Position numbers and translations under genes: made by a program. The notes beneath the pieces were generated by a model, which had not been told where the DNA came from, did no database searches, and worked only from the letters and a program-made list of their open reading frames with translations. A stretch of DNA of 64,000 nt, taken from contig OZ241986.1 in assembly GCA_965204375.1 (NCBI GenBank), positions 2,368,001-2,432,000 of the forward strand, in the 5' to 3' direction. This DNA is from Candidatus Latescibacterota bacterium (GTDB taxonomy: Bacteria; Latescibacterota; UBA2968). Below are positions 1 to 64,000 of the stretch, piece by piece (position 1 is the first letter of the stretch; each line of letters opens with the position of its first letter).

Positions 1-736
1 TGACACTGTGCGTAATCGTCACCTGATCATCCACCACGGCATCATCGTCAGCAGCCGCACGCACCGTCACCGTCTGTGCCTCGTTCCAATTATCTGCTGT
101 GAATGTCAGACTCGTCGGACTTGCCGACACATCTGTCCCTGTCGGCACTGTCACTTCAACTGTCACAGACGCTGTCGGCTCAGAGTTCAGTTTCACAGTG
201 TATATGCCAGTGTTCCCCTCATCCACCGTCAGGCTGGTCGGAGCAACCAACACATTAGGCGTCTCATCATCAGTGATCGAGATTTCAGTAGCAGCATCTT
301 CTGTTATTCTGTAAGGCGCGTCGGCTATCCCGGAGAGTTCGAGAACGATAGTTTCCGTGCTCTCGGCGATGTCGTCGCCCACGATGGTGATGTCGAAGGA
401 AACGGAGGTCTGTTGCGCGGGAAGTTTGAGCGTCGTGGAAGGGAGCGTGTAGTCGGTGTTGGGAGTGGCCGTGCTTTCAGAGCCGATATTGATGGTGGCC
501 GTACTGGCCGTGATCAGTGCCGGGGTGATGTTTACCGTGAGGCTGAGGGTGGCGTCGCTGTTGGTTTCTGTGACGCTGTAGGTGGCTGCTGCCCAGCTAA
601 CCACAGGGGTCGTCTGCGCCGCGGCGGGGTTTGCGTCCAGCAGAAGGGCCAGCGCAACCAGCGCCCAGCGCAACGACATAGGATAGGAATCGCCTGTTTG
701 GGAAGCGCGAGATGGCTTTGAGAAGGCAGCACTCAT
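1..736 (-). CDS. Secreted surface/adhesin protein with Calx-beta domain and Ig/cadherin-like repeat (5' part; runs off window)
   Basis: Not in ORF track because it is open to the window edge. Manual translation: signal peptide MSLRWALVALALLLDANPAAAQ (ATG 679; in-frame ATG 736), Calx-beta-like VSWAAATYSVTE...DYTL...ITIVGDDIAESTETIVLEL, then SLTVDEG...YTVKLNSEPT...SLTFTADNWNEAQTVTV. Confidence 0.85.
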   Translation of the reverse strand, partial: MSAAFSKPSRASQTGDSYPMSLRWALVALALLLDANPAAAQTTPVVSWAAATYSVTETNSDATLSLTVNITPALITASTATINIGSESTATPNTDYTLPSTTLKLPAQQTSVSFDITIVGDDIAESTETIVLELSGIADAPYRITEDAATEISITDDETPNVLVAPTSLTVDEGNTGIYTVKLNSEPTASVTVEVTVPTGTDVSASPTSLTFTADNWNEAQTVTVRAAADDDAVVDDQVTITHSV

Positions 737-1000
737 TAGGGTTGACTTTTGGGTTATGAAGTAGCAACATTTTGGTACAACCTTAAAAACACACAAACAG
801 AGATGGTCTATTTGACACCACTCTATTTTGAGTACTCAGAGTGTGTAAAAGTGCCTACTGCTATCGCAGAGCAGATTGGGCAGATTATCTTTTTTATGCC
901 GCCTTTGTAAAAAGAGACTACAGATGACTTCAGGAGGGATAGCACGAACTATGGATATAGGTAATCTATATTCACTTTTGACACACTCTATATAGCATAC

Positions 1001-1017
1001 AGCAAAAAGTGTGCCAG
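1001..1017 (-). promoter_or_regulatory. Sigma-54 (-24/-12) promoter for the adhesin gene
   Basis: Minus strand CTGGCACACTTTTTGCT = TGGCAC-N5-TTGC with exact GG-N10-GC spacing; a sigma-54 activator is encoded divergently. Confidence 0.85.
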
Positions 1018-1092
1018 TTTATACCAAATGAGCTAATTCCTTGTAGATAAAGGAGTTGGGGCAGATGAGGTATGATTCTCAGATCTTTGAAT

Positions 1093-1246
1093 TGTTACAG
1101 AATGCGACACTACAAATTGCTCAGGAGTGCATATCTACTGAGTTAGGTATGAAACAAATATTTGTTTTATAGAGGATTTATGGAAAAATTAAAGGTGGGA
1201 TATAAGGATTTGTTGCCATTTGAAACAAATGTCGCATTTTACAACA
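1093..1246. promoter_or_regulatory. Three 17-bp imperfect palindromes, probable upstream activator sites for the enhancer-binding protein
   Basis: TGTTAC-AGAAT-GCGACA (1093-1109), TGTTGC-CATTT-GAAACA (1211-1227), TGTCGC-ATTTT-ACAACA (1230-1246); all TGT-N11-ACA, about 75-230 bp upstream of the -24 box. Confidence 0.7.
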
Positions 1247-1396
1247 AATATGGCAAATACGACCTCGTTCCAAAAAATTTTTCATTTTTTTGAAGGAAAT
1301 ATTCTATATTATGTCATGTGCGACTTTAAATAGACAGGAGGAGGTTCCTTGGGCATGTTGTAAAATTTCTATAAATTGTTTAAAAACAATATGTTA

Positions 1397-1409
1397 CCCC
1401 CCCCCCCCC
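1397..1409. repeat. Homopolymer C13 tract in AT-rich regulatory region
   Basis: 13 consecutive C directly visible. Confidence 0.9.
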
Positions 1410-1678
1410 GAATTTTTCAAATTCAGAATCGCTATCTTATGCGATTTTTTTGTACTGCCCGCTGAGATAACTCTAAAAATTATCACACCCAATCTGTCCA
1501 TATTTATTCGGTATTACTCTATGGACATTTTGAAGTCACACATCGCGTACTTTTCTGTATTGGTTATAGCACTCTGGGATATTGCGATGGCACTGCTTTC
1601 CACGACCTGAGTGGATACCACAACGCACTGTAAAAGTGTAGAAATTTAAAAAAGTCACTCCAACAGGATGCGAATAGT

Positions 1679-3790
1679 ATGACCGATGCAAAAATAATGA
1701 TTGTCGAAGACAATGCCTCCGGCGTTGCCCACCTTGAAGAATGCCTGAAAAACCTGGGATACACAGTGTGCGCTGCAGTTTCGTGCGGACGTCAAGCCCT
1801 TGAAAAAGCCGCGGACACGCATCCCGACCTGGCCCTGGTCAATCTCTGTCTCGAAGGGGAGATCACAGGCCCGGAAATAGCCGAGCAGATCGGCAGCCGG
1901 TTCGACATTCCCGTGTTATATCTGACTGACGAAGCCGAGGGAGACCTGTTGCAACAGGCACAGGCGACCACTCCCTTCGGCTATGTGCTGAGACCCTTCG
2001 AGGAGCAACAACTCCACCTGAACATCCTGACTGCCCTCGCGATGCACAAGAAGGAACGCCGGCACAAAGAGACAGAGGTCAGGTTGAAACAGACAATCAA
2101 CAAATTGGAAGATTTCACCCACCTCATGGAAGCGGTATTCAACAGCATGAATGAAGGTGTGGTTGCGGTTGATGAAAACAGGATGCTCATGTTTTACAAT
2201 TCAAGCGCGGGGCGGATCGCCGGGGAGCATCCAGAGCCAGTAGAGGCAGATATCTACACATGGGCCGAAAGGTACGGTGTTTTCAAGCCCGATGGAGAAC
2301 TATTTGGTTCGTTGGATGATAGTCCGATTGGCATTTCTTTGAAAGGCGGAACAACGGACGAAGTCGAGGTACTCATACGCAATGAATTTAAGCCTGAAGG
2401 CGTTCACATCAGGGTTAACAGCAGACCTCTGCTGAGAGAAACAGGTGTTTTGAAAGGGGCCGTGATCGTCTTCCGCGACATCACCACGGAAAAAAAAGTA
2501 ACCGCGGAATTGGACAAAACAATGGGGGAGTTACGCTATCAAAGCGAACTCATGGAAACCTCGTTCAAGAGCATCAGCGACGGCATAGTCGTCGCCGACG
2601 CCGAGGGGAAATTCCTCTACGTCAATCCCGGTGCCGAACACATCGTCGGGATGGGCATAACGGACGGAACCCTGAATGAATGGGTCAAAAAATACGGCAT
2701 TTACTATCCCGACCGGGAAACACCGCTGAAAACGGAGGCTCTGCCCCTGGTCCGCGCCATACACCACGGCGAATCGACAGATGAGCAAGATCTGTTCATA
2801 CGCAACCGAAACAGGCCGGCCGGTGTTTTTATCCGTATGAGCGGATGGCCGCTACTCGATAATACAGGCGGGATCAGGGGAGGTGTAATCATTTTCCGCG
2901 ACGTTACCAGGAGCGTGCTCGCCGAGGAGGCTCTGGATCGGGCATTCGCGCAAGGGCGCATGGAGATCGTGGATACCATTCTCCACAACATCGGCAACGC
3001 CATCACCAGTGTCACCACGGGTATTGAGACTGTACGCAGGAACCTGACGAATGATCAAGCCGGACGCCGTCTTTCCGCGCTGGCCATGGCGATAAAGGCG
3101 CACCGGGAAGACTGGACCAATTACATCGAGAATGACCCGCAGGGCCAGAAGGTTATGCCGTTCATCATCGAACTTGCCGAAGACTTCTCCAGGCAGAACG
3201 AAGAACTGATGAAGACGGTCAGTCGCGTCAGGGACAGGGCGAATCGCATCGCCGATATCATCCGCACACAAAAGACACTCGACAGTGCCAACATGGATCG
3301 CAAGGACATCGACCTTCAAGACGCGCTCTCGAGTCCTTTCAGGGTATTGAGAGATTCGCTCAACAAAAGGGGGATCCATACCAGCATCGACTGCGAAAAC
3401 GCACCGCAGGAAATTCGTATCCAAGAGAGCCAGTTTCACCAGATGCTGATCAACCTGGTTAAAAATTCGATTGAAGCCATTGATGATCTCGCAGGTACTC
3501 ATGGATTCGACGAAACGCCCCGTATTGGGATAGAGGCCAGCATCAGAGACGATTTTTTTTATCTACAAGTAATCGACAACGGCATCGGCATAAAAAATAA
3601 AGACACCAGGGTGATCTTCTCCCCTAATTATACCACAAAAGAATCTGGGACCGGGCTCGGTCTCCATTCGGCGGCCAATTTCGTCATTGCTTCGGGTGGA
3701 AAAATTCAGGCTTTGAGCGAGGGCACTGGTAAGGGCACGACGATGCGCATCATGCTGCCGCTTTCCTCGGTGACGACCAGTGACGGTTGA
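1679..3790 (+). CDS. Cytoplasmic histidine kinase: degenerate REC - PAS - PAS - HisKA - HATPase
   Basis: N-terminal receiver fold (IMIVEDN), two PAS repeats ending VIVFRDIT/VIIFRDVT, H-box TILHNIGN, N-box NLVKNS, DNGIG and GTGLGL; no transmembrane helix. Confidence 0.92.
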   Translation: MTDAKIMIVEDNASGVAHLEECLKNLGYTVCAAVSCGRQALEKAADTHPDLALVNLCLEGEITGPEIAEQIGSRFDIPVLYLTDEAEGDLLQQAQATTPFGYVLRPFEEQQLHLNILTALAMHKKERRHKETEVRLKQTINKLEDFTHLMEAVFNSMNEGVVAVDENRMLMFYNSSAGRIAGEHPEPVEADIYTWAERYGVFKPDGELFGSLDDSPIGISLKGGTTDEVEVLIRNEFKPEGVHIRVNSRPLLRETGVLKGAVIVFRDITTEKKVTAELDKTMGELRYQSELMETSFKSISDGIVVADAEGKFLYVNPGAEHIVGMGITDGTLNEWVKKYGIYYPDRETPLKTEALPLVRAIHHGESTDEQDLFIRNRNRPAGVFIRMSGWPLLDNTGGIRGGVIIFRDVTRSVLAEEALDRAFAQGRMEIVDTILHNIGNAITSVTTGIETVRRNLTNDQAGRRLSALAMAIKAHREDWTNYIENDPQGQKVMPFIIELAEDFSRQNEELMKTVSRVRDRANRIADIIRTQKTLDSANMDRKDIDLQDALSSPFRVLRDSLNKRGIHTSIDCENAPQEIRIQESQFHQMLINLVKNSIEAIDDLAGTHGFDETPRIGIEASIRDDFFYLQVIDNGIGIKNKDTRVIFSPNYTTKESGTGLGLHSAANFVIASGGKIQALSEGTGKGTTMRIMLPLSSVTTSDG

Positions 3791-3812
3791 TTGAACGTTG
3801 AGAGGATGCTTT

Positions 3813-5675
3813 ATGAAATACGAGAACAACCGCGTCCTGATCGTCGATGATCAGCGCGAGATCCACGACGACTTCACAGAAATGTTGCGTATTGCGCCGC
3901 CGTCAGCCAATGACCTGACGGCGGCGTTCATGCACGAGGAAGAGGAAAACTTTTTGCCGGAGTTCGAGCTTCTGCACGCGAACAACGGCGAGGAAGCATA
4001 TAAAATCATCGCGACGGGAAAGGAATCGAACCGTCCCATCGCCGTCGCTTACATCGACATCAGAATGCCTCCGGGCATTGATGGTATAGAGACGATCCGC
4101 CGGGCGAGAAGAATCGACCGCGATATTGAGGTCGTCATCATGACCGCGTACACCGACAAATCGCTACCCGAGATCGTCCAGGACATGGAATTGCTGCACA
4201 AACTGCTCTATATCAGAAAACCTTTTACGCACGAGGAGATACAGCAGATCACCCTGTCCCTGGTTGGGAAGTGGAACATCGAACAGGAACTATCAGATAA
4301 ACGGCGGCAACTCACCACCAGTCACCGGAGACTGGAAGCTGTACTCAATGCTACTGGAGACGCCATTGCGATGCACAATAGCGCTGGATACCTGATCTTC
4401 GCCAACCAGTTGTACGAGAGACTACTGGGTCTGAAGGAAAGCGAACTAAAGAAAATGCCACCCCGCGATATCGAAGCGCGTATCAAAGAGCTGTTCCGGG
4501 ATCCAGATCTGGGCGACATGGCGGGAAATTTCCCGCTCAATGGCGGCAAAGTGGTGAAAACGACCAGCGAGGGACTGAAGTCGAGGCTGTTCTATTGCTC
4601 TACCGCACCGGTGTGCGACATCCGGGAAGAGGTGATCGGCAACCTCGCCGTGTATCGGGATGTGTCAAAGGAGATTGAGGTCGAGCAAGTGAAGGCCGAG
4701 TTGCTGCGCTTGCGCGCCGAACGACCTGCTTTATTTCCCGACCTGATCGGCACCAGCTCCGTAATGCAGCAGATGTACGCGCTGATGCAGCAGGCCGCCG
4801 AAAGCGATATCACAGTGTTCATTCGCGGCGAGAGCGGCACAGGTAAGGAATTGGTAGCCAACTCATTGCACGCCAACGGCCCGCGCAAGGATGGGCCGTT
4901 CGTAGCTCTCGATTGCGCCGCCATTCCCGAAACACTCATCGAAAGCGTGTTGTTCGGACATGAACGAGGGGCTTTCACGGGAGCGATAACGCAGAGAATC
5001 GGGGCCTTCATGCGCGCCAATGGAGGCACGCTCTTTCTCGACGAGATCGGCGACATGCCGTATAGCCTGCAAGGCAAGCTATTGCGCGTTTTGCAGGAAC
5101 GGGAAATCCAGCGGATCGGAGGAATAGATCCCATTCCCATCGACATTCGCGTGATAACAGCGACCAACAAGGACCTGGAGCGCGCAGTAAGAGAGGGCAA
5201 GTTCCGCCAGGATCTGTTCTATCGCATCGCTGCCTTCCCCATCCCGATTCCACCGCTGAGAGATCGGCCTGAAGATATTTCCCTGCTGGTCAAGCATTTT
5301 CTCGAAAAATATACTGTCCAGACCGGCAAATCCATAAGCGGCATTTCTCCCCTTGCCCTGCGCCTGTTGCTGCAGTACGATTGGCCGGGCAATGTGCGCG
5401 AGCTGGAGAACGCGATAGCGCGCGCTGTGTTGTTGGAGACGACCGGGGTGCTGCAAGCAGATAACCTGCCGTCTCAGCTATCGTCGACCGTTGCTTCGAA
5501 AAGAGACCTCTCGGCATCACTGGAGATCCTGCCACTGGCCGAGATCGAGCGACAGGCCCTGATCCATGCGATCAACGCCACGGACAACAACATGACTCAG
5601 GCCGCCCAGGCACTGGGTATTAATCGGACGACCCTGTACCGGAAGTTAAAGAAATACAACATTGTCAGAGGTTGA
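3813..5675 (+). CDS. Sigma-54-dependent response regulator (REC-PAS-AAA+-Fis HTH)
   Basis: REC (LIVDD, YIDIRMP, RKPF), Walker A GESGTGKE, GAFTGA, LFLDEIG, WPGNVREL, HTH AAQALGINRTTLYRKL; ATG 3813 follows AGAGG. Confidence 0.95.
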   Translation: MKYENNRVLIVDDQREIHDDFTEMLRIAPPSANDLTAAFMHEEEENFLPEFELLHANNGEEAYKIIATGKESNRPIAVAYIDIRMPPGIDGIETIRRARRIDRDIEVVIMTAYTDKSLPEIVQDMELLHKLLYIRKPFTHEEIQQITLSLVGKWNIEQELSDKRRQLTTSHRRLEAVLNATGDAIAMHNSAGYLIFANQLYERLLGLKESELKKMPPRDIEARIKELFRDPDLGDMAGNFPLNGGKVVKTTSEGLKSRLFYCSTAPVCDIREEVIGNLAVYRDVSKEIEVEQVKAELLRLRAERPALFPDLIGTSSVMQQMYALMQQAAESDITVFIRGESGTGKELVANSLHANGPRKDGPFVALDCAAIPETLIESVLFGHERGAFTGAITQRIGAFMRANGGTLFLDEIGDMPYSLQGKLLRVLQEREIQRIGGIDPIPIDIRVITATNKDLERAVREGKFRQDLFYRIAAFPIPIPPLRDRPEDISLLVKHFLEKYTVQTGKSISGISPLALRLLLQYDWPGNVRELENAIARAVLLETTGVLQADNLPSQLSSTVASKRDLSASLEILPLAEIERQALIHAINATDNNMTQAAQALGINRTTLYRKLKKYNIVRG

Positions 5676-5728
5676 ACCGGGCAGGCGATCAGGGTCGTGT
5701 ACATATTTTATGTTGTACAATAAAAAAA

Positions 5729-5813
5729 TGCCGAGAACGGGACTCGAACCCGTACGGGCGATTAGCCCAAGGGATTTTAAGTCCCTCGTGTCTACCAATT
5801 CCACCATCTCGGC
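5729..5813 (-). tRNA. tRNA-Leu(TAA)
   Basis: GCCGAGATGGTGGAATTGGTAGACACGAGGGACTTAAAATCCCT...GGTTCGAGTCCCGTTCTCGGCA; long variable arm; CCA not encoded. Confidence 0.96.
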
Positions 5814-5824
5814 ACTATATAAAA

Positions 5825-5853
5825 AAAATAGTTAAAGGTGTCCTGCTTGTCAA
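5825..5853 (-). promoter_or_regulatory. Sigma-70-type promoter of tRNA-Leu(TAA)
   Basis: TTGACA-17 bp-TATTTT just upstream of the tRNA. Confidence 0.7.
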
Positions 5854-5875
5854 ACACGCAATTTCCCATACGAGT

Positions 5876-5909
5876 AACCGGTCAATCTCGTCATCGAAAT
5901 TGACCGGTT
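5876..5909. terminator. Hairpin downstream of tRNA-Cys (terminator or REP-like palindrome)
   Basis: AACCGGTCAAT...ATTGACCGGTT perfect 11-bp inverted repeat. Confidence 0.55.
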
Positions 5910-5915
5910 GATTTT

Positions 5916-5989
5916 TGGAGGTGCCGGGCGGATTCGAACCGCCGATAAAGGCTTTGCAGGCCTCTGCCTTACCGCTTGGCCACGGCACC
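5916..5989 (-). tRNA. tRNA-Cys(GCA)
   Basis: GGTGCCGTGGCCAAGCGGTAAGGCAGAGGCCTGCAAAGCCTT...GGTTCGAATCCGCCCGGCACCTCCA. Confidence 0.96.
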
Positions 5990-6016
5990 CGATACGTATT
6001 TGATCTGCGAAACGTT

Positions 6017-6045
6017 AAAATACCGTACTTTATATCGAATGTCAA
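6017..6045 (-). promoter_or_regulatory. Sigma-70-type promoter of tRNA-Cys
   Basis: TTGACA-17 bp-TATTTT. Confidence 0.7.
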
Positions 6046-6055
6046 GGGGTGGACA

Positions 6056-6709
6056 TTAACGCGCAGCCCAGTTAATACCGCGCCGCTGGATCTCCTTTGC
6101 CTCTGGAACATCGAAATCCACGGCTTTGTGCCCCAAGGAAGAGTAAAACACGCGCCCCTGTCCCCACATGCGCTTCCAAACCACCGGCATCACACAACCA
6201 TTGACCCAGGGGGCCACATCGGTCTCAAATGTCGTTGTCACCAGCACCTCATTACCCGGATCGGTATGCATATAATACTGCTCGGAATGCATCGCAAAAT
6301 CGCTCAGACCCGCCACAATCGGATCACCCGCTTTTTCCGGCACAATATTGACCTCATAATCGATCACCCCACCCGGGTGCGACACCCACTGCCCGCCCGT
6401 CATCCACTGATAGCCCGTATTATTGCGAAACGCATCGCACATCCCACCGTGCCACCCGGCCAATCCAACGCCACTCTTAACCGCCCCTTGAAGCCCCTGT
6501 TCCTGTTCTTTCTCAATACTCCCCATCGTCCAACAAGGCACAACAACGCTCAGTTCCGACATGTAATCCGCATCCGTATAAACATCCATTAAATCGCGAA
6601 CATCCACGTCAAACCCATCTGCTTCCAGCAACGGCGCAAAAATATCCACACATTCCTTTGGCTCGTGCCCGGCCCAACCACCCCATACCATCAAAGCTTT
6701 TCTGCTCAT
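6056..6709 (-). CDS. ThuA-like (trehalose utilisation) domain protein
   Basis: [37 protein letters not shown]. Confidence 0.9.
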
Positions 6710-6734
6710 CTTTGTCTCCTTTTTGGAAAATCTA

Positions 6735-7790
6735 TCAACTGTCCAGCGTAAAAGAAAGGCCTCTTTCTTCTGCTGTTTTCTTCAAATCATTTAACGTAAC
6801 CATATTCAAGGGTATGCCCTGCGTGCGATACGCGTTGCGCCGCAGAGCTTCGGGTTCACCAGGAGCAAATAGCCGATCCACCCCAGGTGCCCTTTTGCAG
6901 GCGTGAATCTGCTGAATCGCACTGTCAACCCGCGCCTTGAATCGCGCCACATCTTCAAAAGCACCCACCCGAATAGCCGCCACAAAATGACCATCTTCAC
7001 CTGCCTGTGGTCCATCTTCCATATTGCCCAATTCGGTGCCATAGCTCGCGCCGGACAACATAGAAGACAAAATCCCCATCACCATTGCCAGCGCCACACC
7101 CTTAAATTGTCCAATCGGCATCAACAGGCCATCTATCGCCTTTACGGGATCGGTCGTCGGCACCCCGTCTGCATCCATAGCCCACCCTTCTGGCAGGGTC
7201 AGTCCTTTTTGTTGATATACGCGGATTTTCCCATGTGCAGAGCCAGAAAACGCCGCGTCAAAAACAATGGGAAATTCCCCACCAGCGGGAATCGCCACAC
7301 TCAAGGGATTGATACCCAGGATACGCTCGGCACCTCCCCACGGAGCCATTGTGGGCAGAGCATTGGTCGTCGCAACCCCAATCATATCGCAATCCAGGGC
7401 CATACGCGCAAAATACCCCACGGCACCGCAGTGATTACTGCCCCGAATACCCGCGGCCGCTATACCAATATCCCGAGCGCGAGCAATCACCTGCTGCATC
7501 GCAAACGCCATCCCAATCTGCCCCATAGAATTGCCCCCATCCACCACCAGACACGCCCCATTATCCTTCACCACCTCGGCTTTGCCATCTGGGTCCACGC
7601 CATCAACCGTCAACTTCCCCACGTATTCGGGAACGCGCAATACCCCGTGCGAATGTACCCCGCCGAGGTCGGCATCCACCAGCGAATCCGCCAACAGATG
7701 TGCATCCCCTGCATACATCCCACACGTCTCAAAAATCGCCTGCACCAGATCCAACAGCGCCCCAGCAGCCACACGCCTTTCATTCTCCAT
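6735..7790 (-). CDS. Ldh_2 family (type 2 malate/L-lactate/ureidoglycolate) dehydrogenase
   Basis: [45 protein letters not shown]. Confidence 0.9.
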
Positions 7791-7801
7791 TGCACTATCC
7801 C

Positions 7802-8539
7802 TCAATGCTTACACGCTACATGTCGATCTTTGTATATCCCCTTTAGAAACTTTTCTGGATTGAGTTCTTCTGGCAAATAATGCCATGCCGTACTATAGCG
7901 CGTGCGATTGCTGTGGTTATCATAAGCACCGTGAAGGAGATTGGCGGAAAACAGAACAACAGTACCAGCGGGAATGACCAGATCCACAGCCTGCGATTCA
8001 TCGACCTGTGTCCAACTGCCGTGCCTACCTATATTTCTGCGATGCTCCATAATCTCACCCATCCGGTGGCTACCGGGCACCACCCGCAAACACCCATTCT
8101 CCAAATCTGAATCTTCCAGATAAATCCCGCAACTGATAATGCGATCCGTATCGGTCCCAAAATAAAAATTGTCCTGATGCCAGCCCGTTGACGTACCGCC
8201 ATTGGGCAACTTGGGAAAAAACTTGGTACCAAACAAATCGATATTTTCACCAATCAACGCCGCCACGCGTTCTAAAATCGCCGGTTCTCGCGCCAGTTCC
8301 AACACGCGGGAATCAACCACGCAAACACCCTGAATTTTGTGCAACAAACCCGCCCGGGGTTCACCGCGCTCGTCTAACTCGAGCGTCCAGTGCGGCACCT
8401 CCTCGGTCAATTTACTACCCTCTGCGACCAGTTCATCAAACACCTGTTTGTAATAGGCCAATCGCTCGCCCTGAATCAGGCTCTCAAAAACGAGATACCC
8501 ATCTCCTCGAAACTGCTGCACCTGTTCCTCGGTCAACAT
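7802..8539 (-). CDS. Phytanoyl-CoA dioxygenase (PhyH) family Fe(II)/2OG enzyme
   Basis: WHQD, ENGCLRVVPGSH, LLHG...NHSNRTR. Confidence 0.92.
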   Translation of the reverse strand: MLTEEQVQQFRGDGYLVFESLIQGERLAYYKQVFDELVAEGSKLTEEVPHWTLELDERGEPRAGLLHKIQGVCVVDSRVLELAREPAILERVAALIGENIDLFGTKFFPKLPNGGTSTGWHQDNFYFGTDTDRIISCGIYLEDSDLENGCLRVVPGSHRMGEIMEHRRNIGRHGSWTQVDESQAVDLVIPAGTVVLFSANLLHGAYDNHSNRTRYSTAWHYLPEELNPEKFLKGIYKDRHVACKH

Positions 8540-8555
8540 AAACCCCTCCTTCAAT

Positions 8556-8637
8556 CAGGATTTCCAAAATACCACAGGATACTCCCCTCTCCCGCCTATT
8601 CTCCGCGTCATCTGTGTCATCTGTTTAATCCGCGTTT
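8556..8637. repeat. Degenerate 9-bp tandem arrays (CAGGATnnn arm; TCYGYGTCA arm) overlapping a stop codon
   Basis: TCCGCGTCA TCTGTGTCA TCTGTTTAA TCCGCGTTT (8602-8637) and CAGGAT..CAAAAT..CAGGAT (8556-8580). Confidence 0.55.
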
Positions 8638-9567
8638 AATTTCCCGATTCAACTTCGCGGCCTTCACCAACTCGCGCTCCAGCAATTGGTAATAGGTCGC
8701 AGAATCCATCGCCGCCTTTTTCTTCACCAGAGCCTGCACCTCATCAATCGCCTTGCCATAAGCGGCAACAAGCGCGGGCGAAGCGCCCTTGGGAACACGA
8801 AAATTGAGCAAAAAACAACGGTCTGCCAACATTCCATCGCCCGCGTCGATATCGGACAGACGCGTACCCAACCCATCGCCATTATCGTCCAGAATCGCGT
8901 TCTCTGTCGCAATCAGCCCCTCACTCAAAAACCAGGCGTCTGTCAGCGAAGATGCCTGGGTGCAAATCTCCAGAACCGAAATGCGGTCATCGCGATTTTG
9001 ATCGGCACTGCCATCCTCCAATGCCTGCACAAAAAAACGCATAAATTGCGTGGCATTGCGCTGATCCGTACTGCGCGTACTCGCGCATATAATACGCCCA
9101 TCCCGACTCAGAGCATTGACAAAAGGCGCACTCATCGACGCGCCATTGACAACAATAATGCGTCGCGCGGATAACATCTTCAAAAATCCATCCAGATCCT
9201 CCGCCGTCAAATCCGCACCGGGAATATTCAATTTCCCAACCTGACGCCGATAGCTTCCGTGCCCAATTAAAAAAATGAACACATCGTCACCCGACTTTAC
9301 CCGCTCCGACAAACCGCGGAATACATTGCGGATGCCTTTTATTGATGAATTACCATCGGCATTCTCATCCGTCTCATTCACCAATAGCACATTTGCCGCG
9401 GGATGATCGCATCGATCAATCAGCACCCGACGCAACCGCTGCCCCCAATCGTCAAACCGCTCGGAATACTCGCCCTCTCCACCACTACCGCTGATAATCA
9501 CATCGAAAACAGCGGCATTTGCCTGCGCCAGCATCAACACCCAAATAGGGAAAATCCATAATTTCAT
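8617..9567 (-). CDS. Secreted caspase/peptidase C13-like fold protein, catalytic Cys apparently absent
   Basis: Signal peptide; FIFLIGHGS motif; VVNGASMS where DxC is expected; EF-hand-like DQNRDDRISVLE; ATGA overlap with upstream gene. Confidence 0.65.
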   Translation of the reverse strand: MKLWIFPIWVLMLAQANAAVFDVIISGSGGEGEYSERFDDWGQRLRRVLIDRCDHPAANVLLVNETDENADGNSSIKGIRNVFRGLSERVKSGDDVFIFLIGHGSYRRQVGKLNIPGADLTAEDLDGFLKMLSARRIIVVNGASMSAPFVNALSRDGRIICASTRSTDQRNATQFMRFFVQALEDGSADQNRDDRISVLEICTQASSLTDAWFLSEGLIATENAILDDNGDGLGTRLSDIDAGDGMLADRCFLLNFRVPKGASPALVAAYGKAIDEVQALVKKKAAMDSATYYQLLERELVKAAKLNREIKRGLNR

Positions 9568-11921
9568 GGCTCTCCCCGCTTCCGTCTCAAATACCATTCA
9601 ACGCCGAGCAACAACACGAGTAGAATATAAAAAGGCGGAAAATGCCACAACGGAAAACGATCCAATCGCGCATGAGCCTGGTCGGTATATGGAATCTGCT
9701 CAGCCAATTCGTCGAGCGCGTCCAACTCGATAAATTTGCCACCCGTGTGTGCAGACAGGCGTTTCAAAAAATCGGGATTATAACGCGCAGACAAAAACTC
9801 GAGATGATCTGGTCGCGCCAGCACAGCCGCGTCCAACTGCCCAATATCCGCGCCATCGGAATCGCGCGCCGTGAGCTTCACGCGGTGCAATCCCGTTTCC
9901 GTAGCCTCAAAAATCGCAGAATACGCCCCCACCTCGGCAATAGACTCAGAAATCGGCAATCTAATCGTTCCACCATTCGGTATCTCGACCTGCACATCAA
10001 CGGACAGCCCTTCGCGGGGTTCGAAAAGAGAATCGCGCACCACAAACTTCAAATCGCGCATGTCTCCTACGACAACATCCTCGCCGCTATCGATCATCGT
10101 CACAGGCTCTGGCACCCGCATCGCCAGCAAACGCGCCAACTGCCGCCAAAAGCGTTCATGGGCAGCATCTTCAACATTCTGCATCATCTGCCACTGCCAC
10201 GTCTCGCCCGTACCCAACGCAGCACTCAAACCCTCTCCATAACGCTGCCAGGCAAACAGCGGTTGTCCATCCACAGCTTCAGATCCCGCATCCACCGTCG
10301 CCATCACCGTTGCACCAGCGCGCACAGACGCAAACGCATTGACCCCGTAAAGCGCGGACAAATTCGCCCACTGCTCGGCATTGAGTTTGGCATCTTCGCT
10401 CAAAGACCAGACCCCGGACAATACGCCTTCAATCGTCGGCTTAGCGCGAAAAGCCACATCGTCGTAATCGCCCGCGGGACCCAACACAACGGGCAACATC
10501 GGTTCAATAGTCGAATGCATCCACCCGCCTTCTGAGTACGCGCGAGGGCCGCCCAGCATCAAAAAACTGCCCCCGCGTTTGGACACAAATTCTCGCGTCA
10601 AATTGAGTTGGGCAAGAGAAAAAAAATCGCGTTCAATATCCCCCCAGATCACCACATGGTAGCGAAAAAGCTCTGATACTTCTGAGGGATACCCGCCCAC
10701 CAACTCCGACTCTGACACACCAATGCGGATAAAAACCGCTTCGTCATAACGCGGCGCATTCAGCGCCTGATCGTCAAAGCCCTCGAACAGGGGATTCGCC
10801 ATCGTCGCATCGCGCCCCCGGAATACAAACTTGCGCTCGGCACCAGAAATGCGAACCAGACTCGACAAAACGAGTTGCGGCGCCCCATCTAAGGCACGCC
10901 GTAAAAACTTGCCCTCCCAATTAGGACGCCCGCTAAAATACAAAATGCGAAAAACGCGCTCGCGATTATCCACCAGAATATCCCGCGCATTATTCTCAGC
11001 AATGCGGTCTTTGGTCGCAACGTCTGTAGTATCTGCCAAACGCACCCGCACGCGGTGTGATACCCAGCCATCTCTTTGCGGATCAAAAGCGAGCCGAACG
11101 TAATTCTCTTCTTCTGGTCCCACAATCGAAAGCGGTGACGACGCCACCACCCGCTTGCCATCCAGGACATCGACCACCACATCTTCACCGCCCAACCCCT
11201 CGGCCACCACCCGCGCGGTAACTGCCACCTCATCGGATCGCACGCGCGACACCGACACATCGGTCAATGCCAGATCGCGCCAGAGATCATCGCGGCCTAT
11301 TCCCACTGTAAAAACGGGCACATCGCGGGACAAATCCGTTATCGGAACGGGCGTGACACTTTGCTGCACCCCATCGCTAAATACCACCACAGCCGACACC
11401 GCAGCCCCCGACATTTGCTTGAGCACCCCGCGAACTGCACCGACAATATCTGTTCGCCCCTGATCAAACGCGAGGTCCTCAACCTCATTAACGCGCGCTG
11501 TCGTGCTGCCAAACCGAAACCGCGCCACCTGATGGGATTGTGTCAAAACGCGCTCAAAATCCGACGCCTGATACACCTGCACAAATCTTTCTGCTCGCGC
11601 CTGCCCATCGTATTCGGGCACCGTCATACTGCGGGAATCATCAAACAAAACAGGCACAAAATGCGTGCCAGGCTCCAATTTTCGCGCCACCAGCACAGGT
11701 CCCAATAACAAAAATAGCACCAGCGTCAATGCCACCGCGCGCAACCCAATCAACATCTTTGAAAGCGCGGGGCGCCGCCTGTGCCAAAAAACCACACTCA
11801 CACAAAAAACAATGCCGAGTAAGACCAGCGCCACAGGCCATGCGACATCCAGTGCAAACCGCACATCCCGATACGCAACGGCGCGATCCCCGACCAATAA
11901 GTGTAATAACCAGTCAGTCAC
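9564..11921 (-). CDS. Membrane protein with vWA-like and class I GATase-like domains
   Basis: N-terminal TM helices, MIDAS-like DDSRSM and VFSDG, GGSFLMLGG, C-terminal TM ending EWYLRRK. Confidence 0.8.
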   Translation of the reverse strand: MTDWLLHLLVGDRAVAYRDVRFALDVAWPVALVLLGIVFCVSVVFWHRRRPALSKMLIGLRAVALTLVLFLLLGPVLVARKLEPGTHFVPVLFDDSRSMTVPEYDGQARAERFVQVYQASDFERVLTQSHQVARFRFGSTTARVNEVEDLAFDQGRTDIVGAVRGVLKQMSGAAVSAVVVFSDGVQQSVTPVPITDLSRDVPVFTVGIGRDDLWRDLALTDVSVSRVRSDEVAVTARVVAEGLGGEDVVVDVLDGKRVVASSPLSIVGPEEENYVRLAFDPQRDGWVSHRVRVRLADTTDVATKDRIAENNARDILVDNRERVFRILYFSGRPNWEGKFLRRALDGAPQLVLSSLVRISGAERKFVFRGRDATMANPLFEGFDDQALNAPRYDEAVFIRIGVSESELVGGYPSEVSELFRYHVVIWGDIERDFFSLAQLNLTREFVSKRGGSFLMLGGPRAYSEGGWMHSTIEPMLPVVLGPAGDYDDVAFRAKPTIEGVLSGVWSLSEDAKLNAEQWANLSALYGVNAFASVRAGATVMATVDAGSEAVDGQPLFAWQRYGEGLSAALGTGETWQWQMMQNVEDAAHERFWRQLARLLAMRVPEPVTMIDSGEDVVVGDMRDLKFVVRDSLFEPREGLSVDVQVEIPNGGTIRLPISESIAEVGAYSAIFEATETGLHRVKLTARDSDGADIGQLDAAVLARPDHLEFLSARYNPDFLKRLSAHTGGKFIELDALDELAEQIPYTDQAHARLDRFPLWHFPPFYILLVLLLGVEWYLRRKRGEP

Positions 11922-14900
11922 TTCTCACTTTCCGTCAACGCTTTAAAATACTCGGCAACGCGGGCGCGGTATTGCTCGGGAATTTCGTCTGCCTTGCCAG
12001 CGGAAAGACCATAGTCTCCCTTACGCTCGCGAATCAACACCGACAATTCTTCGGCAGACAGCGTCAAAGGCTTGATCGCGCGCTCAAAAATCAAATCGTA
12101 CTGAGGCACCGCCCCCTTGCGATAATAATCGCGCCCAATACCCGCCAGATCTTCGCGGATACCCGTCAAACGCTGTCGCACACCCAAATCAGTCGGCAAA
12201 AGCGACTCGGCCTCGCGCAAGCGATCCATCCAATCGCGAAAACCGCTTTCGGCAAAACGCCGCAACGCATCGGGATCTTGCGGTCCCCACCCAAAACGCC
12301 CGTCACCATCCCCTCTTTCTTCTCCCATCACACGCTCCAGACGCTCCTGCGCCCGCTCCAGTGCCTCCAGATCATCGCGCACCAGAAGTTGCGCGACACC
12401 ATCGAGTTTTTCAGCCGCCTGATCCAACTTCTCCGCCACGCCGCGCTCGTGTGTTTCCGATGCCTGCCACGCTCCCAATCTCACCAATCGCTCGCCCGCT
12501 TGCATATCTTCAAAAATGCCCTCTCGGCTCGTCTCGCGCAGCCAGTCATTGAGTTTTTGCGCCATCAAACCCTGGCTTTCAGCGGCCTTTTCTGCCAACG
12601 CACTCGCTTCCTCCATCATATCGCGGAACTGATCGGTCGTGCGTTGCTTGCCCTCGAGCATCTCGCTCAACGCGCGCTCCGAATCAGACAACGTTCCACG
12701 CCTCGTCTGCTGCTCCTGAGCCTGTGCGACCAGACCGCGCTGTTGGGCGCGCAAACTATCCATATCTTCTTGCAACATTCTCATGCGCTCAGCGGCTGCC
12801 CCGCGAGATAAATTGCCCAATTGCTCCTGCACATCGCGCAATGCGTCCAAAGCGCGATTGCCCGCAGCCCGCGCCCGTTGCAATTGATCACCCTGAAGAT
12901 TTTGCGCGCTACGACTCATTTGCCGCCGCGCACCTTCCAATTGTTCTCGCGCCCGCCGCGCCTGTTGTGGATCCATATCCCCAGACGCAATCTCGCCATT
13001 GACCGCATCGAGCGCGTCCATCGTCTGACGCTGCGCCTCGCGCAACTGCTCCAGGCGCCTTTCAGCCTCTTCGCGCGCTTCGCGCTCCAGCTTTTCCGCC
13101 TCTGAAATTAACTGCGCCACATCTTCGTTAATCGCTGCCTGCCGCCTCGTCAATTCCTCAATTTTATTTTGTGCCTCTGCCGTCTCCGCAAGTTGCTGTT
13201 GCAATGTAGAGGCCTCTTCCCGAAAATCTCGTCGCTGCGCCAACTCCAGACCATCTAACTCGCGTTGCTGTGCCTGACCCCCGCCACCTCCGCGCTGCCG
13301 CTGCCTGTTTTGCACGACCTCGGCCTCTCTCGGTCTCCTCTGCAAAAGATATCGATACGCGCGCTGTGCATGCCCCCAGGCCCTTGCCAATGCCGCATCG
13401 GGATCGTCAAAAGACGCCTCGTGTAATGCCTCTACAACACCCGCAAACTCGGCTTCCAAATCCGCTGCTGGATTCCTCACAGAACCCCGAACATTCTCCT
13501 GCGCTTCAATAATAGAGTCCTTTTGCTCATCGTATTCTTCCCGATCCATTCCCGACGCGCCTTTGCGCAAATTCCAGATCGCAATAATCACTTGCTTCTG
13601 GCCCTCAGCACCACCCCGCTGCCCCCTGCCCTGCCCCTGCTGACCGCCCTCATTGCTCACAGCCTGGCGATAGAGCCGTTCAAAAGGCCGAATCTCCAAA
13701 AAATAGGGATCGCCCAAAGTCTCCACCTCAGACCGTCCAGGCTTGCCATCTTCTGCCCAGACCGTCCAGGTAATAAAATCGCCCGCCGCGAGACCCAGAC
13801 CTTCCAACGCCATCGGATACTCGCCCTCTGCACTCTCTATCCGCGCAGTCTCCGTCTTAAGAGAAATTCGCACAGGATCGCGCCCTGCCACCTCGTATTG
13901 CAAACCGTAATCCATAAGCCCGTAATCATCTTTTATCGAAAACCCAAAAGCTACCTCCTCAATTGCCGTAGCTTCGTCATCCCCGCGTGGAAAACGAATC
14001 TGAATGCGCGGCGGCTGATCGACCTTCGCCGTAATTTTATACGCGCGCGCATACTCATTTTCCTCGCCTTCGGCATCTTGCAACCCCACCTCGTACGAGC
14101 CATTCTCTGTAATCGACAGCGCGCCTTCCCACACGGCATCGTCTGATTTCTCCAACACCATTTCTTTTTCACCATCCAATACCAGCGATGCCTTCTCCAA
14201 CTCTTTATTCACCGTCACCGCCACCACCACCTCAGTACCTTCGGGTGCCGTAATATCGCCGCCATAAGGCACGTCCCGGTCTTTCATCTCCAAATAGTCG
14301 GGATAGCGATATAAAAGTCCAATCGACACGACCTCGGGTGGCGTCCACACCGAAAGCCGATACACTTCTGAACGATAAGCCCCAACCTGCACCTGGTATT
14401 CTGTATCGGCATACAAATCGCGCAACTGGTGGGCAAACACATCGCCAGCCTCTCCAGGCTCTAACGGCGCGGTTTGCCAGTCCCCGCCCGATGTCCGCCA
14501 CTGAATTGCCTTGCTCGCACCCATAAGATCTGTCGTCACCCACACCATCTGATGCGCCCCGCGCCGCACCCGCGCATCACCCGGTTCAACCGTATAGGGC
14601 ACCGGCAAAACCGGTGCAAAAAACAAACGCCCTGCAATATCGCGCAGATCAACCTGCCACAACGCGATGAGCAACACAACAGCACCCAATCCCCAAACCC
14701 CGACAACCGCGCGGCGCACGCGCTTCAAAACGCGCAAATCAATCACAGGTGGTGCCTGTATCGCCGACAATTCGCGCACCTGTTGAAACACCTGCTCGGT
14801 CATCCACTCGGAAACCGGCGTTGAACCGTGCAGCGACACAGTGCTCACAATCAGATCCTCAAGCTCGGGATGATGTGCATCGATAAACAGCGCGATCTGC

Positions 14901-15154
14901 TCTCGTGTCACCACCGCCCGCTGCGGAACGTACAACCACTTATAACCCGCACCAAAAACCAGAATGAGAAATGTGAGCACTGGCACAATAACAGGTACGC
15001 GATCGGCAAAAGCCACCACAGCGCACAACCCGATCAGCAAACCCAAAAACACCGCGCCAAACATCAACCGACCCTGCAAACGCCGCCGCCGCTCAAACTG
15101 CGCGGCCACTTCGCGGATCGCATGTTCTAATTTAAGCGGTAGCAATGGTATCAT
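11918..15154 (-). CDS. DUF4175-like membrane-anchored long coiled-coil protein
   Basis: TM helices, Ig-like region, DDYGL motif, Q/G-rich linkers, coiled coil, terminal PEQYRARVAEYFKAL. Confidence 0.78.
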   Translation of the reverse strand: MIPLLPLKLEHAIREVAAQFERRRRLQGRLMFGAVFLGLLIGLCAVVAFADRVPVIVPVLTFLILVFGAGYKWLYVPQRAVVTREQIALFIDAHHPELEDLIVSTVSLHGSTPVSEWMTEQVFQQVRELSAIQAPPVIDLRVLKRVRRAVVGVWGLGAVVLLIALWQVDLRDIAGRLFFAPVLPVPYTVEPGDARVRRGAHQMVWVTTDLMGASKAIQWRTSGGDWQTAPLEPGEAGDVFAHQLRDLYADTEYQVQVGAYRSEVYRLSVWTPPEVVSIGLLYRYPDYLEMKDRDVPYGGDITAPEGTEVVVAVTVNKELEKASLVLDGEKEMVLEKSDDAVWEGALSITENGSYEVGLQDAEGEENEYARAYKITAKVDQPPRIQIRFPRGDDEATAIEEVAFGFSIKDDYGLMDYGLQYEVAGRDPVRISLKTETARIESAEGEYPMALEGLGLAAGDFITWTVWAEDGKPGRSEVETLGDPYFLEIRPFERLYRQAVSNEGGQQGQGRGQRGGAEGQKQVIIAIWNLRKGASGMDREEYDEQKDSIIEAQENVRGSVRNPAADLEAEFAGVVEALHEASFDDPDAALARAWGHAQRAYRYLLQRRPREAEVVQNRQRQRGGGGGQAQQRELDGLELAQRRDFREEASTLQQQLAETAEAQNKIEELTRRQAAINEDVAQLISEAEKLEREAREEAERRLEQLREAQRQTMDALDAVNGEIASGDMDPQQARRAREQLEGARRQMSRSAQNLQGDQLQRARAAGNRALDALRDVQEQLGNLSRGAAAERMRMLQEDMDSLRAQQRGLVAQAQEQQTRRGTLSDSERALSEMLEGKQRTTDQFRDMMEEASALAEKAAESQGLMAQKLNDWLRETSREGIFEDMQAGERLVRLGAWQASETHERGVAEKLDQAAEKLDGVAQLLVRDDLEALERAQERLERVMGEERGDGDGRFGWGPQDPDALRRFAESGFRDWMDRLREAESLLPTDLGVRQRLTGIREDLAGIGRDYYRKGAVPQYDLIFERAIKPLTLSAEELSVLIRERKGDYGLSAGKADEIPEQYRARVAEYFKALTESEK

Positions 15155-17067
15155 GTCCGTACCTCCCGCGCGCTTAAATACGCGGCGTAAAAATGTTCGA
15201 CCAAAAGCAAGGCGAGCAAAAAACCGAGTATCCAACGCCCATATTCATACACAATCGAAAGATCAGCCGATGGTTTGCCATCTCGCCGAAATAACACGGG
15301 CGCATCGCAAAGCCGAATCTCAAATTCCGCGGGCGTTATCCGCGCCAAATCGCTCTCTCGATCTGCGACATTGACCGATGCGATTTGCGTTCCCCACTGA
15401 TACACGCCTGGCGCGTAAAATATGCGCGCATCGCCAATTACAGAATCCGACCCCTCTCCCATAACTCGTTCCACCGCATCAGACGTGCTTATGGCATCGC
15501 CCACCTGATAATCTGTCCTGATCTCTCGATCACCCGATAAATAGCGCAACGTCTCGTGCAACAAAGGCACAAACCGCGGCGTCCGCGCCAGATTTGACCG
15601 ATCAAACCCCATTCCACCGCCCCAGACCACAATGCGACCTTCTCCTATCTTGCCTTCGACAATAGCGGGCATAAGATTGTCGTATTTTGCCAGCACTGTA
15701 GCTGAACTGTCAGCGTTAATAACGTGGTAATTCTCATAGCGCACAGATGAAAAATCGTTAAATCGCGCCCCCCTGAAAGGGCGAAAAATGGGATGTTCCA
15801 AATTGACCCACGCCAACGCGGCATAACCCGCATCCTCCACCCCTGAAATCCTTATATTCGCGCGTGCGAGCAAAGCATTCACAGACTGAATATCGGCATC
15901 TCTGCGAAGCGGCAAAAACAGCGCTCCGCCTTCTTCAACATAATCTGCAAATTCACTTACAGAAGTCACATCCTCGGCAATCACCACCGACCCTATAAGT
16001 TCCCCAGACCAGATCAATCGCCAATCCGCACCCTCGGGCACAGCAGCCTTGAGCATAAATCGCGAGGACTCCGAAGCGTTCAACACCGCGATGGGATGTT
16101 GCGGTTTGGCAAGCCACGCAAAAAAACGGCGATCATCTCGCTTCAACCCATCGCCTCCCGCGAGCGCGACATATCCGTTTATCCCATCCTCCAAAGGCAC
16201 GGAAAAAGCCACCTGTGTAGCATTGCCCTGCAACACCGTCACATCGCGCGTTTCTATCACCTCTCCATCAACCACCAGTTGCGCGGCAAGCGCGCCTTGC
16301 CCAGACCAATTTCTCACCCGAGCGCGAACCCGCAAAACATCGTCCTTTACAGCCCGCACAGCGAGCGCGTCAACCGATGCATTGGACACAGCGTTCGCCC
16401 CCACATCAACCGCTTGAAGCTCAATCGCACCCGGCAGTCGCCATCCCATATCGGACACCGGCATGCCACTCGCCTGAAAATCGCTGATCACGTGAACCAC
16501 GCGCTTCACCTGCGCAGTATCAGCCGCAAAAACATGCTCAACCGCCTGAAGAGCCGCGGTATAATCGGTATGTCCCCACGTCACATCGGCGACCTCAATA
16601 GCACGTCGAACATCTACCACATCACCCGAAATTGGCACATCCACCACGGGCTGTTGTGCAAATCGCACAAACCCAACCCGATCTCCCGGTCCCAGAGTCT
16701 CCAGCACGGATTTCGCCTCCATTTTCGCCCGCTCCCACACCCCATTATATCCCATACTCAGCGAAACATCCATCGCAATCACATGATCAGTCGTTCCCGA
16801 AGACACCGCCTCAGCATCCAACATCATCTCTTGAAAAGGCCGCGCAAACGCAAGTGCCAGAGCGACCAGCACCGCCATTCGCAACAACATCAACACAACG
16901 TGTTGAACGCGCCTGCGCTCGATCACCTCGCGTTTGACATCCGGCACAAACATCAAACTACTAAACCGCACGGTCTCGCGCTCAGGACGGCGAATGCGAT
17001 GCACAAAATAGGGAATGCCAATCAGCGCAACGCCAAATGCAAATAGCGGGACCAGCACCCCCATCAC
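15151..17067 (-). CDS. BatA N-terminal plus vWA domain protein
   Basis: IPYFVHRI...VRFSSLMF...LLRMA...AFARP (BatA), MIDAS DVSLSM, ISDFQ. Confidence 0.88.
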   Translation of the reverse strand: MMGVLVPLFAFGVALIGIPYFVHRIRRPERETVRFSSLMFVPDVKREVIERRRVQHVVLMLLRMAVLVALALAFARPFQEMMLDAEAVSSGTTDHVIAMDVSLSMGYNGVWERAKMEAKSVLETLGPGDRVGFVRFAQQPVVDVPISGDVVDVRRAIEVADVTWGHTDYTAALQAVEHVFAADTAQVKRVVHVISDFQASGMPVSDMGWRLPGAIELQAVDVGANAVSNASVDALAVRAVKDDVLRVRARVRNWSGQGALAAQLVVDGEVIETRDVTVLQGNATQVAFSVPLEDGINGYVALAGGDGLKRDDRRFFAWLAKPQHPIAVLNASESSRFMLKAAVPEGADWRLIWSGELIGSVVIAEDVTSVSEFADYVEEGGALFLPLRRDADIQSVNALLARANIRISGVEDAGYAALAWVNLEHPIFRPFRGARFNDFSSVRYENYHVINADSSATVLAKYDNLMPAIVEGKIGEGRIVVWGGGMGFDRSNLARTPRFVPLLHETLRYLSGDREIRTDYQVGDAISTSDAVERVMGEGSDSVIGDARIFYAPGVYQWGTQIASVNVADRESDLARITPAEFEIRLCDAPVLFRRDGKPSADLSIVYEYGRWILGFLLALLLVEHFYAAYLSAREVRT

Positions 17068-17996
17068 ACACCTCCCCGCGACCGCCTGCTCGGCGTGATC
17101 AGCCCATCGTTGCGCCGATGTAAAAACCGATGCAACGCCATATCTAAGGGTTCAGAACACGCGAACTCTTCAATATCGATCTCCGCCGACAAACACGCTT
17201 CCCTTATCGCATCAAAATGTCGCCTGCGATTTTCCAAATAGGCCTCTCGCACCTCCTCTGGCACGGCAAATTGCTCGCGATTATCCTCGGCATCCACCAG
17301 CGTCACCGACCGATCAAAGGGAAACGTCTGCTCAGCCGGATCGCTCACCTGCAACACCAGCACATCGTGACGCTGCGCCCGCAGGGAACGCAAATGCAAA
17401 ATCATCTCATCTGCCGGATGCAACAAATCCCCGATCAACACCACCATGCCCCGCGCAGGCAACACATCGCCCATCACACGCAACGTCCCCGCCGTATCCG
17501 TCTCTTCACCCGCGGGCCTCAAATTGTCGATCTCCATCAAAATGCGATGGCGTTGCCCATCTCGACGACGCGCTGGCACATGCGCAATCAACTCCCGATG
17601 ATAAGCGGCAAAACCCACGGCATCTCCCTGACTCGCAGCCAGCATCACCAGACACGCCGCCAGCATCTGTGCATACCGAAACTTACTCACTTCTCCCGAA
17701 CCATAGTCCATAGAAGCGCTGCAATCCAGCAAAATAGTAGAACGCAAATTGCGCTCATCCTGAAACTGCTTCACGTGCAGCCGATCACTCCGTCCGTACA
17801 GCCGCCAATCCACAAAGCGCAAATCATCGCCCCAGGCATAAGGGCGATACTGGGCAAACTCGACCGACGCCCCGTGGTGAATACTGCGATGCGCCCCACC
17901 CTGCAAGCCCGATATAACCGTACGCGCCAGAAGCTCCAGATCGGCAATACGCGCCAACTCAGCCGGATCGAGATATGTGTAAATAGAGTTTTGCAT
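17064..17996 (-). CDS. DUF58 domain protein (MoxR partner)
   Basis: GAHRS..HGASVEFAQYRPYAWGDDLRFVDW, LDCSASM. Confidence 0.93.
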   Translation of the reverse strand: MQNSIYTYLDPAELARIADLELLARTVISGLQGGAHRSIHHGASVEFAQYRPYAWGDDLRFVDWRLYGRSDRLHVKQFQDERNLRSTILLDCSASMDYGSGEVSKFRYAQMLAACLVMLAASQGDAVGFAAYHRELIAHVPARRRDGQRHRILMEIDNLRPAGEETDTAGTLRVMGDVLPARGMVVLIGDLLHPADEMILHLRSLRAQRHDVLVLQVSDPAEQTFPFDRSVTLVDAEDNREQFAVPEEVREAYLENRRRHFDAIREACLSAEIDIEEFACSEPLDMALHRFLHRRNDGLITPSRRSRGGV

Positions 17997-18019
17997 ATTA
18001 GCAATCAGCGGTCAGCCCG

Positions 18020-18052
18020 CTACTCAACCCAAAGACGAGAATCAATCAGCAT
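18020..18052 (-). pseudogene. 10-codon remnant of a VapC/PIN toxin
   Basis: ATGCTGATTGATTCTCGTCTTTGGGTTGAGTAG = MLIDSRLWVE*, overlapping the antitoxin stop; matches the PIN N-terminal pattern (I/L)IDSSxWxE. Confidence 0.6.
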
Positions 18053-18267
18053 ACCATTTCACCCCGGGTCAATGCCATAATCTCATCCGTTGTCATTTTG
18101 ATCGTAGCAGACCCCAACAGACGCTTATAAGGATTTTCTTTTGGCTTCTTTACCAGATAAACACGACCATCTTCTTCAACAAAATCGACTTCTGATTTTG
18201 GTCCAATCCCCAATGCGTCACGCACCTTTTTGGGAATGGTCACTTGTCCTTTACTCGTCACACGCAT
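18046..18267 (-). CDS. AbrB/MazE/SpoVT family antitoxin (VapB-like)
   Basis: MRVTSKGQVTIPKKVRDALGI...MTTDEIMALTRG. Confidence 0.92.
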   Translation of the reverse strand: MRVTSKGQVTIPKKVRDALGIGPKSEVDFVEEDGRVYLVKKPKENPYKRLLGSATIKMTTDEIMALTRGEMVC

Positions 18268-18298
18268 CGCTCATTCTCCTGAAAAACATTGGTCAGTC

Positions 18299-19327
18299 TC
18301 ATACCAGATCCGCCTCTGGCGGTTGAATAGTCTCTAACAGTCGCTTGATAACATCCTCGGCATTTACGCGATCGGCTTCGGCTCTAAAATTGGTCAAAAT
18401 GCGATGGCGCAACACATTGGGGGCAACAGCTCGTACATCACCAAAAGAAACGTGATATCGCCCCTTGAGCAGTGCCCGAGCCTTTGCCCCCAGCAACAAC
18501 CCCTGCACGCCGCGTGTGCCCGCGCCCCAACTCACCCAGGAATTCACAAAATCCGGTGCCGCATCGCCCGGGCGGCTCGCCTGCACCAGTTGCACCGCAT
18601 AACGCGCCACAGGCTCGGCAACCGGAACCATCCTCACCAGCCTGGCAAAATCGAGCATATCCGCACCCGAAAACACAGGCTCAACCTCTTCAGCCTCTAT
18701 TGACGTCGTGCGCGTCGCCACATCCAACTCTTCATCCTCCGCCAAATAATCGATCCAGATATTCATCATAAAGCGATCCAACTGCGCCTCGGGCAGTGGA
18801 TAAGTCCCCTCCAGCTCAATGGGATTCTGCGTCGCCAGAACGTAAAACGGTTGCTCCAGCGCGTGCAAATTACCCCCTATTGTCACCTGCTTCTCCTCCA
18901 TCGCCTCCAGCAGTGCAGCCTGCGTCTTGGGCGGCGTGCGGTTAATCTCATCAGCCAGCAAAATATGCGTAAAAATAGGACCCGGAATAAACCGCAACTC
19001 GCGGTGGCCACCCACGCGATCCTCATCGATAATCTCTGTACCCGTTATATCCGAAGGCATCAGATCCGGCGTAAACTGCACGCGCTTAAAATCCAAATCC
19101 AAAATCTTCGCAATCGTACGCACCAGCAGCGTCTTCGCCAAACCCGGCGCCCCTGTCAACAAACAATGACCGCCGCTAAACAACACAATCAACAGCGACT
19201 CAATAACCTCATCCTGCCCGACGATCACCTTGCGAATCTGCTCCATCATCCGCGCGCGACCATCGCGCAACTTGTCTATCGCCTCGGCTTCAAATGGCGT
19301 TTCTCGAACTTGAATAGTTTCTCCCAA
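18299..19327 (-). CDS. MoxR family AAA+ ATPase
   Basis: GAPGLAKT, RVQFTPDLMPSD, LADEINR, ATQNPIE.EGTYPLPEAQLDRF. Confidence 0.96.
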   Translation of the reverse strand: MGETIQVRETPFEAEAIDKLRDGRARMMEQIRKVIVGQDEVIESLLIVLFSGGHCLLTGAPGLAKTLLVRTIAKILDLDFKRVQFTPDLMPSDITGTEIIDEDRVGGHRELRFIPGPIFTHILLADEINRTPPKTQAALLEAMEEKQVTIGGNLHALEQPFYVLATQNPIELEGTYPLPEAQLDRFMMNIWIDYLAEDEELDVATRTTSIEAEEVEPVFSGADMLDFARLVRMVPVAEPVARYAVQLVQASRPGDAAPDFVNSWVSWGAGTRGVQGLLLGAKARALLKGRYHVSFGDVRAVAPNVLRHRILTNFRAEADRVNAEDVIKRLLETIQPPEADLV

Positions 19328-19344
19328 AAGTCACCTCAATTATC

Positions 19345-20199
19345 TCAATGCGTCATCGCATACACCACGATATTAATACCCATCGGATACGCCTTGGGCG
19401 CGGAAAAATTCCGAAAATACTCGTAATTCTCGCCCTCGCGCTCCCAGCCATCGCCCAAATCTGTATTGTGCATCACCACCACCATCAACCGCCCGTCCCG
19501 ATCAAAAATGCCCTTGCAGTGCGCCTCAGAACCGTACTCGTCATAACGCCCTGCCCAGCCCTCATAAGTAATCCCCGTCGATTGCCAGTCCCAGAAACTC
19601 CCCAGACCCGGCACCTGCGGCACCTCCTTAATATCAAACACAATGTGAAACAACTCGTGATCCAGCGGAATATCCACCAGAGGAAATTCATCGGGTGGCA
19701 ACACCTGAGAAATCTCGTACTCCCAATTTCGCCACGCCTCATCCCCCCAGAAATCATCTACAAGCAAAAAGCCACCGCGCAACAAATAATCGCGCAACCC
19801 CTCCTGCTCGGACACACTCAAAGCCATCCGCCCCACTTCGAGCATATAAGTAAACGGATACTTAAACACCTCGGGATCATCGAGACGCACGACCACATGC
19901 TTAAACCGTCCGTCTTCTGTGCGATTGACATTGAGCGTTGTAATTTGAGACAAACGCAGTGAAAAATTCTCATCCGACTCGGGATAATCCACCGACCAAC
20001 TGCCCCGCCGTCGCCGATATCCCCAATCATCATCGCCCGTATAATTCGAATACTCGATACGACAGAACGTAAACGTATTGCCCGGAAAAATATCGCGCTC
20101 CATCCGCTCAATAGGACCTCGCCGTCTGCGACCAAACTGTGCATCGACATCCCACTCGGGCATCAACATCACCAACAAACACGCCAGTAGAATCCTCAT
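19345..20199 (-). CDS. DUF4159 domain secreted protein
   Basis: Signal peptide, FTFCRIEY, WSVDYP, YLLRGGFLLVDDFWG, NTDLGDGWE, GINIVVYAMTH. Confidence 0.9.
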   Translation of the reverse strand: MRILLACLLVMLMPEWDVDAQFGRRRRGPIERMERDIFPGNTFTFCRIEYSNYTGDDDWGYRRRRGSWSVDYPESDENFSLRLSQITTLNVNRTEDGRFKHVVVRLDDPEVFKYPFTYMLEVGRMALSVSEQEGLRDYLLRGGFLLVDDFWGDEAWRNWEYEISQVLPPDEFPLVDIPLDHELFHIVFDIKEVPQVPGLGSFWDWQSTGITYEGWAGRYDEYGSEAHCKGIFDRDGRLMVVVMHNTDLGDGWEREGENYEYFRNFSAPKAYPMGINIVVYAMTH

Positions 20200-20251
20200 T
20201 GCGAAATCTCCATCCAGCTTCCTGTCTCCAGTCCCCAACCCCTTATCTTTT

Positions 20252-20281
20252 ATCTGTGTTCATCTGCGTTCATCTGCGGAT
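20252..20281 (-). repeat. 10-bp x3 array (GAACGCAGAT family), copy 1
   Basis: ATCTGTGTTC ATCTGCGTTC ATCTGCGGAT; contains the stop codon of the TPR-peptidase gene. Confidence 0.85.
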
Positions 20282-22704
20282 ACTTTTGCATCCACCAATT
20301 CCAACAACAACTGTTGTGCATCCCAAAAATGCGGCATGGTTTCCAACAGCGCGAGCACCTCGGCTTTTGCGGCCACAACCTCGCCCTTTTTTGCGAGCGC
20401 CTCCGCCAGATTGAGCCGATGCTCGGCGCGTCCTGGTACATCCAGATAAATAAGCCGACGCCAATCCGCGATAGCCGCATCCCAGTCTTCCAGCATCTCG
20501 TGAACCTCGGCGCTTCGCGTCAGTATCTCAACCTGAAAAGGACGCACCGCCAATGCCCGGTCCAGCACTGCACGCGCAGCCGCCCAGTCTTTATCCTCCA
20601 CATACAATCCGCCCAATGCCAGACAGGCTTCATGCGCCATCGCATCCCATCCAACGAGCTTTTTTAATGCTCTGCGATACCACTCCGGATCACCGCGCAT
20701 AGCACCGGCATCCGCCCATAGCCGCAAAGGCGCATCCTCCGCTGCATAATCTGGATACAAATCATACGCCTCCAAAAAAAACCGCTCTACATCCGCCCAG
20801 TTCTCTGCCTCAACCGCCTTTTTCCCTGCATTTAATTTCTGGCGAAATTCCGAATTTTTGGACAGAGCCTTGAGGGGCGCGCATCGATTCCCCAGATACT
20901 CCATAAACCGCTCATCCATAATACGAGCAGAAACACCACTGGCCGAAATCAACGCCTCAACAGCCTCCATTCCATCACCAATGCGGCCGAGTGCCGTCAC
21001 CAGTGCATCGTGGCCGTAGTGATTTACGTAAAAAGCCACAAACTCGCCCGATACAAAATACCCATACATCAGATGCATCGGCGTTTCTGGATCGGTAAAA
21101 AACCGCCCGAGATCGCCTACAGCGGGAAACCCCTCGCCATCCACAATATGCTTAAATTCCGGCCCCAGTCGCTGCCCCCACGACACATCCTTTTGCGTCT
21201 CTTCATAGACCGAAATCCCCTCCGACAACCAGCGCGGCATGCGATTGTGGGTCTTTTGCAGCGTAATCACATGCACAAACTCGTGCCACAACACCTGTTG
21301 CCAGTTCATCGTACCGGGGGGCCGTGCCCGAGGAGAATCCATCGTGACCAACCGCCCAAAACAAATACCCAAATGCCCCGCATTGCCCGGCAGACCAACC
21401 GACCGCACCATAAACACATCGTGATCGTCAAACACCTGCACCACCACGGGCGTGTGCAATTCAATATTGTATTTTCTCTGATAGTACAAAGCCGCTTCAT
21501 TGAGCAACTTCAACAACTCATCGGCCATCACCTCGGCTTCTTGCCTGGGCAATTGCAACTTAAAAATACCGCGCGATATCGTATCAAAACCATCGATCGC
21601 ATCGGCAGCTTCGAGCAAATTATACGCCCGCACGCTATATGGATCGGCAGCAAAAACCTGCTCCAACTCGCTCCGCGCCTCGGCATCTTTGCCCAACCGC
21701 AACAAATCATACGCCAACAGCAGCCGCGCCTCGACATCTTTTGCATCAATTTCCAACGCTCGCGCTTGAAAAGCACGCCCTTCTTCAAACCGGTATTGCC
21801 GAGACGCAATGCGCCCAGGAATGCGAAAAGCACCTGAAAAATACCCATTAAAAGCCAATGCCCGTTCCTGTATCTCTTGCATCGACATAGAATCGTCCAA
21901 CAAAAAAAACGCCGCCGCCTTTAACCCCAGTGCTTTCAGGTGATTTGGATTAACAGACAGGATAGAATCCAGCACCTCAAGCGCATCACGTGGCGCGTTG
22001 CGATCCAGCAATTGCTCGGCTTGCAACCGCTGGACCTCTAAATGATTCGGATTGAGGGCGAGAAGTTGCGTCATCACCTCCAAAACCCGCTCATCGCCCG
22101 CGTGATAATAGCACCACATCAACCCCGCCAAAGCCTTCTGGTTCTCGGGATCCAACGCGAGCGCTGCACCGTATTTCTCTGCCGCCACATCAAAAGCGCG
22201 TTTATCCAGCGCCAGATTGCCCGCCGCAACCAGCACAGACGCGCTATTGGGAAAAACCTCAGCCATCAAATTGTAAAACCGCAACAGCGATTTTGGATCT
22301 TCGCCCTGTAACTCGCGCAGACGCGCAACTGCGATCAAATCATCGACATCAGGGCGATATTCCGACAACAAGCGCACCTGATTCTCGGCCTTCATCAATG
22401 CCAGACCATAATCGCCCATCCGACCGCGCAGGCGATACAACTCGGCCAATCGCACGGTCACATCGGGCGCACTTCCAACCCCTTCCAACTGCTCAATTGC
22501 ATCGTCAACACGACCCGTCAACACCAGCAATTCGGCATAATCCCGCCGCGTTGACCACGGGTGATAAGACGCGCGCTCGAGCACTTTCACCGCCTCGGCA
22601 TAATCGCCCCGCGCCCACAGTGTGCGATAATCCGTCTCCTGTGCAAAAACGCTCTCCGCGCTAAAGAGTATTGCGAAGATTAAAGATGTAATTTGAGAAC
22701 GCAT
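20260..22704 (-). CDS. Secreted TPR protein with peptidase MA-like zinc domain
   Basis: Signal peptide, many TPR helices, LWHEFVH (HExxH) followed by PRWLSEGISVYEE. Confidence 0.85.
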   Translation of the reverse strand: MRSQITSLIFAILFSAESVFAQETDYRTLWARGDYAEAVKVLERASYHPWSTRRDYAELLVLTGRVDDAIEQLEGVGSAPDVTVRLAELYRLRGRMGDYGLALMKAENQVRLLSEYRPDVDDLIAVARLRELQGEDPKSLLRFYNLMAEVFPNSASVLVAAGNLALDKRAFDVAAEKYGAALALDPENQKALAGLMWCYYHAGDERVLEVMTQLLALNPNHLEVQRLQAEQLLDRNAPRDALEVLDSILSVNPNHLKALGLKAAAFFLLDDSMSMQEIQERALAFNGYFSGAFRIPGRIASRQYRFEEGRAFQARALEIDAKDVEARLLLAYDLLRLGKDAEARSELEQVFAADPYSVRAYNLLEAADAIDGFDTISRGIFKLQLPRQEAEVMADELLKLLNEAALYYQRKYNIELHTPVVVQVFDDHDVFMVRSVGLPGNAGHLGICFGRLVTMDSPRARPPGTMNWQQVLWHEFVHVITLQKTHNRMPRWLSEGISVYEETQKDVSWGQRLGPEFKHIVDGEGFPAVGDLGRFFTDPETPMHLMYGYFVSGEFVAFYVNHYGHDALVTALGRIGDGMEAVEALISASGVSARIMDERFMEYLGNRCAPLKALSKNSEFRQKLNAGKKAVEAENWADVERFFLEAYDLYPDYAAEDAPLRLWADAGAMRGDPEWYRRALKKLVGWDAMAHEACLALGGLYVEDKDWAAARAVLDRALAVRPFQVEILTRSAEVHEMLEDWDAAIADWRRLIYLDVPGRAEHRLNLAEALAKKGEVVAAKAEVLALLETMPHFWDAQQLLLELVDAKVSADERR

Positions 22705-22801
22705 AATCAATGAGTAAAATTATTCCCTATTCAAAGGCATATTGAAGTGTTTTTTCCATATCAATTTTGACCTTGATATCATCTGGTTTGTTCCATCTCA
22801 G

Positions 22802-22836
22802 TGAACTGGTCTGGACTACGACCAGTTGTACACCGT
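22802..22836. repeat. 35-bp REP-like hairpin, copy 1
   Basis: TGAACTGGTC-TGGACTAC-GACCAGTT-GTACACCGT; second copy at 42521-42555. Confidence 0.7.
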
Positions 22837-22849
22837 CCCCCACTTCTTC

Positions 22850-23821
22850 TCACCTGTTATACGGAAAATGCCCCCCACGCACATTGCGCCACACCGCGTC
22901 ACAAGCCTTTAAGACATCCTCATCCAAACGCCCATCTGCAGCCTGAATATTATGCGTCAGGTGTTCCAACTTGCTCGCACCCAAAATCATCGAATCGACA
23001 ATTGACTGAGACATCAACCATTGTAAAGACAATTCAATCATCGTCTTGCCAGCAGAATGTGCAATCTGCTTCAATTCATCAAGCGCATCAAAATTGCGAT
23101 CATACCAGAACCTGCCGTAATAATCCCTATTCAAATCGAAACGCGTACCCACTGCCGGTTCGGTACCCCGCGTGTGTTTGCCCGTCAGCATACCTGCTGC
23201 AAGCGGATTATATACCGCCATTCCAATATTCATTTCACGGCTAAACGCAACGCACTCCTCATCGATACTCCGCGTAATCAAATTATAGGGCACCTGCAAC
23301 ACCACGGGCGATGCCCAATTGTTTACATCGCATTTCCAAAGCGCTTTCATCACCTGCCATGAAGCGAAATTCGACATCCCCACATATATAATCTTGCCCT
23401 GTTGTACCAATGTGTCAAACGCCGCCATCGTCTCTTCAAGAGGCGTATCCCAATCGGGCTTGTGCAAATAGAGAATATCCAGACAATCGGTCTGCAACCG
23501 CTTCAAACACGCTTCCACTCCCCGAATCACATGCCAGCGGTGCAACCCCTGATCCTTAATCTCGTCCTGTCCGACAAAATTGGCGATCTTGCTCGCCAAA
23601 ATCACCCGATCGCGTTTGCCCTTGAGTGCCTTACCCACAATTTCTTCGGACACACCATTGACATAAGTATCTGCCGTATCGATAAAATTCACACCGGCAT
23701 CCAGAGCCGTATCCACCATGCGAATAGACGTAGCCTCATCGGCCTGATCGCCAAATGTCATAGCTCCCAAACATATACGCGACACGCGAATACCCGTCCC
23801 TCTCAAAACGCGATACTCCAT
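22850..23821 (-). CDS. Aldo/keto reductase
   Basis: CLGAMTFG, FIDTADTY, SEEIVGKAL, LKRLQTD, YNPLAAGMLTGK. Confidence 0.95.
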   Translation of the reverse strand: MEYRVLRGTGIRVSRICLGAMTFGDQADEATSIRMVDTALDAGVNFIDTADTYVNGVSEEIVGKALKGKRDRVILASKIANFVGQDEIKDQGLHRWHVIRGVEACLKRLQTDCLDILYLHKPDWDTPLEETMAAFDTLVQQGKIIYVGMSNFASWQVMKALWKCDVNNWASPVVLQVPYNLITRSIDEECVAFSREMNIGMAVYNPLAAGMLTGKHTRGTEPAVGTRFDLNRDYYGRFWYDRNFDALDELKQIAHSAGKTMIELSLQWLMSQSIVDSMILGASKLEHLTHNIQAADGRLDEDVLKACDAVWRNVRGGHFPYNR

Positions 23822-23913
23822 CTCTCCTCCTAACTGTTGCTTGTGCAATGTTTTTTTTTATCTTTACCACTATCGCTATAACATAACACCGTTTCGTGAC
23901 TTCGCAATATACT

Positions 23914-24087
23914 ATGATCTGGCTCTTCATCTTCATTTTTATTGCATTTTGGGTCTATATGGGCATTGAACTCTACCTGTATTTCCGCAAACCCCAAAAT
24001 ACCGACAACTGGGACGACATGTCCGAATGGGCGTGGCGGCGCACAGTGCGCAAAGCCATTGACGAGATGTTAAAAGAGAAGCGGTAG
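23914..24087 (+). CDS. Small single-pass membrane protein, hypothetical
   Basis: Hydrophobic N-terminus MIWLFIFIFIAFWVYMGIELYLYF and charged tail; ends 12 bp before ctaA. Confidence 0.5.
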   Translation: MIWLFIFIFIAFWVYMGIELYLYFRKPQNTDNWDDMSEWAWRRTVRKAIDEMLKEKR

Positions 24088-24099
24088 TCAGCAGGTTTT

Positions 24100-25041
24100 A
24101 TGAACGCCTTCCAAAAAACCGCCATCACCACCCTCGTTGCGATCCTCTTGCTCATCGGCGTTGGCAGTCTCGTGCGCGTTTCAGGCGCGGGCCTGGGATG
24201 TCCCGACTGGCCCCGGTGCTGGGGCTGCTGGTTCCCACCCTCGAGTATTGACGACATTGACCGAGCCTATCTCGCAGAACGCGGGCTAAACATCGAAGAC
24301 TTCAACCCGGTCAAAATGTGGATCGAATACATCAACCGCCTCATCGGCATGATCATCGGCCTGCTGGTCATCGCTACCTTCTTGCACGCCATCACATATC
24401 GCACAACACACCCCGCCATCTTCTACGGCTCGCTCATTGCCGTCTTCCTCGTTGGCTTTGAAGGCTGGCTCGGCGGACAAGTCGTACAATCCGGCCTCAA
24501 ACCCGGCATGATCACCCTGCACATGGCAGGCGCAATGGTACTCTTATGCCTGTTGCTCTACGTCACATTTCGCGCCGTTGACATCCGCCTTCCGGTCACA
24601 TTGCCCTCCCCCAAAATGCTCGCCCACCTCTCTGCTCTGCTCTTCATCATCGTCTGTATTCAGATGCTACTCGGCACACAGGTGCGCGAAGCCATTGACC
24701 CCTACATCAAAAACAGCGCGGGCGTCGCTCGCAGTGCATGGATCGCCAATATTGGCCTTATGGATCACATCCACCGCTCATTCACCTGGGTAGTACTTGC
24801 CGTTGCCGCTTATCTCGTCTATATCATACGCAAAAATGCCATAGGAGGCTTGCTCAAAGTGAGCAGCCACCTCTCATTCGCACTCATCCTATTCCAGGCA
24901 GCCACTGGCATTGCCCTAACTTATGGCGGCCTACCCCGCGTTTTTCAAGTACTCCATCTCGTAACCTCGGCCCTGCTAATCTGCGCGGTCTATACCCTGT
25001 GGCTCACACTGAGAGCCACCAATACAAGGAGGTCTCCATGA
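24100..25041 (+). CDS. ctaA: Heme A synthase COX15/CtaA family
   Basis: GSLVRVSGAGLGCPDWPRC, EYINR, LGGQVV, TLHM, HIHR, VLHL; about 8 TM helices. Confidence 0.88.
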   Translation: MNAFQKTAITTLVAILLLIGVGSLVRVSGAGLGCPDWPRCWGCWFPPSSIDDIDRAYLAERGLNIEDFNPVKMWIEYINRLIGMIIGLLVIATFLHAITYRTTHPAIFYGSLIAVFLVGFEGWLGGQVVQSGLKPGMITLHMAGAMVLLCLLLYVTFRAVDIRLPVTLPSPKMLAHLSALLFIIVCIQMLLGTQVREAIDPYIKNSAGVARSAWIANIGLMDHIHRSFTWVVLAVAAYLVYIIRKNAIGGLLKVSSHLSFALILFQAATGIALTYGGLPRVFQVLHLVTSALLICAVYTLWLTLRATNTRRSP

Positions 25042-25997
25042 AAGTTTCCGTCTGGCACCGCGAACTCTCCGATTCGTATCTGCGATTTGTCACCCAACTC
25101 GGCGCTGACGCCCTCGATTTTGGGACTGATACGGACATTCCCGGCGTTGCAGAACAGGGGTATCCCGACCTGGATGAACTTCTAAAAATAAAGAAAAAGA
25201 TCCAGTCCTGGGGCTTGTCGATCAACCGCGTCAGCCTGCCCAATATCACGGAAAAATTTATGACCGATCAACCCGGCGGCGAAAAAGAACTCGAAAATAC
25301 AAGTACGGCACTGCGTATACTTGCCGAAGCAGGCGTACCCATTGCCCGACAGCGATTCTGGGGCGACACCTTTAACGAACTCATGTTTCGCTATCGATCT
25401 GAACACCGCGGCGGATACCTCTCGCGAGGCGAAAGTCAGGCATTGACCAAACCCGTGCCCGAAACACCCGACTACGAAGCCCTGCAAGACTGGTGGAAAC
25501 ACTTCTGCATCGTCTATGAAAACCTCGTGCCCATAGCCGAAGAAACCGGGATTAAACTCGCCATTCACCCGTCCGACACCCCCAATCCGGACACCCCGCT
25601 GGGCGGCCTGGGATTTCACCGCGTCATCGACGCCTTTCCCAGCGCGCAAGTGGGCTACCTCTACTGCTGCGGCACCCGCGCCGAAGCGGGCGGCTCTCCG
25701 CTCGTCCTCGACGAAATTAACAACTACGGCCGCAAAGGCCGCATCTTTATGGTACACTTCCGCAATGTGCGCGGCTCACTCGCCACAGCCCGCGGTTTTG
25801 AAGAAACCCTGCTCGACGACGGTGACATGAACATGTTTAAGCTCTTGCTGGAACTCGACCGCGTGGGCTTTGACGGCTGCCTGAATCCCGACCACATTCC
25901 CGGACTCGAAGGCGATAACGACCCCATCACTGGCGGACTGGCTTACTCCGTGGGCTACATCAAAGCCCTATTCGCCGCTCTCGCTGCCCTGCCGTGA
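25038..25997 (+). CDS. Mannonate dehydratase (UxuA)-like TIM barrel
   Basis: LVPIAEETGIKLAIHPSD, VHFRNVRG, FEETLLDDGDMNM, NPDHIP, AYSVGYIKAL; ATG 25038 follows AAGGAGG. Confidence 0.85.
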   Translation: MKVSVWHRELSDSYLRFVTQLGADALDFGTDTDIPGVAEQGYPDLDELLKIKKKIQSWGLSINRVSLPNITEKFMTDQPGGEKELENTSTALRILAEAGVPIARQRFWGDTFNELMFRYRSEHRGGYLSRGESQALTKPVPETPDYEALQDWWKHFCIVYENLVPIAEETGIKLAIHPSDTPNPDTPLGGLGFHRVIDAFPSAQVGYLYCCGTRAEAGGSPLVLDEINNYGRKGRIFMVHFRNVRGSLATARGFEETLLDDGDMNMFKLLLELDRVGFDGCLNPDHIPGLEGDNDPITGGLAYSVGYIKALFAALAALP

Positions 25998-25998
25998 T

Positions 25999-26104
25999 GA
26001 AGTGTGAAGTGTGAAGTGTGAAGTGTGAAGTGTGAGATGAAGCACCCGCCTTTGGAGTGGTGTTGGGTGGACTTCTAACTTCTTCCTTCTTACTTCTCAC
26101 TTCC
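25999..26104 (+). repeat. Heptamer-armed element, copy 1: (GAAGTGT)5 - core - (ACTTCTY)n
   Basis: Starts 1 bp after the stop codon; core AAGCACCCGCCTTTGGAGTGGTGTTGGGTGG; arms approximately complementary. Confidence 0.88.
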
Positions 26105-26133
26105 TTGACAACCCATAGGCGATTTGATATATT
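26105..26133 (+). promoter_or_regulatory. Sigma-70-type promoter of tRNA-Leu(CAG)
   Basis: TTGACA-17 bp-TATATT with extended -10 TGn. Confidence 0.78.
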
Positions 26134-26154
26134 TGCCTTCGCACTGGATCAGGT

Positions 26155-26241
26155 GCCGAAGTGATGGAATTGGTAGACGTGCGGCGTTCAGGGCGCCGTG
26201 GGCTTAGGCCCGTGTGGGTTCGAATCCCACCTTCGGCACCA
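26155..26241 (+). tRNA. tRNA-Leu(CAG)
   Basis: GCCGAAGTGATGGAATTGGTAGAC...CGGCG-TTCAGGG-CGCCG...GGTTCGAATCCCACCTTCGGCACCA. Confidence 0.96.
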
Positions 26242-26276
26242 TAAATTAAAAAGACAATCTCCTCACACAGCGACAC

Positions 26277-26312
26277 AAAGGATTATGCCGATTAGGTATA
26301 ATCCTTTTTTTC
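26277..26312 (+). terminator. Intrinsic terminator after tRNA-Leu
   Basis: AAAGGATTATGCC-GATTA-GGTATAATCC followed by a T run. Confidence 0.75.
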
Positions 26313-26360
26313 CTATCCATCTTGCGAAAACAAGATATGGTGGATAGAAAGACGATTGCC

Positions 26361-26630
26361 ATGAAAACATTCACAGTTGAATATCCCGAATCTGTCCTAA
26401 CAACATTGAAACTCAGCCCCGAATCCTTTGAAGAACGAGCGAGAGTCGCGATGGCGGTGAAGCTCTTTGAAACGGGTCATTTGACCTCTGGACAGGCCGC
26501 AAAATTGGCAGGTATATCCCGCGTGGAATTTATGTTGCGCTGTCGGGAATTTGGAACGCCAAGCGTCACCTGGGATAAGGAAGAGCTTGAAGCAGAATTT
26601 AATGTGAGTCACAACGGAGCGCGAGAGTGA
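26361..26630 (+). CDS. UPF0175 family protein (putative antitoxin)
   Basis: AMAVKLFETGHLTSGQAAKLAGISRVEF...EELEAE. Confidence 0.88.
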   Translation: MKTFTVEYPESVLTTLKLSPESFEERARVAMAVKLFETGHLTSGQAAKLAGISRVEFMLRCREFGTPSVTWDKEELEAEFNVSHNGARE

Positions 26631-27514
26631 TCAGTTACGGAGAAGGGGTTGCACTCGGGGCGTCACTGGTTTGGGCATCCACCAGCCTCGTCTTAAGAAC
26701 GCTATCTCAGCACCAACCATCGGCACTCATCACAGCCATCCGCTGTGGAATTTCCGGGCCTTTTTTCTGGATGCTACTACCTTTTGGTCCACCCCTATCC
26801 ACACTGGTCAACGTACCGCTACATGAATGGGGGCTTTTGATCGGCTCCGTTTTCATCGGCATAGTCATTGGCGATCAACTCTATTTACACGCCATGAAAG
26901 AAATTGGCGTATCGCGCACAATGGCACTGGTTGGCACCCTTCCGATTACCACGCTAATTTGGGAGCAATTACTGCTCGATGTACCTGTCACCCACACCTT
27001 TATTTTTGGATGTGTATTGGCTGCATCTGGCGTTATCTTACTTTCCCAACGACCGCGCCAAAATCGCACAGACACACAAGAACACCCCATCCGCCTCAAA
27101 CGCGGGATAGTCTTCGCACTCATCACAGCCCTGCTCTGGGGTTTGAGCACCACCATGCTCAAACCCGCGATGGCACATCTCACCAGTATCCAAGCCAACA
27201 GCGTGCGAATGCCGCTCGTAGCCCTGGCATTATTCGGTATTTGGCGACTCAATCAGGGACGCGGCAACCTGCGCGACATCGGATGGCGTACATTTGCCCT
27301 GATTGCTCTGACAGGACTTTTGGGCATGGGCTTCGGATCTTTCTTCTATGTCGAAGCCGTTCTGTTCATCGGCCCCGCCAAAACAGCAACACTGACAACG
27401 GCAACCCCCGTCCTTGCACTTATTCTGGCCGTAATCTTTCTGAAAGAACAAATTACACTCCGCCTCCTCACAGGCGTTGCGCTCTGCGTGACCGGCGTTC
27501 TGCTCGTACTTTGA
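26627..27514 (+). CDS. DMT/EamA family transporter
   Basis: Two EamA repeats, about 10 TM helices, LAVIFLKEQIT. Confidence 0.92.
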   Translation: MISYGEGVALGASLVWASTSLVLRTLSQHQPSALITAIRCGISGPFFWMLLPFGPPLSTLVNVPLHEWGLLIGSVFIGIVIGDQLYLHAMKEIGVSRTMALVGTLPITTLIWEQLLLDVPVTHTFIFGCVLAASGVILLSQRPRQNRTDTQEHPIRLKRGIVFALITALLWGLSTTMLKPAMAHLTSIQANSVRMPLVALALFGIWRLNQGRGNLRDIGWRTFALIALTGLLGMGFGSFFYVEAVLFIGPAKTATLTTATPVLALILAVIFLKEQITLRLLTGVALCVTGVLLVL

Positions 27515-27623
27515 CTCCTTCATTTAGGAGATTGCACAGTTGACAAAATTTAAGTGAGAATTACATTATGAAACCCTTCGGAAACCCAATGAACATACAC
27601 AACAGCCAAACACAGGAGTAACC

Positions 27624-28295
27624 ATGGACGGCATTCACGACATGGGTGGGATGCATGGATTTGGTCCCATAGAGCGCGAAGAAAACGAACCTTTATTTCA
27701 CCACCCCTGGGAAAGCCGAGTACTCGCCATCTCCGTAGCCACACCTGTACCGATTCCCGGAGGCTCCCGCAACAACATCGAAAACATGGACCCCGCGCAC
27801 TACCTCTCGTCCAGCTATTACGAAAAATGGCTGTATTCCCGTATCAAAGGACTGATCGACGCTGGCGTACTAACCCCGGAAGAAATGGAAACGCGGATGG
27901 CGCTCTTCCGCAACAATCCCAATGCCGAAACTCCTGTACATCCCGACCCCGATGCCGTCAGAGCGGAACTTAAGCGCTCTCGCCCTGCTACCCCACCCCA
28001 ACAGAAAATGGACATCCAGCCGCAATTTTCCAATGGCGACCGCGTAAAAGCGCGCAATATCCATCCCGAAGGCCACACCCGGCTTCCCCGATATGTAAGG
28101 GGTAAATACGGCACGATCACAAATTACTACGGCATCGACAACCTCCAGGACGCCGAACTGCCCACAGGGTATACAAACCGCCAGCAACCCTTATACGCCG
28201 TGCGCTTTGAAGCCTCGGAACTGTGGGGTAGTGCCGCCGAAACAAAAAGTGCCGTCTATCTGGATATGTGGGAAAGTTATCTGGAATCCGTTTAA
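27624..28295 (+). CDS. nthB: Nitrile hydratase beta subunit
   Basis: MDGIHDMGGMHGFGP, YYEKW, GHTRLPRYVRGK, LWG...DMWESYL. Confidence 0.96.
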   Translation: MDGIHDMGGMHGFGPIEREENEPLFHHPWESRVLAISVATPVPIPGGSRNNIENMDPAHYLSSSYYEKWLYSRIKGLIDAGVLTPEEMETRMALFRNNPNAETPVHPDPDAVRAELKRSRPATPPQQKMDIQPQFSNGDRVKARNIHPEGHTRLPRYVRGKYGTITNYYGIDNLQDAELPTGYTNRQQPLYAVRFEASELWGSAAETKSAVYLDMWESYLESV

Positions 28296-28323
28296 CCATC
28301 CCTAAGCACAAAAGGATTCTTTT

Positions 28324-28914
28324 ATGAACACCGCCGAGACTGATGCAGCCCTGCGCACCAGAGCGCTCGAATCGCTCCTGATCGAAAAGGGATTGATTAC
28401 AGAGGACATAATAGACGAAGTCGTAGAAAAATACGAAAAAGACGTAGGTCCCCTCAACGGTGCCAGAGTGGTTGCCCGCGCCTGGACCGATCCGGACTAC
28501 AAGCAACGGCTGCTTGAAGATGGCAGAGCGGCGATTGCCGAACTGGGTTTTGACAGCGCGCATGGTGCCAAAATCGTCGTAATGGAAAACACCCCAGGCG
28601 TTCACCACCTCGTCGTCTGCACCCTTTGCTCCTGTTATCCCTGGTCCGTACTCGGCTTGCCCCCAAACTGGTACAAATCCTACGCGTACCGCTCCCGAGC
28701 CGTGCGAGAGCCAAGAGCCGTCTTGCAGGAATTTGAACTCGACTTACCCGATACCGTAGAAATCCGCGTCTGGGACAGCAACTCGGACCTCCGCTACATG
28801 GTCCTGCCCGAACGCCCTGCTGGCACAGAAGGCTACACCGAAGAACAACTCATTCCACTTGTCACGCGCGACTCAATGATCGGCGTCGCCAAAATCGAAT
28901 CGCCCGCAAAGTGA
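28324..28914 (+). CDS. nthA: Nitrile hydratase alpha subunit, cobalt type
   Basis: [10 protein letters not shown] (Thr/Tyr signature of Co-type), [27 protein letters not shown]. Confidence 0.97.
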
Positions 28915-28921
28915 GGCCAGC

Positions 28922-29272
28922 ATGACGCAAAAAACCGATAAAAACATCACCACTATGGAAGCGCGAATCGCCCTGCCCAGAGAAAATGGAGAACTCGTTT
29001 TTCAGGCACCCTGGGAAGCGCGCGCTTTCGGCCTTGCCGTTGCACTCAACGAAAAAGACCTCTACAAATGGCAGGAGTTCAGCTCCCAATTGGCTTCGGA
29101 AATCGCGGCAGCAGAACAAAACAACACCCCATCAAGCTACTATGCCCGATGGGTCGCCTCCCTCGAAGAATTGATCATTGCCCAGGGCTTAATCAGCCGG
29201 AAACAACTGGACGCCAGAATAGCGGAATACGCCTCTGGCATTCACGACGATCACGATCATCACGACCACTAA
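28922..29272 (+). CDS. Nitrile hydratase accessory/activator protein (P14K-like)
   Basis: VFQAPWEARAFGLAVAL, YYARWVASLE; His-rich tail HDDHDHHDH. Confidence 0.92.
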   Translation: MTQKTDKNITTMEARIALPRENGELVFQAPWEARAFGLAVALNEKDLYKWQEFSSQLASEIAAAEQNNTPSSYYARWVASLEELIIAQGLISRKQLDARIAEYASGIHDDHDHHDH

Positions 29273-29292
29273 AATTTACGACAGAAAAACAG

Positions 29293-29325
29293 AAAGGGTT
29301 ACGCCATCTCGACGTAACCCTTTTT
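29293..29325 (+). terminator. Intrinsic terminator after the nitrile hydratase operon
   Basis: AAAGGGTTACG-loop-CGTAACCCTTTTT. Confidence 0.8.
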
Positions 29326-29410
29326 AACTATTAACTTTACTGGCGTTGTGCTCAGCGTATGCCTATGCTGTGATCCTTCTCAAATTACGCGCTCTTCTTT
29401 TGATTTTTCC

Positions 29411-29440
29411 ATCTGCGTTCATCTGCGTTCATCTGCGGAT
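29411..29440 (-). repeat. 10-bp x3 array (GAACGCAGAT family), copy 2
   Basis: ATCTGCGTTC ATCTGCGTTC ATCTGCGGAT; 2 bp after the sulfatase stop. Confidence 0.88.
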
Positions 29441-29442
29441 CC

Positions 29443-30882
29443 TCAACGCTCTCGCCCCGACACAAACAAATCATAAGAATTTGACTGCCAGCCACCATCA
29501 TTTACAATCCCATCATTCGTATCTCTCAGCCATTTGACCATCCGATCTTTCATGCGCCTGAGCACATGTTTGTACCCCAACTTCGGAGCCAAATTGTGCA
29601 ACTCCCCGGGATCACTCTCCAGATCGTAGAGTTCATCCTCGCTACACGGATTGTAGATATACTTCCACTTTTGGGTCTGCACCATCCGAATCGTACACAG
29701 CGCAGGCTCGTACCCGTGATGTTCCGCAAAAATATCCTCCCGCCAATCCGACGGCGTCTCTCCGCGCAGCAAGGGCAGCAGAGAACACCCATCGACCTTA
29801 TCGGGAATATCCGCACCCGCCATCTCGAGAAACGTCGGCATCATATCGACCAAACTCACAAAATCATCGCAAACACGATTGGGTTCAACAACACCCGGCC
29901 AACGGATCGCCAATGGAATCTGGTGCGTCTCGTTGTACATATTCATCATCTTATTAAACAAGCGGTGACTGCCCAACATATCGCCGTGATCCGAACTGTA
30001 CACAATCACCGTATTGTCCAACTGCCCCGCCTCTTCTAAAGCATGTAGAACGCGCTGCACCTGATCATCAATAAACGTGCAATATCCCCAATACGTCGCG
30101 ATCACCTTCTGCCAATCGGGCCATGTCAAATGGCTGCCATTCCACCTGAGCATCTCCTTTTGCTGAACACTCGGTTTATCGACAAACTGCTCGTCGAAAT
30201 TGATCCAGCGCTCCACAGTATCGGGATCGTACATCTCATCGTAGGGTTCTGGCACACAATAGGGAAAATGCGGACCAAAAAAACTGCTGCAAATCATAAA
30301 GGGTTTATCGCCCTCACAAAAACCTTCAATCAGATCAATCGTCCTATCGGCAGTCCAGTGCTCCTGCATATACTCGGCGGGCAACTGCGACCGACCGCAA
30401 AAAGGCGCGTCACCCCCCCATTCCATGCGCTGAACCTCCTGAGCATATCCCCAATCAAAACCCGCATCGCGCACACTCTGGTTCCAATCACGCGTCGTAT
30501 GCCACGGGTCAAACCCCCAAAACTCGCTATCGCCCTCCCTGGGCAAATGCCACTTACCCACATAACCGACATTATAACCCGCATCAGATAAAATCTGAGG
30601 ATAGGCGGGCTTATCCAGAATATTTAAATCAAAAGCCCGATTAAAATTACCCATATTCGACATCTGCCCGTGATTGTGTGGAAACATCCCGGTAAGTAAC
30701 GACCCGCGCGCAGGAGAGCAAAGCGCAATGGGCGTATAGGCGCGGCAAAAACGCAGGCCCTCCTGGGCAATGCGATCAATCGCAGGCGTCTTGCACACCG
30801 CATTGCCATTAAATCCCAGCGCATCGTAGCGCTGCATATCGGTAAGCAAAAAAAGGATATTGGGTCTCTCCGTATTCATCAC
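29443..30882 (-). CDS. Sulfatase (formylglycine-dependent, Cys type)
   Basis: PNILFLLTD, CSPARGSLLTG, GKWH, SDHG, ELYDLESDPGE. Confidence 0.96.
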   Translation of the reverse strand: MMNTERPNILFLLTDMQRYDALGFNGNAVCKTPAIDRIAQEGLRFCRAYTPIALCSPARGSLLTGMFPHNHGQMSNMGNFNRAFDLNILDKPAYPQILSDAGYNVGYVGKWHLPREGDSEFWGFDPWHTTRDWNQSVRDAGFDWGYAQEVQRMEWGGDAPFCGRSQLPAEYMQEHWTADRTIDLIEGFCEGDKPFMICSSFFGPHFPYCVPEPYDEMYDPDTVERWINFDEQFVDKPSVQQKEMLRWNGSHLTWPDWQKVIATYWGYCTFIDDQVQRVLHALEEAGQLDNTVIVYSSDHGDMLGSHRLFNKMMNMYNETHQIPLAIRWPGVVEPNRVCDDFVSLVDMMPTFLEMAGADIPDKVDGCSLLPLLRGETPSDWREDIFAEHHGYEPALCTIRMVQTQKWKYIYNPCSEDELYDLESDPGELHNLAPKLGYKHVLRRMKDRMVKWLRDTNDGIVNDGGWQSNSYDLFVSGRER

Positions 30883-30896
30883 ATCAACCTCCTGTG

Positions 30897-32150
30897 TCAG
30901 CGGTCCGATTTACTTCTCCGAAAACAAATCCAAAACATAAACGCCCCCATCCCCGTGAGCACTGCCCCGGTGAGAAAAAGACTCGAATATCCCGCAACCG
31001 GGATCATATACCCACCCCCCAGAGCCATTGCCGAATAGCCTATCCCCGACATCATAGCAGTCGCACCCGACATGGCAGTACGCCAGCGCACGGGCACCAA
31101 CTCCTGGTGAAAAATGGCAAAAGCCGAGCGGCGAAGCGAAGCCATCGCCATAATCCCCACCAGGCAAACACCCGCAACAATCCAATTTGAGACCTGCGCC
31201 ATAAAAAAAAGAAAAACAGCCGTAACAACCGTTACCAGAACCACCGTCCGGCGAATGCCAAAACGCGCAGAAAAAAACGGAAGGGACAGTGCAGCCGGAA
31301 CAGCGAGCAACTGTCCCGCAGCGAGTTGCACACTAATCAGAGAAAGACTAATATTGAGACCTTTATCCATATAGACATTAAAAAATGTACGCGCCGCCGC
31401 TTCGCCAGCAACGTGGAGAACGGAAATCAGAGAAGTAATAACAATAGCCGCAAGTGGAAGCGCAGGCGTATTAGACACATCGCCACTATCCCCCACTTCC
31501 CGCTTGTCCTCAGCCTGAACATCCTGCGTGGCAAGCAGTGCGAAAACCGCCGGAATCAAACATAGCACCCCGATGAACAGCGTATAGCGGTAAACAACCG
31601 GCTGTGCGAGTGAAACACCGAGCACGCCTGCCAGATATTCCGGAACAACGCCCCCCAACATACTCCCGACAAATCCCGAAAAAGGCATCAGCGCGGCCTG
31701 CACGGCAAAAACCGGATCGCGCTCAGCAGGACCAGTAATACCCATCAAATAAGGCGTGCCATTTACAATAAACAGCGCAATACCCATCACACCGAGCGAA
31801 TAAGATATTAAAATAAAATAATCGCGCGTGCCGGAAGAAATCAACTCCGCCTGTGAAAGCAATCCAAAACCCGCCACAGACACACAAATCCCAACAACCA
31901 TCGTAAACCGGCTACCCCAGCGTCCACCCAGCATCCCACTGGGCAAACTGGACAGAGCAAAACAAAGTGCCCCCGTCGCATTTGCCAACCCCACAAACTC
32001 GGTATTATACCCCAGACGCAACAAATAGAGATTGTACAAAAGGGGATAAATACCGCCAAAAAGGACAAAACCAAACAGCGCATTAGCCGTTAAATAAAGG
32101 CGCACATCGCGGGAAAAATGCACATTTGAAAAGAGGATCAGGATTTTCAA
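30897..32150 (-). CDS. MFS transporter
   Basis: About 12 TM helices, YNLYLLRLGY, GMLGGRWGSR motif-A-like; start uncertain. Confidence 0.88.
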   Translation of the reverse strand: MKILILFSNVHFSRDVRLYLTANALFGFVLFGGIYPLLYNLYLLRLGYNTEFVGLANATGALCFALSSLPSGMLGGRWGSRFTMVVGICVSVAGFGLLSQAELISSGTRDYFILISYSLGVMGIALFIVNGTPYLMGITGPAERDPVFAVQAALMPFSGFVGSMLGGVVPEYLAGVLGVSLAQPVVYRYTLFIGVLCLIPAVFALLATQDVQAEDKREVGDSGDVSNTPALPLAAIVITSLISVLHVAGEAAARTFFNVYMDKGLNISLSLISVQLAAGQLLAVPAALSLPFFSARFGIRRTVVLVTVVTAVFLFFMAQVSNWIVAGVCLVGIMAMASLRRSAFAIFHQELVPVRWRTAMSGATAMMSGIGYSAMALGGGYMIPVAGYSSLFLTGAVLTGMGAFMFWICFRRSKSDR

Positions 32151-32276
32151 GATGAAAGGATTCTCAGGATAATAGGGTTAGTGGTCAGCGAAACAAGCGA
32201 TCAGCGGTCAGCTATCAGACCACCCAACCAGCCCCTCGCCTTTTTCATCTGCGTTTATCTGCGTTCATCTGTGGTT
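32139..32276. repeat. Composite repeat: 9-mer (CAGGATTTT), 7-mer (TCAGCGR), core CCACCCAAC, 10-mer x3 (copy 3)
   Basis: CAGGATTTT CAAGATGAA AGGATTCT CAGGAT; GTCAGCG..ATCAGCG GTCAGCT ATCAG; ATCTGCGTTT ATCTGCGTTC ATCTGTGGTT (32247-32276). Confidence 0.8.
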
Positions 32277-33471
32277 GCTTTTTCCATGCCGCGGGCAGAT
32301 CGCCTTGCAGGAGTTCGCTTTGTATGCGGATATGTGCGGTATCTCGATCTGCTGCATGTGCGGCCCAAAAAGAGCTATCTCGCGTGGTCGCCTCTGGAAG
32401 AATCACAATTTCCGGTCCTTCAAAAATTGCGGGGGGCAAATCCGTATTGAGATCATAGCGATAGCAACGCGTTGTCGCCTGCGCGGTATAATCGCGTGTC
32501 TTAATCGTGCAAATTTGACGTTCGAGCAACCAGTACTCATTGAGATATCGCGTATTTTGTTGATAAACCTGCCAGTGATCTATGCCGCGCAATTGCAAGA
32601 GCGCGGGAAAATTGAGACGCAGATCATACCCCACAAGCGAAAAATCATCGCGGGCGATCCACAAATCGCCGAGCAGACCCGGCTTGTGCCCGTGCCGCGG
32701 CGACACACCAATGCGCGAAACGTGGAGATCGCCCACCTGCACTGTGGAAATGCGTTCATAGTGGTAGTGTTCAAGCGCGTCGGGAGATAGCGGATGCGGC
32801 GCAATTTCAAAAGATTTATCATCTACAATACCCCGCGCAGGACTTTGCGTAAGCCCCGGAGAAACACTCAACCGCCATCTGCCCCAATTGCGTATGCCCG
32901 TAATATGCTGCGCGAGACTATCGGGGGATTGGTGATAGCCTTTAATCGTGTATTCAATACCCGCAACAATTTCTTCTGTTTTGCGGTTAATCACCTTCTG
33001 GCTACTGTACGCATCAAATGCATAAGTATCCATATTTGCATAACCAGTGTGGAGATATTCAAAGCGGGTATTTGCGATCAAATGACGGACCAGATCGGTC
33101 GCAGAGTGCTCCTGCACTGTAGTTTCCTCGCGCAGGAGGACAGGGGCGGGTAAAAGTAAAAGTTCCAGCGTGGAGATCAAGCCGCGCGAAAGCACAAGCG
33201 TTGTATCCGATGGGGCATATCCCTGGCGACGTGCCTGGACGTGTGTGATCCCCGGCGCGAGTCCTTCTATCTCAATGCGCCCGTGTAGATCGGTAATGTA
33301 AACGCGGGGAAATTCGTCTGGTCGGCGGAGAACAACAGTGACGTAGGGCAGGCTTGCATCGGTATCGGCATCGCGACACTGCGCGTGAAGAACAGATGTC
33401 GAATCAGTCTGTGCAGACGAGATTGAGGGCCAGAGAAAAGCAGAAAAAAAAAGCGGCAAAAAGCGGATCAT
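32245..33471 (-). CDS. Secreted protein with carboxypeptidase-regulatory-like domain and DUF5686-like region
   Basis: Signal peptide, DADTDASLPYVTV...TDLHG...GY, HPLSPDALEHYHY, GDLWI, RDSSFW. Confidence 0.7.
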   Translation of the reverse strand: MIRFLPLFFSAFLWPSISSAQTDSTSVLHAQCRDADTDASLPYVTVVLRRPDEFPRVYITDLHGRIEIEGLAPGITHVQARRQGYAPSDTTLVLSRGLISTLELLLLPAPVLLREETTVQEHSATDLVRHLIANTRFEYLHTGYANMDTYAFDAYSSQKVINRKTEEIVAGIEYTIKGYHQSPDSLAQHITGIRNWGRWRLSVSPGLTQSPARGIVDDKSFEIAPHPLSPDALEHYHYERISTVQVGDLHVSRIGVSPRHGHKPGLLGDLWIARDDFSLVGYDLRLNFPALLQLRGIDHWQVYQQNTRYLNEYWLLERQICTIKTRDYTAQATTRCYRYDLNTDLPPAIFEGPEIVILPEATTRDSSFWAAHAADRDTAHIRIQSELLQGDLPAAWKKQPQMNADKRR

Positions 33472-34559
33472 TGTTTTTTGCCGCGCGCGAGAATATCCCA
33501 CACAACTTCGACGCGGTCATTGCGCGTGCCGTAAATTTGATCGTGCAAAAATACGGTCATGTCGGAATATCCGGAAATAAATTGAATTTTATCGCCAATT
33601 TTTAAATCGCTATTCGTCAGGCTGAGTAAAGCGTGTTCTGCCGCCAGGCCGGTTACGACAACATCTGTGCGATCTTTGACCTCGGGCAATGAGGGATGGC
33701 TACTCGTCGTCTTGCGACCGGCATCGGCAACTGCGCGGTCGGGAGCCGCGCGACTAATAACCGTGGTCAGCACGAAAAGCGCGTGTTCCAAACCGCGAAC
33801 ATGGAGTCCGTCGCGATAATAAGTATCCATAAAAATGCCCCCGCCAGCCTGTATCTCAGTAATGCCGGGAAAATCGGGAGTAAACGCGAGCGTACCCGTG
33901 CCGCCCGCACTGACAATACCGACGCGCAACCCCACATTCTCAATGAGATTGCGCGTCTTTGACAGTTCCCCTACCGCCTTCTTGCAGGCGGCTTCTTTGG
34001 CGGCATCATCCAGAGACATTGCATGGCCCTCGTAACCCATAATCCCCGCAAAAACCACACCGGGCGCGGCATCAGCTTGCTGTGCCAGCGCGAGGGTCGG
34101 AGCACCCGGCGGCACACCACAGCGTTTCATGCCGACATCTACTTCGATAAGCACGCGCACGTTGACGCCAACATCTGTGGCCGCGTCACTTATCGCTCGG
34201 ATATGAACGGGGTCGTCAACCGCCACCATAACATCGGCGCGGCGGCGCAGGTTAACCAGACGCGCGACTTTTTCTCGCCCGACAACTTGATTGGCGATAA
34301 GTATGTCCGAAATGCCGGCATCGGCCAGCACCTCGGCTTCACCGAGTTTGGCACAGGTAATGCCAATAGCACCTGCGCACAATTGTTTGTGGGCAATAGC
34401 GGGCGTTTTGTGGCCCTTGGCATGGGGCCGCCAGTGCAACCCGCTGTCTCGGCATCGAGCCGCCATCTTCTGGATATTATTTTCCATCTTATCCAGATCA
34501 ATGAGCAGCGCGGGCGTATCGAGTGCCTGTATAGATTGACCAATAGGAGAATAGGGCAT
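33468..34559 (-). CDS. DSD1 / D-threonine aldolase family PLP enzyme (fold III)
   Basis: LDTPALLID, RPHAKGHK, EVDVGMKRCG, GIMGYEGH, SAGGTGT, EIQAG, DAGRK. Confidence 0.92.
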   Translation of the reverse strand: MPYSPIGQSIQALDTPALLIDLDKMENNIQKMAARCRDSGLHWRPHAKGHKTPAIAHKQLCAGAIGITCAKLGEAEVLADAGISDILIANQVVGREKVARLVNLRRRADVMVAVDDPVHIRAISDAATDVGVNVRVLIEVDVGMKRCGVPPGAPTLALAQQADAAPGVVFAGIMGYEGHAMSLDDAAKEAACKKAVGELSKTRNLIENVGLRVGIVSAGGTGTLAFTPDFPGITEIQAGGGIFMDTYYRDGLHVRGLEHALFVLTTVISRAAPDRAVADAGRKTTSSHPSLPEVKDRTDVVVTGLAAEHALLSLTNSDLKIGDKIQFISGYSDMTVFLHDQIYGTRNDRVEVVWDILARGKKQ

Positions 34560-34570
34560 GATGAACCTTA

Positions 34571-34665
34571 CAAGTAAGAAGTGGGAAGTAAGAAGTGAGA
34601 AGACCTCCCAACACCGCCCCAAAGCGGTTGCCTTTTCACACTTCACATTTCACACTTCACATTTC
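34571..34665 (-). repeat. Heptamer-armed element, copy 2
   Basis: Minus strand, directly after the mdh stop: (GAARTGT)4 - AAGGCAACCGCTTTGGGGCGGTGTTGGGAGG - (CTTCTYA)n. Confidence 0.88.
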
Positions 34666-35676
34666 TCAAAGATGAACATTGCTATCCCGCCACTCAGAAA
34701 GCGGGGGCAAGATACCGTCGCCAATAGTCTGGTCTCGCAACGCAGTCAGATGGGCGTAGGATTCGCGCAGGGCATTGATATCGTCTTCAGTGCCTTCGGG
34801 CATGGACCAGTTCACGCCCGACGCAGACAGGGTCACGGGCATAGCCATCATAATATGATCAAATTCGCCATCATTGAGATATGCACCGCAGGGCCAATCA
34901 TAAGACTCGCCCACCAGAACGCCGCGCAGCATAAAAACGCTTTGTTGTGCCGGCGACTGAAACGAAGAGCGGCCGCGCAGATCGATAATGCGAGCACCAC
35001 CCCCGCGCACGTGATCTTGAACACCCGCCCATTCATCGGCACTCATACCAACGCCATTAACTGTCTCTCCATTGAGGATATCGGTGAGAGGCGTACCGTC
35101 AATCTGAATACCGCCGATAAACACGGCCATCTGTTCGCCGTGCCCCCCGTACGTGCGGCAACCTGTAACTTTACTTTGCAAAATGTCGAAATGTTGTGCC
35201 AGTCGGGTTTGCAAGCGCGTGCTATCGAGCGCGGCGAGAGTCGTCACGCGCCCGGGTTCGAGTCCCGAATGTACCAGCGTGGTCAACCCCGTAATGTCAG
35301 CCGGATTAAAAATAATGATAACAAACTTACAGTTGGAACAATACTGTTTAATATCAAGACCGAGTTGTTTGGCAATTTCTGCATTGTCGCGCCGCAAGTC
35401 TTCGCGTGTCATGCCTTCTTTGCGCGGCGCACCCCCGGAACTGATGACATAAGAAGCTCCGTCAAGTGCTTTGGCAGCATCGGTTGTCCAGGTAACATCG
35501 GCATTGGGAAAACCGCAGTGATAAACCTCCTCGGCCGCGCCTTCAAGCCCCGGCGCAAAAGGATCGTACATAGATACGCGAGACGCCGTGCCCGAAGACA
35601 AGAGCGTTTGCGCAAGGTTAGAACCAATGGCGCCTGCTGCGCCCATTACAGCAACTTTTTCATCTGTCAGGTACAT
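34666..35676 (-). CDS. mdh: Malate dehydrogenase (LDH/MDH family)
   Basis: GAAGAIG, GAPRKEGMTREDL (Arg specificity residue), NPAD, LDSTR, GGHGE. Confidence 0.9.
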   Translation of the reverse strand: MYLTDEKVAVMGAAGAIGSNLAQTLLSSGTASRVSMYDPFAPGLEGAAEEVYHCGFPNADVTWTTDAAKALDGASYVISSGGAPRKEGMTREDLRRDNAEIAKQLGLDIKQYCSNCKFVIIIFNPADITGLTTLVHSGLEPGRVTTLAALDSTRLQTRLAQHFDILQSKVTGCRTYGGHGEQMAVFIGGIQIDGTPLTDILNGETVNGVGMSADEWAGVQDHVRGGGARIIDLRGRSSFQSPAQQSVFMLRGVLVGESYDWPCGAYLNDGEFDHIMMAMPVTLSASGVNWSMPEGTEDDINALRESYAHLTALRDQTIGDGILPPLSEWRDSNVHL

Positions 35677-35707
35677 CGATACTCCTCTTTCAGGTGAATG
35701 GATGGAG

Positions 35708-35735
35708 AAAACCCCGCACTTTTGTACGGGGTTTT
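35708..35735 (-). terminator. Hairpin terminator downstream of the TPR gene
   Basis: AAAACCCCG...CGGGGTTTT. Confidence 0.7.
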
Positions 35736-35800
35736 GATGGTTGAATTGTTTATCTAAATACCCACTGTGGTTAGAACGAAACGCGACAGATCTATTACTC

Positions 35801-36982
35801 CTAATTCTGACTCTGAAGCGCCTCGTACATCTGAAATGCCTCAGTTGCTTTTTTTACACATTCTGCGGCAACATCGCCTTCTGAGACTTCGGATTTGCGC
35901 GCATAAACGCGAGATAACGCCGCCCATGCTCTGGCATTACTCGCTTGCAACTCGGTCACTTTTGTAAAAGCGTCAATAGCCCTGTCATAAGAATCTATTT
36001 TATCTGCGAGCAGGCCAAGCTGGTACCACGCATCGGCGTCAGTCGGATTTGCTTCAACGCTTTTTGCAAACAGATCGAGTGCTTTATCGCCTTTGTCGAG
36101 TTGCTTATACGCAATAGCGAGATTGAACAGCGCGTCCATATTATCGGGCTGTATCTCAACCACTTTTTCGAGAATTTCGGCAGATTTTTCGTAGTTCTCG
36201 GCCTGCAAATAAATGGTTGCGGCAATATTTAAAATTTTTGGATCATCACCGGCAATAGCCAGTGCTTTCTCCGCTGAATCCGCCGCGCCTTCTTTGTCGC
36301 CCAGTCGGTATTGGGCAATCGACATGTGCTGCAAAATATTGATTTCTTCGGGATCAATCGCGTGGCCCTTTTTGAACATCTCAAGAGCTTCTTCAATCCG
36401 TTCGACATTCATAAGCGCGCCGCCCAGATTGAAAAAGGACTGCGCTTTTTTGGGATTGAGCTCAATCGCTTTTTGATACATCTCAATACCCGCTTCTGAA
36501 TTGCCCGAATTGAGATGCGTAATAGCCAGCCCTTCATAAGCATCGGCTTCATTGGGATTAATCGTAATGGCGAGATCGAATTGCTCAATGGCAAAATCAA
36601 ACCTCTGGGCATTCATTCCCTTGACGGCCATGTTGTAATACCGCGTCCAGAGCTCTTTGCGATCAGCATCGACTTTCCTTTTCCACTTTCTGTCCGTTGC
36701 CAGATTATAGTGTTCATTCATCTCTTCAAAAAGCTCTTTCTGGCCGTAGAGCCAACCCAAATAATACTGCACCTCGGAATCGTCGGGACGTCCTTCCGCC
36801 GCGATCTGATACTGCTCCATCGCCTTATCGTATTGGCGCTGGTTGATATACAGCTTGCCCGAGCGTTTGGCTACTGAAGCCTGTCCTTTGGTCACTTTTG
36901 CCTCTGCGGTCTGTACGAATAATGGGGCCGCAGCAAAGGCCAGTGCAAGGACAACAATAAATCCGCGCTTAAAAAATGTCAT
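35801..36982 (-). CDS. Secreted tetratricopeptide repeat protein
   Basis: Signal peptide ending AEA; multiple 34-aa TPRs (AIELNP..AQSFFNLG). Confidence 0.92.
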   Translation of the reverse strand: MTFFKRGFIVVLALAFAAAPLFVQTAEAKVTKGQASVAKRSGKLYINQRQYDKAMEQYQIAAEGRPDDSEVQYYLGWLYGQKELFEEMNEHYNLATDRKWKRKVDADRKELWTRYYNMAVKGMNAQRFDFAIEQFDLAITINPNEADAYEGLAITHLNSGNSEAGIEMYQKAIELNPKKAQSFFNLGGALMNVERIEEALEMFKKGHAIDPEEINILQHMSIAQYRLGDKEGAADSAEKALAIAGDDPKILNIAATIYLQAENYEKSAEILEKVVEIQPDNMDALFNLAIAYKQLDKGDKALDLFAKSVEANPTDADAWYQLGLLADKIDSYDRAIDAFTKVTELQASNARAWAALSRVYARKSEVSEGDVAAECVKKATEAFQMYEALQSQN

Positions 36983-37118
36983 GGGAATTTTCCTTTCTCA
37001 ACGCAACCGGCGCGTTCCGGCAGCAGGTTAAATGACAATGTACGCTGCCAATATATGCAGTGTGCAAAATCCTGTCAAGTCTCTGCGCGAAGGCGCGAAC
37101 TGCACACCGCTATTGCCC

Positions 37119-37304
37119 TTATTGTTCCGACAGAAGCGTGCCGCCTCTCGCCCAGTGGTCGCGGGGAATATCTTCAATAACAACCATCGTGCCATCGGCT
37201 TTGGCATTGCAAATATTGACCATCGCATCGGTGATAGCTCTGGCGAGTTCGCGTTTTTGCTCGTGCGTGCGGCCTTCGAGCATTTTAACATTAATGAAAG
37301 GCAT
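37119..37304 (-). CDS. 4-oxalocrotonate tautomerase family protein
   Basis: MPFINVKMLEGRTHEQKREL...WARGG; catalytic Pro1. Confidence 0.95.
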   Translation of the reverse strand: MPFINVKMLEGRTHEQKRELARAITDAMVNICNAKADGTMVVIEDIPRDHWARGGTLLSEQ

Positions 37305-37315
37305 TATACCTCCTT

Positions 37316-38650
37316 TTAAAAAATAATCAGTTCTGGACTTTGCAACCTGGGGATCGCGGGTTTGGATGCGCCAAAGGAAAAAGCAACCGGCAGGCTAAAG
37401 CCGCGGATAGTACCCAGAGTTCTATTATTTTCAAGATCGACAATAAAGACCTGCAAATTACCCGTTGTAGCAAAAGCGTCGAGTCTTTCGACTCCGGCGA
37501 CGTACACAGTCTTACCATCGGGTGTGAGACCGATACTGGCCACACTTTCACCGACAAAAATCTCGGCTGTTTGCCTCCAGGTTTGTGTATCGATAACCAC
37601 AATACCGCCCCAGAACGCGGGCACGGAATTGCCCAATGCATCAAAACCAAAAAAGAAACGACCGAGAGAGGCGACAAGGCGCGTGCCATCGGCGGAAAGC
37701 GCGATATCGCGGACTTCAACGCCCAGATCATTGGCCTGACCGAGTGTGAGACTATCCGCAATCGCTCTGGTACTGGTATTAACTTTGAGCACGCGGCCCG
37801 CGCGGGTATTATTGAGATAAAGGCTTTGTCCATCGGGCGAAACAGCCAATCGACTAACGGTTTGGCCCACAGAGATACTGTCGATCAGCGCTGGAATACC
37901 CGTATCAATAACAGACACGGCATTTGTCTCATTGCCGTGCCCAACGTAGAGGCGCGTGCCATCGTGCGAGATGGCAATACCGCTGGGCGTGAGCGGAACA
38001 TCGATGATGCCCAGAGACTGTCCGAACAGCACATCAAAGACTTCGACTGCCGCACCGGATTCTTCGGTCACGTATGCAAACTGGTGATCGGGTGAAAGCG
38101 CAATGCGAAACCCGCCTCGACTCGTGAATGCGCCGCCGGGTGCGATTGGCATTTCGAGCGAGAGTTGAAAGTCGGGCGTTCCATCTTCAGTAAATGCGTG
38201 AAAGGTATCGGTAGCAGCCACATAAAGCCGCTTATTGACATTGGAAAACGCGACACCCCGCGGAAAAGAGACGGGAATCGTCCGGTTAGGGTCGAGCAAA
38301 TTGGTCGAAATGTCAATAACGTGAATACTGCCAATCAAATCGCTAATATAAAGAAACCGAGGCTCAGGTTCTGCAGGTGGAGGTGGAGTCGTCGGACTTG
38401 AAGACCCGCCAAAAGCATTGACAAAAAGCAGAAAATCCGAAAAATCGATTGTACCATTGCCGTCGAGATCGAGTTTTTCATTGAAATCATCCTGACCGAC
38501 AGACTTGCCAAAACCCTGAGCAAACGCCAGAAAGTCAGTGAAATCAACAGTGCCATTACCATCAAAATCTGCCGACTTTGTTTCCTGGGCATTGAGCAAT
38601 GGGGCTGCTAAAATTAGTGTGAGAGACAATACAATCGCGGTATATTTCAT
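37316..38650 (-). CDS. Secreted dockerin/EF-hand-like domain plus YVTN/YncE beta-propeller protein
   Basis: DFDGNGTVDFTDFLAF and DLDGNGTIDFSDFLLF, Pro-rich linker, repeated SPDG..LYV blades. Confidence 0.85.
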   Translation of the reverse strand: MKYTAIVLSLTLILAAPLLNAQETKSADFDGNGTVDFTDFLAFAQGFGKSVGQDDFNEKLDLDGNGTIDFSDFLLFVNAFGGSSSPTTPPPPAEPEPRFLYISDLIGSIHVIDISTNLLDPNRTIPVSFPRGVAFSNVNKRLYVAATDTFHAFTEDGTPDFQLSLEMPIAPGGAFTSRGGFRIALSPDHQFAYVTEESGAAVEVFDVLFGQSLGIIDVPLTPSGIAISHDGTRLYVGHGNETNAVSVIDTGIPALIDSISVGQTVSRLAVSPDGQSLYLNNTRAGRVLKVNTSTRAIADSLTLGQANDLGVEVRDIALSADGTRLVASLGRFFFGFDALGNSVPAFWGGIVVIDTQTWRQTAEIFVGESVASIGLTPDGKTVYVAGVERLDAFATTGNLQVFIVDLENNRTLGTIRGFSLPVAFSFGASKPAIPRLQSPELIIF

Positions 38651-38778
38651 AACATTTCCTTTTTTGAGAATACTTTATGATACATTTCACCGTTGAGGCT
38701 GTCAATCTGAATTGATTACATTTTGGGACGTTTCCCATTTGCTTATAGTTCCCAGTTCTGAATAAAATAGGAGATATT

Positions 38779-39564
38779 GTGTTACCCGATTATCCAATGA
38801 TTTTTTGGATTCTGGCTGTCATTTCTGTAATTTTTGTCGGTATAGCCAAAGCCGGGTTTGGCGGAGGCGTTGGCATTTTGGCAACGCCACTCATGGCACT
38901 TGTCATTCCCGTAGCAGATTCGGCGGCGATTTTGTTGCCACTCTTAATGGTTTGCGATGTATTTGCCGTTGCACACTACCGCAAGCATTTTCATCGGCGC
39001 AGTGTAAAATTGCTCTTGCCCGGTGCTGCAATCGGGATCGGTATAGGAGCATTATTCTTTGGATATTTCAGCGCGAATGAGCGCGTATTGCAACTCGGTT
39101 TGGGGATTTTGAGTTTATTCTTTGTGGTATTCCAGGCTTTGCGCGCAGTGATTACGGGCGCACTTACAAAGCGACACCCACACAGTGCAGAAGGCGTTTT
39201 CATGGGCGCAATAGCGGGCTTTACATCAACCATCGCACATGCCGGCGGTCCCCCCACAACCATCTATTTGCTTCCCCAAAAACTGCCCCGCGACCTCTTT
39301 GTGGGAACAACCGTAATTCTTTTTGCAGCGATCAATCAAATGAAATTAATTCCCTATTTGGGATTGGATATTTTGCGAGCCGAACATCTCGTCACAATCG
39401 CAATCCTATCCCCATTGAGCTACGCGGGCGTGAGATTGGGCATTTTCTTGAACAAGCGTTTCACAGACCACTGGTTTAATCTAATCGTCTATTCAATTCT
39501 ATTTATCGCAGGCGTGCAGTTGATTTCGGGCAAAAACTTAATTCAGTTGTTAGGCATTGTGTAA
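38779..39564 (+). CDS. TauE/SafE (TSUP) family exporter
   Basis: KAGFGGG, LLPLLMVCD, GFTSTIAHAGGPP. Confidence 0.92.
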   Translation: MLPDYPMIFWILAVISVIFVGIAKAGFGGGVGILATPLMALVIPVADSAAILLPLLMVCDVFAVAHYRKHFHRRSVKLLLPGAAIGIGIGALFFGYFSANERVLQLGLGILSLFFVVFQALRAVITGALTKRHPHSAEGVFMGAIAGFTSTIAHAGGPPTTIYLLPQKLPRDLFVGTTVILFAAINQMKLIPYLGLDILRAEHLVTIAILSPLSYAGVRLGIFLNKRFTDHWFNLIVYSILFIAGVQLISGKNLIQLLGIV

Positions 39565-39610
39565 ACTGTAAAATTGCCCTATTTTTAAAAAATAAAGGAC
39601 CGGGGACAAA

Positions 39611-39728
39611 GAAGTGGGAAGGAAGAAGGAAGAAGTGAGAAAGCCGCTCAACCCTGCCCCAAATCTGTTGCTTAATATCGCACTTCTCCCTTCACACTTC
39701 CTACTTCACACTTCCTACTTCACACTTC
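39611..39728 (-). repeat. Heptamer-armed element, copy 3
   Basis: Minus strand (GAAGTGT/GAAGTAG)n - AAGCAACAGATTTGGGGCAGGGTTGAGCGG - (CTTCTTC/CTTCCCA)n. Confidence 0.82.
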
Positions 39729-39740
39729 TAGAGGTTGGCC

Positions 39741-40394
39741 ATGGCATCGCGCATCTGCTTTATACTGACCTGTCTCATTGCTTTTTCCGGGTGTTATACG
39801 CAACTTCGGGCACCGCGCGTTCATCGTGAACAACGCGCTGAATCCCCTGTCAAACCTTCTGAAGATTCTGTAAAGCGGTTTGAATATTACTACTACAATT
39901 ATTGCAATCCATCTCCTCTGCCATTTTACGAATCATACCATCCATATCGCCCGTACCGTCCATATCGGCGATATCCGCGATGGAACCGGCACCGCCTCAT
40001 CTGGAAATATTCGAGTTGGGCAAGCGTGTACGACCCGTGGTGGCGGGGGTGGTCGCCGAGGATTTTGGTGCCTCATATTGTATATGCGCCAGCGCCAGCA
40101 GTAAGACCTCAGATAGAACGCGAACAGGTCAATCCGCGTCCCCGTATCAGATACACGGGTGTGCGTGGCGAACCCGCATCGGCCAGCACAATTCGGTCGG
40201 GCAACACCACAACAGAAAGCACACCCACAACACAACCGGAAAACTCGCGCAGCACCAAAAAGGAAAGCACACAGCAAACTGGAAACTCGCGCAGCACCAA
40301 AACACAATCATCGGAAAAATCAAAAAAAGAAGAAAAATCTGAAAAGCGCGAAGAGAAGCGCTCAACGCAGCGCCGCAGAGGGGAGATGAGATAA
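39741..40394 (+). CDS. Lipoprotein with Tyr/Pro/Trp-rich middle and low-complexity Ser/Thr/Lys/Arg tail
   Basis: Lipobox FSGC then YTQL; stop overlaps the next start. Confidence 0.75.
   Translation: MASRICFILTCLIAFSGCYTQLRAPRVHREQRAESPVKPSEDSVKRFEYYYYNYCNPSPLPFYESYHPYRPYRPYRRYPRWNRHRLIWKYSSWASVYDPWWRGWSPRILVPHIVYAPAPAVRPQIEREQVNPRPRIRYTGVRGEPASASTIRSGNTTTESTPTTQPENSRSTKKESTQQTGNSRSTKTQSSEKSKKEEKSEKREEKRSTQRRRGEMR
40241..40302 (+). repeat. 20-bp exact direct repeat with 42-bp period inside the lipoprotein tail
   Basis: AAACTCGCGCAGCACCAAAA at 40241 and 40283 (NSRSTK twice). Confidence 0.85.
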
Positions 40395-41668
40395 TGTCCA
40401 AATATCTCTGTATCCCGACATTCGTGATTTGCGTCTTCGCGGTATCTATCCCCGCACAAGAAGTCGCTCTCGATAGCTTTTCTGGCATTGGTGCCCGCGC
40501 CATGGGCATGGGCGGTGCTTACATTTCCGTATCCGATGATTTTTCTGGCCTGTTCTGGAACCCCGCGGGATTGGCGCGGATTGAGCGCGGAACCGTAAAT
40601 TGGGGCGTTTCGCACGACCGCTTTCGCAACATATCGCAATTTTTTGACCACTCTTCAACACTCGAATTGCGCAGTACGCGCATTGCATCCCTGGGCTTTG
40701 TTTATCCCGTTCCCGTGTACCGCGGGAGTCTGGTATTCGCCGGAGGATTTGGGCGTAATCAAAATTTTGACGGGGGATTACAGATCGATGCGTATGATAC
40801 CATCGCCAATTTTGATAAAGCGGGATTTTCAAAAGACAAAGGCGCTCTCGGCGCGTGGACATTGGGGGCTGCAATTGATCTGATGCCGCGTTTGTCGGCG
40901 GGGATCTCGTTGTTTCGCTGGGGGGGAACCAATCGCTTTTTACAGGAATTGACCCTTGAGGATGTGCAGCGGGTACACGCCGACACCATCCGCATCTTCC
41001 AGCGTTTTGAATCTGAGGAACGCTATTCTGCCTGGGGCATCCAGGGCGGCATTCGGTATTGGCATCCCACGGGATTTCAATTTGGCATTGTAGCAACAGC
41101 GGCCACGCCATTGCGCGTATCGGCTGAGCTGGCGGATGAATTTGAAGACGAGTTTGAAGACCGCACAGATACCTATCCACGCGAATCTTTTTCGGACGCA
41201 TATAAAATTCGTCAACCCCTGACTTTTGGGATGGGAATTGGATGGTCATCGGGAGGGTTGACGGTGAGCGGCGACGTGAATTACGGCGATTTGCAAGAAG
41301 TGACTTACGAGATTTTGCCACTCAATATTGCACCCAATGTCGATGACTTCCGGCGGCAATATCGCAGCGCGGCGCGGCTGCACCTGGGATGTGAATACGC
41401 TATTTCGCCCTGGGGCATCGCGTTCAGAGGTGGGTACTATCGCGATCCGGTTCGCTATGTGGGGGGCGGCAGTGTCCCGGAAATACAGATTGAGACAGAC
41501 CGCGATGCGTGGACACTCGGTTTTGGCACTGAATTGGAAAAGGCTGTAACCCTGGATTTTGCCGCTGTTATTGGCGGCTACAAAGCCATTGAAGGCAATC
41601 GCGCAGATCGCGTACGTGCCGTGCGAGTACTCGCGTCGGCGCGTTTTTATTTTTTTACAGGACTTTAG
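40394..41668 (+). CDS. OmpP1/FadL-like outer-membrane beta-barrel
   Basis: GARAMGMGGAY.SVSDD.SGLFWNPAGL; alternating beta-strand pattern. Confidence 0.85.
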   Translation: MSKYLCIPTFVICVFAVSIPAQEVALDSFSGIGARAMGMGGAYISVSDDFSGLFWNPAGLARIERGTVNWGVSHDRFRNISQFFDHSSTLELRSTRIASLGFVYPVPVYRGSLVFAGGFGRNQNFDGGLQIDAYDTIANFDKAGFSKDKGALGAWTLGAAIDLMPRLSAGISLFRWGGTNRFLQELTLEDVQRVHADTIRIFQRFESEERYSAWGIQGGIRYWHPTGFQFGIVATAATPLRVSAELADEFEDEFEDRTDTYPRESFSDAYKIRQPLTFGMGIGWSSGGLTVSGDVNYGDLQEVTYEILPLNIAPNVDDFRRQYRSAARLHLGCEYAISPWGIAFRGGYYRDPVRYVGGGSVPEIQIETDRDAWTLGFGTELEKAVTLDFAAVIGGYKAIEGNRADRVRAVRVLASARFYFFTGL

Positions 41669-41687
41669 AGATCTCAAAGGAGTTAGC

Positions 41688-42452
41688 ATGGGGCAGCATA
41701 TTTCTGAAGCACAGTGGGCAACATTTGAAGCACAGGGATATCTTCACCTGGGCAATGTGATGGACGATGGAGAACTGGAGGCATTACAGCAGCGAATAGA
41801 CGAGATCATGCTGGGCACGGCGTCTATCGACTACGATCATGTAATGATGCAACTGGATTCCGACCCCGAGAACGATGGAAAACCCGGTCCACAAAGCAAA
41901 GGACATAAATACACGACACTCGGGTATCGCAAAATTCAAAATTTGGAATTGGATCCCCTCTTTCTTTCATTTTTGCAAAAATCGCAATTTCGAGAAATCT
42001 GTGAACACATCTATGGCAAAAATACGCCAGTAGATTGTTTTCGGGCGATGTTCATGAACAAACCCGCACACGATGGCACCCCACTGGTATGGCATCAGGA
42101 CCGCTGGACGGATCTAACCCTCGATCCTCAAATCACGATATGGACGGCACTGGATCCCACATCCGTTGAAAACGGCTGTGTGAAAATTATTCCGGGATCG
42201 CACAACAAGTTGATAAATCCCGAACATGGCTCCGGATTTTTGACCGAAGAACACATCGAGACCATTGTATCCCAATACGAGCCAATCGATTTGATATTAG
42301 AAGCCGGCGACTCGGTTTTGCTCCACAACTGGATGCTGCACAGTTCGGGTATAAATACCACAGATATCGCGCGGCGTGCATTCAGCGTGTGTTATATGCA
42401 CGGTGACACGCGCTCATTGCGCGGCAACACCTTCACCCGTGTCTTTGGATAG
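41688..42452 (+). CDS. PhyH family dioxygenase
   Basis: WHQD, ENGCVKIIPGSH, MLHSSGIN...RRA; ATG follows AAGGAG. Confidence 0.92.
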   Translation: MGQHISEAQWATFEAQGYLHLGNVMDDGELEALQQRIDEIMLGTASIDYDHVMMQLDSDPENDGKPGPQSKGHKYTTLGYRKIQNLELDPLFLSFLQKSQFREICEHIYGKNTPVDCFRAMFMNKPAHDGTPLVWHQDRWTDLTLDPQITIWTALDPTSVENGCVKIIPGSHNKLINPEHGSGFLTEEHIETIVSQYEPIDLILEAGDSVLLHNWMLHSSGINTTDIARRAFSVCYMHGDTRSLRGNTFTRVFG

Positions 42453-42521
42453 ACGAATAGACGAATAGACGAATAGACGAACCCCGCCCAACCACCCATC
42501 TGTTTTCGTTGATTCGTTGAT
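42449..42521 (+). repeat. Octamer-armed element: (ATAGACGA)4 - CCCCGCCCAACCACCC - (TCGTTGAT)2
   Basis: First unit contains the TAG stop; right arm is a degenerate reverse complement of the left. Confidence 0.82.
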
Positions 42522-42555
42522 GAACTGGCCTGAGAGGCGGCCAGTTATACACCGT
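42521..42555. repeat. 35-bp REP-like hairpin, copy 2
   Basis: TGAACTGGCC-TGAGAGGC-GGCCAGTT-ATACACCGT. Confidence 0.7.
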
Positions 42556-42568
42556 TCCGCTGATTTAT

Positions 42569-44302
42569 ATGTCAGAACCCATCGTTTTATTTGAATCGCA
42601 TCGCAAAGGTGCGAGTTTTCGTTTTTGCGACCCGTGCGATACCATTTGCGTATCACATCCCAAAGACGTTGGTCCCGCACTCGACCGCATTGAACGGGCT
42701 GTCCGTTCGGGATTACACGCAGCGGGATTTTTGTCTTATGAAGCCGCATCGGGCCTGGATCCCGTTTTAAAAACGCACGTACCGGGAGATTTTCCACTCA
42801 TGTGGTTCGGCCTGTTTCGGCATCGAGAACATATCCCTGTCGGAACACCGAATAGTGGAAACTACGATCTGGGTGCGTGGCACCCTTCTGTTTCGCGCAC
42901 TGCTTACGATACCGCCCTGAATCGCATTCAGGACCTCATCATTGCCGGCGATACCTATCAGGTTAATTACTCTTTTCGGCTCTGGTCAAATTTTTCGGGC
43001 AATAGCCTGAGCCTTTACCGCGATCTCTGCCGGGCGCAGCGCACGGATTATGCGGCGTATTTGGATATCGGACGTTTTCAAATCCTATCGGCTTCGCCCG
43101 AATTGTTTTTTTGTTTAAAAAACGGCGTCCTGACCGCGCGTCCGATGAAAGGCACTGCACCTCGGGGACGATGGTGGGAAGAAGACAAAACGCGTGCAAA
43201 ACAACTTCAGAAATCCGAGAAAGACCGCGCAGAAAATGTGATGATCGTCGATTTGCTGCGCAACGATTTGGGGCGCGTTTCAAATAGCGTGAAAGTGCCA
43301 ACACTATGGCAGGTCGAGCGTTATGAAACCCTGTTGCAGATGACCTCAACCGTAACATCGCGCATGCGTTGTGGCGTGGGGTTGCGCGAATTGGTGACCG
43401 CACTCTTCCCTTGCGGCTCTGTGACCGGTGCACCAAAAGTGCGCACCATGGAAATCATCAAAGAAGTAGAGCGTGCTCCGCGGGGAATTTATACTGGAAG
43501 CATTGGCTACCTGTCACCGGGGGGAGACATAACCTTTAATGTGGCGATTCGCACAGTCTGCATTGACCGCAAGACGGGCATTGCAGAATTTGGCGTGGGC
43601 AGTGGCATAACCTGCGATTCTTCAAGTGATGGCGAGTATGAAGAGTGTTTGACCAAAGCGCGCATGCTCGCCGATCAACAACCTGTTTTTGACCTGTTTG
43701 AAACCCTGCGATACGATGGCAAAAACGGGTTCTTTTTGATAGATCGTCATATAGATCGGATCGAAGCATCCGCGCGATATTTTGGATTTACTTTTGATCG
43801 GTCAAGCGTCCTATCTGCGCTCGAAAAAGCAGTATCGGGTCTGGAAACATCACACCAGGTGCGCCTTGTCCTATCGCGCAGGGGCTGTGTACAGGTCGAA
43901 ACTGTACCATTGAAAAATGCATCGCAAAATCGCGCACTTTCCGCCCGTATCTCATCGCTACCGGTTGACAGCTGCGATCCCCTATTATTTCACAAAACAA
44001 CGCGCCGCGAACCCTATACCACCCGCTTGAACATGTGCTCAACCTGTGAAGAAATCATTCTCATCAACGAACGCGGTGAAGCAACAGAATGCAGCATTGG
44101 CAATCTCGTCGCCAAATTGGATGGCCTATATGTAACACCTCCCATTTCCTGTGGGCTGTTGGGCGGCACCTTTCGCGCCGAATTATTATCGCGAGGCAAA
44201 GTTACGGAGCAAGTGTTAAAAGTAGATGATTTGAAACGCGCGGAGGTACTCTACATGATCAATTCTGTACGAAAATGGACAAGGCTTAAACTCATAGTTT
44301 AG
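42569..44302 (+). CDS. pabB: Aminodeoxychorismate synthase component I fused to class IV aminotransferase/ADC lyase
   Basis: SASPELFF, PMKGT, AENVMIVDLLRND, FPCGSVTGAPK; C-terminal FETLR, HKTT, GLLGGTFR, NSVR. Confidence 0.93.
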   Translation: MSEPIVLFESHRKGASFRFCDPCDTICVSHPKDVGPALDRIERAVRSGLHAAGFLSYEAASGLDPVLKTHVPGDFPLMWFGLFRHREHIPVGTPNSGNYDLGAWHPSVSRTAYDTALNRIQDLIIAGDTYQVNYSFRLWSNFSGNSLSLYRDLCRAQRTDYAAYLDIGRFQILSASPELFFCLKNGVLTARPMKGTAPRGRWWEEDKTRAKQLQKSEKDRAENVMIVDLLRNDLGRVSNSVKVPTLWQVERYETLLQMTSTVTSRMRCGVGLRELVTALFPCGSVTGAPKVRTMEIIKEVERAPRGIYTGSIGYLSPGGDITFNVAIRTVCIDRKTGIAEFGVGSGITCDSSSDGEYEECLTKARMLADQQPVFDLFETLRYDGKNGFFLIDRHIDRIEASARYFGFTFDRSSVLSALEKAVSGLETSHQVRLVLSRRGCVQVETVPLKNASQNRALSARISSLPVDSCDPLLFHKTTRREPYTTRLNMCSTCEEIILINERGEATECSIGNLVAKLDGLYVTPPISCGLLGGTFRAELLSRGKVTEQVLKVDDLKRAEVLYMINSVRKWTRLKLIV

Positions 44303-44311
44303 GAGATCTTT

Positions 44312-45493
44312 ATGTACCGCATCGGACACCCCGAAATCAAGCGCGTGGAAAAACTCCTGGAAAGCGGTGAAATTTTTCGCTATGGCAAGGGGGGAGAATG
44401 CGATCAGTTTGAAGCCGATTGGGGAAAGCGATTGGGCGGTTTGCAGGTCCGCATGACCACCAGCGGCACGACATCGCTCTATTGCGCCCTCATTGGCCTG
44501 AAAGTTGGACCGGGCGATTCGGTCATTGTGCCATCGTGTACGTATATGGCGACCGCACTCGCCGTTGTTGCCGCAGGAGCCATGCCCATTATTGCCGAAG
44601 TAGATGAATCAATCACCCTCTCGCCCAAAGATGTCGAACAAAAAATTGCCCCGCACACAAAAGCCATCATTCCCGTGCATATGTGGGGATTACCCTGTAA
44701 TATGGACGCGCTGATGGATATAGCAGAAAAACGCGGGATAAAAGTATTAGAAGATGCATGCCAGGCCGTAGGTGGTGGATACAAAGGGCGCGAACTCGGT
44801 TCCATCGGACATGCCGGGGCATTCAGTTTTAACTATTTCAAAAACATGACCAGCGGCGAAGGCGGCGCGTTTGTCTCTGCCGATGAATCTGTATTTCGGC
44901 GCGGATCAGTAGCAGCGGATTGTTGTTCTTATTACTGGAATCCCGACGAGCACCGCCCAGATGAACAATTTGCCGGATTGAATTTCAGAGCCACTGAAAT
45001 CTCGGGTGCCATTCTCAACGCACAACTCGAGCGCATCGACGAAATGCTGGATCGCATGCGCGGACACAAACGAACCCTGACAAAAGTGGGCGAAGACGCG
45101 GGCCTGACATCTATTACAAACAACAGTCTGGATTGCGAATGCGGCACCCATGTCGGCTTTATTTTCGATTCTGAAAAAAATGCTCGCGCCTTTGCCAAAC
45201 AGATATCGGAATCGAAAGGACGCGCCTTTTTGCCCATCGATACCGGGCGACACGTTTACACGCGATGGGATCCCATTATGCGGAAGCAGGGGGCACACCA
45301 TCCCGCGCTCGACCCATTTAATCTGCCGCAAAACAAGGCATTGAACATCGAATATTCAATGGACATGTGCCCCAAATCGCTGGATATTTTGAGCCGCGCA
45401 GTACTCATTGGCATGCACCCGGACAACGACCGGGAAAAAATAGATGAACTCGCAGACGCTATTCGGGATGCATCACAGGTCCTGAGTGCCTGA
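44312..45493 (+). CDS. DegT/DnrJ/EryC1/StrS PLP-dependent aminotransferase
   Basis: TSGT, IIPVHMWG, EDACQA, FSFNYFKNMTSGEGG. Confidence 0.94.
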   Translation: MYRIGHPEIKRVEKLLESGEIFRYGKGGECDQFEADWGKRLGGLQVRMTTSGTTSLYCALIGLKVGPGDSVIVPSCTYMATALAVVAAGAMPIIAEVDESITLSPKDVEQKIAPHTKAIIPVHMWGLPCNMDALMDIAEKRGIKVLEDACQAVGGGYKGRELGSIGHAGAFSFNYFKNMTSGEGGAFVSADESVFRRGSVAADCCSYYWNPDEHRPDEQFAGLNFRATEISGAILNAQLERIDEMLDRMRGHKRTLTKVGEDAGLTSITNNSLDCECGTHVGFIFDSEKNARAFAKQISESKGRAFLPIDTGRHVYTRWDPIMRKQGAHHPALDPFNLPQNKALNIEYSMDMCPKSLDILSRAVLIGMHPDNDREKIDELADAIRDASQVLSA

Positions 45494-45525
45494 CGCTTCA
45501 CCTCCCTCACAACCTACAACAAAAT

Positions 45526-45561
45526 AATCCGTGAAATCCGCGTAATCCGTATAATCCGCGA
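45526..45561 (+). repeat. 9-bp x4 array (AATCCGYRW)
   Basis: AATCCGTGA AATCCGCGT AATCCGTAT AATCCGCGA. Confidence 0.85.
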
Positions 45562-45581
45562 TCAACAAAGGAGATTCTGGC

Positions 45582-46205
45582 ATGAAAATACAATGGATGT
45601 TGATTCTGATTTTAACCCTGAGTAGCAGCGTATTGGCTGCGCCGAGCAAACCCGCACCTCGCAAACCGAAAGAAGGCCAAAACGAAGCCGCGATCCGTCA
45701 CCACAAAGAAGGCTTGCGCCACCGGGATGCGGCCTGGGTCTATGAAGAAAAAATGTCGGGCACAGAAGGCGAAGAGCGAGAAACGTACGCGCGGTTTATC
45801 CAGGACCTGTACAATCGCGCACTGGGAGAGTTTGCGAAAGCGACCGAGCAGGACTCAACGTATTACCAGGCATTTAGCAGTTTGGGATATGTCAAGCGCA
45901 AAACCGGAGATATGGACGGAGCAATGGCAGCGTACAATCGCGCTTTGACATTAAATCCAAACTATGCAGAAGCCATTGAATATCGCGCAGAAGCGTATTT
46001 GATCATGGGACAGGTGGAAAAAATGAAAAAAGCTTATGGGGTATTGGCCGCCCTGAACCGCCCTCACGCAGCGCGATTGTTGACCTTTGTAACACAATGG
46101 GCAGATAGCGCAACCGATGCAGATATGGCGACCTCTTTGCGGACATGGGCATCTGAACAAAAAGAAAAACTCGGCGAGGTAAAAACATTTGTCGAGAAGT
46201 GGTGA
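45582..46205 (+). CDS. Secreted TPR protein
   Basis: Signal peptide; AFSSLGYVKRKTG..AMAAYNRALTLNPNYAEAIEYRAEAY. Confidence 0.85.
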   Translation: MKIQWMLILILTLSSSVLAAPSKPAPRKPKEGQNEAAIRHHKEGLRHRDAAWVYEEKMSGTEGEERETYARFIQDLYNRALGEFAKATEQDSTYYQAFSSLGYVKRKTGDMDGAMAAYNRALTLNPNYAEAIEYRAEAYLIMGQVEKMKKAYGVLAALNRPHAARLLTFVTQWADSATDADMATSLRTWASEQKEKLGEVKTFVEKW

Positions 46206-46254
46206 TCCGCAGATGAACGCAGATGAACGCAGATGAAAGGCGAGGGACTGGGTG
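46205..46254 (+). repeat. 10-bp x3 array (GAACGCAGAT family), copy 4, with tail
   Basis: ATCCGCAGAT GAACGCAGAT GAACGCAGAT GAAAGGCGAGGGACTGGGTG, beginning on the TGA stop. Confidence 0.88.
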
Positions 46255-46260
46255 AACTGA

Positions 46261-46974
46261 CTAAAAACTCCAGACTAATGAAGTAATCAAACCAATAAAA
46301 CCGCCGAAAACCCCGCCCCAAACGACCAGCCAGCCCAGATGTTTGTGAATCATATCCTGGACAATGGTCTTAACCATTTCGGGCGTCAACTCGTTTAGAC
46401 GCTGCATAACAATGGCGTCAACCTTATCAATCATTTCGTCCGCATAACTCGCGGTATTCAACCCTCTCTGGATGGCATCGAGAAATTTGGGGGAGGATAG
46501 CAAAAGGCGGATTTCTACCTGGACTTTTTCGACAAAAGGATCTCTGAGAGGCTGCAATGCCGCTGCACCGCCGAACATATTGATCACGCTGCCAAAAGGA
46601 GAAGTCATAACAGCCTCCATCAGGCGGCTGAAGATGCGGTCGCAGTCAACGGCCTCAATAACGGGATCGGCATCGAATTCATCTGGGATTTTTTGTTCGG
46701 CGAGAAATTTTTTAACATTTTCAATGGTAAAGAACTGATTCATAATCAAAGCGTGGATACCCGTCTTAAATTCTTCGAACCGGCTCGGCACAACGCCAGA
46801 ACCGTATAGTCCCGGCACTTTCTCAAAAAGCATGTGAACCGCCAACCAGTTGGTCAGGGCACCTGACGTTGCAAAAAGGCCAACCGCGAGCAAATGGTCG
46901 GAATAAACAGGACTGACATAACCCACACCGATCAGGCTGACCGCGAGCAGATTTGTCACAAGACTTTTATTCAT
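46261..46974 (-). CDS. DUF445 family membrane protein
   Basis: GALTNWLAVHMLFEKVPGLYGSGV; HLGWLVVWGGVFGG. Confidence 0.9.
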   Translation of the reverse strand: MNKSLVTNLLAVSLIGVGYVSPVYSDHLLAVGLFATSGALTNWLAVHMLFEKVPGLYGSGVVPSRFEEFKTGIHALIMNQFFTIENVKKFLAEQKIPDEFDADPVIEAVDCDRIFSRLMEAVMTSPFGSVINMFGGAAALQPLRDPFVEKVQVEIRLLLSSPKFLDAIQRGLNTASYADEMIDKVDAIVMQRLNELTPEMVKTIVQDMIHKHLGWLVVWGGVFGGFIGLITSLVWSF

Positions 46975-47009
46975 AATGGCGTCCTTACAGGGAGCGAGCG
47001 GGAAAAATC

Positions 47010-48086
47010 TCAAGCGTGGAGATAAGAAAACAAAGAGGCAATCAGATTGTCAAAAACGCTCAGACGACAAACCTCATATCCGTGAGAATTTTCTCGCGGA
47101 TACCCAATAGTTCCAGCCCGGGGTGCCTGGCCCGTCTGAAGAACGCCCGAGGCATCGGACGCCGCGCGATCGTACACGGCGTATTGCAACTCTGTACCCG
47201 CGCGTTGTGCCGCTGCCGAGAGATCGGCAATCAGACCCTGATCGAAATGCATCTGGCTATCTCTTGACCAGACCGCCGGACGACCATCGAGTTGAAGTTG
47301 CTGGTTACGCGGCATGGGAGCAGAATCAACCGCGATAAAAATTTCGACCGGGTTGCGCGCAGTCCAGCCGCGTGCCCCAATCAATCCGGTCTCTTCCTGA
47401 ACGAGAAAACACAAACAGGTCGTGCGATTGGGTATTGTCTTTTCCTCCGCAACGCGCTGAAGCAGGCGCAGAAGGGTGAGACTCCCGCCCCGGTTATCAA
47501 ATAACCACGCTGAAATGAGCGGATCGTCGGGCGGGCCAAAAAAATGAGGGCCTCGCACGCCGGCCACTGGTACAGCAGTTGAGCCAACGCGCACACCTGC
47601 GCGGGAGAGTTGATCGGGTGTCAGACCTGTGAGCAAATGACAATAGGGCCAGGTAATACCGCTTTGCCCCGTTGCAAATTGCGTGTTGGGATCCGACGGA
47701 TCAGTCGTATGCGTAGAACCAAAACAGAGGTGTGCCGGAACCGTCTCTGCCCCATCTGAAATGATCTCAACAGGGCATTCACCGATTTTCCAAGGATGCA
47801 ACCCACCGCTCGGACGCACCTGCAACGTACCATCGGCATTAATCTCGGTAATCACCATCGCGAGTTCATCCATGTGACTCGCAAGCGCGACACGCCCCAA
47901 ATCGGGCTCTTGCCCGGGGACTTCCACCCAAACATTGCCCTGCTGGTCTTGTTTCGGCGCATGCCCCAAAGCGGCAATGCGATCCATGATAAAACGGGCC
48001 ATTCGTTCTTCGCGGCCCGATGGCGCGGGAACGCGCAAAAGATCTGACAGCAGAAATACATTGGGATCATCTTGAGGATAGGACAT
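47010..48086 (-). CDS. M42 family aminopeptidase-like protein
   Basis: APSGRE, SHMDE, FDNR, QEETG, AVDS, SHGYE. Confidence 0.9.
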   Translation of the reverse strand: MSYPQDDPNVFLLSDLLRVPAPSGREERMARFIMDRIAALGHAPKQDQQGNVWVEVPGQEPDLGRVALASHMDELAMVITEINADGTLQVRPSGGLHPWKIGECPVEIISDGAETVPAHLCFGSTHTTDPSDPNTQFATGQSGITWPYCHLLTGLTPDQLSRAGVRVGSTAVPVAGVRGPHFFGPPDDPLISAWLFDNRGGSLTLLRLLQRVAEEKTIPNRTTCLCFLVQEETGLIGARGWTARNPVEIFIAVDSAPMPRNQQLQLDGRPAVWSRDSQMHFDQGLIADLSAAAQRAGTELQYAVYDRAASDASGVLQTGQAPRAGTIGYPRENSHGYEVCRLSVFDNLIASLFSYLHA

Positions 48087-48244
48087 AGAACATCACCTTT
48101 TCGTTTCAGGATTTTTAACGACCATTAAGAATACGCTGGCGTGTACAATTTATCAAGTGCTTTCAAAATTCCTGAAGCCCTTTTGACGATTTATACGTCC
48201 AATGATTTGACATAAAATCTTACCCCCTTCCGCGTGAGAAAACC

Positions 48245-51200
48245 ATGAACCGCCAATCCGCCCTGTTACCGCGCATCTCAGTAAATCGCCCCGTTACGGT
48301 TGCGATGTGCCTGGTCGCGTTATTACTGGTGGGTATTATGGCCTATTTCCGCGTACCGGTGAAATTTTTCCCATCGGGATTTACACCGGCTTTTTTATAT
48401 GTAGATATTGAATACAATCACCGCAACGCCTCGCCCCAGGAAGCCGAACAACAAATCGCCCATCCGCTGGAAGAACAGTTGCGCGCAGTAAAGGGAATAA
48501 AGAAAATTCGCACGTACAGCGCGTCTTACGGCGTGGATGCGCCCATTGAATTCCAGCCCGATACAGATATGGTCCTGGCTTATAATCAGGTGGTTGACCG
48601 CCTCGAACGTCTCAAATTAGAATTGCCAGAAGATGTGCGCGATCAAGTCTATGTGTATAAATTCAATGTAGATAGCTGGTCCATTATGTGGGCGGGTGTC
48701 TCTCTGGATCCATCCATTACCGATCCCCATAAGTTCTTAAACCTGCATGTGAAACGGCGTTTGGAACGGGTCGAGGGTGTGGGCAGAGTCAGCTTTTGGG
48801 GTGTGGATGAAAAAGAAATCATGATTGAACTCAGCCACGAGCGATTGATGACCCGGGGGGTGGATTTGGGAACGGTGGTGCAATCGCTGCGATCGGACAA
48901 CTTCGCGCTTTCGGTCGGGCATGTGCGCGAAGGCGGCAAGCGATTTTTCGTGCGATCACTCGCCAAATATCAAAGTATAGATGAAATCAAAAATATCCTC
49001 ATCCGCACCCCCCAGAGCGAAGTCCGCCTCGGAGATATATCAGACGTAGTTTACGATATCCCTGGACGGTCCTGGTATCAGCGCATTGATGGACGAGAAG
49101 CCGTATCAATCGCAATTTATCAAGAATCAGGTGCCAATATTGTAGAAGTATGCGCGCGCGTGGTAGCTGCCTTGCAAGAGATCGAAAACGATCCGCTAAT
49201 GGGGAAACAGATCGCTTTTAATGTATTTTTTAATCAGGGCGAATACATCAACGATTCGATTCGCAATTTGGAAACCACAGGACTTTGGGGCGGGCTATTT
49301 GCCGCGATGGTCTTACTATTCTTTTTGCGAACAGTGCGGATGACGGCGATTATCACCCTATCTATCCCTCTGTGTGTGATGATCACAATTACGGCACTTT
49401 ATTTTCTCGGCTGGTCACTCAATGTCCTGACCATGATGGGACTGATGGTGGGCGTGGGGATGGTGGTCGATAATGCCATTGTGATCCTGGAAAATATCTA
49501 TCGCATGCGCGGCAAAGGGCTGCCCACAAAAGAAGCGGCCATCGCAGGTGCCGGCGAAGTCGGGCTGGCGATCACCATGGCGACGCTGACAACCGTTGTG
49601 GTATTTTTGCCGCTGATGCTGATGAGTGGCAGTGTAGAACTGACCTTTTTCCTCGCGCGTATTGGCGTTCCGGTTGTGGTCGCACTTGTTGGATCGCTAT
49701 TTGTGGCACTTATTTTTATTCCTCAGGCGGCATTGCGTTTTGGCGGTTCCCAGGTCAAATCCGACCCCGCGATCATTCAACGCATGCGCCATTATTACGC
49801 GCGCATGCTAAACTGGACGCTCGCCCATCGGCGCGATGCATTTTTGATCGCCCTCGTCCTGCTCGGAAGCATCAGCTATCCGATGAACGAACTCAAACGC
49901 GGCGACTCAGACGGCAGCATGCTCAACGATTTTCGCATCGAGTTTAGTTTTCCAAAGGATTTTAGCATTCGAGATGCCAGCGACACAATCGCAGAAGTCG
50001 AGGATTTTTTGGAGCCTCGTCGAGAGAAATACGGGATTGAAACCATGCGCGTGTGGTTCAGATCTACGTATGGCTCCATTCACGTCTTTCTGAAAAAGAC
50101 CGATGAGACGTGGTGGCAGACAACCTATAAATCCGTACGCACATTGATCGGTATTCCCATACAACAGCACTTACCGCGCAACGCCGTCATCGAAGACATG
50201 AAAAAGCATGCCCCCCAATTTGTAGGCGTCAAAGTAGCTGTACAGGGGCAAGGCAGGAGCGGTAGCGAAGGCGGCGATTCATCCATATCACTCATGCTCT
50301 ATGGGGATAATGTCGATGTACTCGCGGATCTGGTGGAAGAGGTTGAGCGACGGCTGAGAAATATCCCTTCGGTCATAAGCGTAGATTCCGACCTGGAACG
50401 CGCCAATGATGAAGTACAGGTCATTATCGACCGGGAACGCGCACAAAAATTTGGACTCGTAGCGCGAGACGTGGGGCGCAGCATTGGTTTCGCGCTCCAG
50501 GGCGTACAATTGCCCTATCTCCAGTCTGACAACCACGAAATCAGAGTGCGATTGTATTTGGAAAAATTGAATCAGCAAACACTGCAACGCCTGAAGCGTT
50601 TGACTTTTCCGTCTGAAACGGGCGCACAGGTTTCATTGCTGGACTTTGCCACCCTGCGCGTAGATCAAGGACGCGGCACCATCAGGCGAGAAGATGGCAA
50701 AACGCGGTTGCGGGTGCGGGCTTTCACTACCGAAGAAGATATCAAAGAACTGTATGGAGAAATTGACCGCGCAATGGAAGGATTTGAGATGCCGCGCGGT
50801 TATACCTGGGACAAAGGAGAAAGATATTCCAAGCTGCGGGAAGAAGATTATACCATGTATTTTGCCGCGATTATGGCTGTGACCTGCGTATTCCTTTTAA
50901 TGGGCGTTTTGTTCGAGTCTTTTATCCTGCCATTTTCCGTTTTGTTTTCCATCCCCTTTGCCCTTCTGGGAGTTTATTGGACGCTATTTGCGACCCAAAC
51001 ACCTATGGCCGGGTTGGCCATGGTGGGTATAATTGTACTCATCGGTGTGGTCGTCAACAACGCGATTGTACTGGTCGATATGGTGAATCGCCTGCGCGCA
51101 GAAGGCCTGAATCGAACGGCCGCAATCATGGAGGCGGGTGCAAATCGCTTTCGCCCCATTATGATGACGACATTTACAACCGTCTGTGGCCTTTTGCCAA

Positions 51201-51418
51201 TGGCTTTGGGAAGCAGTAAAGTTTTGGGACAGCCCTATGCACCTATGGGATTCACCATGATCGGCGGCCTGCTCTCTTCGACCCTGCTCACCCTGCTACT
51301 CGTCCCCCTGTTTTACACATTTTTAGATGACTTGCGCTCAGCTCTCAAAAGGCTGACAAATAGTGCCCTCAACGCGCTGAAAATTGGCGATACACAGGCG
51401 GCGGACATGGCGGATTAA
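48245..51418 (+). CDS. RND efflux transporter permease (AcrB/AcrD/AcrF family)
   Basis: SVNRPVT, GMVVDNAIVILENI, VVNNAIVLVD, RFRPIMMT. Confidence 0.95.
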   Translation: MNRQSALLPRISVNRPVTVAMCLVALLLVGIMAYFRVPVKFFPSGFTPAFLYVDIEYNHRNASPQEAEQQIAHPLEEQLRAVKGIKKIRTYSASYGVDAPIEFQPDTDMVLAYNQVVDRLERLKLELPEDVRDQVYVYKFNVDSWSIMWAGVSLDPSITDPHKFLNLHVKRRLERVEGVGRVSFWGVDEKEIMIELSHERLMTRGVDLGTVVQSLRSDNFALSVGHVREGGKRFFVRSLAKYQSIDEIKNILIRTPQSEVRLGDISDVVYDIPGRSWYQRIDGREAVSIAIYQESGANIVEVCARVVAALQEIENDPLMGKQIAFNVFFNQGEYINDSIRNLETTGLWGGLFAAMVLLFFLRTVRMTAIITLSIPLCVMITITALYFLGWSLNVLTMMGLMVGVGMVVDNAIVILENIYRMRGKGLPTKEAAIAGAGEVGLAITMATLTTVVVFLPLMLMSGSVELTFFLARIGVPVVVALVGSLFVALIFIPQAALRFGGSQVKSDPAIIQRMRHYYARMLNWTLAHRRDAFLIALVLLGSISYPMNELKRGDSDGSMLNDFRIEFSFPKDFSIRDASDTIAEVEDFLEPRREKYGIETMRVWFRSTYGSIHVFLKKTDETWWQTTYKSVRTLIGIPIQQHLPRNAVIEDMKKHAPQFVGVKVAVQGQGRSGSEGGDSSISLMLYGDNVDVLADLVEEVERRLRNIPSVISVDSDLERANDEVQVIIDRERAQKFGLVARDVGRSIGFALQGVQLPYLQSDNHEIRVRLYLEKLNQQTLQRLKRLTFPSETGAQVSLLDFATLRVDQGRGTIRREDGKTRLRVRAFTTEEDIKELYGEIDRAMEGFEMPRGYTWDKGERYSKLREEDYTMYFAAIMAVTCVFLLMGVLFESFILPFSVLFSIPFALLGVYWTLFATQTPMAGLAMVGIIVLIGVVVNNAIVLVDMVNRLRAEGLNRTAAIMEAGANRFRPIMMTTFTTVCGLLPMALGSSKVLGQPYAPMGFTMIGGLLSSTLLTLLLVPLFYTFLDDLRSALKRLTNSALNALKIGDTQAADMAD

Positions 51419-51449
51419 AAAGGTGAGACGTAAAAGGTAAGACGTAAAA
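51416..51449 (+). repeat. 14-bp (2x7) tandem repeat at the RND stop codon
   Basis: TAAAA AGGTGAGACG TAAAAGGTAAGACG TAAAA. Confidence 0.65.
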
Positions 51450-51453
51450 CTCG

Positions 51454-51484
51454 AAACGCACCCACGGCGCAGGTGGGTGCGTTT
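51454..51484. terminator. Bidirectional terminator between convergent genes
   Basis: AAACGCACCCAC-GGCGCAG-GTGGGTGCGTTT, perfect 12-bp stem. Confidence 0.8.
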
Positions 51485-51486
51485 AT

Positions 51487-52818
51487 TTATTCAATCACAC
51501 TCCGCAAACTCTGCTCATGCACCTCAGCTTCCGGCCAATGCGTATTCAGAATATCTCTAATATTATCCCTCGGTCCACGAAAGACCATGATCATGTTATT
51601 CGACACAAAAAATTTTTCGAGAAAAGAACGCACTTCCTCATCAGTAACCGAATCATAACCGCCTTCGCGTCTTGGCGTGTTATAAATGGCTCTATATACG
51701 TCACGGTTAAGGCTTCTCTGTGGTGTCTGGTTGTGGACATCTGACACCTTGAGAATTTCACGCCGCTCTTTGAGTGCTTCCCAAAAGCGCGGATTGTCGG
51801 GGAGTTCTCGGAGGAAATCGGACATTTTCTGTATCAGTTCTTCGCTATTGTGGAGTTGAGGATCGGCGTAAATTTCAAAATATATAACCTCTTCTGATGC
51901 CCTCACCCTACAAGAAGGACTATAGGTCAATCCCAATTCTTCTCTAAAATATTTGGGAATTAGACCATGAATATCCCCCCTAAGCGCATTTGCTATAAGT
52001 GCCGGAACATACCCTTCTGCACCGAGATTTCCAAAGGGGATCAACCAGTGACAAAAAACACTCTTTATACTCGAATTAAACACAAAAGCCGTAGGACCAA
52101 TTTTAGAATCGGTTTTTAAATGCGCCAATGAATGCACAAACCCGCCCGTCTCCCGTTCTTTTGTAATTGGATGAAGCAACTTCGCCACCTCAGTGGAATC
52201 AAGGTCTGAGATCACCTTAAAAAACACCACGTCTGTTTTCAGAAGCTGATCATAATATTGTCTGATATCCTCAAGCGAGAGATTCTTAAGCGTTTTTAAG
52301 GATCTTTGTTTCTTTATACCCATTGTTTGTTCAAGAGCAAATGTTCTCCTCATCATAGAGGCATTCCTTCGCACATCATTTTGGTAGATAGTCGTCAGTT
52401 GTTCTTTCACCTCTTTCAAATCGAGATCGGAAAATTCTAAATTCTGTATCAAATCCGCGACTATTTTTATAGACTCACCGCAATTCCTGGACAGGGCAGA
52501 AATGGATATGGTCTGGTAGTATGTACTGGTACTGGTACTGGTATTGAACACGGCCCCTGATGCAGATAACCGATCCATGTATCCTCGTCTTTTTGCAGCA
52601 TCCCAAATCATTCTCCAGACTGTTGTTGCAAGCCCAATTTGAGAAGGCTGGTCCTGATTTCTCCCGGCTCCGAGGAAGACAATATCAATTTTTGTCAACG
52701 GAGCGCGTGTGTCATTGCGATAAAAAATATGGTGGTTGGGAATTTCTGCAAAAGCAGACAGGACACCAACCACGTAACACAGGGCAAAACTAAGCGTCAC
52801 TTTTAGAAACATATTCAT
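51487..52818 (-). CDS. M16 peptidase-like subunit lacking HxxEH
   Basis: Signal peptide, GAGRNQD....GLA, LSLEDIRQYY, REELGLTYS, SVTDEEVRSFLEKFF. Confidence 0.7.
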   Translation of the reverse strand: MNMFLKVTLSFALCYVVGVLSAFAEIPNHHIFYRNDTRAPLTKIDIVFLGAGRNQDQPSQIGLATTVWRMIWDAAKRRGYMDRLSASGAVFNTSTSTSTYYQTISISALSRNCGESIKIVADLIQNLEFSDLDLKEVKEQLTTIYQNDVRRNASMMRRTFALEQTMGIKKQRSLKTLKNLSLEDIRQYYDQLLKTDVVFFKVISDLDSTEVAKLLHPITKERETGGFVHSLAHLKTDSKIGPTAFVFNSSIKSVFCHWLIPFGNLGAEGYVPALIANALRGDIHGLIPKYFREELGLTYSPSCRVRASEEVIYFEIYADPQLHNSEELIQKMSDFLRELPDNPRFWEALKERREILKVSDVHNQTPQRSLNRDVYRAIYNTPRREGGYDSVTDEEVRSFLEKFFVSNNMIMVFRGPRDNIRDILNTHWPEAEVHEQSLRSVIE

Positions 52819-52884
52819 TGGCCTTTCGGGAAAATTTCTGGTGCAACTTTCTGATATCAACTTGCCTGGAGACCGACTTGCATC

Positions 52885-54204
52885 CTATTTTGAAGTTTTT
52901 GTATCCTGTCTTAATCTCAAGGACAGGGTTATGGAATTGTCATCTGCCATGTACCGGTCTATGATGCGCCGAATATCTTCAGTGCTAACAGATCCGATAT
53001 CCTTGATCAATTTCGGATACAGCATCGGATCGTTAGTATGGGCGAATGCCAGCCCGAATGAATTAGCCATGCTTGAGCGGTTGTAAAATGCGGAATACAT
53101 GCTCTGCAATTGTTCATTGCGGGCTGCATTGAGCTCATCTTTAGAGATCGACTTTATCTTCTCCAACTCGATACGAATAATATCATGGACAGCATCTGAA
53201 GACGTAGAATGAGGCAGGTCTGCCGCACAAGTCATCAAACTAAATCCTCTATAATGGTTGAGTCCCATACTAAAAACCTTCGCAAGCCCAGAATCAACGA
53301 TATAAGACCTCAATGAATTTGAACTTTTATTCAAAATGCGGGCAAGAATGAACAATCCCGCATAGTCGCGATGGCCTAAACCGGGCAGATACCAGCTTTT
53401 CCTGAATCTGGCAGCACTGAGACCTCTTGAAGTAATCGTAAACTTTTTTCCCAAAACTTTGGGCTTAGAAAATTGAGGAGATGACAATGCGCCCGGTGTT
53501 TGCTCATTGCCATAAGCTTCGTCCAATTTGGCCAGAACATAGTCAATATCTACATCGCCGATTATGACAATCAATCTCTTTTGGCGGCGCAGAAAATTCT
53601 CATGGTACGCTCTCAAACCAACGGGTTCGAGTTGTTTAATAAAATCCTCAGTACCCAGGCTAATAAAGTTCTTCTTTCCATAGATTAAGCTGGAAAAAGA
53701 ATAAATAAATCTTGCTGTTGGACTTGCCAGTCTGCGGCTTCGTTCTGTCAGTACAATTTTCTTTTCCATTTCAACGACTTCTTCATTAATCACTGTGTTA
53801 TAATATCTTTCCGAATCTATCTCAACAGCGAGATCAAATTTGTCTTTTGGAAATCTCAGCATAAAGCGCGTAACATGATAAGAAACAGCTGCGCTTTTTT
53901 GCCCTCCATTCTTGCTAACGATTTCGTCCTGGCCTCCGGTGCCTGAGATGAGATGCTCTAAGAAGTGTATTCGTCCTTGTTTACCCTCTTCCTCATCTGC
54001 CGCCCCAGCACTGTAGTAGGTATGGTATTCAAATGTCGGGATTGTCCGATCTACAACAATCACGGCGTCGAGATTTGGATTGATGGTATAATGCTGCGCG
54101 GTGAGTTCTTTGGACATCACCTCCGTCTCAATAAGCTCATAAGCTGCGCAATGACCCGACAAGCCCCATACGATAAATAAAATAAAAACATAAATTTTCT
54201 TCAT
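52885..54204 (-). CDS. M16 (insulinase/pitrilysin) metallopeptidase, catalytic subunit
   Basis: Signal peptide, GAADEEEGKQGRIHFLEH, EKKIVLTER, IIGD, VSTEDIRR. Confidence 0.88.
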   Translation of the reverse strand: MKKIYVFILFIVWGLSGHCAAYELIETEVMSKELTAQHYTINPNLDAVIVVDRTIPTFEYHTYYSAGAADEEEGKQGRIHFLEHLISGTGGQDEIVSKNGGQKSAAVSYHVTRFMLRFPKDKFDLAVEIDSERYYNTVINEEVVEMEKKIVLTERSRRLASPTARFIYSFSSLIYGKKNFISLGTEDFIKQLEPVGLRAYHENFLRRQKRLIVIIGDVDIDYVLAKLDEAYGNEQTPGALSSPQFSKPKVLGKKFTITSRGLSAARFRKSWYLPGLGHRDYAGLFILARILNKSSNSLRSYIVDSGLAKVFSMGLNHYRGFSLMTCAADLPHSTSSDAVHDIIRIELEKIKSISKDELNAARNEQLQSMYSAFYNRSSMANSFGLAFAHTNDPMLYPKLIKDIGSVSTEDIRRIIDRYMADDNSITLSLRLRQDTKTSK

Positions 54205-54213
54205 ATTTAAACC

Positions 54214-55239
54214 TCACGAAAGTTCGACATCCACCGGCGCTTTTCGCTCAATACTATCGCAAATCGCCTCGCATACCACCATCGCCTGACACGCATCTCT
54301 CAGAGTTGGTGAATCTGACGCACCCTTTTGTACAGCCCGTGCAAAAGCCTGCATTTGCCCCCAGTATCCACCTCGTTTTTCCGCATTGTCGCGCACCGCG
54401 GGTGAATACGATTGAGATGGAATACCGGGCGAAGGTTGGTATCCCCCTTCGGGCGAGTGGGGTTCAAAATCCAACGTGTGCAAATTATCCAAACGCAAAT
54501 GTGCTCGCGCATCGCCCGCCGCTTCAATTTTACACGTCCAATTTGGAGTACAGCCCGTCAGGGTAATGGTTCCAGTGGCACCACTATCAAAATGCGCGGT
54601 ACAGGCAATTGCAAATCGCCCGCCCTCACCAACCGATAAATCCGCGTAAACCCGCTCGATTTCCCCACCCAAAAAACGCGCGAGATCTACCGCGTGTGTT
54701 GACTGAAAAATCATATACTGCCAACCCGCACGATAGTCCATATCATCCTGCCACATCGGGCTGGGCATAAAATATCTGCTCTCTAAAAAAAGCAATTTAC
54801 CAAACTCGGGCGTCGCCATCAACTCTCGAAATTTTTGCACCCCGGGCGCGTGTCGCATATTGTGACCGATCTGCGTAATCAACCCTCGCCCCTCTGCCAT
54901 ATCGGCCAATTCCTGTGCCTGGGCTGTTAAACGCGCCGGAGGCTTCTCCATCATCAACGGCAACCCCGCCGCCAGCACCTGCTTGCCGCACTCAAAATGC
55001 ATATCTGGCGGCCCCACGACCATCACGGCATCCAGATCTTCTTTTTCGATCATATCGGACAAATCTGTGTACCATCTTCTTGCCCCAAAAAACCGCGCAT
55101 TGCGCTCGGCTAACGCCGCTTGCAAATCACAGCAGGCGTACAGATCCAATTCCGGTATGGTTGCAAAATTGGGATACCACGATGCACTCGCCTGTTTTCC
55201 ACAGCCTACAAACCCAACGCGAACAGGAGCGTCACTCAT
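54214..55239 (-). CDS. Gfo/Idh/MocA oxidoreductase
   Basis: VGFVGCG, MEKP, GHNMR, HAVD. Confidence 0.92.
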   Translation of the reverse strand: MSDAPVRVGFVGCGKQASASWYPNFATIPELDLYACCDLQAALAERNARFFGARRWYTDLSDMIEKEDLDAVMVVGPPDMHFECGKQVLAAGLPLMMEKPPARLTAQAQELADMAEGRGLITQIGHNMRHAPGVQKFRELMATPEFGKLLFLESRYFMPSPMWQDDMDYRAGWQYMIFQSTHAVDLARFLGGEIERVYADLSVGEGGRFAIACTAHFDSGATGTITLTGCTPNWTCKIEAAGDARAHLRLDNLHTLDFEPHSPEGGYQPSPGIPSQSYSPAVRDNAEKRGGYWGQMQAFARAVQKGASDSPTLRDACQAMVVCEAICDSIERKAPVDVELS

Positions 55240-55784
55240 TTCTCACCTCTCAGTTTATCGCGAAACGACTTGCGAAACTTTTGCACCTTGGGATTGATAA
55301 CAAAGATGCAATACGGTTGATACGGATTCTCCACAAAATAATTCTGATGATAATCTTCCCCTTCATAAAATATTGGAAGCGGCGCAATCTCCGTCACAAT
55401 CGGATCGGGCCACAAATCCGATGCATCCGCCTCTGCCTTTGACTGCTCGGCAATGCTCTTCTGCTGTTCATCGTGATAAAAAATTACCGACCGATACTGC
55501 GTCCCCACGTCATTCCCCTGGCGATTCAATGTCGTTGGATCATGCGTACACCAAAAAATAAACAGTATCTCCTCAAACGAAATCACAGTCGGATCAAACA
55601 CAATCTGCACCACCTCAGCGTGCCCTGTGGTACCTGAACACACCTCCTGGTACGTCGGATTCTCTATCGTTCCCCCTGCATATCCCGACACGACTTTATG
55701 CACGCCAATCACATCTTGATAAATCGCCTCCACGCACCAAAAACACCCGCCCCCGAGCGTCGCGGTCTCCATTGTACTGGACAT
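55236..55784 (-). CDS. msrA: Peptide-methionine (S)-S-oxide reductase
   Basis: GGGCFWC, SGYAGG, GHAEVVQ, HDPT, EDYHQNY, YC. Confidence 0.97.
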   Translation of the reverse strand: MSSTMETATLGGGCFWCVEAIYQDVIGVHKVVSGYAGGTIENPTYQEVCSGTTGHAEVVQIVFDPTVISFEEILFIFWCTHDPTTLNRQGNDVGTQYRSVIFYHDEQQKSIAEQSKAEADASDLWPDPIVTEIAPLPIFYEGEDYHQNYFVENPYQPYCIFVINPKVQKFRKSFRDKLRGEK

Positions 55785-55979
55785 ATTAATACTCCTTCGT
55801 GGTTATTTGAACTCTGTAATTTTCATCCATCATATTCCCCCCCACACCTTTTGTCAAGGCGAAATCAGAATCCCATCGCGCAACAGATAGCGATTTTCTA
55901 TTTGACACACGCACGCGATCCTGTCAAATTAAACCTTTGTCTTATACCGTTATTTTTTTCAACCTTAAAGGAGATTTAC

Positions 55980-56804
55980 ATGCCCCAACGGGAATTCAAG
56001 CTCAAATACGCCCCGCATTACGGCCATTTCTCAAACAGCGCGGGCGACGACTATCTCGACCAGCTCAAATACGCTGCGGATCAGGGCTTTACAGCCTGGG
56101 AAGACAATGGCATGCCCAAACGCGACATAGGAATGCAAGAAAAAATCGCCGCAGAAATGACCCGATTAAACCTCGAAATGGGTGTTTTTGTCGCCACGGG
56201 ATCTTTTTCAGATGTCACATTTGCCGGCGACGACGAAGACGCAAAACAGGCCGTTCTAAAAGACATCAAAGCCGCCATTGAAGTTGCCAAGCGCGTAAAT
56301 GCAAAATGGTGTACGGTCGTGCCCGGACTTTACGATTTAAAACTCGCGTGGGATTATCAAACAGCCAATGTGATCGAACTGCTCAAACGATGCTGCGACA
56401 TCCTCGAAGAATCGGGTCTGGTAATGGTATTGGAACCGCTCAACCGCCTGACGAACCACCCCCGCGTTTATCTGGCTGGCTCGCCACAAGCATATCTGGT
56501 CTGTCAGGCCGTCAACCACCCGTGTTGCAAAATCCTTTTTGACATCTACCACCAGCAAATCACCGAAGGCAATCTCATACCCAACATCGACCGCTGCTGG
56601 TCTGAAATCGGCGTTTTTCAAGTGGGCGACAACCCCGGTCGCAAAGAACCCACCACTGGTGAGATCAACTACAAAAGTATCTTCAAGCATCTACACGAAA
56701 AAGGCTGCACGAGCATCGTCGGCATGGAACACGGCATCAGCCTGCCCGGCAAAGAAGGCGAAGACCGCCTGATCCAGGCTTATGTCGAATCGGATGATTT
56801 TTAG
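55980..56804 (+). CDS. Hydroxypyruvate isomerase family TIM-barrel protein
   Basis: VLEPLN, LFDIYHQQ..EG, GDNPGRKEPTTGEINY, GMEH. Confidence 0.9.
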   Translation: MPQREFKLKYAPHYGHFSNSAGDDYLDQLKYAADQGFTAWEDNGMPKRDIGMQEKIAAEMTRLNLEMGVFVATGSFSDVTFAGDDEDAKQAVLKDIKAAIEVAKRVNAKWCTVVPGLYDLKLAWDYQTANVIELLKRCCDILEESGLVMVLEPLNRLTNHPRVYLAGSPQAYLVCQAVNHPCCKILFDIYHQQITEGNLIPNIDRCWSEIGVFQVGDNPGRKEPTTGEINYKSIFKHLHEKGCTSIVGMEHGISLPGKEGEDRLIQAYVESDDF

Positions 56805-56820
56805 GTAAGGAGTCTATTTC

Positions 56821-57819
56821 ATGAAAGCAATTCTCGTCGGCCTCGGTGGTCGTGCGCGTCACTGGCAAGCCGCGTGTGAAGCACATCCCGAAGTCGAATT
56901 GGTCGCCTATGTTGAACCCTCAGAAGAAAACAAAAAACGCGCGATAGAAGAACGCGGTGTACCCGAGGATCTCATCTTCGACGACCTCAGCGATGCCGCC
57001 TCAATAGAAGCCGACTTTGTCGTAGATGTCACCCCACCCGCTGTTCACGAAACCATCGCGATGAAAGCCTTTGATGCGGGCCTCAATCTACTGGGCGAAA
57101 AACCCTTGAGCGATAATTTCGAAGCGGCTAAACGCATCGTTGAAGCGGGCAAAAAAGCAGGTGCCAAACACATGATCACACAGAACTATCGCTTTAATGA
57201 ACTGCCCCGCACCACAAGGCGCTTGCTCGAAACCAGACATATTGGCGACGTGGCGCAACTCGACGTATCGCTTTATGTCGATTGGGCAGACAACCCGGGC
57301 AGTCACTATGTGACGGAACCCTATATGTTCCTCACCGACATGGGCATCCACCACTTTGACATGATGCGCTACACCCTCAATGCCGACCCCGTCAGCGCGC
57401 AGGCCATCACCTGGAACTTGCCCTGGGGCTGGCATCAGGGCGATGCCTGCCAGATTATCGTCTTCAAATTTGAAAATGGCATTGTCGCCACACATCGCGG
57501 TATTGGCTGCACAATGGGACATGTACCTGCGGGACACAACGGCGAATGGCGCTACGAGGGGCCAAAAGGCACATTGACGTGGGAGGGCTTTGACCTCTTT
57601 TACACACTCAAGCACAAACAAAGTCCACAAATCCGCGAACAAATCGAACTCGACGAAATCGACGGACCAAATCCCGTGCTCAACGAATTTGTTCGCGCCC
57701 TTCAGGAAGACCGCCAACCCGAATGCAATGCCGAAGACAATCTGAAATCCATGTCCATGGTCTTCGGAGCCGTCACAAGTGCAAAGGAAGGCCGAGAAGT
57801 ACAGCTATCGGAACTATAA
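56821..57819 (+). CDS. Gfo/Idh/MocA oxidoreductase
   Basis: LVGLGG, GEKPL, QNYRF, DMGIHHFD. Confidence 0.92.
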   Translation: MKAILVGLGGRARHWQAACEAHPEVELVAYVEPSEENKKRAIEERGVPEDLIFDDLSDAASIEADFVVDVTPPAVHETIAMKAFDAGLNLLGEKPLSDNFEAAKRIVEAGKKAGAKHMITQNYRFNELPRTTRRLLETRHIGDVAQLDVSLYVDWADNPGSHYVTEPYMFLTDMGIHHFDMMRYTLNADPVSAQAITWNLPWGWHQGDACQIIVFKFENGIVATHRGIGCTMGHVPAGHNGEWRYEGPKGTLTWEGFDLFYTLKHKQSPQIREQIELDEIDGPNPVLNEFVRALQEDRQPECNAEDNLKSMSMVFGAVTSAKEGREVQLSEL

Positions 57820-57873
57820 AAAAGGGTCTGTGAGATTCTTGAACTGACATCAAAACAGATTTCTCAATCTCGA

Positions 57874-58065
57874 GTGATCGCCAAAGGCAATCGCATTCGC
57901 GATGTTCAACGTCTGGTTCATACTTATGGTGGTCGCGCATCAAGATGGATTAAAAAGAGCAGTCCCCGCTTTGAAATGGCTGGGTATCAATACGAAATTC
58001 ACTGGTATGAACATCCCGATATCGGGCGCATTGAGTTAAAACAAAAACGAGTTAACCCGCTATGA
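57874..58065 (+). CDS. Small basic protein, putative toxin (start may lie a few codons upstream)
   Basis: IAKG.RIRD..RL...YGG....W.K...EIHWYE...IG..ELK.K; ATGA overlap with the next gene. Confidence 0.6.
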   Translation: MIAKGNRIRDVQRLVHTYGGRASRWIKKSSPRFEMAGYQYEIHWYEHPDIGRIELKQKRVNPL

Positions 58066-58397
58066 TTGTCCAATTTAGAGAACAGAATACTGAATATCCC
58101 GATCTCACACCCAATCAATATTATGTTGTAATTGGGATAGAAGCCGATGATTTCAGAATCTTGAACGACGCTGGCAGACCCTTTCTCTATGATGCTTCAT
58201 TATTTGAGGTAGTCGATTCCAAGGAACCTGACGATTGGGTAATAGAGATTGGCGAAGATGGCGAGCGTTATGCCTATCCATTGCCGTTAAATTCGGTTGG
58301 TTTCTTTGAGGACTTTTTTGACGGGAAGAAAGACGCAGTCGTCACATTCTGGCGGATTGTCAATCATCAACTTGCTGCTGCATCGGAAACTGTTTAA
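58062..58397 (+). CDS. Small acidic protein, putative immunity/antitoxin
   Basis: DLTPNQYYVVIGIEADDFRILNDAGRPFLY...FEV; translationally coupled to the upstream basic ORF. Confidence 0.65.
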   Translation: MIVQFREQNTEYPDLTPNQYYVVIGIEADDFRILNDAGRPFLYDASLFEVVDSKEPDDWVIEIGEDGERYAYPLPLNSVGFFEDFFDGKKDAVVTFWRIVNHQLAAASETV

Positions 58398-58412
58398 GAT
58401 AAAGGAGACCAC

Positions 58413-59720
58413 ATGTCAGACCTGCAGGGTGACACGAGTTGGTTTACACATGATCGATTTGGATTGTTCATCCACTGGGGATTGTACGCACTGCCCGCAC
58501 GGCACGAGTGGGTAAAGCAGCGAGAAGAAATACCCGACGCGCAATACGACCAGTATCTGAAATACTTTGATCCGGATTTGTACGACCCCGAAGCGTGGGC
58601 AGATGCGGCAGCCAACGCGGGCATGAAGTATTTTTGTGTCACCACCAAACACCACGAAGGCTTCGCGCTGTGGGACTCCAAACTGACGGAATACAAAGCG
58701 ACCAATACACCCGCGCGCAGGGATTTGTTAAAACCCATGGTAGAAGCGTTTCGATCCCGGGGGATGAAGGTCGGTTTTTACCATTCCCTGATCGACTGGC
58801 ACCATCCGCATTTCAGAATTGACGCCATTCACAGCATGCGGAACCATCCCGATAAGGACAAACTGAATGAGCCGCGCGATCAGGCCCAATACGCGGCGTA
58901 TTTGCGCGGCCAAGTCCGCGAGTTGCTCACCGAATACGGCAAAGTGGATATGCTATTTTACGATTTCAGCTATCCGGCTGGCGCAAGGGGCAGACCCGAG
59001 GGTTTTGACGGCAAGGGACGAGATGATTGGAACAGCATCGAACTAATGAAAATGACGCGCGAGTTGCAGCCGGGTATTGTGATTAACGACCGACTGGATC
59101 TCGACGATGTGGAAGGTGGATGGGATTATCGCACACCCGAACAATTTATGCCGCGCGAGTGGGTCACCTATCAAGGCGAACGCGTGTTGTGGGAGACCTG
59201 TCAAACATTTTCGGGGTCGTGGGGTTATCACCGCGATGAAACAAGTTGGAAGAGCACCGAGCAACTGGTGCAAATGCTGGTCGGCGTGGTAAGCCGCGGA
59301 GGCAATTTATTGCTCAATGTCGGACCGACCGGGCGCGGAGTATTTGACGATCGCGCATTGAATTGCCTGAGCGGAATGGGCGAATGGATGAAATGGCACA
59401 GCCGATCCATTTACGGATGTACTGCCGCGCCAGAGGAATTTCAGACGCCAGAGGATTGCCGCTTGACCTATAATCCCGAGACCAATCGAATGTACGTACA
59501 CCTGTTCACCTATCCATTTCGCCATCTGCATCTCGACGGATTTGCCGGCAAGGTAGAATACGCCCAGTTATTAAACGATGCGTCAGAAGTGCAATTCCAC
59601 CAACCCCGCGCTGGACACACGGGAGATAGCAGTCTCGAAAGAGAAACCCTGACACTGGAATTACCCGTACAAAAACCCAATGTTACAGTACCTGTGGTCG
59701 AGTTATTTCTAAAGGAGTAA
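58413..59720 (+). CDS. Alpha-L-fucosidase (GH29), no signal peptide
   Basis: RFGLFIHWG, TTKHHEGF.LW, LFYD, INDR, WETC, GGNLLLNVGP. Confidence 0.96.
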   Translation: MSDLQGDTSWFTHDRFGLFIHWGLYALPARHEWVKQREEIPDAQYDQYLKYFDPDLYDPEAWADAAANAGMKYFCVTTKHHEGFALWDSKLTEYKATNTPARRDLLKPMVEAFRSRGMKVGFYHSLIDWHHPHFRIDAIHSMRNHPDKDKLNEPRDQAQYAAYLRGQVRELLTEYGKVDMLFYDFSYPAGARGRPEGFDGKGRDDWNSIELMKMTRELQPGIVINDRLDLDDVEGGWDYRTPEQFMPREWVTYQGERVLWETCQTFSGSWGYHRDETSWKSTEQLVQMLVGVVSRGGNLLLNVGPTGRGVFDDRALNCLSGMGEWMKWHSRSIYGCTAAPEEFQTPEDCRLTYNPETNRMYVHLFTYPFRHLHLDGFAGKVEYAQLLNDASEVQFHQPRAGHTGDSSLERETLTLELPVQKPNVTVPVVELFLKE

Positions 59721-59723
59721 AAA

Positions 59724-60431
59724 ATGACAATGACTGAAACGGACTTGCGAAAACTCAATGCCGACGAGTTGGCGATCTATCGCGAACAGGGCTATGTGAT
59801 TGTGCCAGATATCTTTCCGCTGGAGGAACTCGCGGAAATCGACCGCGAGATCGACCGACTTCAGGACGCACAAAGAAATACGGGACGCAACAAGGGATGG
59901 ATCATGCAGTTGGGATTGCGCTCAGAAATAACCCGTCAATTTGTACAGGATGAGCGGGTATTGACACTGATCGAAGATATAGTAAACCCCGGCATCTCAA
60001 TTTATTCAGCCAAATTGACAGCAAAAGTGCCGCATTCCAATGACATCTGTCACTGGCATCAGGACAATGCGTATTACAACACCCGCGTCCTGAGCAAAAC
60101 GCGCATGTCCACCTGGATACCGCTACAGGATGCGGATGAGACAAATGGGTGTTTGTGGGTGGTGCCACAAAGCCACAAGGGCGGCGTGGTCACGCATGGG
60201 CCATTTGGCGGACAATGCCCAAAGTGTATGGGCCCAGCCGATCTCATGTTCGACGATGCAATTCCCTGTCCTGTAAAAGCCGGAGATATCCTTTTATTCC
60301 ACGCCTGTTTGTGGCATCATTCCAAAGGCAACCAGACAGACCATGTGCGGCGGGCGTTTATCGTCTCGTATCAAGAAGCTACCGTCCCGCGTGGCAATGG
60401 CGATCAGTATAAAATTTTGAGACCAGCTTAG
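59724..60431 (+). CDS. PhyH family dioxygenase
   Basis: WHQD, NGCLWVVPQSH, WHHSKGN...RRA. Confidence 0.92.
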   Translation: MTMTETDLRKLNADELAIYREQGYVIVPDIFPLEELAEIDREIDRLQDAQRNTGRNKGWIMQLGLRSEITRQFVQDERVLTLIEDIVNPGISIYSAKLTAKVPHSNDICHWHQDNAYYNTRVLSKTRMSTWIPLQDADETNGCLWVVPQSHKGGVVTHGPFGGQCPKCMGPADLMFDDAIPCPVKAGDILLFHACLWHHSKGNQTDHVRRAFIVSYQEATVPRGNGDQYKILRPA

Positions 60432-60555
60432 AACAATACTTCGGACAGTTTTTTTTAAAGGTTACAAAAAATCATAGACAAAAAAGTGCCGTTCACGCAG
60501 ATTGGATGTCAAAGATATCCAAATCAACGACAATCCAAACAAGTGAGACGGCACA

Positions 60556-61824
60556 ATGGAACTGGCAGAAAAGATACTCAATCGGATAAACTTATGCAAA
60601 CCCCAAAAAAAGTTTCTCATCACGCTTTTTACTACCATACTCATTGCACGAGGCAAAATCAATTTTCGCAACCTTTCACGTTATTCCCATTACAGTGAGC
60701 GCACATACGCACGCCAATTTGACAAATCCTTTAACTTTATGGCGTTCAACCGTGCCATCATCAATGACTGTATAGATCAAGATCAAGATCAAGACCAAAA
60801 TCAAGATCAAGACCAAGACCAAGCACCTGCGCGTATCCTGGCCTTAGATGCCTCTTTTATCCCCAAATCTGGGAACAAAACTTATGGCTTAGACTACTTT
60901 TTCAATGGCTGTCATTGCAAAACAGAAAAGGGCTTAGAAATCAGTGGGGTGGCACTTGTTGATGTGGAAGAAAACACAGCCTATCCTCTTTCGGTTCGAC
61001 AAACCGCCCCTATCTCTGAGACTGAAAACAGCCAACAAGGTGATGGTGATAGTGATGGTGAAAACCGTATTGACCAGTATTTACAACACTTACGAGAGAT
61101 AACACCTTACCTCAACGCGGATGAAACCTATCTGTGTGTGGATGGCTTCTTCTCGAAGAAGAAATTTATTGATGGCGTGACCTCCCGCCACCTCCACCAA
61201 ATTGGCAGATTGCGATACGATGCCAACATGCGCTATCTTTATACAGGCCCCAAAAGGGAGAAAGGCTCTGGCAATCAGAAAACATACGACGGCAAAGTTG
61301 ATTGGCAGGACTTATCGCGCTTTACCTATCACCACACACAAGACGGCATTGCCTTGTATAGCCAGATACTCAATCACCAATGCTTTAAAAGAAATCTCAA
61401 AGTCGTTGTCCTACTCAATGAGAAGATCAAGAGCAAGAAAAATTATGTCCTCTTGTTTTCTACCGATCCGCATTTAGAGGCCCAAAGCGTGGTCACCTAT
61501 TACAAAGCACGCTTCCAGATTGAATTTATTTTTCGTGATGCCAAACAATTTACTGGCCTATCCGATGCGCAAACCCGGGATCAAAAACGCCTCGACTTCC
61601 ATTTTAATGCGTCCTTGACAACGCTGAATCTATCCAAAGCAGAGCACTTGAAAACCCAGTCAGATACCCCGACAAAGCCTTTTTCGATGACCAGCATAAA
61701 AGCCTGTTATTTCAACACTTTTTTCCTTGAAAAGTTTTTTTCAATGTTTGATCTTGACCCTAAGCACATAAAAAAATCACCCAAATACAAATATCTTATC
61801 AATTATGGCAATATTGCCGCTTAA
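60556..61824 (+). CDS. DDE transposase
   Basis: LALDASFIPKSG, VDGFF, YYKARFQIEFIFRDAKQFTGL. Confidence 0.93.
   Translation: MELAEKILNRINLCKPQKKFLITLFTTILIARGKINFRNLSRYSHYSERTYARQFDKSFNFMAFNRAIINDCIDQDQDQDQNQDQDQDQAPARILALDASFIPKSGNKTYGLDYFFNGCHCKTEKGLEISGVALVDVEENTAYPLSVRQTAPISETENSQQGDGDSDGENRIDQYLQHLREITPYLNADETYLCVDGFFSKKKFIDGVTSRHLHQIGRLRYDANMRYLYTGPKREKGSGNQKTYDGKVDWQDLSRFTYHHTQDGIALYSQILNHQCFKRNLKVVVLLNEKIKSKKNYVLLFSTDPHLEAQSVVTYYKARFQIEFIFRDAKQFTGLSDAQTRDQKRLDFHFNASLTTLNLSKAEHLKTQSDTPTKPFSMTSIKACYFNTFFLEKFFSMFDLDPKHIKKSPKYKYLINYGNIAA
60775..60822 (+). repeat. In-frame hexamer array (GAYCAA)x8 encoding a DQ repeat in the transposase
   Basis: DQDQDQDQNQDQDQDQ. Confidence 0.9.
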
Positions 61825-61855
61825 TTCTGTCCGAACCATTGCTTAGAACTGAGCT

Positions 61856-64000
61856 ATGACTCGCCTTCACACCTCAATCCGCGTCTTATCCTTCCTTTTC
61901 TTGTGCGCTACCCTATTGCACGCACCCACATGGGCGCAATCTCAGGCAACCACCGGTGTTATCCGCGGCTTTGTATGGGACCAGTTCGACAACCCCATAA
62001 GCAACGCCACCATCGCCCTCAAAGAAACCAGCACCAATTACCAGCGAACCCTCACATCATCCGATCTCGGGCAGTTCACCGCGACCCTGTTGCCCCTGGG
62101 TTTTTACGACATAACAGTACAGGCGGCGGGACAGGCAGAAGTGCGCCAAACAGGGGTACAGGTGCGGGTTGGCGAGACAGTGGAACTCGTCATTAAAATG
62201 GCATTGCAAATGGACGAGGTCCTCATCGAAGCGACGAGACCCACCGTTGACATTGCCCAGAGCGAAACAGCCACGCGCCTGCCCGAAGCAGCCGTGCAGG
62301 ACTTGCCCAACAACGGGCGCAATTTCCTCAACCTCACGCTGTTGACCCCGGGCGTTAGCATCGTGCAAGGACCTGACGGCGACGAATTGACCATTGCCGG
62401 TCAGCGCGGCATACACAACAACATCTCGGTAGATGGCGCGGATTTCAACAACCCCTTCTTCGGCGAACAGCGCGGCGGACAGCGCCCCGCCTTCACCTTT
62501 AATTTGAACGCAGTAGCGGAAATGGTGGTTGTACCTCAGGGCGCCAATGCCGAATTTGGACGCTCCAGCGGCGGCTTTGTCAATGTCATCACCAAATCGG
62601 GCACCAACCAATTCCACGGCTCCGTGCATTTTTTTGGCAAACACGACGCCCTGTCCAGCACAGTTAGGCACAACGGGATAGAACGCACGCCCAATTTCAA
62701 ACAGGGGCAATTCGGCTTCACCCTGGGGGGTCCGCTAAAAAAGGACAGGGCATTTTTCTTTGCAGCGTACGACCAGCAGATTTTTAGAGATACGAAACAG
62801 AACAATATCGAACGCGGAGATGCCCGCCTGCGCCGCTTCATGGCCTCCGCGTTCAACCTATCCGACGACTACGGTGCCATAGACCGCACCAACGATGCCC
62901 GCGCTTTTCTGCTCAAAATCGATTATCACTTGTCGGAGGAACACTCCGCCACCTTCAAATACAATTACACCTGGTCCGAACAGGAAAACGGCACCTTTGA
63001 TGTTGACTCCTGGGCGCGCAGCGCCAATGCGATTGAAAGGGACTGGTCACACGCCTTCAACGGCAGTTTGATCTCACTTCTATCTACCAGCACGGTTAAC
63101 GAATTCCGTTTCCAAATCGCCCGCGAAGATCGTCCCCGCCCCTACGGCGGACCGCACAACCCCAACACCGGGCGCCCCTTTCCCGACACGGGCATGGATT
63201 TTCTACACGGCTATCGCTTTGGCATGCCCTTCTTCATCCCGGTCGAATACTACGACACACGCATCCAGCTACTCAACAATATCTCCATAAGCAAAGGCGA
63301 TCATCTAATCAAAGCCGGGATCGAATGGAACCGCGTCGAATCCGTACAAACCTTTATCGGTTTTGCCAATGGGCGTTACATCTTCAATTCCGTGGATGGC
63401 TTTCTCAACTTCGTCGAACAGGGCAATACCTATGTCGAATGCTCCGACGGCAGCACCAGCACCACCGGGACCTGTCCCGACGGAACGGAAATTACCGGAC
63501 CTGTCCTCATTTACTTGCAGCAGTCCGGCGTCGGCGGCCTGAGCGTGGAAGAAGCTGGCACCCAGAATATTCCCCAGCACGAATTGGCTCTGTTTGTACA
63601 GGACAGTTGGCAACCCTCAAACAAGCTCACACTCAATTACGGTTTGCGCTGGGAGGCGCAGATCCAGCCCGATGTGATCACCGATCCAGACGAGGTCTTC
63701 TTCGCCGACTTCATTGGTAAAACTGTCACCAATCAGACAGGTACATACTCATTCCCCTCCAATGGCAAAATCCCCTCTGCCTGGGATATGTTTCAGCCTC
63801 GGTTGGGCATAGCTTACGATGTACACGGCGACAACAAAATCCTGTTGCGAGGCAGCGCGGGGATCTACTACGCCCGCATCCCGGGCTTGAACCTGGCGAG
63901 TACCCGCTCAACCAATGGCTCGCGCGGACAATCCATCTTTCGCTCCAGCGCACTGACGCCCATTTTGGGCCCGCCCCCGACCTATGGTGAATTATTGCCC
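61856..64000 (+). CDS. TonB-dependent receptor, Oar-like, with carboxypeptidase-regulatory N-domain (runs off window)
   Basis: Not in ORF track. Signal peptide ..PTWAQ, TTGVIRG, LPNNGRNFLNL, AEFGRSSGGFVNVITKSGTN, LFVQDSW, FQPRLG; these motifs were checked to share one frame. Confidence 0.92.
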   Translation, partial: MTRLHTSIRVLSFLFLCATLLHAPTWAQSQATTGVIRGFVWDQFDNPISNATIALKETSTNYQRTLTSSDLGQFTATLLPLGFYDITVQAAGQAEVRQTGVQVRVGETVELVIKMALQMDEVLIEATRPTVDIAQSETATRLPEAAVQDLPNNGRNFLNLTLLTPGVSIVQGPDGDELTIAGQRGIHNNISVDGADFNNPFFGEQRGGQRPAFTFNLNAVAEMVVVPQGANAEFGRSSGGFVNVITKSGTNQFHGSVHFFGKHDALSSTVRHNGIERTPNFKQGQFGFTLGGPLKKDRAFFFAAYDQQIFRDTKQNNIERGDARLRRFMASAFNLSDDYGAIDRTNDARAFLLKIDYHLSEEHSATFKYNYTWSEQENGTFDVDSWARSANAIERDWSHAFNGSLISLLSTSTVNEFRFQIAREDRPRPYGGPHNPNTGRPFPDTGMDFLHGYRFGMPFFIPVEYYDTRIQLLNNISISKGDHLIKAGIEWNRVESVQTFIGFANGRYIFNSVDGFLNFVEQGNTYVECSDGSTSTTGTCPDGTEITGPVLIYLQQSGVGGLSVEEAGTQNIPQHELALFVQDSWQPSNKLTLNYGLRWEAQIQPDVITDPDEVFFADFIGKTVTNQTGTYSFPSNGKIPSAWDMFQPRLGIAYDVHGDNKILLRGSAGIYYARIPGLNLASTRSTNGSRGQSIFRSSALTPILGPPPTYGELLP

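Follow-up and report, generated by a model that had tools for sequence, protein, structure and literature searches.

Hairpin repeats replacing bases after stop codons in a group of marine bacteria, and their probable link to small arm-bracketed gene cassettes

Elements in the window

The window, a 64,000-nucleotide stretch of a Candidatus Latescibacterota contig (OZ241986.1), contained five elements made of short tandem-repeat arms around a core, and all five, together with their arm units and the three quoted cores, lay where the preliminary description had placed them. Element 1 (25999–26104, + strand) was composed of five A-type heptamer units (25999–26033, +), a G-rich core (about 26036–26075, +) and a B-type pyrimidine arm (26071–26103, +). 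It occupied the gap between a stop codon (TGA, 25995–25997), beginning 1 bp beyond it, and the -35 box of the promoter of tRNA-Leu. The upstream host gene was mannonate-dehydratase-like (25038–25997, +; below the family cut-off) and the downstream neighbour was tRNA-Leu(CAG) (26155–26241, +), whose sigma-70-like promoter (26105–26133, +; 11 of 12 consensus matches) formed the right border of the element and was retained in both filled and short alleles of the site.

Element 2 (34572–34665, - strand) had the order heptamer arm, core, heptamer arm, and its start was directly abutted by the stop of a malate dehydrogenase-like gene (34666–35676, -), the host gene upstream. Element 3 (39608–39730, +), with a B-type purine arm (39611–39638, +), a C-rich core and an A-type pyrimidine arm (39681–39728, +), was reversed relative to element 1 and started 46 bp past its upstream stop. 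The spacing of 0–1 bp from a stop reported for elements 1 and 2, and the reversal of element 3, were therefore recovered. Element 4 (42449–42521, +) consisted of an octamer purine arm, a C-rich half core and an octamer pyrimidine arm, and the stop codon of the dioxygenase gene was provided by its arm. A separate small hairpin module (42522–42558, -), present in 70 genome copies of which 66 were intergenic (reversed-genome control, 0), was nested in the octamer arm, and a gene for a PabB-like aminodeoxychorismate synthase (42569–44302, +) lay downstream.

Element 5 existed near 32.2 kb as described, but it was larger than thought (32134–32275, +), being a patchwork of four modules: a nonamer-like arm, a 7-mer arm (32196–32218, +), a C-rich half core (about 32221–32237, +) and a decamer pyrimidine arm (32244–32271, +), which on the - strand encoded the final residues and stop of ORF 33501–32245. 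Solo arms also occurred, namely decamer pyrimidine arms at 20252–20279 (+) and at 29410–29438 (+), the latter just past the 3' end of a sulfatase-like ORF (30882–29443, -), a decamer purine arm at 46207–46237 (+) directly after a stop at 46205, and a nonamer-type pyrimidine arm at 45525–45560 (+) shortly ahead of a ribosome-binding site and start.

Genome-wide distribution, arms and core

A core HMM trained on 36 copies matched 52 sites of this genome (G000) at E ≤ 1e-3 and 61 at E ≤ 0.1, compared with 0 and 1 in the reversed genome used as control, so that the core was enriched genome-wide above chance, as had been anticipated. None of these 52–61 copies fell within predicted genes, gene ends being taken from a home-made gene caller. 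Purine-then-pyrimidine arm pairs were mostly no more than 130 bp apart (63/69), pairs in the opposite order (11) were never closer than 706 bp, and arm-core-arm units had a modal gap of 38–39 bp. Intergenic heptamer tandem repeats can pair into a hairpin, and arrays ranged from 3 to about 28 units. The predicted bias toward gene ends was found as well: 184 of 188 heptamer arrays were not contained in a predicted gene and 97 of the 188 arms adjoined a stop codon (null, 8%), with the stop reading into a pyrimidine run in one case only. There was some enrichment between convergent genes (15/61 elements vs 238/2060 gaps).

The C-rich half core (~15 bp) stood directly inside 54 of 81 B-type heptamer arms, a count that includes HMM training copies, and inside 21 of 62 octamer arms, but inside none of 120 decamer or 41 nonamer arms (random intergenic spots, 2/1500). 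The proposal of one core common to different arm units thus applied to this half core in the heptamer and octamer families and failed for decamer and nonamer arms. The 9-mer GTTGGGYGG, earlier taken as the mark of the core end, was a poor one and was dropped (97 and 95 occurrences vs 53–59 and 79–80 expected, only 1.0–1.8 times expectation, with one variant below expectation); elements 2 and 3 lacked it. Pairwise core identity had a median of ~73% and reached ≥95% in 0.3% of pairs, values more in keeping with a long history or heavy mixing than with a single clean burst.

Long imperfect hairpins were supported against shuffles for the four folds of elements 1 and 3 and for the + strand of element 2 (z -2.2 to -6.1); z was weaker for the transcribed strand of element 2 (-1.8), for element 4 with its octamer arms (-1.6) and for element 5 (-0.65). 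Alignment folding gave zero consensus core pairs on either strand. The suggested tie between core orientation and transcription did not hold genome-wide (18/34). Replication-linked insertion was rejected as a reading of the leading-strand bias of the G-rich core strand (43/61, p = 0.002), which was inseparable from local G/C skew (45/61) among copies that are not independent. G-quadruplexes and the Chi and KOPS motifs are other general readings of such a core, and they were likewise rejected, at least three G3 runs being present in only 18 of 36 cores.

Palindromes tagged GTAG or CGTC were found among the modules in the same gaps, separate from arms and core. The regular expressions for a GTAG module (109 vs 75) and for a loose C-core (1143 vs 1129) did not pass their reversed controls, and the GTAG module count was dropped for that reason. 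With what we take to be the STRR1–3 words of cyanobacteria, only 16 STRR1-like runs were counted in the genome. The neighbourhood of the tRNA-Ile/Ala pair in the rRNA operon (C1:5408000–5417000) contained no arm array. The genome encodes RNase III, and two reverse-transcriptase genes were also observed.

Presence and absence among relatives

All five window sites were polymorphic among close relatives, in agreement with the expectation of the preliminary description. At four of them congeners carried short or differently filled alleles, and three were empty in a strain about 98% identical. Site 1 had the same allele type in G010, G012 and G009, another patchwork in G015 and a short allele in 13 of 18 genomes. 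At site 2, G018 carried the same allele and G005, G009 and G015 each a different fill; short alleles of 9–31 bp, many of which were a worn pyrimidine arm, were present in 16 of 21 genomes. Site 3 shared its allele with G010, had another fill in G009 and was short in 14 of 17 genomes; 29 other bases stood in for the 123 in one contig from run X4. Contigs of X4, X8 and X5 skipped 42449–42567 at site 4, with a 39-base ancestral tail in its place in X4 and X8, and the dioxygenase of the short allele was 10 residues longer. Site 5 was skipped in the same three sets of contigs, X4 and X8 having 39 other bases. In run X8, represented by contigs only, depth peaks over arms originated from other loci. 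The PabB-like gene was absent from G012, G018 and G009, in which the next gene's ribosome-binding site was joined to an octamer remnant.

Host bases had been replaced at the filled/unfilled junctions of 18/18 pairs and a target duplication was seen in none of them, eight pairs having long, complex 'unfilled' alleles and two a poor left anchor. Fills at one site were unrelated in sequence and some were single-armed. Gene trees of neighbouring loci disagreed, and neither co-conversion nor high-identity flanking tracts were seen between genomes with a common filled allele. Among 122 gaps compared between G000 and G016 (94.5% flank identity), 89 were armless, 14 had arms in G000 only and 4 in G016 only, while arms in both belonged to different families in 10 and to the same family in 5; tiles of G010 and G008 were mostly not syntenic (28 and 35 gaps scored). 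The elements thus form a dispersed family as had been proposed, with no coding capacity, a bias toward gene ends, presence/absence variation and swappable arms.

Core-pattern matches numbered 40 in G000, 17 each in G009, G010 and G012, 10 in G005 and 0–5 in the other 16 congeners, and were at control level in 101 genomes outside the genus. Inspection of 18 genus hits revealed 12 armless chance matches and 6 true elements in a shallow clade; one further hit in G000 and all 10 inspected outside the genus were armless chance matches. A founder copy in deep-branching congeners or beyond the genus was rejected, as the armless hits inspected there were chance matches. The core is restricted to one clade of the genus, and this, with its ~73% median identity and lack of a consensus fold, speaks against the earlier view of it as a general, conserved recombination site.

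Linkage to four-helix-bundle and GxxExxY genes

The sole TIGR02436 (four-helix-bundle) gene of G000 had a purine heptamer arm upstream and a pyrimidine arm downstream. A survey of homologues comprised 80 loci from many phyla, 75 with enough flank, and showed the upstream purine pattern in 73, the downstream pyrimidine pattern in 68, both in 66 and the reverse order in none, compared with both patterns in 0/300 control window pairs. A duplex-energy comparison of the gene flanks had a useless threshold (395/426 controls passed), and the pattern count was used instead. This genome's four-helix-bundle subfamily has the heptamer as its arm word. The core was absent at all 80 loci (best E 1.7), hence it is not part of the cross-phylum cassette. 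A second purine arm followed the gene at 11 of 75 loci; deletion between two purine arms would leave an arm-loop-arm element. The G000 site was loaded in G000 and G002, shortened in G009, reduced to a pyrimidine arm in G012, G013 and G014, and armless in G018. A search of solved structures returned one sequence match, the uncharacterised protein 2rld.

GxxExxY (TIGR04256/PF13366) genes sat in 9–10-mer arms and, with the 66/75 heptamer brackets, bear out a link to both gene families that the preliminary description had put forward. The GxxExxY gene of G000 was flanked by two complete hairpins of the same orientation. A junction beside a restriction-modification gene was present in 13 of 21 genomes and its state was scored in 12: seven had a GxxExxY gene, two an empty hairpin with matching arms, two a collapsed single unit and one nothing. 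These GxxExxY genes fell into two types with 39% identity, and each type had an arm word of its own. Our arm word list, which missed variants visible by eye, scored both arms at 7 of 25 GxxExxY loci, and the nonamer and decamer arm words were shared with loaded cassettes, judged by eye and by word counts. For octamer arms, tblastn placed such a gene near 0/78 loci, and by appearance the 38 downstream ORFs listed were either ordinary host genes or spurious frames. The notion that the window elements are empty sites awaiting cargo found no backing, as no allele of sites 1–4 carried such a gene in the 17–21 genomes compared at each. Core number did not follow the gene: G002 had the heptamer-armed gene and 5 core matches, and G010 had no TIGR02436 gene and 17.

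Discussion

The ~100-base hairpin repeats are genuine inserts that spread recently in a single group of marine bacteria, taking the place of a few bases just downstream of stop codons. Since their 7-base arms match those bracketing a small four-helix-bundle gene in many bacterial phyla, they look like gene-less offspring of a poorly described mobile cassette, and we consider them probable non-autonomous derivatives of what we call, as a working name not taken from print, the arm-bracketed four-helix-bundle / GxxExxY cassette. It would comprise a TIGR02436/PF05635 or TIGR04256/PF13366 gene between a purine tandem arm and a roughly complementary pyrimidine arm; no description of the family was found in a literature search. 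The heptamer arms very likely arrived with such a cassette. In a second step, which appears likely, the arm-core-arm unit formed once in one clade, either because the gene was lost or because a C-rich spacer was captured, and then spread into tens of gaps through replacement-type recombination, with arm units and old arm remnants as putative short homology handles. Slippage would alter unit number and crossover between copies would exchange arms, giving patchworks. Only tentatively do we suggest that a cassette protein drives copying in trans, the candidates being a cutter (the PD-(D/E)XK-fold GxxExxY protein) and a hairpin binder (the four-helix bundle); otherwise host repair would suffice. 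Selection, aided by in-arm stops, most probably fixes how far each insert extends, between a stop on one side and the following promoter or ribosome-binding site on the other.

Turnover by the host alone, in which decayed repeats grow by slippage and spread via gene conversion and illegitimate recombination with the genes as passengers on the same handles, would agree with the replacement junctions, the patchwork alleles, the range of unit numbers, the discordant gene trees of neighbouring loci and the independence of core number from gene presence; segment replacement by illegitimate recombination is described as dominating bacterial microdiversity in the accessible part of PMC2884548. We nevertheless judge it unlikely, since it leaves unexplained the constant arm word and polarity of one protein subfamily across phyla, the near absence of stops reading into a pyrimidine run and the whole arm-core-arm units at new sites, and no high-identity flanking tracts accompany shared alleles. 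That the hairpins are kept as mRNA 3'-end protection or as RNase III cut sites between co-transcribed genes seems improbable. The strong folds of three copies, the location right past stops, the convergent-gene enrichment and the presence of RNase III are in its favour, and available parts of the literature propose the same roles for cyanobacterial 7-bp repeat hairpins (PMC2670836) and report RNase III cutting of the Coxiella intervening-sequence stem (PMC4990558). However, every site is empty in most congeners, three of them in the strain about 98% identical, one-site fills are unrelated and partly single-armed, element 1 has no terminator-like site and the core has no consensus fold. An RNA effect is likely as a by-product, but it does not explain the spread.

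Two further schemes fare worse. Mobilisation as REPIN-type elements by a REP-associated tyrosine transposase (RAYT) would suit extragenic hairpins after genes, the GTAG- and CGTC-tagged palindromes, the RAYT-like genes with GTAG repeats in G012 and G002, and the leading-strand bias; yet local skew explains that bias equally well, G000 (96% complete) lacks a PF01797 gene, none of 15 Y1-transposase loci inspected in the genus was bracketed by these arms, and neither arms nor core bear a GTAG tag, making it very improbable. Integron attC-like sites for a site-specific recombinase are suggested by imperfect hairpins right past stops and by the paired same-orientation hairpins around the G000 GxxExxY gene, but we find this scarcely credible: no integron integrase (TIGR02249) in the genome scored above the cut-off, junctions float, with host bases deleted, alleles show no fixed crossover point, and the elements are scattered singly among housekeeping genes.

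Returning to derivation from a cassette, one close known counterpart is the 23S rRNA intervening sequence of Coxiella burnetii, whose S23p/PF05635 ORF belongs to the same protein family as the loaded form here; the sections available of PMC4990558 and PMC11270868 describe an ORF within a long imperfect stem, with tandem heptamers in the 5' stem in variable number, an insert replacing a short host loop and a sporadic distribution. A 23S rRNA intervening sequence by definition lies inside an rRNA gene and is cut out of the transcript by RNase III with no ligation of the ends. All five window elements lie between protein or tRNA genes, and copies are mostly gene-less, in tens and arm-swapping. 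The STRR heptamer repeats and hairpins of filamentous cyanobacteria, considered here together with the heptanucleotide P6b hairpin of the tRNA-Leu intron (PMC2670836, PMC3488679), resemble the elements in several ways: 7-bp units are repeated in tandem between genes and form hairpins by pairing, the number of units varies, gene 3' ends are close by, and further small inserts are taken up. In contrast, the host here is Ca. Latescibacterota, the words differ, 8-, 9- and 10-mers coexist, the elements share a spacer, and there is a direct link to cargo genes, which the accessible parts of those two papers do not mention for STRR. REP/REPIN elements with RAYT, as partly covered by PMC3116915 and PMC3733652, are likewise short non-autonomous hairpins that lie extragenically behind genes, have lineage-specific copy numbers and occur beside a rare single-copy protein gene carrying the same repeats, but the arms here are tandem arrays instead of tagged palindromes, G000 has no Y1 transposase, and the linked genes encode a four-helix bundle and a PD-(D/E)XK-fold protein. 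MITEs share the ~100-bp size, inverted ends, non-coding nature, position beside coding sequences and polymorphism (PMC3733652, in part), whereas the present elements have no fixed termini and no target duplication and involve loss of host bases (29–39 replaced at three window sites).

It is possible, although we think it rather unlikely, that the arms are recognition ends of an undescribed cross-phylum class of mobile elements. A four-helix-bundle or GxxExxY protein would then recognise its own arm word and act at the hairpin, a gene or gene-less copy would be inserted by replacing a few host bases at gene ends, even in-frame within genes, and gene-less copies would be non-autonomous parasites remodelling nearly every free intergenic gap, C-termini and gene content. 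In the decades since heptamer repeat hairpins and ORF-bearing rRNA intervening sequences became known, neither their origin nor a mechanism of mobility has been explained, PF13366 is listed as of unknown function in the part of PMC3424549 available, and the literature, as far as its accessible text goes, yielded no assigned activity for PF05635 or PF13366; such a class, if real, would give a function to two large families and an origin to both kinds of sequence. Because orthologous sites in genomes 90–98% identical show loaded, empty, collapsed and never-filled alleles with base-level junctions, protein-driven arm movement becomes directly testable. Even if the duller interpretation holds, the elements contribute heavily to strain-level change here: two congeners differ at 28 of 33 arm-bearing gaps, protein C-termini are shortened by some inserts, and a whole-gene loss ends at one of the arms.

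Element Structure and Genomic Context

All five elements of the preliminary description, with their cores, were recovered in the window sequence: three heptamer-armed elements (elements 1 to 3; 25999-26104, 34572-34665 and 39608-39730), one octamer-armed element (element 4; 42449-42521) and a patchwork (element 5; 32134-32275). Each of the armed elements comprised a purine-rich tandem arm, a core and a roughly complementary pyrimidine arm. The adjoining genes were ordinary (a mannonate-dehydratase-like gene, tRNA-Leu, malate dehydrogenase, a dioxygenase and pabB). Element 1 stopped exactly where the -35 box of the tRNA promoter starts; a terminator-like site was not found at this element. Arms had also rewritten protein ends: a decamer arm encoded the last residues of ORF 33501-32245 (window 32245-32275), and the octamer arm left the dioxygenase 10 residues shorter (42447-42452). 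Elsewhere in the window, three ORFs (27624-29272) presumably encode nitrile hydratase beta and alpha subunits and an accessory protein, judging from their translations, and two small ORFs resemble genes for an AbrB-type antitoxin (18050-18270) and a UPF0175-like protein (26337-26630), the latter having no NCBIfam match.

The heptamer arms used two slightly different words, A-type and B-type, so that the long hairpin carried about one mismatch per unit. A C-rich core half followed 54 of 81 B-type arms (training copies included), only 5 of 107 A-type arms, and 21 of 62 octamer arms, giving a shared core of ∼15 bp; it was not found beside decamer or nonamer arms at the two-mismatch limit, and the remaining core half varied with the arm family. 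The proposal that one core persists while arms are exchanged holds for the C-rich half with B-type heptamer and octamer arms, but not for the other half nor, at that mismatch limit, for decamer and nonamer arms. Median pairwise identity among cores was 73%, and a search for a consensus fold of the core found none.

Other small modules inserted into the patchworks, including a CGTC type (57 copies) and a third hairpin (70 copies). This third hairpin, a 35–37 bp module present at window 42522-42558 and reminiscent of the small dispersed repeats of cyanobacteria, inserted into arm units of several families; 66 of its 70 copies in the genome were intergenic, with none in the reversed control. The CGTC-tagged palindromes were intergenic without exception (57 genome-wide), and GTAG-type palindromes occupied the same gaps.

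Genome-Wide Distribution

Pattern searches of the 6.34 Mb, single-contig genome (G000), in which the window spans C1:2368001-2432000, returned arm arrays of four kinds (188 heptamer, 120 decamer, 62 octamer and 41 nonamer), of which 184, 111, 58 and 37, respectively, were not contained in a called gene (positions of arrays and cores were judged against a home-made gene finder). Arms paired in a fixed order, with 63 of 69 purine-then-pyrimidine pairs ≤130 bp apart and no instance of the opposite order below 706 bp. Heptamer-heptamer combinations made up 43 of the 63 close pairs (modal gap 38–39 bp), and 12 combined two different arm families. An HMM built from 36 cores found 52 sites at a cut-off of E ≤ 1e-3, rising to 61 when this was relaxed to E ≤ 0.1, compared with 0 and 1 in the reversed genome, and none of the 61 was gene-internal. 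The anticipated enrichment of the core above chance was thus borne out, as was a positional bias toward stop codons. The purine run had a stop directly against its outer end in 97/188 heptamer, 61/120 decamer, 31/62 octamer and 5/41 nonamer arms (8% expected under random placement), whereas a stop read into the pyrimidine run in 2/411 arms; 55 of the heptamer arms provided the stop themselves. Of the 61 core copies, 43 had the G-rich strand on the leading strand and 45 had it in agreement with the local skew. Orientation relative to transcription, described as the same for copies 1 and 2 and reversed for copy 3, showed no bias genome-wide (18/34).

Polymorphism Among Congeners and Strains

Comparison of 21 congeneric genomes revealed alternative alleles at each site. 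The heptamer-core-heptamer form occupied site 1 in four of 18 genomes (other patchwork in one, short allele in 13); the same element filled site 2 in two of 21 (other fills three, short 16) and site 3 in two of 17 (other fill one, short 14). Site 4 carried the octamer fill in G000, G016 and G003 and an ancestral tail in nine other genomes. In this region (42449-44312), several congeners had a truncated pabB-like gene or none. In G012, G018 and G009 pabB was gone and an octamer remnant was joined to the next-but-one gene, the deletion starting at the octamer arm and stopping at the ribosome-binding site of the gene after pabB. The deepest branches in the trees (G001, G011 and G017) were without the core element at sites 1 to 4, indicating that the filled state is derived. 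In the shallow clade, a worn pyrimidine arm was present in many short alleles and formed the end of new fills.

Presence/absence differences also extended to a very close relative. Contigs from sequencing run X4, ∼98% identical to G000 (32 differences in 1854 bases), were without elements 5, 3 and 4, where 39, 29 and 39 other bases replaced 142, 123 and 119, respectively; run X5 gave the same joints at all three sites, at low depth, and run X8 was from the same sample as X4. Among 122 orthologous gaps compared between G000 and G016, the arm family was shared in only 5 of 33 arm-bearing gaps. Host DNA had been replaced in all 18 filled/unfilled pairs, amounting to 4–24 bases in ten, of which two were poorly anchored on the left, and 69–492 bases in eight whose other allele was itself complex, and junction duplications were not found in any of the 18. 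An 18-base core pattern matched 40 times in G000, 17 times each in G009, G010 and G012, 10 times in G005 and 0–5 times in each of the 16 remaining congeners. Outside the genus, 101 genomes yielded 0–4 matches (control 0–6), and ten of these that were inspected were armless chance matches. The elements are real, polymorphic and well above chance.

Association With Four-Helix-Bundle and GxxExxY Genes

The suggestion in the preliminary description that four-helix-bundle (TIGR02436) and GxxExxY genes are often flanked by such arrays was supported. The sole TIGR02436 gene of G000 (C1:4542460-4542783) had purine and pyrimidine arrays of the elements' own heptamer on either side, and the sole full GxxExxY gene was bracketed by a pair of nonamer-armed hairpins whose loops are G-rich. 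Eighty four-helix-bundle homologues came from records of Acidobacteriota, Planctomycetota, Nitrospirota, Bacillota and others; 75 had enough flank to score, and 66 of these had both arm patterns, purine before and pyrimidine after, compared with 0/300 control pairs. The reverse order was not seen (0/75), nor was the core found beside any of the 80 homologues. The heptamer is identical with the arms of a cross-phylum four-helix-bundle cassette. Within the genus, TIGR02436 genes occurred in 6 and GxxExxY genes in 16 of the 21 genomes; both their sites and their arm words varied.

Loaded cassettes may favor restriction-modification loci, since the G000 four-helix-bundle gene follows a type I restriction subunit and a restriction subunit/methylase junction (L145-L158), present in 13 of 21 genomes and absent from G000, was similarly occupied. 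Its alleles were a GxxExxY gene (seven, of two kinds 39% identical), an empty hairpin (two), a collapsed single unit (two), no arm (one) and an 804-bp insert (one). At its start, this insert (L156, G032) had a long array of a further heptamer. In G017 (L084:225-2174 and L084:1438-1833) and G001 (L085), a four-helix-bundle cassette with another heptamer replaced about ten codons within a DNA methylase gene that is uninterrupted in G000 (C1:5502635-5505394). The 649-aa host frame of G017 stayed open across the 131-aa cargo frame (+1), both frames being open; G001 had more heptamer units in the arm and a shifted host frame, so unit number could act as a phase switch.

Origin and Relation to Known Systems

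Recent origin, gene-end position, replacement junctions and arm swapping are observed properties of the elements. A cassette probably brought the heptamer arms into the lineage. A gene-less hairpin would then have formed by gene loss, suggested by the second purine arm 3′ of the gene in 11 of 75 homologue loci, or by spacer capture. Short-homology recombination would probably have copied this unit to many gaps, often onto worn arms, and slippage and crossover would have produced the patchworks. That a cassette protein, not host repair, did the copying is a tentative reading, held at somewhat less than even confidence. Three observations count against a link to cargo: contrary to the idea of empty sites for small-gene cassettes, the window's own sites had no cargo gene; none lay near octamer-arm loci (0/78); and core number did not track gene presence among congeners. 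Turnover by the host alone is a rather unlikely explanation, which nevertheless ranks first among the rivals. Selection for RNA hairpins is improbable.

The elements work like MITEs and REPINs and differ in having no duplication, no tag and no transposase (REP/REPIN features as in PMC3733652 and PMC3116915). A REPIN/RAYT origin is very improbable, as G000 has no PF01797 gene and the elements' arms were absent at 15 inspected loci; attC-like sites are the least credible explanation of all. RAYT-like genes with GTAG repeats occurred in G012 and G002 (L236, L237), with none in G000. The loaded cassette is built similarly to ORF-bearing 23S rRNA intervening sequences (PMC4990558, PMC11270868), that of Coxiella having tandem heptamers in its stem (PMC4990558), and the gene-less element resembles cyanobacterial STRR and P6b hairpins (PMC2670836, PMC3488679). 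A literature search covering few subscription papers found nothing on the elements, or linking four-helix-bundle or GxxExxY genes to tandem arms. The elements are a new, clade-specific form of repeat-armed hairpin tied to an apparently unpublished cassette system with a putative enzyme; that they represent the gene-less branch of a new, protein-driven class of mobile element is less likely than not. G000 also contained two reverse-transcriptase genes (C1:1647901-1648704 and 3938347-3939084), whose open frames, at 635 and 585 aa, match group II intron proteins in size.
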